A DNA stretch of 50,365 nt. Origin: an uncultured Planctomycetales bacterium. Its GTDB lineage: Bacteria; Omnitrophota; Gorgyraeia; Gygaellales; Profunditerraquicolaceae. Below are positions 1 to 50,365 of the stretch, piece by piece (positions within the stretch are counted from its first letter, which is position 1; each line of letters begins with the position of its first letter). Both the position numbers and the translations under genes were made by a program. The stretch covers positions 1 through 50,365 of the forward strand of contig CAZAPM010000016.1 in assembly GCA_964487475.1 (NCBI GenBank), given 5' to 3'. Below the pieces are notes generated by a model. That model was not told where the DNA came from. It did no database searches and worked only from the letters and a program-made list of their open reading frames with translations.

Positions 1-115
1 TGGACGGGCCGATGATACTCAGGATCTCGTGCGTATGGATCTGCAGCCCGACGCGATTCAGCGCCTGCTGCTGTCCGAACCACACCGATAAATCCCTGAC
101 GTCGAAGGTCACCAT
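1..115 (-). CDS. pstB: Phosphate ABC transporter ATP-binding protein, 5' fragment (runs off the window)
   Basis: Manual translation from ATG at 115 gives MVTFDVRDLSVWFGQQQALNRVGLQIHTHEILSIIGPS, an ABC ATPase N-terminus leading into the Walker A motif. Overlaps the pstA stop. Confidence 0.85.
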   Translation of the reverse strand, partial: MVTFDVRDLSVWFGQQQALNRVGLQIHTHEILSIIGPS

Positions 116-957
116 TTTTTCTTTTTCCTGAACTTGTACCGGATCACGATCGCCACCAGATTCATGAACAGAACGATCGTCAGCAGTACCAGCGCGGTCC
201 CGTAGCGCACCTTCTCATCCACGTTCGGCACCTGGGTCGAGATCACATACAGGTGATACGGCAGCGCCATGGCCTGATCGAAGACGGATGCCGGCAGTTG
301 CGGCAGATAGAACGCCGCCACGGTAAAAAGGATCGGCGCGGTCTCTCCCGCCGCTCTTCCGATGCCGAGTATGGTCCCGGTCAGGATCCCGGGAATGGCA
401 TTGGGAAGCACGATGTGCCGGATGGTCTGCCACTTGCTCGCCCCCAGGGAAAGGCTGGTCTCCCGGAAATGATAGGGTACGTTCTCCAGCGCCTCGCGGG
501 AAGCGGTAATGATCAGGGGCAGGATCATGATCCCGAGGGTAAGCGACCCGGCCAGGATAGATGCCCCGAACTTGCAGAAGACCACGAAAAGCGCCAGGCC
601 GAAAAGCCCGTACACCACGGACGGAACGCCGGCCAGGTTGACGATGGATAATTTGACCAGACGGGTCAAAAAGTTATCCCTGGCGTATTCGCTCAGGTAA
701 ATAGCCGCCAAAAGCCCGATGGGCAACGCGAACAGGATCGCTCCGGAAACCAGATACAGCGTTCCCACGATCGCGGGAAAGATCCCCCCCGCCCGCATCC
801 CCTGCCTGGGAACATCGGTCAGGAACTGCCAACTCAATCCCGGGATGCCTTTCTGCAGGATGATCACGACGATCATTCCCACCGGGACCACCACCAGCAA
901 CGTGGCCAGGAACAGCAGGAAGAACGCGATCTTCTGGGTACGCAAAGGATTCCTCAT
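109..957 (-). CDS. pstA: Phosphate ABC transporter permease PstA
   Basis: GGIFPAIVGT, AIYLSEYA, LAGVPSVVYGLFG and GRAAGETAPI motifs; pst operon context. Confidence 0.95.
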   Translation of the reverse strand: MRNPLRTQKIAFFLLFLATLLVVVPVGMIVVIILQKGIPGLSWQFLTDVPRQGMRAGGIFPAIVGTLYLVSGAILFALPIGLLAAIYLSEYARDNFLTRLVKLSIVNLAGVPSVVYGLFGLALFVVFCKFGASILAGSLTLGIMILPLIITASREALENVPYHFRETSLSLGASKWQTIRHIVLPNAIPGILTGTILGIGRAAGETAPILFTVAAFYLPQLPASVFDQAMALPYHLYVISTQVPNVDEKVRYGTALVLLTIVLFMNLVAIVIRYKFRKKKKW

Positions 958-1829
958 GTCCGCTTCCTGTGCAGGAACAGGTCCGCAGTCACGTTAATGG
1001 CGAAACTGATGACGAAAAGCACGATCCCCACCGCAAAGAGTGCGAAATAATGCTCGCTGCCGACCACCGCTTCCCCCATCTCCGCGGCGATCGTCGCGGT
1101 CAAGGTGCGCACCGGCTGGAGGATCGTATGCGGCATGACCGCGGAATTCCCGGTGATCATCATCACCGCCATGGTCTCTCCCACCACCCGTCCGATCCCC
1201 AGCATCACCGCGGCCAGTATCCCGGATGAAGCTGCCGGAAGAAGGACCCGGTAGATCACCTGCCAATGGGTGGCTCCCAGCGCCAGCGCCCCTTCCTTGT
1301 AGGTCTTAGGCACGGAATAAAGCGCATCCTCCGCGATCGATACAATGGTAGGCATGGCCATGAACGCCAGAATGACCGATCCGGAAAGCGCAGTCAGCCC
1401 GGTGGGAAGATGGAACATGCTCTTGATGAACGGCACAAGCGTCACCATGCCGATGAACCCGAGCACCACGCTGGGGATCGCAGCGAGAAGCTCGATCCCG
1501 GATTTAAGGATCTCCTTGGACCGCGGAGGGGCGATCTCAGCGATGTATACCGCACACGCCACACCGATAGGCACCGAGATGATCGCGGCGCCGAGGGTCA
1601 CCAGAAGGGACCCCAGGATGAGCGGAAGGATCCCCAGCTGCGCCGGCTCCGAGATGGGATACCATTTATCCCCCCCTAAAAACGCGGAAGGGCTGACGGT
1701 CCTGAACACCGCCAACCCTTCCTTGAGCAGGAACAGCACGATAAGGAACACAAAAAGGATCGACGCCAGCCCGCAGGCGACGATCAGTTTCTCTATTACG
1801 AACTCCTTGGCCTTGCGCAAAGGAATCAT
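954..1829 (-). CDS. pstC: Phosphate ABC transporter permease PstC
   Basis: ELLAAIPSVVLG, EGALALGATHWQ, GRVVGETMAV and TLTATIAAEMGE motifs; ATGA overlap with pstA. Confidence 0.95.
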   Translation of the reverse strand: MIPLRKAKEFVIEKLIVACGLASILFVFLIVLFLLKEGLAVFRTVSPSAFLGGDKWYPISEPAQLGILPLILGSLLVTLGAAIISVPIGVACAVYIAEIAPPRSKEILKSGIELLAAIPSVVLGFIGMVTLVPFIKSMFHLPTGLTALSGSVILAFMAMPTIVSIAEDALYSVPKTYKEGALALGATHWQVIYRVLLPAASSGILAAVMLGIGRVVGETMAVMMITGNSAVMPHTILQPVRTLTATIAAEMGEAVVGSEHYFALFAVGIVLFVISFAINVTADLFLHRKRT

Positions 1830-1833
1830 GGCT

Positions 1834-2697
1834 TCATTTTACCGGGACAAAATCCGTGGCGCGCACCACTTCCTGGCCTTCCGGGCTCAGCGTATACTCG
1901 ACGAACTGCTTGACCATTCCCTCAGGCTCCCCGTTGGTGATCAGATAAAGCGGACGGGATATCGGATAGCTCCCCTTGATCACGTTATCGATCGTCGGCT
2001 CCACATACGCGGAAGACGCGCTTCCGGCCACCGAGACCGCTTTCTGCTTCGGCGAGATATACCCCATCCCGTAATACCCGATGGCGTTGACATTCTGCGC
2101 CACCTCGTCCGCGATCGCCTGGGAGGAGGACAACATCAACGCCGCCGGCGCGAACTCCTCTTTGGAGGAAGGATCGCTCTTGCGCAGCACATGCTCCTTG
2201 AAATACACGTGCGTGCCGGAATTGACCTCCCGGGAGAGCACCACGATAGGAGTGCTGGTACCCCCGACATCCTTCCAATTGGTGATCTTGCCGCTGAAGA
2301 TCGCCGCCAGCTGATCGACGGTAAGCTTGGAGACGGGATTACGCGGATGCACCACCACCGCCAGCCCGTCCAATGCGACCTTGATCTCCTTAGGCTCGAC
2401 CCCTTTTTGCCTGGCCAGCGCGATCTCTTTTTCCTTTATCTCCCGGGAACTCATGGCGATGGAACAGGTGCCGCTGATAAGGCTGGAGATCCCCGTGCCG
2501 GAACCTCCGCCGGTGACCGCCACAAATTCCGTCTGCTGCGATTCCATATATTTTTCCGCCCAAGCCTGGGCGAGGTTGACCATGGTATCCGAACCCTTCA
2601 CCTGAAGGGATCCGCCGCCTTTGCGGGGAGCCGCGTACGCCAGAGAAAAGCACGCACACGCCAGAACAACGACCGCCATCACTCTGCGCATATCCAT
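1834..2697 (-). CDS. pstS: Phosphate-binding protein PstS (start may be ATG at 2691)
   Basis: Signal peptide; KGSDTM, GGGSGTGI, SREVNSGT and YPISRPLY motifs; AGGAGGAG Shine-Dalgarno at 2701-2708. Confidence 0.95.
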   Translation of the reverse strand: MDMRRVMAVVVLACACFSLAYAAPRKGGGSLQVKGSDTMVNLAQAWAEKYMESQQTEFVAVTGGGSGTGISSLISGTCSIAMSSREIKEKEIALARQKGVEPKEIKVALDGLAVVVHPRNPVSKLTVDQLAAIFSGKITNWKDVGGTSTPIVVLSREVNSGTHVYFKEHVLRKSDPSSKEEFAPAALMLSSSQAIADEVAQNVNAIGYYGMGYISPKQKAVSVAGSASSAYVEPTIDNVIKGSYPISRPLYLITNGEPEGMVKQFVEYTLSPEGQEVVRATDFVPVK

Positions 2698-2724
2698 ATC
2701 CTCCTCCTTTTACGTAATGACATA

Positions 2725-2778
2725 ATCATACTGGAAAACCGTTATTTCCATATTAAGCGCATGTTAAATCTGTGTAAA
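2725..2778 (-). promoter_or_regulatory. Pho box (four hexamers at 11-bp period) plus -10 element of the pstS promoter
   Basis: Minus strand reads TTTACA (2778-2773), TTAACA (2767-2762), TTAATA (2756-2751), ATAACG (2745-2740), then TATGAT (2730-2725). Matches the TT(A/T/C)ACA 11-bp repeat pattern of PhoP boxes. Confidence 0.8.
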
Positions 2779-2817
2779 GTCTTATACCACGAGGTGAGGA
2801 TACGGTTGGAACGGGTA

Positions 2818-4572
2818 TTACCGGGGAAGGGTGAACCAGAAACAGGAGCCGGAGCCCTCGACGCTCTCGACCCCTGCCGTGCCGCCGTGCAGGGTGATGA
2901 TATGCTTGACGATGGAAAGCCCCAGGCCAGTGCCGCCAAGCTCGCGGGAGCGGGCCTTGTCGACGCGGTAGAAACGCTCGAAGATACGGGGAATGTCCTT
3001 TGCCGGGATGCCCATCCCGGTGTCGCACACCGACACCTTGCAGGAACCGGCGCCCGCCTCGGCCTGGAGGGAAACCGAACCCCCTTCCGGCGTGAACTTC
3101 AGGGCATTGTCTATCAGGTTGGTGAAAACCTCCTCGAGCCGCTCCCGGTCCGCCGAGACTACCATCTCCGGGGGGATATGATTGCGCACTTCGATGCGTT
3201 TCTTCTTTGACATCGCGGTAAAGCCGCTTACCACCTTCTCCGCGACCCCGCGCACCGGGAATACCGCGCGCTCCAGGGTCACGTACGCCGATTCCAGGCT
3301 CGAAAGGGTAAGCAGATCCTCCACCAGCCGGTTCAGCCTTTCCGCGTGATCCTCGATGATACGCAGGAATTCGCGGTTATGCGCCTTATCTTCGAGCGCT
3401 CCCTCAAGCAGCGTTTCAACGAAACCTTTGATGGAAGTAAGGGGCGTCTTCAGCTCATGGGACACGTTAGCCACGAAATCCTTGCGCATCGTCTCTAACC
3501 GCCGCATCTCGGTGACGTCATGGAATACCGCCACGCACCCTTGCCCCGGCACCGCGGAAACGCTGATCTGGAACACCTTCTGGATCGGCCACTCCACGGA
3601 AAGCTCTTGGGTCAGCGTGCCTCCTTCGCGCAGCACCCGCTGGATAAGCTCGTGAATACTGTTGCTGCGGATCACTTCCAGGGCGTACTTGCCGCACGCC
3701 GCGTCCGAGGCCGCGCCAAAGAGCTTCTCCGCGGTCCGGTTCAGGGAAACCACCGCGCCGGAGGCATCCACCACCACGACCGCCTCGATCATGCTGTCGA
3801 AGATCGCCGAAAGATGCTGATGCTGAGCCTGGACCTGCCTGATCTTATCCTCGATATCCTGGGCCATCTTGTTCAACGCGGCTGCCAGCTCCCCCAGCTC
3901 ATCGCGGGAATCGTGATAGATCCTCCGGGAAAAATCCCCCTGCGAAAAACGGCGGGCTGCGGAGATGATCTTTCGGATGGGGTTGATGACGGCGCGGGAA
4001 AGGATCGACCCGGATACGAACGCCAGCACGATCCCGAACGCCAGGGCTATGAGGATCGCCGAGGTGGTCGCATCCAGCATCCTCTGCACGCTATGCAGCG
4101 GCAACGCCAGCCGTACGCTTCCCCTGGCCTCGCGCAGGGACAAAGGGACGGCCAGATACAGCATATCCGTACCCAGTGTCGTGGAAAAACGGATATCGCT
4201 TCCGGTCCTGCCAGCCAACGCTTCGCGCACCTCCGGCCGGGAAGCATGGTTATCCAGCGAAAGAACATCCTTGGGCAGCACCTCGGAATCCGCCAACACC
4301 CTGCCTGCAGGATCGATCACCGTGATCCGGGCGCCGCAGGCCCGGCCCAACTCTTGCACTAGAGGATACAGGGAAGGCTCGCCTCTTGCCGCGGCAACCA
4401 AGGAAGATATCTGCATCTGCGCCAAAGCCGCCTGGCTGCGCAAAGAGACTCTCACCTCTTCCAGGGTGTTCGTCCGCAACTTCTCTGCGAGAAATACCCC
4501 CACGAACCCCAGGGAGATCAGCACTACCAGAACGTACGAAAGGATGCTTCTTACGGAAAAACGGGAATGCAC
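2818..4572 (-). CDS. phoR: Phosphate-sensing histidine kinase (TM-sensor-TM-HAMP-PAS-HisKA-HATPase)
   Basis: DFVANVSHELKTPLTSIKG H-box, NLIDNALKF N-box, FERFYRVDKARSRELGGTGLGLSIVKH; GTG start. Confidence 0.93.
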   Translation of the reverse strand: MHSRFSVRSILSYVLVVLISLGFVGVFLAEKLRTNTLEEVRVSLRSQAALAQMQISSLVAAARGEPSLYPLVQELGRACGARITVIDPAGRVLADSEVLPKDVLSLDNHASRPEVREALAGRTGSDIRFSTTLGTDMLYLAVPLSLREARGSVRLALPLHSVQRMLDATTSAILIALAFGIVLAFVSGSILSRAVINPIRKIISAARRFSQGDFSRRIYHDSRDELGELAAALNKMAQDIEDKIRQVQAQHQHLSAIFDSMIEAVVVVDASGAVVSLNRTAEKLFGAASDAACGKYALEVIRSNSIHELIQRVLREGGTLTQELSVEWPIQKVFQISVSAVPGQGCVAVFHDVTEMRRLETMRKDFVANVSHELKTPLTSIKGFVETLLEGALEDKAHNREFLRIIEDHAERLNRLVEDLLTLSSLESAYVTLERAVFPVRGVAEKVVSGFTAMSKKKRIEVRNHIPPEMVVSADRERLEEVFTNLIDNALKFTPEGGSVSLQAEAGAGSCKVSVCDTGMGIPAKDIPRIFERFYRVDKARSRELGGTGLGLSIVKHIITLHGGTAGVESVEGSGSCFWFTLPR

Positions 4573-4581
4573 GTATACCCC

Positions 4582-5253
4582 TTATTTTGACTTGATCGCC
4601 AGGATCTTCACGAAATCCGCGGCGTCCTCGATCTTATCGGTAACCCCTTCGAGGTACTCCGCCAGCTCATAGGAAAGCAGCAGGCTGGTCGGCTCGAGCT
4701 TGGCATGGATGATCGACTCGATCAGGAGCTTCTTCTGATCGTCCGCCTCATGCTCGATACGGGCGACTTCTTCGCACAGCACCAGGGCTTTCTTCAGGTC
4801 GTTCGCCGCCAGCGCGGAGATCCCGTCCTTAAGCTTGGAGATGGACAGCACGATCATCTCCGTGGCTGCGGCGATGTTCTTCAGGACGCTGTCGGGAAGC
4901 CTGTGCTCGATAAAACCCATGATGCGCGCGGAGCCGTTGGTCCAGTCCGCGATCTTATCCAGGGTCTTGACGAACCGCAGCAGATCCTCCCGGTCCGGAG
5001 GCATGAGCAATCCCTCGGAAAGAGAGGTCACCATCTTGGAGCGCAGCACATCCGCCGCATGTTCGCTCATCCGCACGTTCTCGATCGCCACGGCCTTGGC
5101 GTTCAAGTCACCCTGGATGAACGCCTTCACCGCCTCGGCGAAAAACGCCACGGTCTTATACGTTTCTTCGACGTGCATCTTCGCGTCTTTCAGGATCTCC
5201 TGCTCCTCTGCCATGCCCAGCCATCCTAAGAAATTGCGCATTTCCCTCATCAC
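4582..5253 (-). CDS. DUF47 / PhoU-like phosphate transport regulator (TIGR00153-like)
   Basis: Duplicated EHxAD motifs (SEHAADV, IEHEADD), PPDREDLL and DKIEDAAD; adjacent to a PiT transporter, the usual partner. Confidence 0.88.
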   Translation of the reverse strand: MMREMRNFLGWLGMAEEQEILKDAKMHVEETYKTVAFFAEAVKAFIQGDLNAKAVAIENVRMSEHAADVLRSKMVTSLSEGLLMPPDREDLLRFVKTLDKIADWTNGSARIMGFIEHRLPDSVLKNIAAATEMIVLSISKLKDGISALAANDLKKALVLCEEVARIEHEADDQKKLLIESIIHAKLEPTSLLLSYELAEYLEGVTDKIEDAADFVKILAIKSK

Positions 5254-5264
5254 GATCCTCCTCG

Positions 5265-6242
5265 TTAATGTTTGAACGTAAGCACCAGCTTAAACACCAG
5301 AAAGCTGACCAGTCCCGACACGAAGGGAGTCGCCAGCCAGCAGATCACTATCTCCCTCATGATCCTCAGATTCAACACTCTGACCCCGCGCACCAACCCC
5401 ACTCCGAAGATCGCGCCTACGATCGAGTGGCTGGTCGAAACAGGCACGCCCAGTACGGTATATAAATGCACGTTCAGCGCGCTCGCCAGCTGGGCGCAAA
5501 ATGCCATCAGGGGCATCAGGTGCGTGATCCCCGAACCGACGGTCTGAATGACCTTATACCCCCAGGTAAGGATCCCCAGCACGATCGCCAGGCCTCCGAA
5601 GACCACGCACATGCCCGGAGACATCACCCCGGCCCCGGCGATCACCCCGGTGGCATTGGCCACGTCATTGGCGCCCCAGGTGAACGCCACGTAACAGCCG
5701 CTGGCGATGATCAGGAACGAAAGCACCGGCCGCAGGTACTTCCTCGGCACGATGCGGTAAAATATGTTTTTCAACACCCGAAAGAGCACGTAGCCGAGCA
5801 CCGCCGATCCCAGCGGGGTAAAGATCCAGCAGATGAAGATATCCCCCAACACCTTCCATTTCACCGGCGCGCCGATAGCAAGCCCCGCCCCGGCCACCGC
5901 CCCCACGATCGAATGGCTGGTGGAGATAGGCATCTTCCAGTACGTCGCCAGCACCACCCAGATGCAGGCCGCAAAGATCGCCACCTGCGCCAGCACGATG
6001 GCCATCGTAGGACTGAGCAGGTCCAACGGCACGATATTCTTGCCGATGGTCTTGACCACGAAACCGCCCTGAAAATACGCTCCCAGGAAACCGAACACCG
6101 CGATACAGATGATCGCCTGGCCCAGAGTCAGCACCTTGGACCCGACCGCCGTCCCCAGGGAATTCGCCGCATCATTGGCGCCGATCGACCAGCCGATAGC
6201 CGCGCCCATCAACAAAACTCCCAATATCATCAGCTCGATCAT
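5265..6242 (-). CDS. pit: PiT family inorganic phosphate transporter
   Basis: Two signatures, GANDAANS and GANDVANA, plus PISTSHSIVG and PVSTSHSIVG; polytopic hydrophobic protein. Confidence 0.93.
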   Translation of the reverse strand: MIELMILGVLLMGAAIGWSIGANDAANSLGTAVGSKVLTLGQAIICIAVFGFLGAYFQGGFVVKTIGKNIVPLDLLSPTMAIVLAQVAIFAACIWVVLATYWKMPISTSHSIVGAVAGAGLAIGAPVKWKVLGDIFICWIFTPLGSAVLGYVLFRVLKNIFYRIVPRKYLRPVLSFLIIASGCYVAFTWGANDVANATGVIAGAGVMSPGMCVVFGGLAIVLGILTWGYKVIQTVGSGITHLMPLMAFCAQLASALNVHLYTVLGVPVSTSHSIVGAIFGVGLVRGVRVLNLRIMREIVICWLATPFVSGLVSFLVFKLVLTFKH

Positions 6243-6251
6243 AGTAACCCT

Positions 6252-6935
6252 CTACCAGTCGAAACGATACCCGATGTTCTTCACGGTAAGAATCCTTTTC
6301 CCTTCCTCTTTAAGCTTACGGCGCAGGCCGTTGATATGCACGTCCACGGTGCGGGTCTGGATCTCGACGGCATTGTCATACCCCCAGATAGAGTCGAGCA
6401 GATGATCGCGGGAAAGCGCGCGGCCCTTGGCGTTGATGAGCGTCCGCAGCAGCTCGAACTCCTTAGAGGTCAGCTCCACCGGCTTACCCTTGACCGCAAC
6501 GGTGTATTTCCCGGTATCCACCGCCAGCCCGCCGATCCTTATCACCGAGGAGGATTCCTGCGGATGGGTCCGGCGCAATACCGCCTTGATCCTGGCCAGA
6601 AGCTCCCGGGGCGAGAACGGCTTGGTCATGTAATCATCCGCTCCCAGCTCCAGCCCCACCACCTTATCCGCCTCCCGGGTCTTGGCGGTAAGCATGATGA
6701 CGGGTATGGCGGAGGTCGACGCATCGGATTTCAGGGCTTTGCACACTTCCAGGCCGTCGATACGCGGCAGCATCAGGTCCAACAGCACCAGATCGGGATG
6801 GTCCCGTCTTGCCTTTTCCAGGGCAGCTTCTCCGTCATGCGCTACCAGGCAGCGGTATCCTTCCTTGCCCAGGTTATACTCGAGCATGCGGACGATATCC
6901 TTTTCGTCATCGACGATCAAGATCTTCTCCTTCAT
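6252..6935 (-). CDS. phoB: OmpR-family phosphate regulon response regulator (PhoB/PhoP)
   Basis: ILIVDDE, LLDLMLP, MLTAK, GADDYMTKPFS and TRTVDVHI motifs. Start taken at ATG 6935 (GGAAGG-like SD upstream, ATGA overlap with the upstream gene). Confidence 0.9.
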   Translation of the reverse strand: MKEKILIVDDEKDIVRMLEYNLGKEGYRCLVAHDGEAALEKARRDHPDLVLLDLMLPRIDGLEVCKALKSDASTSAIPVIMLTAKTREADKVVGLELGADDYMTKPFSPRELLARIKAVLRRTHPQESSSVIRIGGLAVDTGKYTVAVKGKPVELTSKEFELLRTLINAKGRALSRDHLLDSIWGYDNAVEIQTRTVDVHINGLRRKLKEEGKRILTVKNIGYRFDW

Positions 6936-7621
6936 CTCGCCTTCCCCCGGCACGCCTTGATGCACACCCCGCAGATGTACTGCTCCGCCAGCCTCTGGCG
7001 GTGAAATTCCTTAAGCTGCTCGAAACACTGCACGTGGCCGAAATGCGCCGGGTCCTCGTGAATGGCATGCGCCGGGCATGCCTCGATGCAAGCGCGGCAT
7101 TCTCCGCACCCGCTTCCTGCGGGCGCATCGAAAGTAAGCGGCATATCGGTCAGCACGGTCAAAAGCCGCACCGCGCTTCCGAGTTTCTCGGTCACCAGCA
7201 GGTTATTGCGGCCGATCCATCCCAAGCCCGCCTCAAGGGCGATTTTCTTATGGGAAAGGTGGGCATTCTGCTTTTTCCAATCCAACACCTGGGAAGCAGG
7301 TATGGGGATGGCGCGGAATCCCTGCGCCTCCAGGAAAATCCCGATCTTAAGGCCCAGCTGGTCGAGGAACATATTGAGCGTGCGGTAGGTGCGGAAATAC
7401 AGTGGCGTGGGATTCTCTGTGACCTCCTCCATGGTGCTGGAAAGCACCCTGACCCCCAGGGAGATGGCCGCGGTGTAAGGTGCCAGAAGCTCCTTATCAA
7501 AGGCAAACTCATCTTTCAGGGTAGAGATATCCGCGACGCCGAAGAGCTCCGCCCCCTGAAGCAAGCTGTATTCTTTAAGCTTCCGGTAATTCTCCTGCGG
7601 GGAATGCTCCTGAGGTGTCAT
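6932..7621 (-). CDS. Epoxyqueuosine reductase (QueG)-like / reductive dehalogenase-like 4Fe-4S protein
   Basis: SHKKIALEAGLGWIGRNNLL, VLTDMPL, CGECRACIEACPAHAI and CGVCIKAC. Shorter than canonical QueG, so function is uncertain. Confidence 0.75.
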   Translation of the reverse strand: MTPQEHSPQENYRKLKEYSLLQGAELFGVADISTLKDEFAFDKELLAPYTAAISLGVRVLSSTMEEVTENPTPLYFRTYRTLNMFLDQLGLKIGIFLEAQGFRAIPIPASQVLDWKKQNAHLSHKKIALEAGLGWIGRNNLLVTEKLGSAVRLLTVLTDMPLTFDAPAGSGCGECRACIEACPAHAIHEDPAHFGHVQCFEQLKEFHRQRLAEQYICGVCIKACRGKAR

Positions 7622-9516
7622 GTCCGGGAAATTTTCCTTACGTATACCATGAGCAATGCGATGGCGGCGGGAGTGACTCCCGATATACGGGAAGCCTGGC
7701 CGAGCGTCAAAGGCCGGAAACGCTCCAGCTTCTCCCGTATCTCGCGGGAGAGCCCGGGGACTTCTCCGTACCCGATATCCTTGGGCAATCTGATCTTTTC
7801 CAGGTGCTGAAAGCGGGAAACCTCTGCGGCTTGCCGCTGGATGAATCCCTCATATTTTACCTCAATCTCCACCTGCTGCAAAGCGAAATCCGGGATGGAA
7901 AATCCCCCCTGGAGCGACGCCAGCTGCGCGAGCTTCTCCATATCCATACCCGGGCGCTTGAGCAAAGAATCAAAGGAAAGGGGCCGGCGGGAGTACGGCT
8001 CGCTCCACTGCGCCAATAACGCCTGTGCCTGCGCGGTAGGCTTGAAATGGGTACGCTTGAGATACTCCACCCCCCGGGCGACTGCCTCGGCTTTGCGGCG
8101 CACCTGCTGATATCTCTCTTCTTTCACCAGGCCTGCCTCAAACCCGATCCCGGTCAAACGCAGATCGGCGTTATCCTCCCTGAGCACCAGCCGGTACTCC
8201 ACCCGCGAGGTAAACATCCGGTACGGCTCCTGCGTTCCAACCGTAGTCAGATCGTCGATCAGGACGCCGATGTACCCGCTGGAGCGGTCAAGCACCACCG
8301 GCTCCCTTTTCTGCAGCTGCAAGGCGGCGTTGATGCCGGCAATCAGCCCCTGGGCTGCAGCCTCCTCATAACCGGTCGTGCCGTTGATCTGGCCGGCGAG
8401 GAAAAGCCCGGATACGCGCTTAGTTTCCAATGTCGGATACAACTGTGTCGGCTCGACCACGGTATGTTCGATCCCGTAGCCGTAGCGCACGATACGCGCC
8501 TGCTCCAGGCCCTCTATCGAATGCACCAGGGCATCCTGCACCTCTTCGGGCAGGCTGGTGGATATCCCGTTAGGATAGATCAGGTCGGAATCAAGTCCCT
8601 GCGGCTCGAGGAACACCTGATGCCGGGCCCTGTCCGAAAATTTGACGATCTTATCCTCGATCGAGGGACAATACCGCACTCCGGTGGACTTGATGACCCC
8701 GGTGTACAGGGGGGATTTGTCGAGATTCTCCCGGATGATGCGGTGGGTGCGTTCGTTGGTGAAGGTAAGATGACAGGGGACCTGGGAGTTCGGCAAGGTA
8801 GCAGTGGTAAAGGAAAAGGGGTGCGGCGGTATATCCCCCGGCTGCGGCTCGAGGCGAGAGAAATCGATCGTGCGCTTATCGATACGGGGACAGGTGCCGG
8901 TCTTAAAGCGCAGCAGCCCGAAACCAAGGTCCGCAAGGCTTTTACCCAGTCCCTGGCTTGCCGGCTCTCCGATCCTCCCTCCGCTGGTGCTTTTTAACCC
9001 CACATGCATGAGCCCGGCGAGGAAAGTGCCGGGAGCCAGCACTACGGCATCCGCGAAAAGCCGTTGGCCGTCCTTAAGGGTGATCCCGATGACCCTGTTG
9101 CCTTCTGTCAGCAGGGATTCCGCTTCACCCTCGATAATGGTGAGATTTTCCTGCGCCTCGACCGTACGCAGCATATACCGGCGGTAAAGTTCCATGTCGA
9201 TCTGGGCCCGGGAGGAGTGCACGGCAGGGCCTTTTGAGGCGTTAAGCACCCTAAACTGGATCCCGCAGGCGTCCGCGGCTCTTCCCATCTCCCCGCCCAG
9301 GGCATCGACCTCCTTGACCAGCTGGCCCTTGCCCACTCCGCCGATCGCGGGATTACAGCTCATCAGGCCGATGGTATCCCTGCGGAAGGTGACCAGCATG
9401 GTCGGGCACCCCATGCGCGAGGCGGCCAGCGCCGCCTCTATCCCCGCATGCCCCGCCCCCACCACAAGTAGGGACGGTTCTGATTTACGGTTAGAAGTGT
9501 CCCCTGATTTTATCAT
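7618..9516 (-). CDS. mnmG: tRNA uridine-5-carboxymethylaminomethyl modification enzyme MnmG (GidA)
   Basis: VVGAGHAGIEAA, MSCNPAIGG, RFKTGTCPR, RYCPSIEDK, AGQINGTTGYEEAAAQG, EPYRMFTSR and GQASRISGVTPAAI motifs. Confidence 0.97.
   Translation of the reverse strand: MIKSGDTSNRKSEPSLLVVGAGHAGIEAALAASRMGCPTMLVTFRRDTIGLMSCNPAIGGVGKGQLVKEVDALGGEMGRAADACGIQFRVLNASKGPAVHSSRAQIDMELYRRYMLRTVEAQENLTIIEGEAESLLTEGNRVIGITLKDGQRLFADAVVLAPGTFLAGLMHVGLKSTSGGRIGEPASQGLGKSLADLGFGLLRFKTGTCPRIDKRTIDFSRLEPQPGDIPPHPFSFTTATLPNSQVPCHLTFTNERTHRIIRENLDKSPLYTGVIKSTGVRYCPSIEDKIVKFSDRARHQVFLEPQGLDSDLIYPNGISTSLPEEVQDALVHSIEGLEQARIVRYGYGIEHTVVEPTQLYPTLETKRVSGLFLAGQINGTTGYEEAAAQGLIAGINAALQLQKREPVVLDRSSGYIGVLIDDLTTVGTQEPYRMFTSRVEYRLVLREDNADLRLTGIGFEAGLVKEERYQQVRRKAEAVARGVEYLKRTHFKPTAQAQALLAQWSEPYSRRPLSFDSLLKRPGMDMEKLAQLASLQGGFSIPDFALQQVEIEVKYEGFIQRQAAEVSRFQHLEKIRLPKDIGYGEVPGLSREIREKLERFRPLTLGQASRISGVTPAAIALLMVYVRKISRT
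9469..9503 (+). repeat. REP-like imperfect palindrome, left copy (with G at 9468 it begins with GTAG)
   Basis: TAGGGACGGTTCTGATTTACGGTTAGAAGTGTCCC is the exact reverse complement of 10094-10128. Arms GGGACGGTTCTGA and TTAGAAGTGTCCC pair as a hairpin. Confidence 0.85.
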
Positions 9517-9588
9517 TTCTGATCGAAGAGATAAAAAAAACGGTTAGAAATCACTACTTCCTGCGTCTTATTACTAGGAGGTGGCAAA

Positions 9589-10068
9589 ATGCCCAGAAAA
9601 GCGAGAATTACGATTCAAAACGGATGTTACCATGTTATCACACGGGGAAATCAAAGACAAAACGTTTTTCTCCGCCAGGAAGATTATCGCCATTACATGA
9701 AAGTTATTTCATTCTACAAAAAGAGGTTCCGCTTTAAGCTTTTTTCTTTTTGCCTTATGCCCAATCATGTACACCTGCTCATTCAAGTTCCTAACCCCTC
9801 TGATCTCAATAAGATAATGCGGGGGATAAACCTAAGTTACACTCTTTACTTCAACATCAAGTACAAAAAAGTCGGACACTTATGGCAAGACCGGTTTAAA
9901 AGTAAGATCATTGTACACGGGATGTATCTTTTGGAATGCATCCGCTATATAGAAGAGAATCCCCTGCGGTGCGATCTTGCGGAGAGAATAAATAAATACC
10001 CCTGGAGCAGTTTTACCTTTCGCAACGGAGAAAGCTCATTAATTGATGCGCTCTCATCGCTTGGGTAA
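9589..10068 (+). mobile_element. REP-associated tyrosine transposase (RAYT, IS200-like Y1 HUH)
   Basis: MPRKAR..YHVITRGN, CLMPNHVHLL (HUH), GHLWQDRFKS, YIEENP (catalytic Tyr) and YPWSS; AGGAGG SD; AT-richer than flanks; flanked by inverted REP-like repeats. Confidence 0.92.
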
Positions 10069-10093
10069 AACGCCCCAGGGGAGCAGGGTAAAA

Positions 10094-10128
10094 GGGACAC
10101 TTCTAACCGTAAATCAGAACCGTCCCTA
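10094..10128 (-). repeat. REP-like imperfect palindrome, right copy, between the convergent RAYT and nrdJ stops
   Basis: GGGACACTTCTAACCGTAAATCAGAACCGTCCCTA is 35/35 identical to the left copy in inverted orientation. Confidence 0.85.
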
Positions 10129-10142
10129 GGTCCTAGGTCAGT

Positions 10143-12458
10143 TTAACACTTGGAATAGCCGCAGCCCTGGCACTTGACGCAGCCTTCTTCATGGCGCAAG
10201 GCGCCGCCGCAATCGGGGCACACACCCACGATATCCCCGCGCGCCGCCGCTTCCGCCATCTGCACATCGTCATAATGCGCATGCTTCATCGCTGCCTGAG
10301 GGACCTCCTCCTGCATCGTGACCACCATCCCGCTTACCAGCCTCTTCTCAATGACCCGGGCAATGGCGTCCGCACAGGAGAATATCCTCTTTCCCTTCTC
10401 CCAGGAAGGAGAAGGACAGCGAATATTACGCAGCTGCTCGATGATGGCATTGACCTCGATCCCGGAGCGGAAACCCAGCGAGACCAGCCTTCCCAGCGCT
10501 TCCAGCTGGCTTCCGGCGCACCCTCCCGCCTTGCCCATCTGGGTGAAAAGCTCGAACGGTTTGCCACCCTCATCCAGGTTGATGGTCACGTAAAGGTTGC
10601 CGCAGCCCGTAGGCACCTTGGTGGTGGTCCCTACGATCACTTCCGGCCTGGGCCGGGGAGCGATCTTGCCCGCCTCCACCTGCACATGCGAGGCCGCCGC
10701 CGGCGCAGCCACCCTGGCATCCTCTTTCTTATGCGTCCCTACGTTAAGCACCTGCTCCTCGCGGCTCTTATCGCGATAGATGGTGATCCCCTTGCAGTTC
10801 AAGGTATACGCCAGCAGGTACGACTTGCGCACATCCTCGATCGTCGCCTCATTGGGGAAATTAATGGTCTTGGAGGTGGCGTTGTGGACGTATTTCTGGA
10901 ACGCCGCCTGCATGCGCACGTGCCACTCCGGAGCGATATCATGAGCGGTCACGAACACCCGCTTCACGTCGTCGGGAATGCCCTCCACATGGCTGGCAGA
11001 CCCGTGCTCCGCGACCTTCTCCATCAGTTCCCGGCTGTAGAACCCGCGCGTGCGGGCCACTTCCTCGAAGAGAGGATCGACCTCGATCAGCTTATCGTTA
11101 TCCATGACGTTGCGGTAATAGACCAGGGCAAAAAGCGGCTCGATCCCCGAGGAACAGGGGCCGGCGATGATGCTGATGGTGCCGGTCGGCGCGATCGTGG
11201 TCAGGGTGGCGTTGCGCATGCGCGTGCCCCCCTCCTTCTTGTCGAAGATGCTGCCCTTGAAAGACGGGAACACCCCGCGCTCCTTGGCCATATCCTGGGA
11301 CTTCCTGACCGCTTCGTCCATGATGAAGGACATCACCTTCTCGCCGAGGGAAACCGCCTCCTCCGAATCGTAAGGGATCCCTAAGCGGATCAAAAGCGTC
11401 GACCAGCCCATCACGCCCAGCCCGATCTTGCGGGTGGCCTTGGTCGCCTTCTCGATCTCCGGCATGGGGAACTTGTTGACGTCGATCAGGTTATCCAGGA
11501 AATGCACGGCCTGGCGGGTCACCTTGCGCAGACGCTCCCAATCGATGCTGATACGGCCGTTCTCTTCCTTATATAATACCGAAAGGTTCACCGATCCTAA
11601 GTCGCAGCTCTCGTAAGGCAGCAAAGGCTGCTCTCCGCAGGGATTGGTGCTGACGATACGGCCCAGTTGCGGGGTAGGATTATACTGATTGATACGGTCG
11701 ATAAAGATAATGCCGGGCTCACCGTTCTTATGAGCCTGTTTGACGATCAGGTCGAACGCTTCCTTGGTCGGGATACGGCGCACCGGCTGCTTAGAGTGAG
11801 GATCGATCAGGTCGTACTCCTCCCCCTTCTGCAGCTTCTGCATGAAATCGTCGGTGATGGCGACCGAGATATTGAAATTGGTGATGGCGCTGTTGCTTTC
11901 CTTGCAAGTCACGAACTCCAGGATATCCGGATGGTCGATGGAGAGGATGCCCATATTCGCCCCCCGGCGCGTGCCGCCCTGCTTGACCGCCTCGGTCGCC
12001 GCATCATACACTTTCATGAAGGAGACCGGGCCGGACGCAACACCCCCGGTGGAACGCACCACCGAATTCTTCGGCCGCAGCTTGGAAAAGCAGAATCCCG
12101 TTCCGCCGCCGGACTTATGGATCATCGCAGTAGCCTTGAGGGTCTCGAAGATCGATTCCATGGCATCTTCGATGGGAAGGGTAAAGCACGCGGAAAGCTG
12201 GCCTAGATCCCTGCCTGCGTTCATCAGACAGGGGGAATTAGGCAGGAACTCCAATTCCGTCATCATCTGATAGAACTCATCGGTGAGGGCCTGTACTTCG
12301 CGCTCCGTCTTGCCGTAGATCCTGTCTGCTGCGGCAATGGTCTTCGCCACGCGGGTAAAAAGGTCCTCCGGGGTCTCGACTACCTTACCCTGGGGATCTT
12401 TTTTAAGGTACCTGCGTTCCAGGACTTTGAGGGAATTGGGGGAAAGCTTTACTGCCAT
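10143..12458 (-). CDS. nrdJ: Adenosylcobalamin-dependent class II ribonucleotide reductase with fused C-terminal TSCPD and Zn-ribbon domains
   Basis: FLPNSPCLMNAG, LSACF, QGGTRRGANM, TNPCGEQPL, CDLGSVNL, TIAPTGTIS and KGITIYRD; C-terminal TGCGNLYVTIN...CPDCGG...CVKCQGCGYSKC. Confidence 0.95.
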   Translation of the reverse strand: MAVKLSPNSLKVLERRYLKKDPQGKVVETPEDLFTRVAKTIAAADRIYGKTEREVQALTDEFYQMMTELEFLPNSPCLMNAGRDLGQLSACFTLPIEDAMESIFETLKATAMIHKSGGGTGFCFSKLRPKNSVVRSTGGVASGPVSFMKVYDAATEAVKQGGTRRGANMGILSIDHPDILEFVTCKESNSAITNFNISVAITDDFMQKLQKGEEYDLIDPHSKQPVRRIPTKEAFDLIVKQAHKNGEPGIIFIDRINQYNPTPQLGRIVSTNPCGEQPLLPYESCDLGSVNLSVLYKEENGRISIDWERLRKVTRQAVHFLDNLIDVNKFPMPEIEKATKATRKIGLGVMGWSTLLIRLGIPYDSEEAVSLGEKVMSFIMDEAVRKSQDMAKERGVFPSFKGSIFDKKEGGTRMRNATLTTIAPTGTISIIAGPCSSGIEPLFALVYYRNVMDNDKLIEVDPLFEEVARTRGFYSRELMEKVAEHGSASHVEGIPDDVKRVFVTAHDIAPEWHVRMQAAFQKYVHNATSKTINFPNEATIEDVRKSYLLAYTLNCKGITIYRDKSREEQVLNVGTHKKEDARVAAPAAASHVQVEAGKIAPRPRPEVIVGTTTKVPTGCGNLYVTINLDEGGKPFELFTQMGKAGGCAGSQLEALGRLVSLGFRSGIEVNAIIEQLRNIRCPSPSWEKGKRIFSCADAIARVIEKRLVSGMVVTMQEEVPQAAMKHAHYDDVQMAEAAARGDIVGVCPDCGGALRHEEGCVKCQGCGYSKC

Positions 12459-12515
12459 GGGCTACCTCCGGATCTGCTCCTGTGGGTACATGCAAAATTG
12501 TTTACGCAAGTATGT

Positions 12516-12544
12516 AGTATACTCTCGGGCACATACCTTGTCAA
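12516..12544 (-). promoter_or_regulatory. Sigma70 promoter of nrdJ
   Basis: TTGACA (12544-12539), 17-bp spacer, TATACT (12521-12516). Confidence 0.85.
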
Positions 12545-12554
12545 CACAAAATAA

Positions 12555-12601
12555 ATACCACCTGTTGTGGTCGTTCTTCAAAGACCTACTATAAATTGTA
12601 G
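12555..12601. promoter_or_regulatory. Tandem NrdR boxes
   Basis: ATACCACCTGTTGTGG (12555-12570, weaker) and CTACTATAAATTGTAG (12586-12601) fit acaCwAtATaTwGtgt. Starts are 31 bp apart, the typical spacing, upstream of an RNR gene. Confidence 0.75.
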
Positions 12602-12638
12602 TACAGAGAAAAGCGGAGTTCCGACGGAAAAGCAGGAT

Positions 12639-13655
12639 CTACAAGGTGCGGCAGGACTCGCGGACCACTAATTCTGTAGGCAACAATATCTTTTCGGGAG
12701 CGATCTTCTTGTTCGATTTCATGAGCACGCTCAAACGCTTGACGCTCTCCTGGGCCATCTTCACCAGCGGCTGGCGCACCGTGGTCAATGCCACCGGCCC
12801 GTAAAGACCGGAGGGATTATCGTCGAACCCGATCAGCGAGAAATCCTTCGGTATCACTTTGCCCGCCTCCCGCAGCACCGCCATGACCTCCAACGCCATG
12901 GAATCCGACGCGGCGAAGATCGCCGTCGGAGGCTCGGACAGGGAGAGCAGTTTCTCCGCCGCCTGGCGCGCCTGCCCGCGGGAATAATCGGTCTTGACGA
13001 TATACTCGTCGCGCACCGGCACGCCGTGCTTGCGCAAGGAACGCACATACCCTTCCAGACGCCAGGCTGCCGCCTGAGTGATCACATCCCCGGCCACATG
13101 GGCTATCTTGGTATGCCCCAGGGAGATCAGGTAATCCACCGCGGATTCCGCCCCGCCCAGGTTATCCACGGCGATACAATCCGCCGCGATATCGTCCACG
13201 TAGTTATTGATGACCACCACCGGGAGCCCCTCGCGCATGACCGACTCGAGCTGGTGCCGGTTGGCGATGATATCCGCGAAGATATACCCCCCTGCCCCGC
13301 GCACGTTGATCTGGGAACGGGAATCCGCCAGGTGCAGCAGCAGATCGAGTTTAAGGACCTCGCAGAGCGTCCCGATACCGCGCAGAAGCTCGAGGACGTA
13401 GAAGGAATAAAACATCCCCTCGTAGCGCGGGATGACCAGGCCGACCACGTTGCTCTTGCCGGTGGCCAGGCGCTGGGCGATGATGGAAGGCTGGTAATTG
13501 AGCTGCTTGACGGCGTCAAGGACCCGGATACGGTTCTTTTCCTTGACCGAGGGGAACTTGTTGATGACCCGGGACACCGTGGTAATGGAAACACCCGCGA
13601 CCCGGGCGACGTCCTCGATGGAGTTATTCTTCGATGGTGTTTTCTTAACCCGCAT
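12639..13655 (-). CDS. LacI family transcriptional regulator
   Basis: SIEDVARVAGVSITTVSRVIN HTH; YLISLGHTKIA, PTAIFAASD, SLIGFDD and LTTVRQP motifs. Confidence 0.95.
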   Translation of the reverse strand: MRVKKTPSKNNSIEDVARVAGVSITTVSRVINKFPSVKEKNRIRVLDAVKQLNYQPSIIAQRLATGKSNVVGLVIPRYEGMFYSFYVLELLRGIGTLCEVLKLDLLLHLADSRSQINVRGAGGYIFADIIANRHQLESVMREGLPVVVINNYVDDIAADCIAVDNLGGAESAVDYLISLGHTKIAHVAGDVITQAAAWRLEGYVRSLRKHGVPVRDEYIVKTDYSRGQARQAAEKLLSLSEPPTAIFAASDSMALEVMAVLREAGKVIPKDFSLIGFDDNPSGLYGPVALTTVRQPLVKMAQESVKRLSVLMKSNKKIAPEKILLPTELVVRESCRTL

Positions 13656-13675
13656 AACGCTCTATCCGTCGGGAC

Positions 13676-14881
13676 TTATTTGACGGTATCTCCGATCTTG
13701 AAGGTCGTGGTCTTTTTCTTGATGTCGCAGGCGGAGATGGTGTTGCGCACCTGGATCACCTCGATGGAACCGATCTCTTCCCCGTCACGGGACACCTTAA
13801 AGACGTCTCCCATGGAGACTCCGGCATCCTCTCCCAGGTCGATCACCACGAAATTATTCGCGAGGTCGGTGGAAAGGATCCTGCCCACCAGGCCGAGCGA
13901 GCGGGTTTCCGGATCGGACGCAGCCGGCGTGTTCGAAGGACGCACCACGATGGGAGGAAGCTCCACCGCGTTCTGGGCGGCCAAAGCCTCGGCCTTGGCG
14001 GCAGCCGCGCTCTCAGGGCTCGGCCCGTCCACGAGCTGCCTCTTGAGGATATCCAGCTCGTTGATCTTACCCTTGAGGAAAGTATCCATTTCGTTGAAAC
14101 GGCTGTCGAGCTCCATATTCTTGGCCTGCAGCTCGGTCAACTTGCGCTCCAGGTCGATCTTACGGCTGTTCAGGGTCTCCAGCTGACGGCGCAGCGCCAG
14201 GTTCTCGTTCTTCAGGGGCTTGACCTGGTCCTGGATCTTGATCTTATCGTTCTTCTCGCGCACCAGTTCCTGGGCCACGGAATCCATCATCTTCTGGTTG
14301 TAATCGAGCTGACGGCGCAGGTCTTCCTTTTCCCGTCCCAGATTGGAGATCTCCAGCTGCATGCTGCTCTTTTCGCGCTGTAACTGTTCGTTGTTGATCT
14401 TGGCGCTGCGCACTTCGGCGGAGATGGTCTCGAGCTTGAGCTCCAGATCGGTCTTGGCTTTCAGCACACCGGCCCAATACGCGTCATTCGCCTGGCCTCC
14501 GGAGGAGATCGCGGGCATGAACGAAGGGGCGGCCATGGCCGAAGATGCGGGAGCTTCAGTTCTCTGGGCCTTGAGCCGGTTGATCTGCTCCTGCAGGTCG
14601 TTCTTGGCCTGTTCCACCGCCATGTAGCGGCGGCTGAGATCGTCCTTCTCGCGGCTCACCTGGTCGAACTTCGAGGTCAGCGACTTGACCCTCTCGTCAA
14701 GCCTCTTCTCGTTTTCCCGGCTCTTGTTGACATCCCCGATGAGCTGCTCGTTCTTTTCCTTGAGGCTATCGCGGTCCTGCTCAAGCTTCTGCTTGGCATC
14801 GTAACCTATGAAGACAAGACCTACCAATACCGCGATGATTACCGCAAGAATCCCGATAAACATTTTTGCTTTTTGATCCAT
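13676..14881 (-). CDS. Membrane-anchored long coiled-coil protein with a small C-terminal beta domain
   Basis: N-terminal hydrophobic helix; about 250 aa of heptad-rich E/K/Q/L sequence; C-terminal GRILSTD..NNFVVIDLGEDAGVSMGDVFKV...IGSIEVIQV. Confidence 0.75.
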   Translation of the reverse strand: MDQKAKMFIGILAVIIAVLVGLVFIGYDAKQKLEQDRDSLKEKNEQLIGDVNKSRENEKRLDERVKSLTSKFDQVSREKDDLSRRYMAVEQAKNDLQEQINRLKAQRTEAPASSAMAAPSFMPAISSGGQANDAYWAGVLKAKTDLELKLETISAEVRSAKINNEQLQREKSSMQLEISNLGREKEDLRRQLDYNQKMMDSVAQELVREKNDKIKIQDQVKPLKNENLALRRQLETLNSRKIDLERKLTELQAKNMELDSRFNEMDTFLKGKINELDILKRQLVDGPSPESAAAAKAEALAAQNAVELPPIVVRPSNTPAASDPETRSLGLVGRILSTDLANNFVVIDLGEDAGVSMGDVFKVSRDGEEIGSIEVIQVRNTISACDIKKKTTTFKIGDTVK

Positions 14882-14914
14882 GTCCCCTCCTGCTATGGCC
14901 TGGCCTGCCTACGT

Positions 14915-16150
14915 TTATCCCAATCGGGCAAATACATACTGCATCACAAGACTTGCCGCACCCACCGCAACCGCGTTCTCGCGTAACTGCGAATAGGTGA
15001 TCTTCAGGTCCTCGTTCGTCTCGCGGAACGACCAATCCTTGACCGTCGAGATCACCTTGTTCAGAAAATCCTCTCCCGCCTCCTCCAGCCCTCCGCCGAT
15101 GACCACCACCTGCGGGTTCAGCAGGTTCACCAGAGAGGCGATCTTGATCCCGAGCCTTTTCGCCGCCGCTTCCAGGACCCGCTGCGCGATGGGATCTTTA
15201 GACCGGCCGGCGATGAAGATACTTTTCAAATCCACGTTCTCCAGCGAACTGGCGGTAAGCTTGAAGAACCTGGCCGCTCCCTGCGCATCCTGCGCGAGCA
15301 GCTCCCGGGCATGGCTGATCATCCCCAGGTCGATCTCCCAGCGTTTGATAAAACAATCGGAGCCGGTCTTGCAGTTGAAAAGATCCTGCTCCTTATAATT
15401 ATAGATGGAAACCTCTCCGGCGTACCCCTGTGTTCCGGTGTAGACCTCGCCGTTGAGCATGATCCCGCAGCCGACCCCCGAGAACATATAGATGACGTTC
15501 TTGTATCCCCGCTCCAGGTCGAGCCAATGCTCTCCGAAACACGCGGCGTTGGCGTCATTCTCGATCAGGACCGGCAGGTTGAATTCCTTTTCCAGCCAGT
15601 CTCGCAAAGGCAGGTCGATGGAAGCGTAGGTGTAATGATGGTCGATTCGCTGCGGCCAGTGGATGGAGCCGTCCTTCTTGTTCACCAATCCGGCGATACC
15701 CACGCCGATGCCTTTGATGTTGGCGCTGTAATCCTTGGAGCGGCGGATGATCTCCCGGATGATCTCCAGCACGCATTCGGTGATCTCTTTGACCGAAGCC
15801 CGGGGACGGGCGATCTGGGTCTTGGTGATGATGTTGCCTTTGAGGTCCATCAGCAGGCCGACCATGTTCATCAGGTTCAGGCCCACGCCGATGGTATAAC
15901 ACGCCTGCGGGTTAAGATCGAGCAGGGTCGGCCTTCTTCCGCCTTCGGAAACATCCAGCTCTTTCTCGTACACCAGATTATGCTTCAGGAAATCATCCAC
16001 GTAATTGGAAATGGTGACGACATTGATACCCATCTCGCGGGAGATATCGGGGCGGCTGATCGGACCGTAGCGGCGCAACACGGAGAGCATCTCGATACTG
16101 CGTTTTTCCTTTTCGCTAAGCTCCTCTTTCCTCAAATCCAATGCGCGCAT
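14915..16150 (-). CDS. ROK family transcriptional regulator (NagC/XylR-like)
   Basis: N-terminal wHTH (GPISRPDIS..., GGRRP); GIGVGIAG, VLIENDANA, GVGCGIM and NLLNPQVVVIGG motifs. Confidence 0.92.
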   Translation of the reverse strand: MRALDLRKEELSEKEKRSIEMLSVLRRYGPISRPDISREMGINVVTISNYVDDFLKHNLVYEKELDVSEGGRRPTLLDLNPQACYTIGVGLNLMNMVGLLMDLKGNIITKTQIARPRASVKEITECVLEIIREIIRRSKDYSANIKGIGVGIAGLVNKKDGSIHWPQRIDHHYTYASIDLPLRDWLEKEFNLPVLIENDANAACFGEHWLDLERGYKNVIYMFSGVGCGIMLNGEVYTGTQGYAGEVSIYNYKEQDLFNCKTGSDCFIKRWEIDLGMISHARELLAQDAQGAARFFKLTASSLENVDLKSIFIAGRSKDPIAQRVLEAAAKRLGIKIASLVNLLNPQVVVIGGGLEEAGEDFLNKVISTVKDWSFRETNEDLKITYSQLRENAVAVGAASLVMQYVFARLG

Positions 16151-16231
16151 ACCCTAAGCTCTTCTTTCTCCGTGGCTTATCGAAAAGAAAAATGATTGGA
16201 AAACAGTATATAATGCGTATATAACGATTTA

Positions 16232-16260
16232 GTTATACTACTAAAAAGAATATAAGTCAA
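16232..16260 (-). promoter_or_regulatory. Sigma70 promoter of the ROK / coiled-coil / LacI unit
   Basis: TTGACT (16260-16255), 17-bp spacer, TATAAC (16237-16232) in an AT-rich intergenic region. Confidence 0.7.
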
Positions 16261-16316
16261 GCGATTTTAAGAAGTAAGGAACGGGATGCCCGAAAAAAAG
16301 GAGCGGAGGGGCACTC

Positions 16317-17921
16317 TTACTCGATCAGTATGAAATCCATGGCTTTATCCACTACCCCCGAAGGGGATACCCCTACCAGGAACACCTCTTTGACCCCGAT
16401 GGTGGAGTACTGGGTGGTCAGCGCCGACTGATCGTTGGAAGGCTTTTGCTTGCCGAGGTTTCCGGACCACAAATACTGCAGGTCCACGGGGATACAGCCG
16501 CTCTCCCCCACGTACACCTGCGCCACGATATGCACGTCCCCGGACACGGACTGGCGGTAAGGGGAGGACTTGAGGGATATCTTCGAACCGTCGTATTTCT
16601 TTGCCGGCCGCAAGGATGCATCCAGGAACATCTTGAGGTTATACTCCATGGGATTCTTCATGTCGATCTCGCGCAGACGGTCCTGCGCCATGATCACCGC
16701 ATCCTCATAATACCGCGACCTGGCCAGCTCCAGGGCCTTGGAGTAATGCTCACGCGCAGTATCGAAATCCTCGCCCCACTGGCTCAACAGCCCCAAATGA
16801 TACCAGGCCAGCACCTGCATCGGACTGGACGTCAGGGAGCCGGCAAGCGTCCGCAACTCCTGTTTCGCGGCCAGCACATCGGAAAGGACGTACGCGCTGA
16901 TCAGCGCACTCTTGTATCTGGCCTGGTCCACCCTGCGGCTGGAAGGGAAACGCGCCACGCACTCCTGATAGAAAACGCGGGCGGAAGGATACTCCTTCAG
17001 CCGTTCCAGATTATTAGCCCGGGCAAAAAGGGCCGTCTCGTCGAAAGCCTCCTTGCCAGCAACCGCCTCGTACCGCTTGAAATACTCCTCCGCGAACGAC
17101 GGATCGCTGGGCGCCTTGTCCGAGTAGGAGAACTTGAGCGCGATCTCCCGCAGCGCATGCGCGATATCCTCCTTCTGCTGCGAGGCGGAGACCTTTTCCG
17201 CGTACGCCGAGTACATCGCCTGCGCCAGCTCCAGATTGCCTTCGGAGTAGAATGCCGCTGCCAGGCCGTGGATCTGCTCCGGGGTCGCCTGGGAGGACGT
17301 CACCTTCTGGGCATACAGCTTGAAAAGATGCCTGGCCTTCCCCTTCTCTCCGGAATCCATGAGCTGATCGGCGATCGCCTTGAGCGGATCCACCTCGCTG
17401 CTCTTCTTGGCGAACGCCGTGCAATTGGCCATAAGCTTGGCTAAGGTCGGGTCGGCGAAGGCATCCTGCTGATCGCTGTGGAAACGCCACAACACCAGGA
17501 GGGCATAGAGGTTGATGGGATCGTCGTCAAGCGTGGCATCCACGGCCATCTGCGCGGCCACGGCGATCTCGTCACGGTACACGCTCCCCTTCGCGAAATA
17601 CGCTTCCCAGTCCTGGGCCGATTCCAGATGCTTGAGCTGGAAGTAACGGGTCAGCGCCAGATAGTAATTCACCACCGGCGCGAGCTCCTTCTGGTTGACG
17701 GCCAGGGGCTTGATGAACTCCAGGAACTCATCGTACCGCTGCTCCTTGAAGAAGGCGTTGGCCGCCTGCTCGAAAAGGTCGTAGCGCAGTTCACGGTCCT
17801 GGGTCTCGCTGATCTGCCGGGCAAAATCCGCCAAAGACCCCATCTGCTGCGCGCCTGCGCAGGAAAGCCCCGCCCACCAGATGACTACCGCACCCCACAC
17901 TACCCGTCTCAGAATTCTCAT
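16317..17921 (-). CDS. Exported TPR-repeat protein with a C-terminal PKD/Ig-like domain
   Basis: Signal peptide; helical TPR-like repeats (ALFARANNLE..YPSARVFYQECVARFPSS, AWYHLGLLSQW..A..HYSKAL); C-terminal LQYLWSG...YSTIGVKEV. Confidence 0.75.
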   Translation of the reverse strand: MRILRRVVWGAVVIWWAGLSCAGAQQMGSLADFARQISETQDRELRYDLFEQAANAFFKEQRYDEFLEFIKPLAVNQKELAPVVNYYLALTRYFQLKHLESAQDWEAYFAKGSVYRDEIAVAAQMAVDATLDDDPINLYALLVLWRFHSDQQDAFADPTLAKLMANCTAFAKKSSEVDPLKAIADQLMDSGEKGKARHLFKLYAQKVTSSQATPEQIHGLAAAFYSEGNLELAQAMYSAYAEKVSASQQKEDIAHALREIALKFSYSDKAPSDPSFAEEYFKRYEAVAGKEAFDETALFARANNLERLKEYPSARVFYQECVARFPSSRRVDQARYKSALISAYVLSDVLAAKQELRTLAGSLTSSPMQVLAWYHLGLLSQWGEDFDTAREHYSKALELARSRYYEDAVIMAQDRLREIDMKNPMEYNLKMFLDASLRPAKKYDGSKISLKSSPYRQSVSGDVHIVAQVYVGESGCIPVDLQYLWSGNLGKQKPSNDQSALTTQYSTIGVKEVFLVGVSPSGVVDKAMDFILIE

Positions 17922-19258
17922 GGTTTCTCTTGCCCCTTATCGGTTTGCGCCGCAGGCTGTTTGCGTTCCTCGGCATAGGGATTCTTCCACAATTCCCGGA
18001 CCACGTAATACGCCTTGCGGAGCACGCGCTTATTCACCCCCTGCTCCATTTCCGGCGAGAGCGCCACGATACCGAACCACTCTTCGTTCATGTTCATGTT
18101 CTTGGGCGCCTGAATATCGAAATAATAGCTTCCGTTACTCCAGTTCGACTCCGTGTCATGCACTGCCCATCCCGCGGGATCGAACGGGTTGTGTTTCCAA
18201 TACTCATCCGTCCATTCGAACATGGTCCCGCCGATACAGTTCCCTTCGCCGTTCTTGACGTTGGCGATATTGGCATACACCTGCCGCCACTGCGACTCCA
18301 GGAAGAAGGCCTGCATCTGCTGGTCCTCTTTCTGTTTCAGGGCGTCGAAACAATCCGCCCCGAATTCGCTCAGGAGGATAGGCCGGTCAAAGGTGGCGCG
18401 CAACGACTTGAACAAAGGCCCGAAGGTCTTCCCCCGGTAAATGATACAGGCCACGATATCGACATCCGGCGCCACGGTATTAGCCACTTCCAAACCGATG
18501 AGCTCGCCGTTACCCAAGGCGAAAGGCCTGGCTTTATCGATCTTCTTCGCCTCTTTGATGATGGAATTCACGTAGGTATAATAAATCGTCGCCCGCATGT
18601 TCCGCTGCTTCTGAGGATCGGGCTCCCTGTCTATCTCCGGCGTAGACCAGGGGTTGACGTGCCCGAGACAGGAATAGTTATTCTCGTTTCCGAGTATCCA
18701 CATCAGCACTCCCGGCTCGTCCTTGTACAACCGCACCATATCCAGCACTTCGTTCCTGACCCGCGTCTGGAACGCCGGATCGCCGTAGAGCGGGCAAGGA
18801 TACTCCCAGAACCCCAGCCAATGCCCCAGGATCACCCGGATGCCGAAATTCTGGTAAAGGTCGCGGATCACCTGCCTGACCTTCTCCGGGTCCTGCCCCA
18901 CCTGGTACAGGCGCACCGTGTTAATGCCCATCTCCTGCATCAGCTTCCCGTCGATCATCCAGGGCTTGGCCGGATCGGACCACCAGTCATATTCATGGTC
19001 CTTGCCCACGGGGATAGGATTATAGCATACCCCCTTGACCAGATAAGGCTTACCCTGCACCAGCAGCTGGTAATGCCGGTTCTTGAACTTCTTGACCGTT
19101 ACCTTGACCGCGGGCCGGGCGGCCCCCCCCATCAGAAGGGCGAGACAGAAAAAGCCGCATGCCGCAACGGCTAAACGGGAGAACGCCGTGCGGCATGCGG
19201 AGACGATTCGATTATTCGCTGACAGCTTCGTCACGAGCTTATTCGTATTTGATCTCAT
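17918..19258 (-). CDS. Exported clan GH-A TIM-barrel glycoside hydrolase (GH2-TIM-like)
   Basis: LVKGVCYNP, MGINTVRLY, WILGNENNY (acid/base Glu), LLSEFGAD (nucleophile Glu), FEWTDEYWK and EEWFGI. Start position uncertain. Confidence 0.82.
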   Translation of the reverse strand: MRSNTNKLVTKLSANNRIVSACRTAFSRLAVAACGFFCLALLMGGAARPAVKVTVKKFKNRHYQLLVQGKPYLVKGVCYNPIPVGKDHEYDWWSDPAKPWMIDGKLMQEMGINTVRLYQVGQDPEKVRQVIRDLYQNFGIRVILGHWLGFWEYPCPLYGDPAFQTRVRNEVLDMVRLYKDEPGVLMWILGNENNYSCLGHVNPWSTPEIDREPDPQKQRNMRATIYYTYVNSIIKEAKKIDKARPFALGNGELIGLEVANTVAPDVDIVACIIYRGKTFGPLFKSLRATFDRPILLSEFGADCFDALKQKEDQQMQAFFLESQWRQVYANIANVKNGEGNCIGGTMFEWTDEYWKHNPFDPAGWAVHDTESNWSNGSYYFDIQAPKNMNMNEEWFGIVALSPEMEQGVNKRVLRKAYYVVRELWKNPYAEERKQPAAQTDKGQEKP

Positions 19259-20387
19259 CCAGATAGAACGTCGCTCCATCGGGATTCACGTCCAGATTGG
19301 TAGCCCAGCTGAACCCTCCTATAATATAGGAAAGGTCCTTGCCTTTGAGGTCGATCGAGTACTGGGCCCATTCCTTGGTCAGGATCACCGGGCCGACGGC
19401 CGCGGTATCCGAATCCGAGTACTCGCCCATCAGGCCGCCGAACTTGAACTCCTCGATGCGTTCGCCGCCCTTTTCCCCGCGCGCCCAGAAGGTAAGCTTG
19501 GTCGCTTTGGAAAGGTCGAACCCGGCATCGACTCCGCCCCAGTTGTTGGCGGGATTCTGCCAGTAAACGCCAGCCCAGCGCGCACCCTGGGGAGCTTTGC
19601 CCAGATACTCCACCTTGATGCAGGTGTCCCCGAGATACGGGTCCTCGGTCGATCCGCCGTTGATCTTGATATCCCCGAAATCGCCCATCCATCCGGCGGG
19701 GATAAAGTGGTTCTTGGCGGAAGACCTGTCCGCATACACGTAGAAGGGCATGGCCTCCTGTTTCTTGCCTTCCGGTTTGACCGACTCATCGGCGACAAAC
19801 TTGATGTCATCGATGTAGAAGATCGCGCCCGAAGGGTTGAGGTCCGCATTGGTGACCCACCCGAACCCGCCGCTGACATAGGAAAGGTCCTTGCCGGCGA
19901 GGTTGATGGTGTATTCCTTCCAGGTGTCGGTCAGTTCCACCGGACCCATTTCGACCGTGGAGGAATCCGGATACGCACCCTTGATGCCTCCGATCACGAA
20001 CTTCTGGATGACCTCTCCGCCCTTGGCGCCGCGCGCCCAGAAGGAGACTTTGGTCATGCCGGTCAGGTCGAAACCGCCCTTCTTCGAACCCCAGTTGTTC
20101 GCGGGATTCTGCCAATACACCCCCGCCCAGCCCATGTTGGCCGACTTCTTCGCGGAATAATTGAACTCCATGCAGGTCGAACCGGAATGCGGGTTCTGCA
20201 TGAACGCATCGTTCATTTTCACGTCGCCGACATCACCCATCCATCCGGAAGCGGCGAAATGATTGTCTGAAGAATTCTTGTCGGTGTACACGGTGAACGT
20301 CTTTGCCGGGGCCCCCGCTTCCTGAGCGTGAGCCGCGATCGGCAGGACAAGCAGTGCTGCCATAACCACAAACGCTGTGTTCTTCAT
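19239..20387 (-). CDS. Exported protein of two tandem carbohydrate-binding-like (CBM11/galactose-binding fold-like) domains
   Basis: Signal peptide ending AHA; two highly similar ~175-aa domains (GWMGD..., WAGVYWQNPANNWG, GFDL, FWARG.KGGE, GKDLSY..GGF.W, FY.D.IK). Confidence 0.75.
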   Translation of the reverse strand: MKNTAFVVMAALLVLPIAAHAQEAGAPAKTFTVYTDKNSSDNHFAASGWMGDVGDVKMNDAFMQNPHSGSTCMEFNYSAKKSANMGWAGVYWQNPANNWGSKKGGFDLTGMTKVSFWARGAKGGEVIQKFVIGGIKGAYPDSSTVEMGPVELTDTWKEYTINLAGKDLSYVSGGFGWVTNADLNPSGAIFYIDDIKFVADESVKPEGKKQEAMPFYVYADRSSAKNHFIPAGWMGDFGDIKINGGSTEDPYLGDTCIKVEYLGKAPQGARWAGVYWQNPANNWGGVDAGFDLSKATKLTFWARGEKGGERIEEFKFGGLMGEYSDSDTAAVGPVILTKEWAQYSIDLKGKDLSYIIGGFSWATNLDVNPDGATFYLDEIKYE

Positions 20388-20519
20388 TGCTTCACATACC
20401 TCCCTTTGTGCATCTTTTACCTGTTGTTATCTGCGCTACATCTTCTATACTTCACCAGCGCGTATATTCAAACTTACCAGCCTAAAACACCGCTTCCCGG
20501 GTCCTGCCTCCTTTCTACC

Positions 20520-20528
20520 ATTATAGCA
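20520..20528 (-). promoter_or_regulatory. Extended -10 promoter for the CBM / GH / TPR unit
   Basis: TGCTATAAT on the minus strand just after the upstream stop codon and about 130 bp before the CBM gene start. Confidence 0.6.
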
Positions 20529-20529
20529 C

Positions 20530-22890
20530 CTACTTCCATAATTTTTTATAGGTATAATATGCTTTTCTCAATTGCCGCAGGAAGGGGCTTTTCGTGCCGT
20601 CCCCCTGGCTGCAGAGCCCCAGCCACTCCTCATGCATGTATCCGTCGGGAAAAGGCCCGGGCCAGAGAGGCTTGGTATCGTGCACGGAGGGCTCATAGGC
20701 CTTCCACCATTCGTCGAGCCATTCAAAAACCACCCCTCCCAACGCATTGCCCTGGCCTCCCTCCACGAACGCCATGTTGCCCGCGATATCCTCCCAGGAC
20801 CCCTTATGATACTCCGCCTGCAGCTCCTGCGCCTGCTCGGCGGACTTGCCCGCGGCGTGCGCCGGGCAGCCGTATTCGGTGATGAACGCCGGCCGGTCGG
20901 CCTCTTTCTTCACCTGCTTCCAGAGGGACCCGAACCCGAAATTTCCGCGGTAGGCGTTGGTGCCGAACACGTCGATATCCGGCGCGAGCGTGCCGAACAC
21001 ATCCAGGGATATGGCATCCCCGTTGCAGATGGCCACGGGATGCTCCGGGTCCGCCTCCTTGATCTTCTTCGCCACCTCGTTGGCAAAAGAGAAGAACGCC
21101 TGCGGGTTCTTGTCCGCATTGCAGGCGTATCCGTACACGTTCTCGTTACCCAGCAGCCACATCAGGATATACGGCTCATCCTTGAACTCGTTGACCATCT
21201 CCATGACCGAGGCGAGCATGTTCTTCTTGTGTTCCTCGTTGGTGTAATCCGTGCCCGGGTTCCAGGGAGCGCCGGAGCCGATGGCGTATTTCCCGAGGAA
21301 ATCGCCCACGATCACCCGGATACCGTACTTCTCGTACATATCGCGGAGGATGACCTTATCGATCTTCTGGGGATGATGGTAGAGACGCAGGGTATTGACC
21401 CCCATCTCCTGCATCAGCTTGAAATCCCCCACGGAAGGCTCGTCCTTATCCTGCTGATTATTGAAGTTCTTGTCCACGAACGCGTCATACGGCCCGTCCA
21501 CCCGGCCGTTGGCGTTAAAATCCTCTTCCATCCAGTTGCCCAGCGTGTTGGTATCCGGGGACTGCCCCACCCGGGAAGGCGCATAGGTGATACCCTTGAT
21601 CACAAAAGGCTTTCCCTCGACCATCAGCTGCCAGTCGCCGGTCTCGTACTGCAGCAGGTGCACCTTGCCCTTGCCCAGGCGCCGTTTCACGCTCAAAAGC
21701 TCACGGTTAGGCCGGGGCTTGAGCTTCTCCATGATCCCCACCTTCACGAAACGCCCCGGATTGACCACGGCCTTGTCGTTCGAGACGTTATGGTCGTATC
21801 CGTTGGTAATATGGATATCCGCATCCACCAGCTTATAGCCGATCTTAGGATTGTTCTTCAGAAGATAATTGATCTTGGCGATGGCGGCCGGCCCCACGTA
21901 CCAGGGGGTCTTGAAATACGTCCAGCCGTAGGCGGCGGGATAATGCACCACAATCGCATAGTAGCATTTTACGGCATGCTTGATCAGGCCCGCCTTCTCC
22001 AGGAGCATCCCGGTGTAAAAAAGCTTCACCCCCGCGGATTCGGAAGCGGTGACCCACTTGAAGAACGCGGCCTGCAGGTCGGGGGATTGCAGATAGAACC
22101 AGTGCCCTTTGGAGGCCTCTTCGGGTGGGAGATTCTTGACGTCCAGGCGCTTGGCTTCCCTGAACTGCTTGAACAAAGGGTCCCAGCGGACCGAGGTGGT
22201 ATTGGGGAATATCCCCTCGCCCACTGCGGCGCTCAATCCTTCCTGGTCCCTGATCACATACTGGTACTGATCCGTCCCTACCCCCTTGAACTCGCCGTAC
22301 CGGGAGTAGTTGACGATCTCCTCCCTGCCCGGGTCGTACAACTCTATCCCGCTGACGATCTGGCTGGGTTCGGGCGCGGGCGGAGCCTTTTTTTCGTCGG
22401 TCTCCAGACAGGGGGACACGATCTTCGCCTCGGGGTCGAGCTTAAGGATGCTTTCCTTCGCGGTCTTGGAGATCTGCCAGAACCACCCCCGGGGATCCCA
22501 GGCCTGGGCAAAACAGTACCTCTCCACTACGGTCTTGAAGGCGGCGATCGCCGCCTCCTGCCTGCCCTGCTCGCGATAGATCTCCCCCTGGATGAAATAC
22601 GCGGTCGCGACATCGTTCAACGCCTGGACCTTCTCGATGGCGTCCTTATCCTTGGGCAGCGCTTTGAGGGATGCCTGTTGTTCGTCGGCTGAATCCTGAT
22701 AGAGCTCGATGCACTGGCGGGCGGTATCCAGAGAGGCTGCCGGGTCAGTCTTCTGCTCCCCCCAGGCCCTGGTGATCAACTCGCTCGAAGAAGCCCACGC
22801 CAAAGTCCCCCCCGCAACGATGCACAGGCACGTTGCAGCCGCCGCCATCCCGAATCTTAAGTTCTTCATCGCGTCCATCCTGATGTTCAT
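20530..22890 (-). CDS. Exported TPR + clan GH-A TIM-barrel glycoside hydrolase
   Basis: Signal-like N-terminus; TPR (ATAYFIQGEIY); IKGITYAP, MGVNTLRLY, WLLGNENVY, FITEYGCP, FEWLDEWWK and EEWLGL. Start taken at ATG 22890 (ATGA overlap), alternatively 22869. Confidence 0.82.
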   Translation of the reverse strand: MNIRMDAMKNLRFGMAAAATCLCIVAGGTLAWASSSELITRAWGEQKTDPAASLDTARQCIELYQDSADEQQASLKALPKDKDAIEKVQALNDVATAYFIQGEIYREQGRQEAAIAAFKTVVERYCFAQAWDPRGWFWQISKTAKESILKLDPEAKIVSPCLETDEKKAPPAPEPSQIVSGIELYDPGREEIVNYSRYGEFKGVGTDQYQYVIRDQEGLSAAVGEGIFPNTTSVRWDPLFKQFREAKRLDVKNLPPEEASKGHWFYLQSPDLQAAFFKWVTASESAGVKLFYTGMLLEKAGLIKHAVKCYYAIVVHYPAAYGWTYFKTPWYVGPAAIAKINYLLKNNPKIGYKLVDADIHITNGYDHNVSNDKAVVNPGRFVKVGIMEKLKPRPNRELLSVKRRLGKGKVHLLQYETGDWQLMVEGKPFVIKGITYAPSRVGQSPDTNTLGNWMEEDFNANGRVDGPYDAFVDKNFNNQQDKDEPSVGDFKLMQEMGVNTLRLYHHPQKIDKVILRDMYEKYGIRVIVGDFLGKYAIGSGAPWNPGTDYTNEEHKKNMLASVMEMVNEFKDEPYILMWLLGNENVYGYACNADKNPQAFFSFANEVAKKIKEADPEHPVAICNGDAISLDVFGTLAPDIDVFGTNAYRGNFGFGSLWKQVKKEADRPAFITEYGCPAHAAGKSAEQAQELQAEYHKGSWEDIAGNMAFVEGGQGNALGGVVFEWLDEWWKAYEPSVHDTKPLWPGPFPDGYMHEEWLGLCSQGDGTKSPFLRQLRKAYYTYKKLWK

Positions 22891-23735
22891 CCTACGATCG
22901 CTCCTGCGGTCACTCCCTTGATGATATATTTCTGCATGCACAGATACAATACGATTATCGGCACTGCGGTCAGGGTCAATCCGGCCATAAGCAGCGGATA
23001 ATTGGTCACGAACTCTCCCTGGAAGGTCTGTAAGGCGACCTGCAAAGGCATGAACTCCTTCGAATCGAACACCAGGAGCGCCAGGATGTACTCGTTCCAG
23101 ACGTTCAGGGCATTGAACACCACCACCACCGCGAGCACCGGCTTGGCCAGGGGAAGCGCCACATGCCACCAGATCCCGAATTTCGAACACCCGTCGATAC
23201 GGGCGGCATCCTCGAGCTCCTTGGGCATCTTGTCGAAAAAGGTCTTCAGCAGGAAGATACTGGTCGCCAGCCCGACGTTGATCATGCAGAGGATATACCC
23301 GATGGGCGTATTGCGCAAATGCAGCTTATTGAGCAGCACGTACAGGGCGACGAAACTTCCCGGCACGGGGATCATCATCGCCGCCATGAAGACGAAAAAG
23401 ATGAAATTCTTCCCCGGGAACCGCAGGCGGGAAAAACCGTACGCGGCCATGGAGGAGACGATGACGATGCCGAAGACCACCGAGGCCGTATACAGGATGC
23501 TGTTGATGAAATACCTGCCGAAATCGCCCTCCCGTACCGCCAGCACATAATTCTCCCAGTGGAATTCCCGCGGGATCAGGGAGATATCGGTGAATATGGT
23601 CGACTGGGTCTTGAAGCTGGCCGCGATCATCCACAGCAGCGGATAGACGCAGGTCACCGCCACCGCAATGAGGAAAAGGTGGAGGAGCAGGTTGATCGTA
23701 GCCCTCTTGCCCTGATAGTACAGAGTCGTTTTCAT
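22887..23735 (-). CDS. Carbohydrate ABC transporter permease (MalG-like)
   Basis: AAYGFSRLRFPGK, EAA loop ELEDAARIDGCS, WNEY. Confidence 0.93.
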   Translation of the reverse strand: MKTTLYYQGKRATINLLLHLFLIAVAVTCVYPLLWMIAASFKTQSTIFTDISLIPREFHWENYVLAVREGDFGRYFINSILYTASVVFGIVIVSSMAAYGFSRLRFPGKNFIFFVFMAAMMIPVPGSFVALYVLLNKLHLRNTPIGYILCMINVGLATSIFLLKTFFDKMPKELEDAARIDGCSKFGIWWHVALPLAKPVLAVVVVFNALNVWNEYILALLVFDSKEFMPLQVALQTFQGEFVTNYPLLMAGLTLTAVPIIVLYLCMQKYIIKGVTAGAIVG

Positions 23736-23739
23736 ATGC

Positions 23740-24621
23740 TTACTGCAAGCGCCATTTTGAAAAACGGTACTGAATGAACGAGATCGCCACCAACACCACT
23801 CCGAAACTGATACCCTGCGCGCAGGCGTATCCGAACCTGGAAGAACCCCGCATGGACGCGAGAATGCGCAGCACCGGGACGGAGGTATGCCCGGCGAATT
23901 CCCCTCCCACCAGCCCGAGGATCAGCACGAACGCCTGCATCGTCCCCAGCACGGTCAGGATCGCGACCAGGCCTATGACCGGCATCATCAAAGGCACGGT
24001 GATGTTCCTGAACTGCTGCCAGGCGTTCGCCCCGTCCACGCGCGCCGCCTCATAAAGCTCCTTGGGGATGGTCTGCAAACCGGCCAGGAACACCAGGAAC
24101 CCCCAGCCGAACCCCTTCCAGCTGTGCACCAGCGCCACGGTGGTAAGCGCGGTCTTAGGGTCGGAAAGCCAGTGGTGCGTCCACTGCGAAAGACCCGCCG
24201 CGGTCAGTGCCCGGTTGATGACGTTAGCCCCGTCGATATCGTTGATGATGAACCGCCAGGCCATGCCCACTACCAGTTCGGAAAGGATCGGCGGCAGGAA
24301 GAAGATCACCCGGTAAAAATTCTTCATCCTGATCTCGCGGTCGCAGGCCCAGGCCAGCATGAAGGCCAGCGCATTCTGCAGTGTCAGCGCGATGACGGTG
24401 ATATACCCCGCGTTCCAGATCGAACGCCACCATTCCCGGTCCACGAACAGTATCTCTTTGAAATTCCCGATCCCCACCGCGACCGGTGCGGCGGATATCC
24501 CGTCCCAGTCGAAGAACCCCAACTGGAACACCTTGATGAACGGATACACGTAAAAGATCCCGAAAATAAGCACTGCCGGAAGCACGAACACGTAATTCTC
24601 GAACGCGGACCTGGCTTTCAT
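23740..24621 (-). CDS. Carbohydrate ABC transporter permease (MalF-like)
   Basis: VGIGNF, YRVIFFLP and LAGLQTIPKELYEAARVDGA motifs. Confidence 0.93.
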   Translation of the reverse strand: MKARSAFENYVFVLPAVLIFGIFYVYPFIKVFQLGFFDWDGISAAPVAVGIGNFKEILFVDREWWRSIWNAGYITVIALTLQNALAFMLAWACDREIRMKNFYRVIFFLPPILSELVVGMAWRFIINDIDGANVINRALTAAGLSQWTHHWLSDPKTALTTVALVHSWKGFGWGFLVFLAGLQTIPKELYEAARVDGANAWQQFRNITVPLMMPVIGLVAILTVLGTMQAFVLILGLVGGEFAGHTSVPVLRILASMRGSSRFGYACAQGISFGVVLVAISFIQYRFSKWRLQ

Positions 24622-24637
24622 ACCCCTCCGGATCGCC

Positions 24638-25948
24638 TCAACGCTTCCTGGCTTTTTCCCGTTCCTTGACCTTCTGCACTTCCTGCGCCACCTGTTCCGG
24701 CGAGCGCTCCCCCAGCACTATCTGCTGGATCCCCTTATCGAACGCATCGATCACCGCGGGATACTCCGAGACCCCCCAAACGTTAGGATGCGTGGCCACA
24801 TCGATGGTATCGGAGAACTGCGCCAGGACCTCCGGGACTTTTCTCAGGCTGTTCCGGTTCGCAGGCAGATTCATCGTGGCCTGCGCCAGATACGCCTGCT
24901 GATCGTCATCCGTAAGCCATTTCAGGAATTTGACCGCCTCATCCTTGTTCTTGGAGCGGGCGTTCACCAGAAAAGAGGATCCTGCCCCTCCCCAGATAGC
25001 CATAGGGTACGCATCCCCTGCCCTGGGCGGTAACATCGCGCCGTAACGCAGGTCAGGATTCATCCCCTTATACACGTTCACGCACCAGGAGCCATTGAAG
25101 GCAAAAACCGCCTTACCGTTGGCAAATAGCTGCTCCGCGGTCTTGTTGATCATGGTCACGATACCCTGCACCAGCAATCCCGAACGCTGCATATCCTTGA
25201 ACACCGTCAGCACCTTCACCCAGTCAGGGTCGGTATACGGCACTTCGCCTTTCAAGGTGGCTATGAACTTATCTTTACCCATGATATTGAACGCATAGTT
25301 GTTCGCCAGGCAGTCGATCATCCACAACTCGCCCCACCCGGACACCAACCCCTGCAACCCCTTCTCCCGAGCCTTTTTCCCCACTTCCAGCATTTCCGCC
25401 AAAGTCTGCGGAGGCTTATCCGGGTCGAAACCGAGATCCTTGAGCAGGTCCTTATTATAGAGCATCTGGATGGTCATCACATCCAAAGGCGCGCCGTATA
25501 TCCCGGGGAGGACCCCGTAGGAGTTATCTGATTCCAACTCATTTACTGCCAATGCCTTAGAGAAGAACTTATTCTTCCATTCCCCTGCATTCTCCTCCAT
25601 GGCAGGAGCCAGGTTCAACACATGCCCGGCATTGATGAATGAGACGAAATCCCTTTTCTCACCCAAGATACCGAACACATCGGGCAGGGACTGCGCCAGC
25701 GCCGATACCCGGACTTTCTGGGAGTATGCATCCGAGGGAGCATACAGCTCAAACCTGACCTTTACTCCGGTCTTTTGCTCGTATTGTCTGGCCAGCTCCT
25801 GGAATACCGGATCGCGGTCCGTCATCCAGTGCCACACCGTGATCACAGGTTTTCCCGATGGGGAATGCGTAGACTGGGCGCATCCGGAGAGCATGGAAAT
25901 GCCCAGGATAATTGAAATAAGGGAGGAAAAAACACGTTTATCTATCAT
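24638..25948 (-). CDS. Sugar ABC transporter substrate-binding lipoprotein
   Basis: Lipobox LSGC; ITVWHW, LPDVF, LYNKDL, FANGKA and AVKFLKWL motifs. Start moved to ATG 25948 because 25987 lies inside the predicted promoter. Confidence 0.9.
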   Translation of the reverse strand: MIDKRVFSSLISIILGISMLSGCAQSTHSPSGKPVITVWHWMTDRDPVFQELARQYEQKTGVKVRFELYAPSDAYSQKVRVSALAQSLPDVFGILGEKRDFVSFINAGHVLNLAPAMEENAGEWKNKFFSKALAVNELESDNSYGVLPGIYGAPLDVMTIQMLYNKDLLKDLGFDPDKPPQTLAEMLEVGKKAREKGLQGLVSGWGELWMIDCLANNYAFNIMGKDKFIATLKGEVPYTDPDWVKVLTVFKDMQRSGLLVQGIVTMINKTAEQLFANGKAVFAFNGSWCVNVYKGMNPDLRYGAMLPPRAGDAYPMAIWGGAGSSFLVNARSKNKDEAVKFLKWLTDDDQQAYLAQATMNLPANRNSLRKVPEVLAQFSDTIDVATHPNVWGVSEYPAVIDAFDKGIQQIVLGERSPEQVAQEVQKVKEREKARKR

Positions 25949-25977
25949 ACTTGGATTTCCCTGCACAGTATTAAAGA

Positions 25978-26006
25978 AGTATACCATTTTACTATACCTA
26001 AATCAA
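25978..26006 (-). promoter_or_regulatory. Sigma70 promoter P1 of the sugar ABC / GH operon
   Basis: TTGATT (26006-26001), 17-bp spacer, TATACT (25983-25978). Confidence 0.7.
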
Positions 26007-26056
26007 GGATAACCCATGAATTTGAGGTGAGGAAGGATGCAGCTTAAAGCGGAATA

Positions 26057-26085
26057 AATCTAACATATATTCCCACCCCGGTCAA
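26057..26085 (-). promoter_or_regulatory. Possible second sigma70 promoter P2
   Basis: TTGACC (26085-26080), 17-bp spacer, TAGATT (26062-26057). Confidence 0.5.
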
Positions 26086-26159
26086 GGAAATTTTATACCT
26101 ATAATAAAGAGCCACAGGCTTTTTAAAGTTTTTAAAAAAGTCTCTTCTAACCTCCCGGC

Positions 26160-26879
26160 CTACTTGGTCCTGAGCACACGGCTCAACCCCATAAGATCGG
26201 CCTTTTCCAGACAGATACCCACCCGCTGCTTCCCGTTCTCCAGCACATTGGTCCACGCCACCGAACCGCGGTTGTACAAAGGCTCCCCCTTATCCGGGAT
26301 GTGCAGCCACATCTCGACCTCCCGGGGGCAGGAAAGCTTTTCCTCATCCAGGACCAGGCCGACACCCTTGGCGCTGATATCCATGGCGTACGCCTTTGAC
26401 TCCTCTCCGGTATTGACATCCAGCACGTCCACAGGGACCGCCACCGGGAACCGGTTAAACACCCTTCTGTCCTCAATCGCCACATGTTCCGACATGACTT
26501 CCGTCCTTTCTGCGGGATCGATATCCCACCATTTACCTACCACTTCCTGCGGATAGTTCTTTTGCACGAACTGATAAATCTTTTCCTTATCCATATCCCT
26601 GATCTTGCTGAAGTACAGGCCGCATAACGCGCTGCCCTCCACTGCCTTATGCCAGACTACCCACACCTCCACCTCCAGGGTCAGGTCATCGCTGAGCATG
26701 ATCGAGACTTTGGCGTATTCATCCCGGCAAAGACGCTCCGGCATCACCACGGAGAGCCCTTTCAGGCTGATATCCCGGATCAGACAATCGGTGTATGTTT
26801 CCTCGTGCGCCATTTTGATCCTGGCTTTTTTTGCCAACACCCATCTGGCATTGTTACGTTTATCCTTTTCCTGTTCCAT
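26160..26879 (-). CDS. Tandem PilZ-domain protein (c-di-GMP receptor)
   Basis: Two domains, each with RxxxR and DxSxxG: KRNNAR...DISLKG and RRVFNR...DISAKG. Confidence 0.88.
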   Translation of the reverse strand: MEQEKDKRNNARWVLAKKARIKMAHEETYTDCLIRDISLKGLSVVMPERLCRDEYAKVSIMLSDDLTLEVEVWVVWHKAVEGSALCGLYFSKIRDMDKEKIYQFVQKNYPQEVVGKWWDIDPAERTEVMSEHVAIEDRRVFNRFPVAVPVDVLDVNTGEESKAYAMDISAKGVGLVLDEEKLSCPREVEMWLHIPDKGEPLYNRGSVAWTNVLENGKQRVGICLEKADLMGLSRVLRTK

Positions 26880-26950
26880 GCTGACCTCGCTTTCCCTCTT
26901 TGCAAAATATCGCTATTATCCCCTAAATTGTTACTTTGTAAAGGATTACA

Positions 26951-29900
26951 TTATTTCAACATCCTGCGCTCCATCGGCCAAAGTATCTCCACCACCAGAT
27001 GTCCGTAATCGATGCGGACGCTTCCCATGAGATCGAACGCTGCGGAAATATCCGCGGCCGCGTCCAAAGAAAGTCCCATCCCCCGGGCCACCTCCTCGGC
27101 GCTCCACAGGATCTCCCTGGTGCGCAGCCGCTTGCTCTCCTCGATGGTCCTGGTCGATGCCGCGGGCATGCGCAATACGTACTCGCGCACGCGTTCACGC
27201 AGCACCTTGATATCCGAAATCCCTGCAGCCTCCTGAACACTCTGCGCTGCCTTACGCTGAGCAGCGATCGCCTCTGCGGCACACTGCATGGCATACACCC
27301 CCTCTCTGAAATACTCCAGCACCCGCGCTCCCAGGGAAGGATCACGCCAGTCAGTCTGACGTATCCACGGATCATCCCTGTGGCGTCCGGCCACTTCTAC
27401 CGCAACATCGAGCAGCTGCCTTTGCGCAACGCCATACTCCCTGCCCAACCTGCCGGCGCCTGCAGCCAGGAAATACAGCAGGAACATCCCGGCGGGAACC
27501 TTCTCCTTGCCTCTGCGCGTACGGGATACCCGCGCCTTTTCCTCATATCCGGATCCCGGATCATCTTCCGTATCCATTTCCTCTCTGACCGCCTCCCTGG
27601 ACGCGATGAACTCCAGGATATCATCATCGACCTCATGCACTCCCACCACCTTGACCAAATGATGACAGAGCGCCAGGGCATCCTTTTCCTGGAGGGTCCC
27701 CAGCCACACCAGCCGGTTCGCCACGCCGGAAATGACCTGCACCGCCATATCCGTGACCCCGTCTTTCCCGCAGATATCCCGGGAAAGCCTCGCGATGATA
27801 AGGCTCTCGGGAAAGATCGCCTCATCCGGTATCCCGGAAAGGAACACCCGGGCATTGGACACATCGCCGGTATTGATGAGGTAACGCGCCAGGAAGAACG
27901 CCGCCAGAGGATGCGCTTCGCCCAGCTCCCGGGGCTTCAACTGCAACGATCCGAAGTTGAGTTCTGCCTGCGCCAATTCGGCGCATGAAGCGCTGAAGAT
28001 CTCTTTCGCCTGCGTTTCATCGCGCAATGCGGAGGCGAACAGAAGCATGAGCGAAGAATCCGCACCCTCCCCCTCTTTCTCTTCTTCCTTCTCTTCTTCT
28101 TTCTCTTTCTCTTCCTCTTCCTCTCCTGCTTCCTCCACCGCATCTTCTTCCGCAACCTTCACCCCGAGAAGGTCCATCAGGGGAGCCGGAAGCGCCTTAC
28201 CCTGCAGGAGAAGCTGCCGCAAAGAGCCCTCCGCTTCCGGCTGCTCCAAACGCAACCTGGCCTTACCCGAAAGCAACGCCTGTTTCACCGCGCCCGCGCT
28301 CTTCGCCTTTCCCTTATCCGTGTCGCTGGAGATCCCCGCCTCATGCGCCTTCTCGCCCAGACGCTCCAGGCTATCTTCCCGCAACTCAACGGAGAGAAAT
28401 CTCCACATCAACAGGAGCGCTTCGGAAACCGTAAGCAGCATGAACCTCTCCCGCACGGTTTCCCGATCGGCAATCCCGTTTTCCTCTCCCAGCCACTCCC
28501 ATCCGTCAGCCAGCGGCTTGACCGCAAGCGTTTCAATGGCGCGCCGCAGCGCTCCCGGCTTATTGACCAGCGCCCCCCATATCTTGCGCAATGAAAAATC
28601 CGCTTCCTGCGCCTGGGGCTGCATACGGGCCAGGGCATTCACATGCAGATGATTCTCATCCTCGAACCCGGAAGACTCGCTCCTGCGCGTTCCCCCCAGG
28701 CCGTACTGCACGCATGCACTCATCCCCTCGGGTCCGCTCAAGCGCAGGAACCGCGCCCGAGCCTCATCAACCGTCACTTTGGCGTCCTCGGCCATCCACG
28801 CCCAGCCGTCGGGAAGGACGGAAAGCGGGACCTTCGCCACCAATGCCTTGACCAGATCCGGCAAATCGGTGACGGAGGCGATGCGGCGGATGGACTCCTC
28901 TGCTTCGGGAATCTCCTCCTTAAGGCGGCCGACACCCTGCAGCGTGATGTTGACCAACGGAGCCTCATACTGATACCCCAAATTCCTGAGTTTCTCCTTG
29001 ATCACCCCATGATCCCCGATCCTTAAGAACACGCACCCGAACCTCCATGCGATCGCCAGCGCTTCGGGAACGGAGACCCGGGAGAAACGGGCCTTCACCT
29101 CTTCGACGGACAATTGCGCATACTCCGCAAGCCAATGCCATCCGTCGGGAAGGACGGGGAGGTTCTCCGCGATGACCACGGAACGCACCATCTCCGGCAG
29201 GGACATCCCGGTGTTGAACACCCTGCGCAGGGATTCCTCCGATTCCGCATGCGTCTTACGCAGCACGTTCATCGCCCGGAACTTGATCTGCATCGCCAAA
29301 CTCTCGCTGATCACGGTCCCGGCATCGCTGACCAGCGGCACCTGGGCGAGCAGCGATACGATCCGCGGATACTCCCGCTCCCGCGCCACGCCGATCCCGT
29401 ACCAGTACAGTATGATGACGGCCTCGGTCACGGAGAGAAGGATAAAACGGGATCTGGCCTCGGCCGGCGTGATGTTCAGGTCATCCGCAAGCCATGCCCA
29501 TCCGCCGGCAAGGGGCGCCAGCTGCAGCACGGCCATCACCCGGCGCACCTCATCGGGTATCACCGCGCCGTTTCCCGCGATCCGGCGCAGCGAATCCGGG
29601 CTCTCCCCCGCAGCCCGGCCGAGACGCTGCAGCCCTTTTCTCAGGAAATAATCCGGCCTCTTTGAACCGCACCCGGGGAGCGCCTGCATCTTTGCCCCGA
29701 TCCGGCAGAGATCGCACCGGGGATTCTCCAGCCCGTAGAACAGCGCGCCGGCAAACGCTTCGGCAACGGAGCAGGTCATGAATCGTGACCGGACGATATC
29801 CACCGTCACTCCTGCATCCTCGGCGATCCACTGCCAGCCGCTTTCCAGAGGCGTAAGATGCGCGTGTGCGATCAGGTCGACGAGCACCTGCGGCAGCACC

Positions 29901-32900
29901 ACTCCGGCGACTTTCGCGATCCGGCGCAGAGACAGCGGCGCTTCGGCGGAACGGTCCCGCAGCCTGGCCTGCGCATAACGGCGGCTGGAGGCGACACTCG
30001 ACCTCTGGAACTCATCGCCGTCCTCGTTGCGTATACCCAGCCCTTTGAGCCAGCGGATCAACTGCCCGTCATTCATCCGCTGACATCCGATCCCATAGGT
30101 GCCGGCAATGATGACGGCCTCGGCAATAGAAAGCCAGAGGAAACGTTCCTTTGCATCGGGCACCTTTATCTTGAGCTCATCTGCCAGCCACTCCCATCCG
30201 TCGGAGTAACGCTGCAGGCGTTCCCAGGAACCTTCTGCAAGCCCGGGGTCGGCCGCAGAGAAGAACTCCGTCCCCTGATATATGCGCATATGCGGCTGAA
30301 GCGCGAGCCTTTCGGCTGACTCAAGCATGCGCAGCCGCTCCTCGGTAACCCCCTTCTCCTGCGCTGCCGGCTCGAAAATATTTCCCGGGTCCCGCAGCGC
30401 CTGTTCAGCCTGCGCGCTGTCAAGCAACATCCCCTCTATCCCGCCGCACCATATCCCAAAACGTCTTTCCACCAGCAGAGACCCGCGATAAAGCGCATAG
30501 GCCGCAGAAGGCCGGGATCCGAACACAAAGATATCCCCGGAAACCGGGTCGGCGAACATCCCCGGCTCCATCATCCGCATCGCCAGCCATAGCACATCCT
30601 CCTGCCGCGCATCACCGCGCTTCTCCATGAGCGCCGCGCACATGTGGTTCTGAGAAACCGAAAGCGTCACTGCTTCGGGCGGGAACTGCGCCTGGAAATC
30701 CTCTCCCGAGCCCCTCACGGCAAAAGAGTGCGGCATCGTGATCGCGAACTCTCCCCTCTTTACGGACGTGCGCCCTGACACCTCCACGATCTGATACCCT
30801 TGTGTCTCCTCAGACCAAACCAGGAACGCCTGGGCATCGGCACCCGCGAACCTTTGGCCGAGGTTGAACGCGTTCTTGACCTTACGGTTGCCCAACACCC
30901 CGCACCTGCCGTCGCTCGAAACGGTAAGCCCTTCCACCCGCAGCAAATCCAGTCCCGCCTCATGCCACTTCCTGCCGTTGTGCTTCGGGGACTTGCCGTA
31001 ATAGCTGTCCGCCAGCGCGAAATCCTCTCCCAGGGCGCGCGTACGTCCGTACACCTTCACCCAGGGGATGGTATCCGCGCCCGTCTGCTCCCGCTTCGTC
31101 GCTTCGGCATACATGAACACATATCGTGAGACAAAGATAGACCACTCCATGAACACCGCGATGCGGGCGCGGCCATACGCAGGGCCGAAATCCGTACGTT
31201 CTCCCATAACCCTGAATTTACCGCTACCCGGAATCTGCGGTATCTCGATCCTGATCTCAAGGTACCCCTGGTCATGCCAAAAACGCGCGTCATCCTTGCA
31301 CGACTCATACGAATGCAGCTGCTCCCACGCGGCATCCTTTGCCTTGCGGCCGTAGACGTTTTGCACACGCTGACGGCCCGTTGCCCGGGGAACGCTCACG
31401 CGCACGGCGGGAGAAGCGGCTTTCTGCTCGGGAAACAGATCAAACCCGAGCACCTCCCGCACCGCATTCCTTTTCGCGGCGATCTCCTCATCCTTCACCG
31501 CACCGTCCTTCCTGATGCTTCCGGGAATACCGTGGTGCGCTTCCCAGTGCACTACCAGCGCCCTGACCCGCTCGAGCTTTTCCTCGTCGCTGCCATCCCC
31601 CACGGGAAAACCCGCCTGAAGCAGCCTCCCGGCCAGATCCTCATGCGTCAGACCAAGGCACAGGCGCAGGGTACGGAAATTGTTGGGATACGGCAACGCC
31701 GCGATCTGCTCCCAGGTCAACTGCTCCCTTTTCATCAAAAGCACCGGATGTATCCGCAGCCCGCGGGAAACGGCAAAAAGATTGTGCGCATCCGGAAGGC
31801 CTGCCCGGGTCTTGGCCGCGATGTACGAGGTACATTTCATCCCGCCCCGCGCGCAGATCGACACGTCCATGATCCCGCGCGCTTTCTGGACCAGCAGGAT
31901 GATCTCCCCTACGGTCTTCGAGGAGATCTCGCGCAGGACCTCGGGGGAAAGAGGCTCGAGGATATACCCCAGGCGCTCATCGTACACCGCCGCGGGAAGT
32001 GACGATGCAGCCCCTGCGGAGGACATCGCTGCCAGCCGTTCCCGCGCATTACGCAGCGCCTCCTCGGCCCGGCGGCGCAGCTTTTCCATACGCAAGCCTC
32101 CGGCAGCGAGTTCCTGTAACGCCTGCGCATAACGCACGGCCGACTCCTCTACCGCCGCAATGTCCCGGGGATGCGACGACGTGGCGGCATCGGCGGCATC
32201 GACGACCCCTTTGAGCAGGGCCCGCACGCGCGCCGTCGGAAGCGAAACGCTTTCCTCACCCCCTATGTACGCATCATCCAAGGAACGCAGGTCCCATAAG
32301 GAGCAGGTATCGGCGTCGGAGGCTTCGGCGACATGGTATACCGCGACCTCCCTTCCTTCCACGAACGACCACATCGGTTCCTTGCGCACGCTAATCCTCC
32401 TGGCCCGGCGCTCTCCGATGAAGAAAACCGCCTCCGGGATGCGGATCAGATGCCTGCCGAAACGGGGCGAGAACACCGCGACACCGGGATCCCTTCCTGC
32501 GGCAGCGCGCACCTTCGCCAGGAACGACCTCTGCTGCCTCGCCGAGAAACGGGAAAAAAGGCAATTCCGACGCAGGTTGGCCAGGGTCAGTGCGCAGAGA
32601 CCGGACCAGCCGCTCAGCATATACAAGAACTCCCGGGTATTCCTCATCGTCATCAGCTGCCACTGTTGCAACCAGCCGAACGCAACCTGCATCTGCCCCA
32701 AAAGGCACTCCGACATGATCCGCTGTATTGCAAGCACCGGAACCAAAGGCGTAGGAACCTCCGCCACCGTACCTGCCTCTTCGGACGGAGCAGCCTCCTC
32801 CTCTCCGGCAGGGATCGCCAGTAGGAATCCGGTAAGATTCCCGTGATCGCGTACTACCGCCTGCACCAGCGTGCCGACCTGCGCGGAAACATCCTCATCC

Positions 32901-35900
32901 GCAGCCGCTTTCTTCCCGGCAATGCTTCCGTGCGCACACCCCAGATAACAAATGATCTTCGAATAACTGTCCTCAAGGAACGCAGCCAGCGGCCTGGTAG
33001 CCTCCTGCGCGGAGAACTCATTGACCGAAGGGATGATCGTGGTCTCATACACCCGGTTGTATCCCTCAAAAAACGCGGAGAGCCCTCCCGCCGTGACTTT
33101 TCCTCCCGAGAGGTCCTTCATCAACGGATCCATCTGCGCAAAGCCCGCGACCACCTTCTGCTTTGCGGCCTTCACTGCCTGCAACAACTCAGGTGAAGGG
33201 CCGGCCTCCAGAGCCGCCGCCAGTTTGACCACGCCGTCATACCCGGGAAAACGCTCGGCCACTTCTCCCTTGAGCTCGGGTATTTCCGGAAGGCCCGACG
33301 ACCCTGCCGAATGCAACGCATACGCCTGCCGCTCGATGCGTTGAGTCCCCACACCAGAGACGAGAGGGATCTCATGCCGGTCATAATATCCATCATGATC
33401 TCCGGCGCCGAAATTGTACTCCGTTTCACCGATGCGCAGGAACACATGGAAAGGCCTTCCCTCCGTCACAAAAGGATAATGATAGATGACCAGCGCCGCC
33501 CCGGAACGCGACGCGGATGCGGAGTGCCCACGGATGCCCTGCTGCATCCCTCTGAACGCCGCACGCAGCTCGCGCTCCAAAGGATACCGGTATCCTAACT
33601 TCTCCGATAGGAAACGCGCGATCGCCACGCAATTCTCACCGTTTTGCCGGTACTCACCGGAGCGGACCCGGCGCAGCAGCCCCTTGGAAAGCAATATCTC
33701 CGCGGCCTTAAGCAGGTCAGGAGCCTCCTCCTCATCGCGCGCGAATTTCCTGGACGCGGAAGACTCTTTTCCCGCCTTTACAGGCCGGATCAAGACAACC
33801 GCTTCGGTTTTGCAAAGGAATGCATACACCGGGCCGAACTGGGGATGCGACACGGTTAACACATCGGAATCGATCTGTATGCCGGAGTACGCAATCCCCA
33901 GAAGCTGCTGGTAACGGTCAAGAAAGTCCCGGCTGCCGCATGCCTCGGCCATTCGGGTGAATACGCCGGATGCATGGTCAGCTTCATGGAAATACCCTTC
34001 CAGGAAGGGCAACACTAACCGGTCCAGGCCGTAGGAGTACGCCTCGGATTCGTGGTCATCCACCGTCCGGCCGATCTTGAACTGCAGCAACTCGCTTAAG
34101 ATCCGGGCGACATCCATGAACCGCATGCCCGCGCGATATTCCGACGGATCCGCCGCATCGATGCGTACCGCCGTATTAAGATCGCGGATAATGATCCCCT
34201 CCCCCGATCCAGGAACGCCCATATTGCCCAAATGCGGGAACAGATGCGCGAACCCGGCATCATGGAACGCCCGGAATGCCCGGCCTATTCCGCGGGCGAA
34301 TGCACTCTCGCGGCCGGCTGCAATACGCACCTGGAACGGCCGCACCTGCGACTCCGCGACCGCGTCCAGACGATTGATCTGCGCGCACATCCCGAACATC
34401 CCCTCTGCGGAAAACGCGTCCTGCGTATCGACCCGGAAATCCTCCGAACCCATCCCGCAGATCACGAATCCCAGCCGGCCACCCGGTCCGTGCAATCCCG
34501 TATATTCTCCGAACCCGACCGGATAATCCGTGCGGAAAAGACATTCGGGTGCCCGGGCTGCTTCCATCACCGAAAATTCCATCAACGCGCCGTCGTACGT
34601 CAAGGTTCCCGCCGGATGATCGGCCGCTCCGGGAATAACGGTGATGGTAGAAGGACGGGAAATGCCCAGTACGCGCGGCAGCCAACCCCACCCGTAATAT
34701 TCCGCCACCTTTGCATCCGGACCGACCCGCGGCCTGACTCCTTTTAATCGCAGCACGCTGATCCTGACCCCCCTGCAGATAACCGGTTTAGAAAGAATAA
34801 GGTATAAAGTCCTCCCCTCCACGCCTTTTCCCAGCGCAACATCCTTATAGCGCTGCTGTACCTGCAGGGGATACCTTCTTAACAGCCTCTCCTGCGTTTC
34901 GATATCCCCGGTCAAAAGCTGGAACAACAGCTCCCGGTCCGCGCTCTCCATCGCCGAAACCGCCTCCCTGTCGATCGTCAGGTCGACGGAATGCGCGCCG
35001 GTCAGAGATATCATCTCCTTCGGCATACCGGAGTCTCTCCCGGCCAGATCCTCAACCCTGTCTCCCGGTAGAACCGCCCCGAATTTCCCCTGTACCAGAC
35101 GGTCACGGCGCATGCGTGAAGGAGCGGCGGCGACCGTATCCCGGAGCGCACGCAACAGATCGTCCTGCGCGAGGAGATCCTCCTGCCTGTTCGCGCCCGC
35201 ATAGTCGTTTAGCGTGGCCAGCAAGCCGTTGAGCAACCGCTGACTTGCGTAGCGCTCACCGAAACGCGGGATCCCTTTCTTCAGGTACCCGATGACAAAT
35301 TCCTGATGAAGATCGATGCCGAAACGCTCCCGGAAATCCGTGATCAGCTGCGCTGCGAGCGAACGCTCGAGCGCGGTGAAATACCCCCGGATATCATTGA
35401 CCCGCCAGGCGACCTCTCGGGCCAAAGGCCCCTCTTCCATCCTCTGCGAATACTCCAGGTCGCTGATGCGGACACGGCCGAACGGAGCGGCCAGGATATT
35501 GCCGAAAGATGCCATGTTGTGCCTGATGCCAATATCATGCAGTACACAATACGCCGCTCCCGCGTCCCGTATGAACGCAATGATCTTATCCCTATTGACT
35601 TTGGTCTTTTCATGCTCGATGTAAAAATGGAACACGTCACCGGAACCGCGTTCGCCTCTGCCGGACATCTGTGCCAGAGCACTGCGGAAATCGGTATCCT
35701 GGCCCAGCGGTACGCCGAGTATGAGCACCCCGAGCTTCATCCCTTCATACAAAAGATCCCCGAACTCCGCCTTGCCCACAGGGAACGCCATATACAGACC
35801 GTTTCGCCAGGCCAAGTCGGTAAGCACGAGCTCGTTATCCACCGTATCCAGGGTCATTGCGCCGGTCGGTTTCTTCTGCTTAAGATGCTGCCGCACGATC

Positions 35901-38900
35901 TCGCCGCGCGGCCCGAAATCGACTATGAGCGGAAATAGACCGTCGAAAGGAAGCAGCGTTTCATCTCCGTTAAAACACGCTCCCTTGAGCTTAAGGCATC
36001 CGAGGGGTTTGCCCTGCCAGAGCACCGGAGCACCCAGGAGCTTGACCACGTCGATATAGAGGCTGCGCCCTTCGATAAAGTCGTAATCTATCCCCGGCCG
36101 GAGGTCGCGAAAATCAGTAGTGACGATCTTTCGGATGCGCTCAATAAGCGGCTGCGGCAAAGAAACGTCTTCCGCGAGGCATATCTTCGCATTGCTCCGG
36201 GATCCCTTGGGCGATCCGGCCTGCGGGAGCGGTCGGCCGGTGCGCTCCTCCGAAAGCAGCTCGCTGCGGCAAGAAGCCAGCAACCCCTGTGCATCGATCG
36301 CATCTTCGAACACCGCCGCGGTCTCTTCGGGATGGTTTTGGGCAAGACGGGCATACATCCAGTACGCGACTAACGCGGCATACACATCCTTGGGGCTCCA
36401 CCGGGTCCCGTTGTGGGCGGCCATGACCTTATCGATCAAGCCGGTAAAAAGGACCGATTTCCCCGCTGCCTCCGCGTGCCGGAGAAAGCGGCCGTGCACT
36501 ATCCCTGTACCTCTTACTGCCGTGATACCTTTACCGCCCCTTCGGATTTGATTCTCAGACACGCGGCATTCGCTGCCTCTAAACTCCAAGCCGACCGTTT
36601 CCTCGAGCATACGCACTGCCTGGCTCGAAGGCACTCCCCGCATGGCCAGGCGCATGATCACCTCCTGGCACGACTGCGGATAGCTGAAGAACTCCTGAAT
36701 ATGAAAGGTATAGCCCCCCACCGCCGTATCCAGCGGGATCGCCGGACAGGAGGAGATATACGCTGCGATATCCGATTCTTCACCTGCGGCCTTCCCAGCC
36801 CTGCGCGCCGGAGGCATTGCCCTGAAACAGGCATGGACTTCATCCAGCAGCCCCTCGACCTCGGGTAAAGCGCATGCCCGCACAAAATGGCTCTCGGGAA
36901 GCGCCACGATAAGCTGGTACAAAGCTTCGGCCCGCGCGTACGACGCTGCCTGCAGAATTCTCCCTTCGGTAGCGTCCTCCTGGATCACCCCCATGACACA
37001 AAGGTCCTGCGCGTGCCATTGTGCGATCGCATCAAACAGCCCGGCCGGGCCCGCGTGACGCACCCGTTCCTGAAAAATCTTAAAATCATCCTGGTGCACC
37101 ATAACCACCACGCGATACTCGTTCCTGGGTGCCGTGTGCGCAGATACCTGCAAATCCTGTATCGCGCACAACCCGAAATACGTAAACTCACCCCGGCACG
37201 AGCACCAGGCCATGTGGTCAATATTACGAGCCGGCAGATGCTCCTGCAGGATGCCCAGGCGCAGATACCATTCCCTGGTCTTGGTAAAAAGAAGCTCTCT
37301 GGTCTGCGCCATAAACGCGGCGGCCGAAACCCTCCCGATATCCCGACATGGGACACGGCGAAGGAAATCCTCTTCCGGGACCATGCCTTCGGGAAAGAGA
37401 AGCAGGTCCCCCGGGGTGATGCCTACGAGATACCAGCCCCGGGAGGTAAGGATTCTCGCCTGCATGTGGGTCGTGGGCGGACCAAAGGAGATGACCCTGC
37501 TCACCGCTTCGACGGGTACACCGGGAAAACGATGCAACAGCGCTTCGATTACGAAGAAGGTCATCACGCAGCAATCTCCGCACTTAAGCTCCCGTGCGGT
37601 CGCTTCGGTAAACACGGGCCGGCCGCTCTTGATAAAAGGCACCATCCCGAAACTCTGCGGCGGGAACTGCCCGCGCAACTCGGCGACCGCCTCTTTCAGC
37701 GCCTCGGGAGCGCAGGCAGCGGCAGCCCTCGCTCCGGCACCCATAATGCTATCCACCAGTCCATCGAACCCTTTTTCGCCCGGCTCACCTTTCCGGCCTC
37801 CGTGCACGCTGCCGACGAACAACACCGCTGCCCCGGCCGCGGGACAAAACACCGAGAGCAGAACCGCAGCGGCGATGAGCAGCGGTGAGATACGCAGCAG
37901 GTTCCCGAGGAAATGCCGGGTGCGGGAGAACCGCGCGTCTCCATGCATGTCACGCGCCAGGTCCACCAGGTGCATATCCGCCCGGTTCAGGCAAAGACGA
38001 ATGATCCGATTGATAAGCTGTTGCTGCCAGTGATGAGGACGGCCGGCGAAGAACGCCAGTATCCCTTCCCTGCATCCGGGATACAGCTTATGGTGGTCCA
38101 GGTGCCCGATGAGGATATCCCGCGGGTTATTGGCGCGGCCGCCGTCCAGGACCGAAAGCCGTCCATCCTCCCAGTCCTGCTGCCACTGCGCCAGCGCGCG
38201 CAATGCCCGTTCGCGCACTGCCGCATCGCTGCCGCCAGCCTGCCGCAAAAGTCCCAGCACCGCGGAATACGCCTTCTTGTACGCGGAGAATTCATAATCC
38301 CGCCGCTGGGACTTCAACGCTTCCCGCAGATACACCAGATTGGCGATGATATCCGCCAGGATCAGCCTGGCGGCCTCGTGTAATCCCCGGTCCCGTTCTT
38401 TCATCCAAACGAACATCCGGAAGATGCACGCCAGGATGCCCTCCCTCTGCGAAGGAGGGATCTCGCATTCATACTGCAAGGAAGCGACCCCTTCCAGGGA
38501 AGCGTATAATTCTTCCAGATGAACGCGAAGGGGCGCAGGGAACTCCTGCGCGTTTTCAGGCTTCAACGCCACACCGATGAGCATTCTGGCCCTGAACGCA
38601 TGGTATGCAGCCTTGCCCGGTTCCCCCGCGACGAGGTCGCCGTCCTTGACCGCACCATGGCGCGAGATCACCTTCGCGAGCGGCTTGTATTTACGGCGCT
38701 CCTTCTCGGGCAGGGTCGCGAGCCTGCGCATGGAGACCGCATGCCAGAGCCGGCGGTGCGCGGAGATCCGCTTCACCTTTTTGACGAAAATATGCTCCAG
38801 CAGATAGGGATACTTCTCGTCGATCTCCAGTGCCGCATCGGACAAAGATACTGCCGGTTTCCCCGCGTACATCGTAAGCGTCATGGAAGAAAGGTTCACG

Positions 38901-41900
38901 GCAACCTCATAACGCTGCTCCGAAGTAGGCTGAAAGAAAAGCGATTCCACCACTGCCTCGGTGATACAATTGCCGCAGCGCAGCGTATATTCCATCCAGT
39001 CGAAAAGCTCATCCATCGTCTCTTCCAGCACCTGCCAGGGAAGCGGAGCCGCCCCCTCGACTGAGGAGAGTTCCCGCACCAGATCCGAGCGCAGCAGCTT
39101 CTCCGCGGCATACTGCGCCTCCCCGAAATCCCCGGTCATCCACTTGTCAGGGCATCCCTTCGCCGCGCGCTCATTGAAGCGCAGCATGACCTGCACCTTG
39201 AGCTGTTCCCCCCTGTTGAGCACATACCCTTCGCAGATCAGCCTGCCTGCGGGATCATTACGCTCGAGCCGGTACGAACGGATATCCAAGCCGCGCATCA
39301 CGCGCAGCAGCCTCGCATGAGCCCGCTGTGCCGGAAGCTCGCGGTTAACGCATCCGTCCTCCACATGCGCCTTTTCATGCGCGATGATATGCGCGATAAG
39401 CACATTCTCGGTAAAGTTCAAAGAGCGTTCCTCCAGAACCTCGCGTATGGCCTGCCGCACGATCTGCTCGGAAAGGCCCTCCCTCCACCGCCATCCGCCG
39501 GGACTGCTGCGGGCAAATTCGAGATCCTGGATATCCGCGGGAGGACCGGTCAACTTACCGCTTTCCTCAAGGTACTTCGCGAGACGGCGCGCGACGAACA
39601 TGAGATCATCCGCCAGCAGCAGTAACTGGGCGCGTACATCCGAGAATTCCCGTATCTCCGCCCCCTCGACAAGCGCGCGGATGGTGAACTTCCCCTCCAG
39701 CATCCTCTTTACGGCCTTGGCCCTGCGACGGGAATCCCGCCAATCGACGATCGCATCATACACGGGCCGCCAAAGCGCGCCCATGATCAGAAGCGGTATG
39801 GAAACGATCAAGGCCCGCAGCAGGATGGTTCCCAGCCCGGCGCCGATCCCTCCTCCGTCCACCGCGTCCCAAAGCGCGGCCAGCGCCCAGGAAGCGGCGG
39901 TCATCCCCGACATAGCCCGCCATCGCTTCGCTCCCCGCACTTCCGATACCTTCCAGGGATCGCTCACCGCGGCAAAGAACCATACGGCCAGGAATATGAT
40001 ACCCAGCGCCCACAGGTAAGGCCCCGCGGCCAAATGCACGGCCAGCAGCATGAACCCGCACGACGTAGCGAATTGACTCTGAACAGGTGACGCATTACGC
40101 CCGGTAGAGACCAGCAGAGCCCGGGAAACGCCCGACCCCTTCAGCTCCCGGGATATCCGGCCGAAGGCCAGGTACGGCAGCACTGCCGCTCCTTCGGCAA
40201 CCGCTCCCTGCCGGCGGTAAAAATCGATCGCGGCCGGGACGTCCTGCCAGTCAACCGTCACCACGTGGTCTGCCAGCGCATAAAGGATATGGAACGCCTG
40301 CGGCTCGAGCTTCTTGGTATCGATACCGCTCTCGGAGAACACTTCACGTTGATCCGGATCGAAATACTCGACGATCCTCCCCTTAAGGAAGGATTCGAAA
40401 AGATGCCTCGTCCGGGTAGTCTGCACCAGTACGATCATGATCGTCGGGTCCCGCAACTTGGCAGCCAGGGCAAACCCGCTTGCCAGCCCGCCGGCTCCGA
40501 CGGGAATGATCACCGCCAGCGCCCCGGTGGTCCCGTTCGACCGCAGCGCATACGCGTCAAGGGTAGCTTCGGCGAGCGCCGTATACCCTTCGATCGCCTG
40601 CCAGTCCGCATGCTGCACGAACAACGCATCCGGATGCAATTCAAACGCGCGTTTCCTGGCAGCCGCATATGCCTGTTCATAATCCTCGTATGGCAGGTCT
40701 GCGGACGGACCGCGGACGACACGCGCGCCAAACCGCTCCATTTTCGCGATCTTTTCCTCGAATGCCTCCTTGCTGACATAGATCAGGAGATCGATGCGCA
40801 CCTGCGGGTAGACCTGGCGCAGACGCGATACCACGTAACTGAGCGCGATCCCCTGGTTCCCGGTCGTGGCGGAGATCACGGTAAGCGCACCGATCCCTTC
40901 ACGGGCCAGATACGCCACACGCTTGGCCACGCCGAAACACATCCAGGGCTTGAAAGATCCCGTCGGCTGCTCCCCAAGGTCCGCGACCGCTGCCGAGATA
41001 CCCGGGACCTCTTGCGGCAAGTCCCGCAGCGAGACCGGAAGGGAAGTGAAAGGCTGCAACAGCCGTGCCGCCTGCGAAACCATCTGCCGGAACAAGGGCT
41101 CCTGAGCGGTCACATCATTCACGCAGAAAGGCACGGTCCGGGGGTCGCGCGAAAGATGATACGGGGAAACCTGCACGAACCCGTGCTCGAAAAGTCCCTC
41201 CCCGGTCTTCTGCATCAGGATGTACGACCCGAAACCAAGCACGTTCGAGATCCTGGGCACGACAAAGAGCGCCTGCACTTTCTCCGGCTCGACGTTCGTC
41301 TCCACGATCTTAAGCCCCTGCATCAAGGCGTATCCCGGAGGCCTGGCCTGGACCACCAAAAGGTACTTGCCCGTCCGGGTATGCGCCATGGCGTTGCGGT
41401 AATACAGCCTGCTGCGGTCGTCATAGGAGAGCCCTCCGGCAAACCCCGGTTGTTTGACCACCGTCAGGTCGCTTATGCCGGCAAGACCGTCGATCCGCTG
41501 CGAATAATCCCGGTGCAGGAAACGCACTTTGATCTCCCGGTTGAGGGATGAATCGTGCAATGTAACGGTAAGCTCCTCCCCCTCCCCCAGCTCCGGGGAT
41601 ATCCGCACCCGTATCTCCTCCCTCTCCATCCCGATCGCCGGCAGGATCTGCGCTTGCACCCGCGTACCTTCCCCTTCTATCGCGGCGACCGAGAACCTTC
41701 CCTGCGATATACGCACCGCCCGCAACAGGGCTTCCAGAGCCTTAGAGATTATGAACTGCTCCTCGTTATCGATAAGCACGACCTCTCCGGCATGCTCGCA
41801 GATGGTCAGGAGGAATAGCACGGTGGGCATATCTTTACCGCAGGCAGGATACAGGATCGTGGACACCTCCGCCGATACGTTACGCACCGCCGGAGTATAA

Positions 41901-44900
41901 TTTTCCGCATACCCGGTTCCCGTCAGGATCCCGGGGATCATCGCGATCGGAGTCCCCCACCAGCGGGAGAGCCAACCGTCATAGAATCCGTGCAGGACCA
42001 TCACCGCAACCAGTAAACCCAGGATCACCGGCCAGGAGAAGAACAGCGCCGCAGGCTTTGCCGCCAGCAGCGGCAGGAAATAGAGCGCACGGATGACAAG
42101 CGCTGCCGCCTCTATACGCAACAGCCCCGGCACCAACGCTCTCCCCTCCGTTGCCTCGGGGTGATACCAGACCAGGGAATCATCGCCCTGCCACTGCGCA
42201 AAGCCGGTGGCATGCGCAACAGGGGTCAGCATTACGCTGACCGCATAAGAGGACAGGAGCGCCTCGAGGAAAGGAAGAGCCCACCAATGCATGAGCGCCC
42301 AGGTCCCGCCGGTGATCACCAGCAGTGCGAATAACGGTTCTTCCAACGCCCCACACACCGCTACCGCCCAGCGCAGAGGCACTCCCACACGGAAAAGGAA
42401 CGCGCCGACCGTCCTGGCTGCCAGGCGCGTCATGGCCAGCGGGACGCCTCGCGATGCGCCGGTATTGATACTCGGAAGGTAACGCTTCGCGCGCGACCAC
42501 CAGCGGACGATCCTTGTGCGCAGACTCCAGGCAGCGACCCGCTGCGGGAATCCGGTCAACGCTTCGAGCCGCTGCATCAGCTGTTCCTTCGAAGTGATCC
42601 TTCGGGAGAATTCCGCTGCCGCCGCCACCGGATCCTCCCCCTCCCCGCGGCGGGCAAGCGCCAGCACCGTTTCCCTCACCGCTGCCGGTACATCCGCGGC
42701 GGTCATGAAGGAGAAATCGAATTCCCGGTTGGAGAGGAACTCCTGATGCAGCCGCGCGGAGAATTCCACGATCCGGGAGATCTCGCGCCGGATATAGCCG
42801 CGCCGGGACACAAAAGGCGGCAGGTACATCCCGCGCATATGCAGCGCATGCAGCACTTCCTCTTTGGAACGGCTGCGCATCGCACCCTGGGCGTTAAGCC
42901 CTGCGGAAAGCAGCAGCGCATTGTTCTTGGAAAAATACTCGAAGAGCGCGGGTTTCCCCAGCAGTTTCCCGGGTGCGGCATAGACCCATGATCCGGCGGA
43001 ACGGAGGATCTTGAGCCTCAGGAACGCGGTCGAGATACCCCGTTCGCGGGATTCCAGGTCGTTAAGCACCGGAAGGTCCACCTCTCCGAAAAGCACTTTA
43101 TTCTCGTCGGTACGCCGGTTCGAGGTACAGTTGAAACGCACATACTTCTGCCAGCAGTCCTGCGGCAGGACCACGAAGGAGACCATTTTCCCCCGCTGCT
43201 TGGTCTCGTCCACTTCCCCGGTGCGCGCATCGAAGGTGAAATCCCTTCCTTCCAGCACCTGATACGCCTTCGCCACGTCTTTAACGATCAGCAGGTTATC
43301 GTAATCGGAATATTTCTCCCCGGCGATAGAGGAACCGAAGGCAATGACGCTGACCAGGTTTTCCCCGAGATTCTCCCGCAGCCAGGGGACATACCCGAAT
43401 TTCTTTTTCTCTTTGGCCGAAAGTTCTGCCCGGCGGTGCACCGTGGAATGATCGCGGCACGCCAGCGGAATGCGCCGCACATACTCGAGGAATTTCAACT
43501 TGATAAAGATGAGCGCTTTACGGTGGTACTCCTGAGGCAGGCGCTCGAAGAGAGACACCTCGAGGAACTCCTCCTCCTCGGCGTTCAGCAGCCCGGTAAG
43601 TCGCATGAGCATGGTCATGCGGTTATAGATATACACTTTGTTCTCGAAAGTAGACTTATCACCCCGATCATGGGTAATGAAGGAATCCAGGGTCGCGGAT
43701 TTCGCGGTCAGCTCGGTCTGCAGCTGCAGGAGATAACTGCACACCACCTCATCGTCGGTAAGCTTTGGACCGGAGAATAATTCTGCGAGCGCCTGGGCGC
43801 CCAGAGTAGCCTCAAGGGAATGGAAATATGTCGGAAGGTATACGGAAAGACCCTTCAGCTCCGCGGCAGGCCAAAGGTAATTGATCCCATCGCCGAAACG
43901 GGAGTAAAGCGCGGCGATCTGCTCGGCGCGAGGAACGGCATCGGTGATGAAATAACGGAAGGTCCTGGCTCCTTCCTCGTTGCGGCCGCTGCCGTACGTA
44001 CGCTCTCCCTGCGCCAGGATGGAAAGCGCCGGAGGGGCGCGCAACAGGCCGCGGCGCACCAGCCATTGGCGCACGAACGGAAGGGAAATTCCCAGCATCC
44101 CCATCCCTGCACCGGAAGCGGCCAGGCCGGCTGCCAGAAGCCCTACATGCCAGAACAAGGACATCGCCTCCGGGAACGCTCCGGCATCAGGAGCAGGCGC
44201 GTGCGGGCCCAGGGAGCTCCGGTCAGGATTGAAGTTATCCAGCACTGCCCCGGCATCATACTCCAGCGGCGCGGCGCGCATCCGGGATTGCGCTTCATAC
44301 CAGGCTATGCGTGCGCGCACATGCTCGTTGATATCCCTCTCCTCTTCCAGCACCGGGGCACGGCCCAGCCAGATCGGGCATTTATCGGGCCCGACCGGAG
44401 TATTGCTGATCGCAGCCGCCATCTCCACCTCGATGGCGTGGGCCTCCTGCGGGGTCAGGGCGCTTCCGCGCACCCTTTCCACCGCTGCCTGCGCCTCGTA
44501 GAAAAGGTGTGAGTACTGCCCGCGCAAAAGGTCCAGCGCCGGCTTGACCACCGCCTTTTCCTCGGGAGTAAGGTTACGGATCACCGGCTCCTCCTGCGCC
44601 AAAGGAGCGCGGCGGGAGAACAGGAACCTGTGCGCCACGGAAGGGGGTGCCTGCGGTCTCGCAGATTCATTCGACCCCGCCTCAGGAGCGCGGGAAGGAG
44701 CATCCGCCGGATCGAGTTTCGTCCGGAGATGGTGCGAGGTCACGGAAAACGCGGTAGCGGCAAGCAACACCGCCATGCTTTTTTCATTCTCGGAAAGCCC
44801 GAGCTTGGCGATCCGCCGGCGCGCATTTCCGCGGCATATCCCCGCGCAGAAAAGGAGTAACACCGCCGCGGCCGCGAGCACGGCATACGGAGCATGTATC

Positions 44901-47900
44901 CACCAGGGAAGCAGCGCGATCGCAGTGGATACCACCGCCAACAGAAGCGTCATGACCAGGAGGACCCCTCCCGCTTCACTGCGGTTCAAAGGACGTGCCC
45001 CGTCCCGGACCACGAACTTCCCGGCCCAGGGGACCTGCAAGTATCTCTCCTGAAGATGCACGATAACCTTATCGATACTGCCGTCGGAATTCTTCACCGC
45101 CCGGGTAAAATACGGGAAATGTCCGCTGTTATCCGATACCCGGGTGAAGAACGCCTGTGCCGCTGCCCTGCGGGCAACCGGGATATGGAAATATTTGTAT
45201 CCGTTACGCGCATAGAGCTCGCACTGCGTGCACAAAAGCGTCCAGCCCGCCCGTACTCCGTTGTGACGCAGCCAGGGCATGACGTAAAGGCCTTTACCCT
45301 CGATCTCCCGATACTCGGGGGAAACCCTTACCCCGTATATCCCCGCGGGCCTTCCGTGACGCAGCGCGATCAAGGCAAAGTAACGGGGATCATGGAGATT
45401 CTCTCCGGCTGCGGGAACGAACACTCTTGCCGCCTCCGCTTCACGCTGCGCGCACAACGGCACTTCCGAAGGGTGCACCTTGGTCAGCGCCTGAGCAAAG
45501 GGGATCCCGGAGTGCGGATGGTACATGACGAAGTCCAGCTCCCCGGAATGCCAGGAATCGTTCCCGTTACCGCTCCCGCGCTCCCATACCGGCAGATGGC
45601 CGGCATGCTCAGCGGCGATGAACGCGCAGTCACAAGCCGCTTCTCCCAGCTCCGCCTCGTCATTTTCGCTTAAACATCCGGACAGTTTCCCGGAATCAAA
45701 ATCCTCCGCCGTAACCTCCCTGCCTGCGGCGCGGCACAGCTGCACCCAGAGCCGGTGGAATTTCAATAGACTGCGCGCCTCCGCATCCCCGATCAGCTGT
45801 AACTGCAGCAGCAGCTCCACGTTATCCTCCAGCGCAGGCCTGGACGCAAGGTGATACCGGGCGCACAGGTCATCCGCCAGGAAAGTCGCCGCGTTTTGAG
45901 GCTCCGGCTCAACCGCAGGAGCAGAAACGGGAACGAAGGTACGGATACGCTCCAACATCGCCGCACGGTGGCGCACCTGCCGCCATTGCGCCACACCGTA
46001 AAGCGCCCCTGTCTCCAGAAGCACGCTGGCCGCCGCCGAGAGCAATCCGGCGCTTAAAGGAACCAAAGAGAAATGACATATCAAAACCTTATAGAATACA
46101 ATACAAAGTATGGCTGAAGCCGAAAGGAATGCCATGAGCGGCAGGATGGCAAACCCCTGCACGGAGCGCGGCTGCTGCGCTGCGGCCAGGGAAGGTCTTG
46201 GAGGCGCACGGTGCTCATCGACATTACGGTAAAGCGCGTACACAAACCACACCAGTGCGGTCGCCTGCCATTCATCGATCCCATGGGTCAGGGTCAGCAC
46301 GCGCCAGGCGTCAAATACCTTCTGATGCTGATCCTGCCTGAAATCCCGGTGCGCGAATATCCAGCACAGCAAAGACGCCAGCACTTCATACACCGGCGGC
46401 GGCATCTGCAGATCGAGGATCCTTCCCAAACACTCTTCTTCATTCTTGACGCCCTGCGTGTGCTTGAAAAAATCATCCTGGGGCAGCATCTCGGTCACGA
46501 GCAGGAACCATTTCGGATTTTGACCGGGGACGAGCTTGCTCGGGTAAAAGGCACCGTCGGCCATCCCGGCCAGCGCCAGCACGCCCGCGCCTGCCGCCGG
46601 CCAGCCCAGGACGCACGCGGCCAGGAGCGCCACCGCCATCGCCGCAACAAAACGCGCCACGGGGAAATGCCGGTCCATCTCGTTGACCACGGTAAGATAT
46701 TTCGGGGCCCCGCACCTTTGCAGATTGAACCAGACCGCCAGGTCACGGAAGAAATCCGGCTTTTTGTGTTTCGGGTATTTCAGCTCCAGCACCGCCCTTC
46801 TTCCCGGTTCCGTCCAGATATCGACGCGGGGCAGCGCCGGCTCCAGCAGGAACCCGTGGAATACCCCCTGGGCGGGATACCCCCGCACCTTCCGGTCAAA
46901 GGTGATCCGCGCCACTCCGCCGCCAGGCAAAGGCCTGAAATATGCGGTCCGGTCGTACACCACGTATGCCTGCGGCACGGCATTAAGGTCCCAGAGCATA
47001 TCGCAGAACTTCCGCAGGGCATCAAACTGCTCCTGCCAGTCCTTCGCATCGGGAGAGGCAAGATGGTCCCGATGCGGCAGCGCACCCGCCAGGATCATCT
47101 CGCCCGCGTCCCGGCGCAGGGCGGCGCGGTCCTTTGACACGTCGATCGGCCGGGCGCGGTTCTTGACCTCGGAGAAGACCGGAGAAGACGGCGAATCGTC
47201 GTAATAGCGGAGTCGCAGCTTGAAGAACTCCGGCTCTTCGCTTTGCACCATCATCGCCAGGTCGAACCGCGGAGAATCCAGATAGAGGCTGGCGACCTGA
47301 TATGACCGGCCGGAGCCGTTCGATGATTCTTTGTCATGGGTCCAGCCATCCCGGATCACCAGGTCCTCGATCTTTTCGGCCTGCGACTCATGCAGGAAAT
47401 ACTTCTCTTCGTGCCGTCCCCGCATGGGAGAATGCCCGCCGTTGTTACCGGCATCCATCGCCCGGTCCTGCAGCCGCGAGAGCCTGGGCAGATTCTTGTA
47501 GCGCATGGTGCGCAGATCGCTCCAATGATACCCGTACCGCGCCAGCACCTGCCAGGAGATATCCCCCTGCGCGCGGAATATCCCGGTGAGCGTCTCGTTG
47601 AGCTCATGCGGCAATCCCAACCGGGCGAGGAACTCATGGAAGACCACCTCGAGCTCCGAATGCCCGCGGTATCCTCCGGCACGGATGAACATCCTTACCC
47701 GGCGGACGCTGCGATCCAACGCGATGAATCCCCCTCCGAAATACGCATGCCTGTCAGAAACAAAGCGTATATCACCCTTACCCCACATCTTCTCGAAGAT
47801 ATCGGCGAGATTCCCCAGCCCCTCCCGCGAAAGGTAGTCTATGATGAACGCGGCGTGGCCAAAGGGGATACGCTCCGTCCGCTTTGCCCGTACCTCCCGG

Positions 47901-50365
47901 TCGATCACCTTCTGCCGCCGCTTCCATATCTTTTTGCGGTTCGCCCCATCAAAGGAACGATCGTTTTCTTTGGCAGAAGAAGCCCGATACTTGCGGGCGA
48001 CCGTCGCGTCCTTCGCCCCGGCCAGAGGGATCACCTCGTTGAACGCCTCGCTCGGAGGATTCGCGGTGTCCTTTGCCCGGTGCGGGTCGGCGTGCATTTT
48101 GGCCTGCGCGATCCTCAACGCCGTTTGAGCGCCGCGCTGCATCACGGTCAACCCTGCTAAATACAGATACTTTTCCCCCCGCGAAAAATTGAACCCGCCG
48201 ACCGCATCCCTCAGCGCGTTTTCCGCCGCCTCCGCCAGCGCTTCCGGCATCACCCCTGCCTGCTGCGCTTCCTGCGCAAACCATCCGGCGACCACGGGTG
48301 CCCGCCCGCGTAATCTTTCGAATGTCTCCTGCGCGATCCTTTCGCGCTTCTGAAGGATCGTTTCCACGTCGATGTGCCCGTGCCCGTTGCCGTTACCGTT
48401 GCCGCGCACGGGAGCGACACACGCTGCCAGGCTGAAGAACACCCACCAGTCCGTACCGCGCAAATGCGCCTGCTTCCAGGTAGGGAGCTCCAGGAATATC
48501 TCCTGTATGCGGCGCAAAGAATCTTTGGTCGTTTCCGGCAAAGAATCCACCAGCGCAGCGACGCTGCTCTCCCTCGCTTCCCGGATCTGATTGAACATCC
48601 ACAACTCCTCCCACCCGGGGATCACGCCGCGCTCGACCGAGTCGACGGGATTAGCGCACTGCAGTATCTTTCCGCACAGCACATCGAGGAAGCGGTGCGC
48701 CGGAAATGCGCGCAGCACCCGCATCCTGTTTTTCTCGTCCATCAGATGCAAAACGTAGAAGGCGATCATTCGCGGTGAGAACTTCCAGCGGTACTCGTCG
48801 TCTCCGGGACGGGAGGGATCGAAGATATCCCGTAACAGCCGGCCGATCAACGCGCCTGAGGGCTCGAACGCCTGCTCCGGCAGCGCCGCGAGAAGCTCCT
48901 TCGCCTTATCCGGGACCCCTGTCTGCAGGAAGAAACGGACCATGGCGAACGCGAGCAATGGCTCATTCCGGGAGACCCATGCAGGCTCGGCGAGAAAATA
49001 CACCAGCGGGATACCGGCGGCAGATGCCTCCTCCGCGCTCATCCCGAAAAGCTCCCAGGAATCCTCCCGGGAAAAATACAGGAATGCGGCTGCCAGCCAC
49101 ACCAGGAATTCGCGGGTCACCTTCTTTTCCGGGTTACGCAGCACGGACAATCCTCCCAGGGCGATCCCCAGGGTCGACTCACCGGTCTTATAATCCTTCT
49201 CCGGCGCCAATCGGGTATCCACCACGGCCCTGGTCCGCTGCTGCCATTCCTCCATCGAAGCATTCCCATTGAGCGCAACCACAGGCGGGGCGTTCGCCAG
49301 CGACTGTTCGAACGCATATTGTATCTTACTGCGGCGGAAACCGGGCAACGTGACCCCGAAACGGTCCGCAGCATAGTATAACGCATGATCGCGATAAGGG
49401 CCGTCGGTAAGCCCTTTGGCGTGTATGGGCAGCCCGCGCGCCTGACGGGATTTGATCTCCCGCACCACATCTTTCTTTCCCGGATAGCGCCATACGCCCG
49501 AAGGCAACGCAACCTTGAAATGCCGGGCGGCGTTGAAAAGTTTCCAGTTCTTGTGCGCCCCCTTCTGCAACGCGCTGGCATGGCTGGGAATGCCTGCCTT
49601 GACCCGATCCTCGATCGCTGCCTGCACTGCCCTGGCATCCTCGTACTCGAAGCGCAGCGCCTTGGGAAGCGTGATCCCGAAATGGGCGCTCATGGCAGCC
49701 AGTGCCCGGTCCCGATGATCGCCCTTGTGCAACTCGCGGTAATTGTTCTTCCATCCCCGTGCCGTGCGCCGGGCCAACTCGCTTCTCACCGAGGAAGCGG
49801 TCGGATACCTGGCCAGCGGGCCTCCGGGCACCTGGGGAAGCTTCACCTTGAACCTGCGCGCCGCATTGTATAACGCGGGATCCGAATTCTCTCCCTTGCC
49901 CAGCGCCACCGCGTTATTGGGCTTTCCCGCTTCTTTGCGGCGAAGCAACTCTGCGCGCACCTGTCCGGCATCCTTATACTTCGGCAATGCGGTAGGCGAG
50001 CGGGGAAGCGCTACCCCGAAATGCAGCGCGGCGGTATACAATCCGCGGTCGACGTGCTCTCCCCGCTGCAGCGCTCCGGCATTATTGGGCTTACCCGCCG
50101 ATTCCCGGCGCGCCATCTCTGCCGCGACCGCCTCGCGGGAAGGATACTTGTATTTCAGGGGCGCGGGAGACAAGGCAACGCCGAACTTATGCGCCGCGGT
50201 ATAAAGGGATTTATCCTGATGCGCCCCCTTCTGCAGGGAATATGCGTGTGTCCCGATCCCCTGCGCGCTCCTGGCAGCTAACGCCTGCGTTACGGACTCA
50301 CGGTCGGGATATTTAACCAACGCGGCGGGGAGCTTCACGTTGAATTTATACGCGGCAGTGATCAG
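26951..50365 (-). CDS. Giant multidomain membrane-associated protein, at least 7,804 aa, 5' end outside the window
   Basis: Stop-free frame for 23.4 kb. The 27 nt upstream of the track's GTG (50338) read LITAAYKFN in frame and continue the repeat pattern, so the true start is beyond 50365. Contains many recognisable domains. Confidence 0.92.
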   Translation of the reverse strand: MITAAYKFNVKLPAALVKYPDRESVTQALAARSAQGIGTHAYSLQKGAHQDKSLYTAAHKFGVALSPAPLKYKYPSREAVAAEMARRESAGKPNNAGALQRGEHVDRGLYTAALHFGVALPRSPTALPKYKDAGQVRAELLRRKEAGKPNNAVALGKGENSDPALYNAARRFKVKLPQVPGGPLARYPTASSVRSELARRTARGWKNNYRELHKGDHRDRALAAMSAHFGITLPKALRFEYEDARAVQAAIEDRVKAGIPSHASALQKGAHKNWKLFNAARHFKVALPSGVWRYPGKKDVVREIKSRQARGLPIHAKGLTDGPYRDHALYYAADRFGVTLPGFRRSKIQYAFEQSLANAPPVVALNGNASMEEWQQRTRAVVDTRLAPEKDYKTGESTLGIALGGLSVLRNPEKKVTREFLVWLAAAFLYFSREDSWELFGMSAEEASAAGIPLVYFLAEPAWVSRNEPLLAFAMVRFFLQTGVPDKAKELLAALPEQAFEPSGALIGRLLRDIFDPSRPGDDEYRWKFSPRMIAFYVLHLMDEKNRMRVLRAFPAHRFLDVLCGKILQCANPVDSVERGVIPGWEELWMFNQIREARESSVAALVDSLPETTKDSLRRIQEIFLELPTWKQAHLRGTDWWVFFSLAACVAPVRGNGNGNGHGHIDVETILQKRERIAQETFERLRGRAPVVAGWFAQEAQQAGVMPEALAEAAENALRDAVGGFNFSRGEKYLYLAGLTVMQRGAQTALRIAQAKMHADPHRAKDTANPPSEAFNEVIPLAGAKDATVARKYRASSAKENDRSFDGANRKKIWKRRQKVIDREVRAKRTERIPFGHAAFIIDYLSREGLGNLADIFEKMWGKGDIRFVSDRHAYFGGGFIALDRSVRRVRMFIRAGGYRGHSELEVVFHEFLARLGLPHELNETLTGIFRAQGDISWQVLARYGYHWSDLRTMRYKNLPRLSRLQDRAMDAGNNGGHSPMRGRHEEKYFLHESQAEKIEDLVIRDGWTHDKESSNGSGRSYQVASLYLDSPRFDLAMMVQSEEPEFFKLRLRYYDDSPSSPVFSEVKNRARPIDVSKDRAALRRDAGEMILAGALPHRDHLASPDAKDWQEQFDALRKFCDMLWDLNAVPQAYVVYDRTAYFRPLPGGGVARITFDRKVRGYPAQGVFHGFLLEPALPRVDIWTEPGRRAVLELKYPKHKKPDFFRDLAVWFNLQRCGAPKYLTVVNEMDRHFPVARFVAAMAVALLAACVLGWPAAGAGVLALAGMADGAFYPSKLVPGQNPKWFLLVTEMLPQDDFFKHTQGVKNEEECLGRILDLQMPPPVYEVLASLLCWIFAHRDFRQDQHQKVFDAWRVLTLTHGIDEWQATALVWFVYALYRNVDEHRAPPRPSLAAAQQPRSVQGFAILPLMAFLSASAILCIVFYKVLICHFSLVPLSAGLLSAAASVLLETGALYGVAQWRQVRHRAAMLERIRTFVPVSAPAVEPEPQNAATFLADDLCARYHLASRPALEDNVELLLQLQLIGDAEARSLLKFHRLWVQLCRAAGREVTAEDFDSGKLSGCLSENDEAELGEAACDCAFIAAEHAGHLPVWERGSGNGNDSWHSGELDFVMYHPHSGIPFAQALTKVHPSEVPLCAQREAEAARVFVPAAGENLHDPRYFALIALRHGRPAGIYGVRVSPEYREIEGKGLYVMPWLRHNGVRAGWTLLCTQCELYARNGYKYFHIPVARRAAAQAFFTRVSDNSGHFPYFTRAVKNSDGSIDKVIVHLQERYLQVPWAGKFVVRDGARPLNRSEAGGVLLVMTLLLAVVSTAIALLPWWIHAPYAVLAAAAVLLLFCAGICRGNARRRIAKLGLSENEKSMAVLLAATAFSVTSHHLRTKLDPADAPSRAPEAGSNESARPQAPPSVAHRFLFSRRAPLAQEEPVIRNLTPEEKAVVKPALDLLRGQYSHLFYEAQAAVERVRGSALTPQEAHAIEVEMAAAISNTPVGPDKCPIWLGRAPVLEEERDINEHVRARIAWYEAQSRMRAAPLEYDAGAVLDNFNPDRSSLGPHAPAPDAGAFPEAMSLFWHVGLLAAGLAASGAGMGMLGISLPFVRQWLVRRGLLRAPPALSILAQGERTYGSGRNEEGARTFRYFITDAVPRAEQIAALYSRFGDGINYLWPAAELKGLSVYLPTYFHSLEATLGAQALAELFSGPKLTDDEVVCSYLLQLQTELTAKSATLDSFITHDRGDKSTFENKVYIYNRMTMLMRLTGLLNAEEEEFLEVSLFERLPQEYHRKALIFIKLKFLEYVRRIPLACRDHSTVHRRAELSAKEKKKFGYVPWLRENLGENLVSVIAFGSSIAGEKYSDYDNLLIVKDVAKAYQVLEGRDFTFDARTGEVDETKQRGKMVSFVVLPQDCWQKYVRFNCTSNRRTDENKVLFGEVDLPVLNDLESRERGISTAFLRLKILRSAGSWVYAAPGKLLGKPALFEYFSKNNALLLSAGLNAQGAMRSRSKEEVLHALHMRGMYLPPFVSRRGYIRREISRIVEFSARLHQEFLSNREFDFSFMTAADVPAAVRETVLALARRGEGEDPVAAAAEFSRRITSKEQLMQRLEALTGFPQRVAAWSLRTRIVRWWSRAKRYLPSINTGASRGVPLAMTRLAARTVGAFLFRVGVPLRWAVAVCGALEEPLFALLVITGGTWALMHWWALPFLEALLSSYAVSVMLTPVAHATGFAQWQGDDSLVWYHPEATEGRALVPGLLRIEAAALVIRALYFLPLLAAKPAALFFSWPVILGLLVAVMVLHGFYDGWLSRWWGTPIAMIPGILTGTGYAENYTPAVRNVSAEVSTILYPACGKDMPTVLFLLTICEHAGEVVLIDNEEQFIISKALEALLRAVRISQGRFSVAAIEGEGTRVQAQILPAIGMEREEIRVRISPELGEGEELTVTLHDSSLNREIKVRFLHRDYSQRIDGLAGISDLTVVKQPGFAGGLSYDDRSRLYYRNAMAHTRTGKYLLVVQARPPGYALMQGLKIVETNVEPEKVQALFVVPRISNVLGFGSYILMQKTGEGLFEHGFVQVSPYHLSRDPRTVPFCVNDVTAQEPLFRQMVSQAARLLQPFTSLPVSLRDLPQEVPGISAAVADLGEQPTGSFKPWMCFGVAKRVAYLAREGIGALTVISATTGNQGIALSYVVSRLRQVYPQVRIDLLIYVSKEAFEEKIAKMERFGARVVRGPSADLPYEDYEQAYAAARKRAFELHPDALFVQHADWQAIEGYTALAEATLDAYALRSNGTTGALAVIIPVGAGGLASGFALAAKLRDPTIMIVLVQTTRTRHLFESFLKGRIVEYFDPDQREVFSESGIDTKKLEPQAFHILYALADHVVTVDWQDVPAAIDFYRRQGAVAEGAAVLPYLAFGRISRELKGSGVSRALLVSTGRNASPVQSQFATSCGFMLLAVHLAAGPYLWALGIIFLAVWFFAAVSDPWKVSEVRGAKRWRAMSGMTAASWALAALWDAVDGGGIGAGLGTILLRALIVSIPLLIMGALWRPVYDAIVDWRDSRRRAKAVKRMLEGKFTIRALVEGAEIREFSDVRAQLLLLADDLMFVARRLAKYLEESGKLTGPPADIQDLEFARSSPGGWRWREGLSEQIVRQAIREVLEERSLNFTENVLIAHIIAHEKAHVEDGCVNRELPAQRAHARLLRVMRGLDIRSYRLERNDPAGRLICEGYVLNRGEQLKVQVMLRFNERAAKGCPDKWMTGDFGEAQYAAEKLLRSDLVRELSSVEGAAPLPWQVLEETMDELFDWMEYTLRCGNCITEAVVESLFFQPTSEQRYEVAVNLSSMTLTMYAGKPAVSLSDAALEIDEKYPYLLEHIFVKKVKRISAHRRLWHAVSMRRLATLPEKERRKYKPLAKVISRHGAVKDGDLVAGEPGKAAYHAFRARMLIGVALKPENAQEFPAPLRVHLEELYASLEGVASLQYECEIPPSQREGILACIFRMFVWMKERDRGLHEAARLILADIIANLVYLREALKSQRRDYEFSAYKKAYSAVLGLLRQAGGSDAAVRERALRALAQWQQDWEDGRLSVLDGGRANNPRDILIGHLDHHKLYPGCREGILAFFAGRPHHWQQQLINRIIRLCLNRADMHLVDLARDMHGDARFSRTRHFLGNLLRISPLLIAAAVLLSVFCPAAGAAVLFVGSVHGGRKGEPGEKGFDGLVDSIMGAGARAAAACAPEALKEAVAELRGQFPPQSFGMVPFIKSGRPVFTEATARELKCGDCCVMTFFVIEALLHRFPGVPVEAVSRVISFGPPTTHMQARILTSRGWYLVGITPGDLLLFPEGMVPEEDFLRRVPCRDIGRVSAAAFMAQTRELLFTKTREWYLRLGILQEHLPARNIDHMAWCSCRGEFTYFGLCAIQDLQVSAHTAPRNEYRVVVMVHQDDFKIFQERVRHAGPAGLFDAIAQWHAQDLCVMGVIQEDATEGRILQAASYARAEALYQLIVALPESHFVRACALPEVEGLLDEVHACFRAMPPARRAGKAAGEESDIAAYISSCPAIPLDTAVGGYTFHIQEFFSYPQSCQEVIMRLAMRGVPSSQAVRMLEETVGLEFRGSECRVSENQIRRGGKGITAVRGTGIVHGRFLRHAEAAGKSVLFTGLIDKVMAAHNGTRWSPKDVYAALVAYWMYARLAQNHPEETAAVFEDAIDAQGLLASCRSELLSEERTGRPLPQAGSPKGSRSNAKICLAEDVSLPQPLIERIRKIVTTDFRDLRPGIDYDFIEGRSLYIDVVKLLGAPVLWQGKPLGCLKLKGACFNGDETLLPFDGLFPLIVDFGPRGEIVRQHLKQKKPTGAMTLDTVDNELVLTDLAWRNGLYMAFPVGKAEFGDLLYEGMKLGVLILGVPLGQDTDFRSALAQMSGRGERGSGDVFHFYIEHEKTKVNRDKIIAFIRDAGAAYCVLHDIGIRHNMASFGNILAAPFGRVRISDLEYSQRMEEGPLAREVAWRVNDIRGYFTALERSLAAQLITDFRERFGIDLHQEFVIGYLKKGIPRFGERYASQRLLNGLLATLNDYAGANRQEDLLAQDDLLRALRDTVAAAPSRMRRDRLVQGKFGAVLPGDRVEDLAGRDSGMPKEMISLTGAHSVDLTIDREAVSAMESADRELLFQLLTGDIETQERLLRRYPLQVQQRYKDVALGKGVEGRTLYLILSKPVICRGVRISVLRLKGVRPRVGPDAKVAEYYGWGWLPRVLGISRPSTITVIPGAADHPAGTLTYDGALMEFSVMEAARAPECLFRTDYPVGFGEYTGLHGPGGRLGFVICGMGSEDFRVDTQDAFSAEGMFGMCAQINRLDAVAESQVRPFQVRIAAGRESAFARGIGRAFRAFHDAGFAHLFPHLGNMGVPGSGEGIIIRDLNTAVRIDAADPSEYRAGMRFMDVARILSELLQFKIGRTVDDHESEAYSYGLDRLVLPFLEGYFHEADHASGVFTRMAEACGSRDFLDRYQQLLGIAYSGIQIDSDVLTVSHPQFGPVYAFLCKTEAVVLIRPVKAGKESSASRKFARDEEEAPDLLKAAEILLSKGLLRRVRSGEYRQNGENCVAIARFLSEKLGYRYPLERELRAAFRGMQQGIRGHSASASRSGAALVIYHYPFVTEGRPFHVFLRIGETEYNFGAGDHDGYYDRHEIPLVSGVGTQRIERQAYALHSAGSSGLPEIPELKGEVAERFPGYDGVVKLAAALEAGPSPELLQAVKAAKQKVVAGFAQMDPLMKDLSGGKVTAGGLSAFFEGYNRVYETTIIPSVNEFSAQEATRPLAAFLEDSYSKIICYLGCAHGSIAGKKAAADEDVSAQVGTLVQAVVRDHGNLTGFLLAIPAGEEEAAPSEEAGTVAEVPTPLVPVLAIQRIMSECLLGQMQVAFGWLQQWQLMTMRNTREFLYMLSGWSGLCALTLANLRRNCLFSRFSARQQRSFLAKVRAAAGRDPGVAVFSPRFGRHLIRIPEAVFFIGERRARRISVRKEPMWSFVEGREVAVYHVAEASDADTCSLWDLRSLDDAYIGGEESVSLPTARVRALLKGVVDAADAATSSHPRDIAAVEESAVRYAQALQELAAGGLRMEKLRRRAEEALRNARERLAAMSSAGAASSLPAAVYDERLGYILEPLSPEVLREISSKTVGEIILLVQKARGIMDVSICARGGMKCTSYIAAKTRAGLPDAHNLFAVSRGLRIHPVLLMKREQLTWEQIAALPYPNNFRTLRLCLGLTHEDLAGRLLQAGFPVGDGSDEEKLERVRALVVHWEAHHGIPGSIRKDGAVKDEEIAAKRNAVREVLGFDLFPEQKAASPAVRVSVPRATGRQRVQNVYGRKAKDAAWEQLHSYESCKDDARFWHDQGYLEIRIEIPQIPGSGKFRVMGERTDFGPAYGRARIAVFMEWSIFVSRYVFMYAEATKREQTGADTIPWVKVYGRTRALGEDFALADSYYGKSPKHNGRKWHEAGLDLLRVEGLTVSSDGRCGVLGNRKVKNAFNLGQRFAGADAQAFLVWSEETQGYQIVEVSGRTSVKRGEFAITMPHSFAVRGSGEDFQAQFPPEAVTLSVSQNHMCAALMEKRGDARQEDVLWLAMRMMEPGMFADPVSGDIFVFGSRPSAAYALYRGSLLVERRFGIWCGGIEGMLLDSAQAEQALRDPGNIFEPAAQEKGVTEERLRMLESAERLALQPHMRIYQGTEFFSAADPGLAEGSWERLQRYSDGWEWLADELKIKVPDAKERFLWLSIAEAVIIAGTYGIGCQRMNDGQLIRWLKGLGIRNEDGDEFQRSSVASSRRYAQARLRDRSAEAPLSLRRIAKVAGVVLPQVLVDLIAHAHLTPLESGWQWIAEDAGVTVDIVRSRFMTCSVAEAFAGALFYGLENPRCDLCRIGAKMQALPGCGSKRPDYFLRKGLQRLGRAAGESPDSLRRIAGNGAVIPDEVRRVMAVLQLAPLAGGWAWLADDLNITPAEARSRFILLSVTEAVIILYWYGIGVAREREYPRIVSLLAQVPLVSDAGTVISESLAMQIKFRAMNVLRKTHAESEESLRRVFNTGMSLPEMVRSVVIAENLPVLPDGWHWLAEYAQLSVEEVKARFSRVSVPEALAIAWRFGCVFLRIGDHGVIKEKLRNLGYQYEAPLVNITLQGVGRLKEEIPEAEESIRRIASVTDLPDLVKALVAKVPLSVLPDGWAWMAEDAKVTVDEARARFLRLSGPEGMSACVQYGLGGTRRSESSGFEDENHLHVNALARMQPQAQEADFSLRKIWGALVNKPGALRRAIETLAVKPLADGWEWLGEENGIADRETVRERFMLLTVSEALLLMWRFLSVELREDSLERLGEKAHEAGISSDTDKGKAKSAGAVKQALLSGKARLRLEQPEAEGSLRQLLLQGKALPAPLMDLLGVKVAEEDAVEEAGEEEEEKEKEEEKEEEKEGEGADSSLMLLFASALRDETQAKEIFSASCAELAQAELNFGSLQLKPRELGEAHPLAAFFLARYLINTGDVSNARVFLSGIPDEAIFPESLIIARLSRDICGKDGVTDMAVQVISGVANRLVWLGTLQEKDALALCHHLVKVVGVHEVDDDILEFIASREAVREEMDTEDDPGSGYEEKARVSRTRRGKEKVPAGMFLLYFLAAGAGRLGREYGVAQRQLLDVAVEVAGRHRDDPWIRQTDWRDPSLGARVLEYFREGVYAMQCAAEAIAAQRKAAQSVQEAAGISDIKVLRERVREYVLRMPAASTRTIEESKRLRTREILWSAEEVARGMGLSLDAAADISAAFDLMGSVRIDYGHLVVEILWPMERRMLK
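28190..30210 (-). repeat. Six tandem ~105-125 aa protein repeats within the giant ORF
   Basis: Recurring [DSG]GWxW[LIM][AG][DE]...RFxxxSxxEA...[YF]G...L...SLR[RKQ]I pattern, six times. Confidence 0.85.
49340..50365 (-). repeat. At least six complete and one partial ~55-aa tandem protein repeats within the giant ORF
   Basis: Consensus [KR]YPxxxxVxxE[LI]xxRxxxGxPxxAxxLxKGxHxDxxLYxAAxxFGVxLP. Confidence 0.88.

Follow-up and report, generated by a model that had tools for sequence, protein, structure and literature searches.

What does a single bacterial reading frame of 7,804 codons encode, and is its product used whole or in pieces? The question is raised by the window analysed here, the entire contig C16 (50,365 nucleotides) of a 1.87 Mb assembly in 36 contigs. 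A sequence-only reading had taken the frame for an array of cytoplasm-acting effectors, processed or delivered to reprogram a prey or host cell. Whether and where the giant proteins of Omnitrophota are cut is stated in print as an open question, and the locus allows it to be put to one protein, joint by joint.

The giant gene and its surroundings

The frame and its downstream neighbours are:

26951..50365 (-): 3' part of the giant gene, 7,804 codons, 5' end open at the contig end
26160..26879 (-): double PilZ gene (Pfam match) directly downstream of the giant, a conserved neighbour of giant genes
22887..25987 (-): sugar ABC uptake, comprising a solute-binding protein (SBP_bac, Pfam) and two genes read from their sequences as permease-like
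17918..23190 (-): two glycosidase genes with weak GH2 likeness and a gene resembling choice-of-anchor J

Over the span of the giant frame the remaining five frames contain 58-263 stops each. Contigs from four public runs of three studies cover 30, 30, 29 and 25 of 30 bins of positions 30366-50365, free of joints and with a single 6-nt indel that keeps the frame; several such contigs tile the stretch and none spans all of it. The runs are wastewater, biogas and sludge metagenomes, the best-covering of which may be the source sample, and none of the listed runs holding the sequence is of RNA. The 40 listed variant sites (of 128) affect 34 codons, giving 24 silent changes, 10 missense changes and no stop. 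Because the coverage is free of joints and the variants are biased towards silent changes, without stops, the C16 frame is a real gene on which purifying selection acts. The earlier claim of an uninterrupted frame therefore stands, and the misassembly or chimerism named as its possible refutation is countered by the joint-free public contigs and by the same gene context in relatives. Strain differences across 30366-50365 are clustered in patches.

Further giant frames lie on C5 (7,707 and 9,464 aa, flanking an assembly gap), C36, C23, C28, C33, C34, C22 and C15 (16,838 aa); counted with C16, this makes ten pieces and a total of 55,838 residues. C5 and C36 share an overlap of 55 nt, as do C22 and C15, and the longest contiguous stretch so shown is at most ~22,500 residues. 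Five ~55-aa repeats close C15 and six of the same open C16; as a complete paralogue of this repeat module within C15 has 12, the gap between the two contigs is likely about one repeat. In two relatives, G096 and G049, a single open frame, of 30,185 and 68,606 codons respectively, connects the same head with the PilZ gene, and the C5 head was matched in 13 of the 15 relatives searched. The overlaps, the common repeat array and these single frames make it very probable that C5 to C16 are one gene, in which the order of C23, C28, C33 and C34 is not fixed. The C16 frame is likely the 3' end of a gene of ~55,800 codons, encoding a protein of ~56,000 residues. The stretch seen by the sequence-only reading is ~14% of that likely gene.

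The head on C5, presumably linked to C16, carries a Peptidase_C39 domain (residues 216-301, E=1.3e-7) and, downstream of it, wall-cutting LysM-YkuD and M23 domains. The middle pieces hold GH65, amylase, ROK, PfkB, HAD, NUDIX, M50, helicase, TPR, racemase, GT2, GNAT, alanine dehydrogenase and HATPase domains, and Pfam also matched HEAT over the pieces; no dockerin and no passing methyltransferase match was found in them by Pfam. The M50 domain (E=1e-15), of the site-2 intramembrane protease family, may be cargo, and a free-standing M50 is also encoded in the genome; at least three giant cassettes have free-standing relatives there. A search for SecA matched the housekeeping protein and, in the giant, one weak stretch of 84 residues on C34, in a gene with gaps and for a domain reported as very divergent. 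Simple hydropathy, without a topology predictor, gave 55 peaks in the ten pieces, nine of them in the window. The genes upstream of the C5 head we take, from their sequences, to be Tad-like. Judged indirectly, from the neighbouring solute-binding protein, the source lineage is Omnitrophota: among 80 loci, the nearest relatives of that protein (63-72% identity) mostly carry the title Candidatus Omnitrophota, and a minority carry other labels.

Cassettes of the C16 frame

From the N-terminus to the C-terminus, the segments of the frame are:

49331..50365 (-): six ~55-aa basic three-helix repeats and a partial one; 17 more on C15
47966..49330 (-): helical region, sigma2 call unsupported
46676..47479 (-): VTC domain, 55% identical to a cassette of the G167 giant
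45086..45448 (-): GNAT-like domain, weak
42806..43876 (-): nucleotidyltransferase-like cassette, weak, with GS and DxD motifs; homologue in G052
41936..42448 (-): multi-helix membrane module, resembling a CPBP protease by eye
41126..41908 (-): segment read earlier as methyltransferase-like, unsupported
40076..41068 (-): PLP-dependent enzyme (PALP); homologue in the G167 giant
39296..39748 (-): small domain with HExxH (HEKAH), matched by a single homologue, in L094
36926..37768 (-): first Cys-His segment; searches gave neither a family nor a homologue
35147..36199 (-): first kinase-fold domain, with a replaced catalytic Asp
33938..35017 (-): second kinase-fold domain, its catalytic Asp likewise replaced
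33326..33781 (-): second Cys-His domain, Q-C-H-N kept in the G167 homologue
31427..31978 (-): two XRE-type helix-turn-helix units in tandem
28166..30226 (-): six repeats of ~115 aa with weak likeness to sigma-70 region 4; four related copies in G167
28061..28153 (-): acidic tract

While the frame and the hydrophobic helices between cassettes are present as described, the 15 domains named by the sequence-only reading fared unevenly: six are supported, five are weak and four are unsupported. Among the giant's domains in the window, Pfam cut-offs were passed by VTC (E=5e-23) and PALP (E=2e-30) only. The ~55-aa helical repeats proved to be six full copies, and the unit (61 K/R against 27 D/E) is predicted with confidence to adopt a three-helix fold (pLDDT 92.9); the model had no Foldseek match at E<=0.001 and a best Z of 3.2, which does not establish a new fold. 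A single query found the repeat cassette in one of 60 other genomes. The two kinase-like domains share 24% identity, and their family profile matches PknA (E=1.5e-6); they retain the Lys, Glu, Asn and DFG Asp and have the catalytic Asp replaced, in keeping with the call of pseudokinases. Their family comprises 204 cluster representatives, both stand-alone and within other giants. The helix-turn-helix pair was borne out by a relative's copy matching HTH_3 (E=2.8e-12) and by a pair profile matching P22 c2 (E=0.002), and the acidic tract by 20 D/E in 41 residues.

Five other assignments are weak. The GNAT match (E=0.003) is below the cut-off. In the nucleotidyltransferase-like cassette GS and DxD are conserved in one homologue, and in the second Cys-His domain Q, C, H and N are, a pattern that we take to be papain-like; neither gave a profile match. 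The HExxH domain, at residue 3663, has its motif and one homologue, which leaves this call weak. The six sigma4-like repeats are real as repeats, and weak in their identity: the best PDB match is RpoD region 4 (E=0.023), a relative's copy gave a Pfam match at E=0.024, and hhalign gave 3-6%.

The remaining four calls found no backing. The sigma2-like segment scored 1% in hhalign and was not matched in a genome-wide Sigma70_r2 search; together with the repeats, 47966..49330 is a paralogue of C15 residues 15301-16053 (34% over 767 columns). The HE-type peptidase-like motif was without support, the sole matches of the methyltransferase-like segment were to the ClpC N-domain (E>=0.015), and the first Cys-His segment, read as transglutaminase-like, gave neither a profile family nor a homologue. 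A profile search with the membrane module at 41936-42448 was blank, and its identity as a CPBP protease was rejected. PHROGs gave nothing below E=0.01 for 22 window segments, and Atlas and word-index homologue searches gave no match; the word-index blanks carry little weight because the PALP domain was blank as well.

Domain order was compared between relatives. Upstream DNA was taken for 40 PilZ matches, chosen among 150 listed for room on the contig, and a frame of at least 1,000 aa was present in 35 of the 40 and of at least 5,000 aa in 28, most of the others being cut by contig ends. The last ~6,000 residues of the relatives' giants (42 ORFs) gave two BLAST matches to the 7,804 residues of C16. 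With G167, C16 has six cassettes in common at 29-55% identity, running VTC, h1, PALP, CH2, HTH and sigma4-like in C16, and PALP, h1, VTC, CH2, sigma4-like and HTH in G167. The cassettes are hypervariable and reordered between relatives, which upholds the earlier description of a cassette array.

Joints between the cassettes

Many relatives mark their cassette joints with Ser-Ser-Pro (SSP). Seventeen of the relatives' ORFs carry at least eight [SA]SP[VAIL] tags each; segments common to relatives end within 15 residues of a tag in 49 of 96 cases (8 of 96 at random) and span one in 17 of 96, where 50.5 are expected. The codons of the tag are biased, TCG being used in 200 and CCG in 248 of 338 sites, compared with 62 and 101 of 313 in other SP pairs; 159 of 167 matches of the corresponding DNA word are in the coding frame, and Ser is also encoded by AGY. 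G049 repeats GSVDNGG in place of the tag. C16 has no excess of such tags (SS[PAS][VIL] once against 1.2 expected, DGG twice against 2.2, RSExR 0), and the remaining giant pieces likewise show no excess of SSP, DGG or RSExR.

Hydrophobic helices stand at joints of the C16 frame:

46559..46669 (-): hydrophobic helix at a joint, with the ending LAGM
44081..44158 (-): shorter, junction-like hydrophobic helix with the ending MLGI, selected by eye and outside the helix rule
37796..37915 (-): hydrophobic helix at a joint, with the ending FVGS

Both C15 and C16 contain uncharged helices of 30-45 residues with a hydrophobic-Gly-Met/Ser ending, just before cassettes. A rule derived from the C15/C16 protein itself fits 11 of its 27 long uncharged stretches; for ordinary ORFs the count is 8 of 308, and for relatives 1 of 96. 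In this narrow form it fits 3 of 33 in G167, where endings are LGTV, LASV and LGMV, and 5 of 100 in ordinary ORFs. Widened after sight of G167, it fits 14 of 33 there and 11 of 25 in C15 and C16 (one within the M50 domain); ordinary ORFs give 6 of 100, other relatives 4 of 85 and 5 of 56. None of 12 helices in the proximal giant pieces fits the rule, and residues 4190-7804, the C-terminal ~3,600 of the window frame, hold several cassettes and no such helix. The last 6,285 residues of the G096 giant contain no long hydrophobic stretch.

Homologous segments have an edge at a junction helix in 5 of 30 cases (1.2 expected) and span one in 0 of 30 (2.8 expected), in a small test whose segments are not independent. 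The ~55-aa repeat cassette is preceded by a hydrophobic helix twice in C15 and by the SSP tag in L038 and L081, and this replacement of a soluble tag by a helix before the same cassette supports the view that the joints are functional. It is probable that helices ending in hydrophobic-Gly-Met/Ser play here the part that Ser-Ser-Pro has in relatives, and the hydrophobic joint is, with moderate support, a new element. Our search of print, to which subscription papers and preprint supplements were mostly closed, found no junction signals in Omnitrophota giants.

Internal prepilin-like (class III) sites were tried as another account of the helices and rejected: they occur in 11 of 40 isolated helices of the giant, compared with 46 of 231 in ordinary ORFs, and the giant contigs gave no N_methyl match.

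Protease-family domains beyond C16 are the C39 domain of the head, the M50 domain and a RAPP-HExxH module, present in seven copies between enzymes on C22 and C23. H, E, H and a further E downstream are conserved in all seven, and the module has no Pfam or PDB match. HExxH occurs 16 times, against 1.6 expected. The G167 giant encodes a CPBP protease (E=1e-18), which may be cargo.

Proposed processing and delivery, and relation to known systems

We propose that the giant, which carries a row of unrelated, reshuffled cassettes, is a polyprotein, that the chain would be cut at or beside the short hydrophobic junction helices, and that cutting would free cytoplasm-acting enzymes and DNA-binding modules, possibly within an attached prey cell. 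The steps are not equally firm. Cleavage of the chain is predicted, the balance leaning somewhat in its favour. The reading as a whole, a self-processing polyprotein of cytoplasm-acting cargo that may be delivered to prey, is tentative, and we put it a little below an even chance; the same holds for the proposed route, in which the protein would be exported by the neighbouring Tad-like machine, the wall breached by LysM-YkuD and M23, and the cargo released in prey. Among candidates for the enzyme that would cut at the helices, an intramembrane protease, for example the M50 encoded here, is possible but doubtful.

The cargo domains use ATP, PLP, acetyl-CoA, NAD or DNA. Delivery to prey would be in line with a head that cuts walls, with cargo that is hypervariable, with the existence of free-standing paralogues for at least three cassettes, and with a giant protein reported to rise threefold in attached cells (PMC10066038, from Kizina 2022). 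The sequence-only reading was right in that this is an Omnitrophota giant, a reordered cassette array whose cargo needs cytoplasmic cofactors or DNA. It went too far in proposing an undescribed system, since earlier publications cover the class, the genes that flank it and the proposal that such proteins are cleaved (10.1101/2023.11.21.568195; 10.64898/2026.06.07.730766), and in proposing RNA-polymerase-binding modules, as these depended on the unsupported sigma2 and the weak sigma4 calls. A bolder extension, speculative and unlikely as it stands, is that giants would use interchangeable cutting codes: most would have a soluble tag, and here the helices would be cut by an intramembrane protease of the same chain, so that pseudokinases, polyphosphate-type VTC, XRE and sigma4-like arrays would be freed only once in a membrane, likely the prey's, and would reprogram the prey.

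The alternative that survives best, though we consider it unlikely, is that the polyprotein is processed for the cell's own use, many enzymes and regulators being made at once, for example upon host attachment, with no delivery to prey. The cargo does need cytoplasmic cofactors, much of it is ordinary sugar metabolism (GH65, amylase, ROK, PfkB, HAD) that could serve the producing cell, sugar uptake genes lie downstream of the giant, and Nielsen and Lui count cytoplasmic enzymes anchored in the membrane among the hypotheses that survive (10.64898/2026.06.07.730766). Against this, the cargo is hypervariable between genera and includes pseudokinases and orphan repeats, at least three cassettes already have free-standing relatives in the genome, and the head carries wall-cutting domains.

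Another unlikely account has the protein stay uncut, as a membrane-anchored coat or mega-enzyme in which the helices are plain anchors, or hairpins that keep domains on one side. The class norm is about one helix per several hundred residues (10.64898/2026.06.07.730766), an extracellular coat has been proposed for a 39,678-aa protein (PMC10066038), and unrelated giant symbiosis proteins appear uncut (10.64898/2026.03.19.712371). Yet a common Gly-Met/Ser ending is superfluous for a plain anchor, relatives have a soluble tag of four residues at these joints, with the long distal part of the G096 giant free of hydrophobic stretches, and DNA-binding modules tethered in a chain of 56,000 residues would be hard to use.

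It is improbable that the marks at the joints have no meaning in the protein and are left by, or serve as targets for, a DNA recombination that shuffles cassettes. The fixed SSP codons of relatives, the varying cassette order and the patchy strain differences would suit such an origin, but the DNA word keeps to the coding frame, Ser is also encoded by AGY, the C15 and C16 helices have no common DNA sequence or motif that we could see, and the SSP-type word occurs 11 times, scattered across this genome. Scarcely credible, and already largely refuted, is an assembly chimera or non-coding artefact, which the breakage of the gene across many contigs and the want of a single public contig spanning 30366-50365 might suggest, but against which stand the joint-free coverage, the silent-biased variation, the codon-position GC pattern and a giant-gene context that matches relatives.

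For the favoured reading, a chain cut at its joints, the junction helices give concrete positions for N-terminomics and for pairs of protease and substrate. Enrichment may be feasible, since the organism is found in wastewater, biogas and sludge metagenomes.

MARTX toxins combine a conserved delivery part with a variable effector array and self-processing, and are marked by MARTX/RTX repeats and a C80 peptidase. The C16 giant would follow a like logic; unlike them it is more than 10 times longer and has a likely microbial target, and Pfam matched no MARTX repeat, RTX or C80 peptidase across the window and the other pieces. Polyvalent proteins also place unrelated enzymes and DNA-binding domains in one chain; their interspersed HExxH peptidases, of which the RAPP-HExxH modules would be a putative counterpart, were proposed to process them after delivery (PMC5512222, Iyer et al. 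2017). They have 2-15 domains and belong to mobile elements, phages and conjugative ones, whereas the giant gene here is chromosomal, with dozens of cassettes and many membrane helices, at a fixed position before PilZ in relatives and in no phage or conjugative-element location. The giant symbiosis proteins of the Chlorochromatium epibiont have been shown to be transferred into the partner cell, with no small fragments on the Western blots reported (Kuzyk et al. 2026, 10.64898/2026.03.19.712371); these are likewise giant proteins of an epibiont, but are hemagglutinin-like and repetitive, without an enzyme mosaic. The SSP-tagged giants of relatives have the same cassette architecture, and differ in that the distal joints of C16 are hydrophobic helices with no tag excess.

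The C16 giant belongs to the Archaeovorin-type, or 'multi-enzyme metabolic cluster', giants of Omnitrophota (West-Roberts et al. 2023, 10.1101/2023.11.21.568195; Nielsen and Lui 2026, 10.64898/2026.06.07.730766). It agrees with them in phylum, in a probable length above 30,000 aa, in the C39 head and many membrane helices, in its GT, GH, HAD, NUDIX, GNAT, HEAT, TPR, ROK and HATPase domains, and in a secretion/pilus locus upstream and PilZ, sugar ABC and glycosidase genes downstream. The SecA_DEAD domain that most class members carry gave no match in the gapped C5-C16 pieces beyond the weak stretch on C34, and the C16 tail differs in being richer in regulator-like modules than in wall-degrading enzymes. 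Autocatalytic cleavage was proposed for such giants, with known cleavage points absent (10.1101/2023.11.21.568195), and the accessible text of 10.64898/2026.06.07.730766 makes no mention of motif, cleavage, linker or polyprotein. While the class is thus published, and the accessible parts of its papers give no cleavage points, the joints here are mapped to hydrophobic helices alongside a repeated HExxH module, and it is this hydrophobic-helix joint that we regard, with moderate confidence, as new.

Joint tags and frames in the relatives' giants

The Ser-Ser-Pro tag found at cassette joints in many relatives' giants has constant codons across genera in 17 ORFs (L015-L054), TCG being used in 200 of 338 cases and CCG in 248 of 338. 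Because the codons stay the same between genera, the sequences hint at a DNA- or RNA-level constraint in addition to that on the peptide. A hydrophobic repeated unit starting with KKG-[IL]GEVCTMLG (L045, L032) is possibly another junction type. On contig C1 of the relative G049, a single frame of 68,606 codons (L161-L170 and L027) spans from the head, the N-terminal C39-peptidase part, to the downstream PilZ gene; this giant is without the Ser-Ser-Pro tag, and GSVDNGG is repeated in it, with 15 occurrences of DNGG. The giant of a further relative, G167, shifts to another frame at L159:7369-7529 (a gap or frameshift). Low-complexity Gln/Pro/Asn-rich tails form the ends of giants in several relatives (L015, L024, L045, L053, L054).

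Further giants and recurrent modules

The genome of the window, G000, holds other giants:
L014:637-15669 (contig C2), second giant, 5,011 aa, a short way after dnaA-gyrB-gyrA-glmS-like genes
Contigs C32-C25, giant similar to the C2 giant, spanning both contigs

Each carries a head different from the C39 type that has matches in other giants. Interspersed among sugar enzymes on contigs C23 (L006) and C22 (L010) are seven copies of a RAPP...DIFRHExxH module, which has no match in Pfam or PDB. The giants of many relatives likewise show an excess of R[AG]PP. An unnamed kinase-fold family with the consensus HxxPHxGN, missing the catalytic Asp (window 33938-36199; listed relatives P0001-P0150), occurs both free-standing (350-450 aa) and within giants of differing junction tags.

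Strain variation and neighbouring genes

Differences between strains are patchy in the window (43736-44111, 47183-47188, 50228-50290), with long identical stretches between them, a pattern that would be expected of short-tract recombination. Positions 109-6965 carry what we take, by sequence, to be pst-like phosphate uptake and phoBR-like two-component genes; further along lie MnmG-like, ribonucleotide reductase-like, LacI-type and ROK-type genes, and all of these are ordinary.
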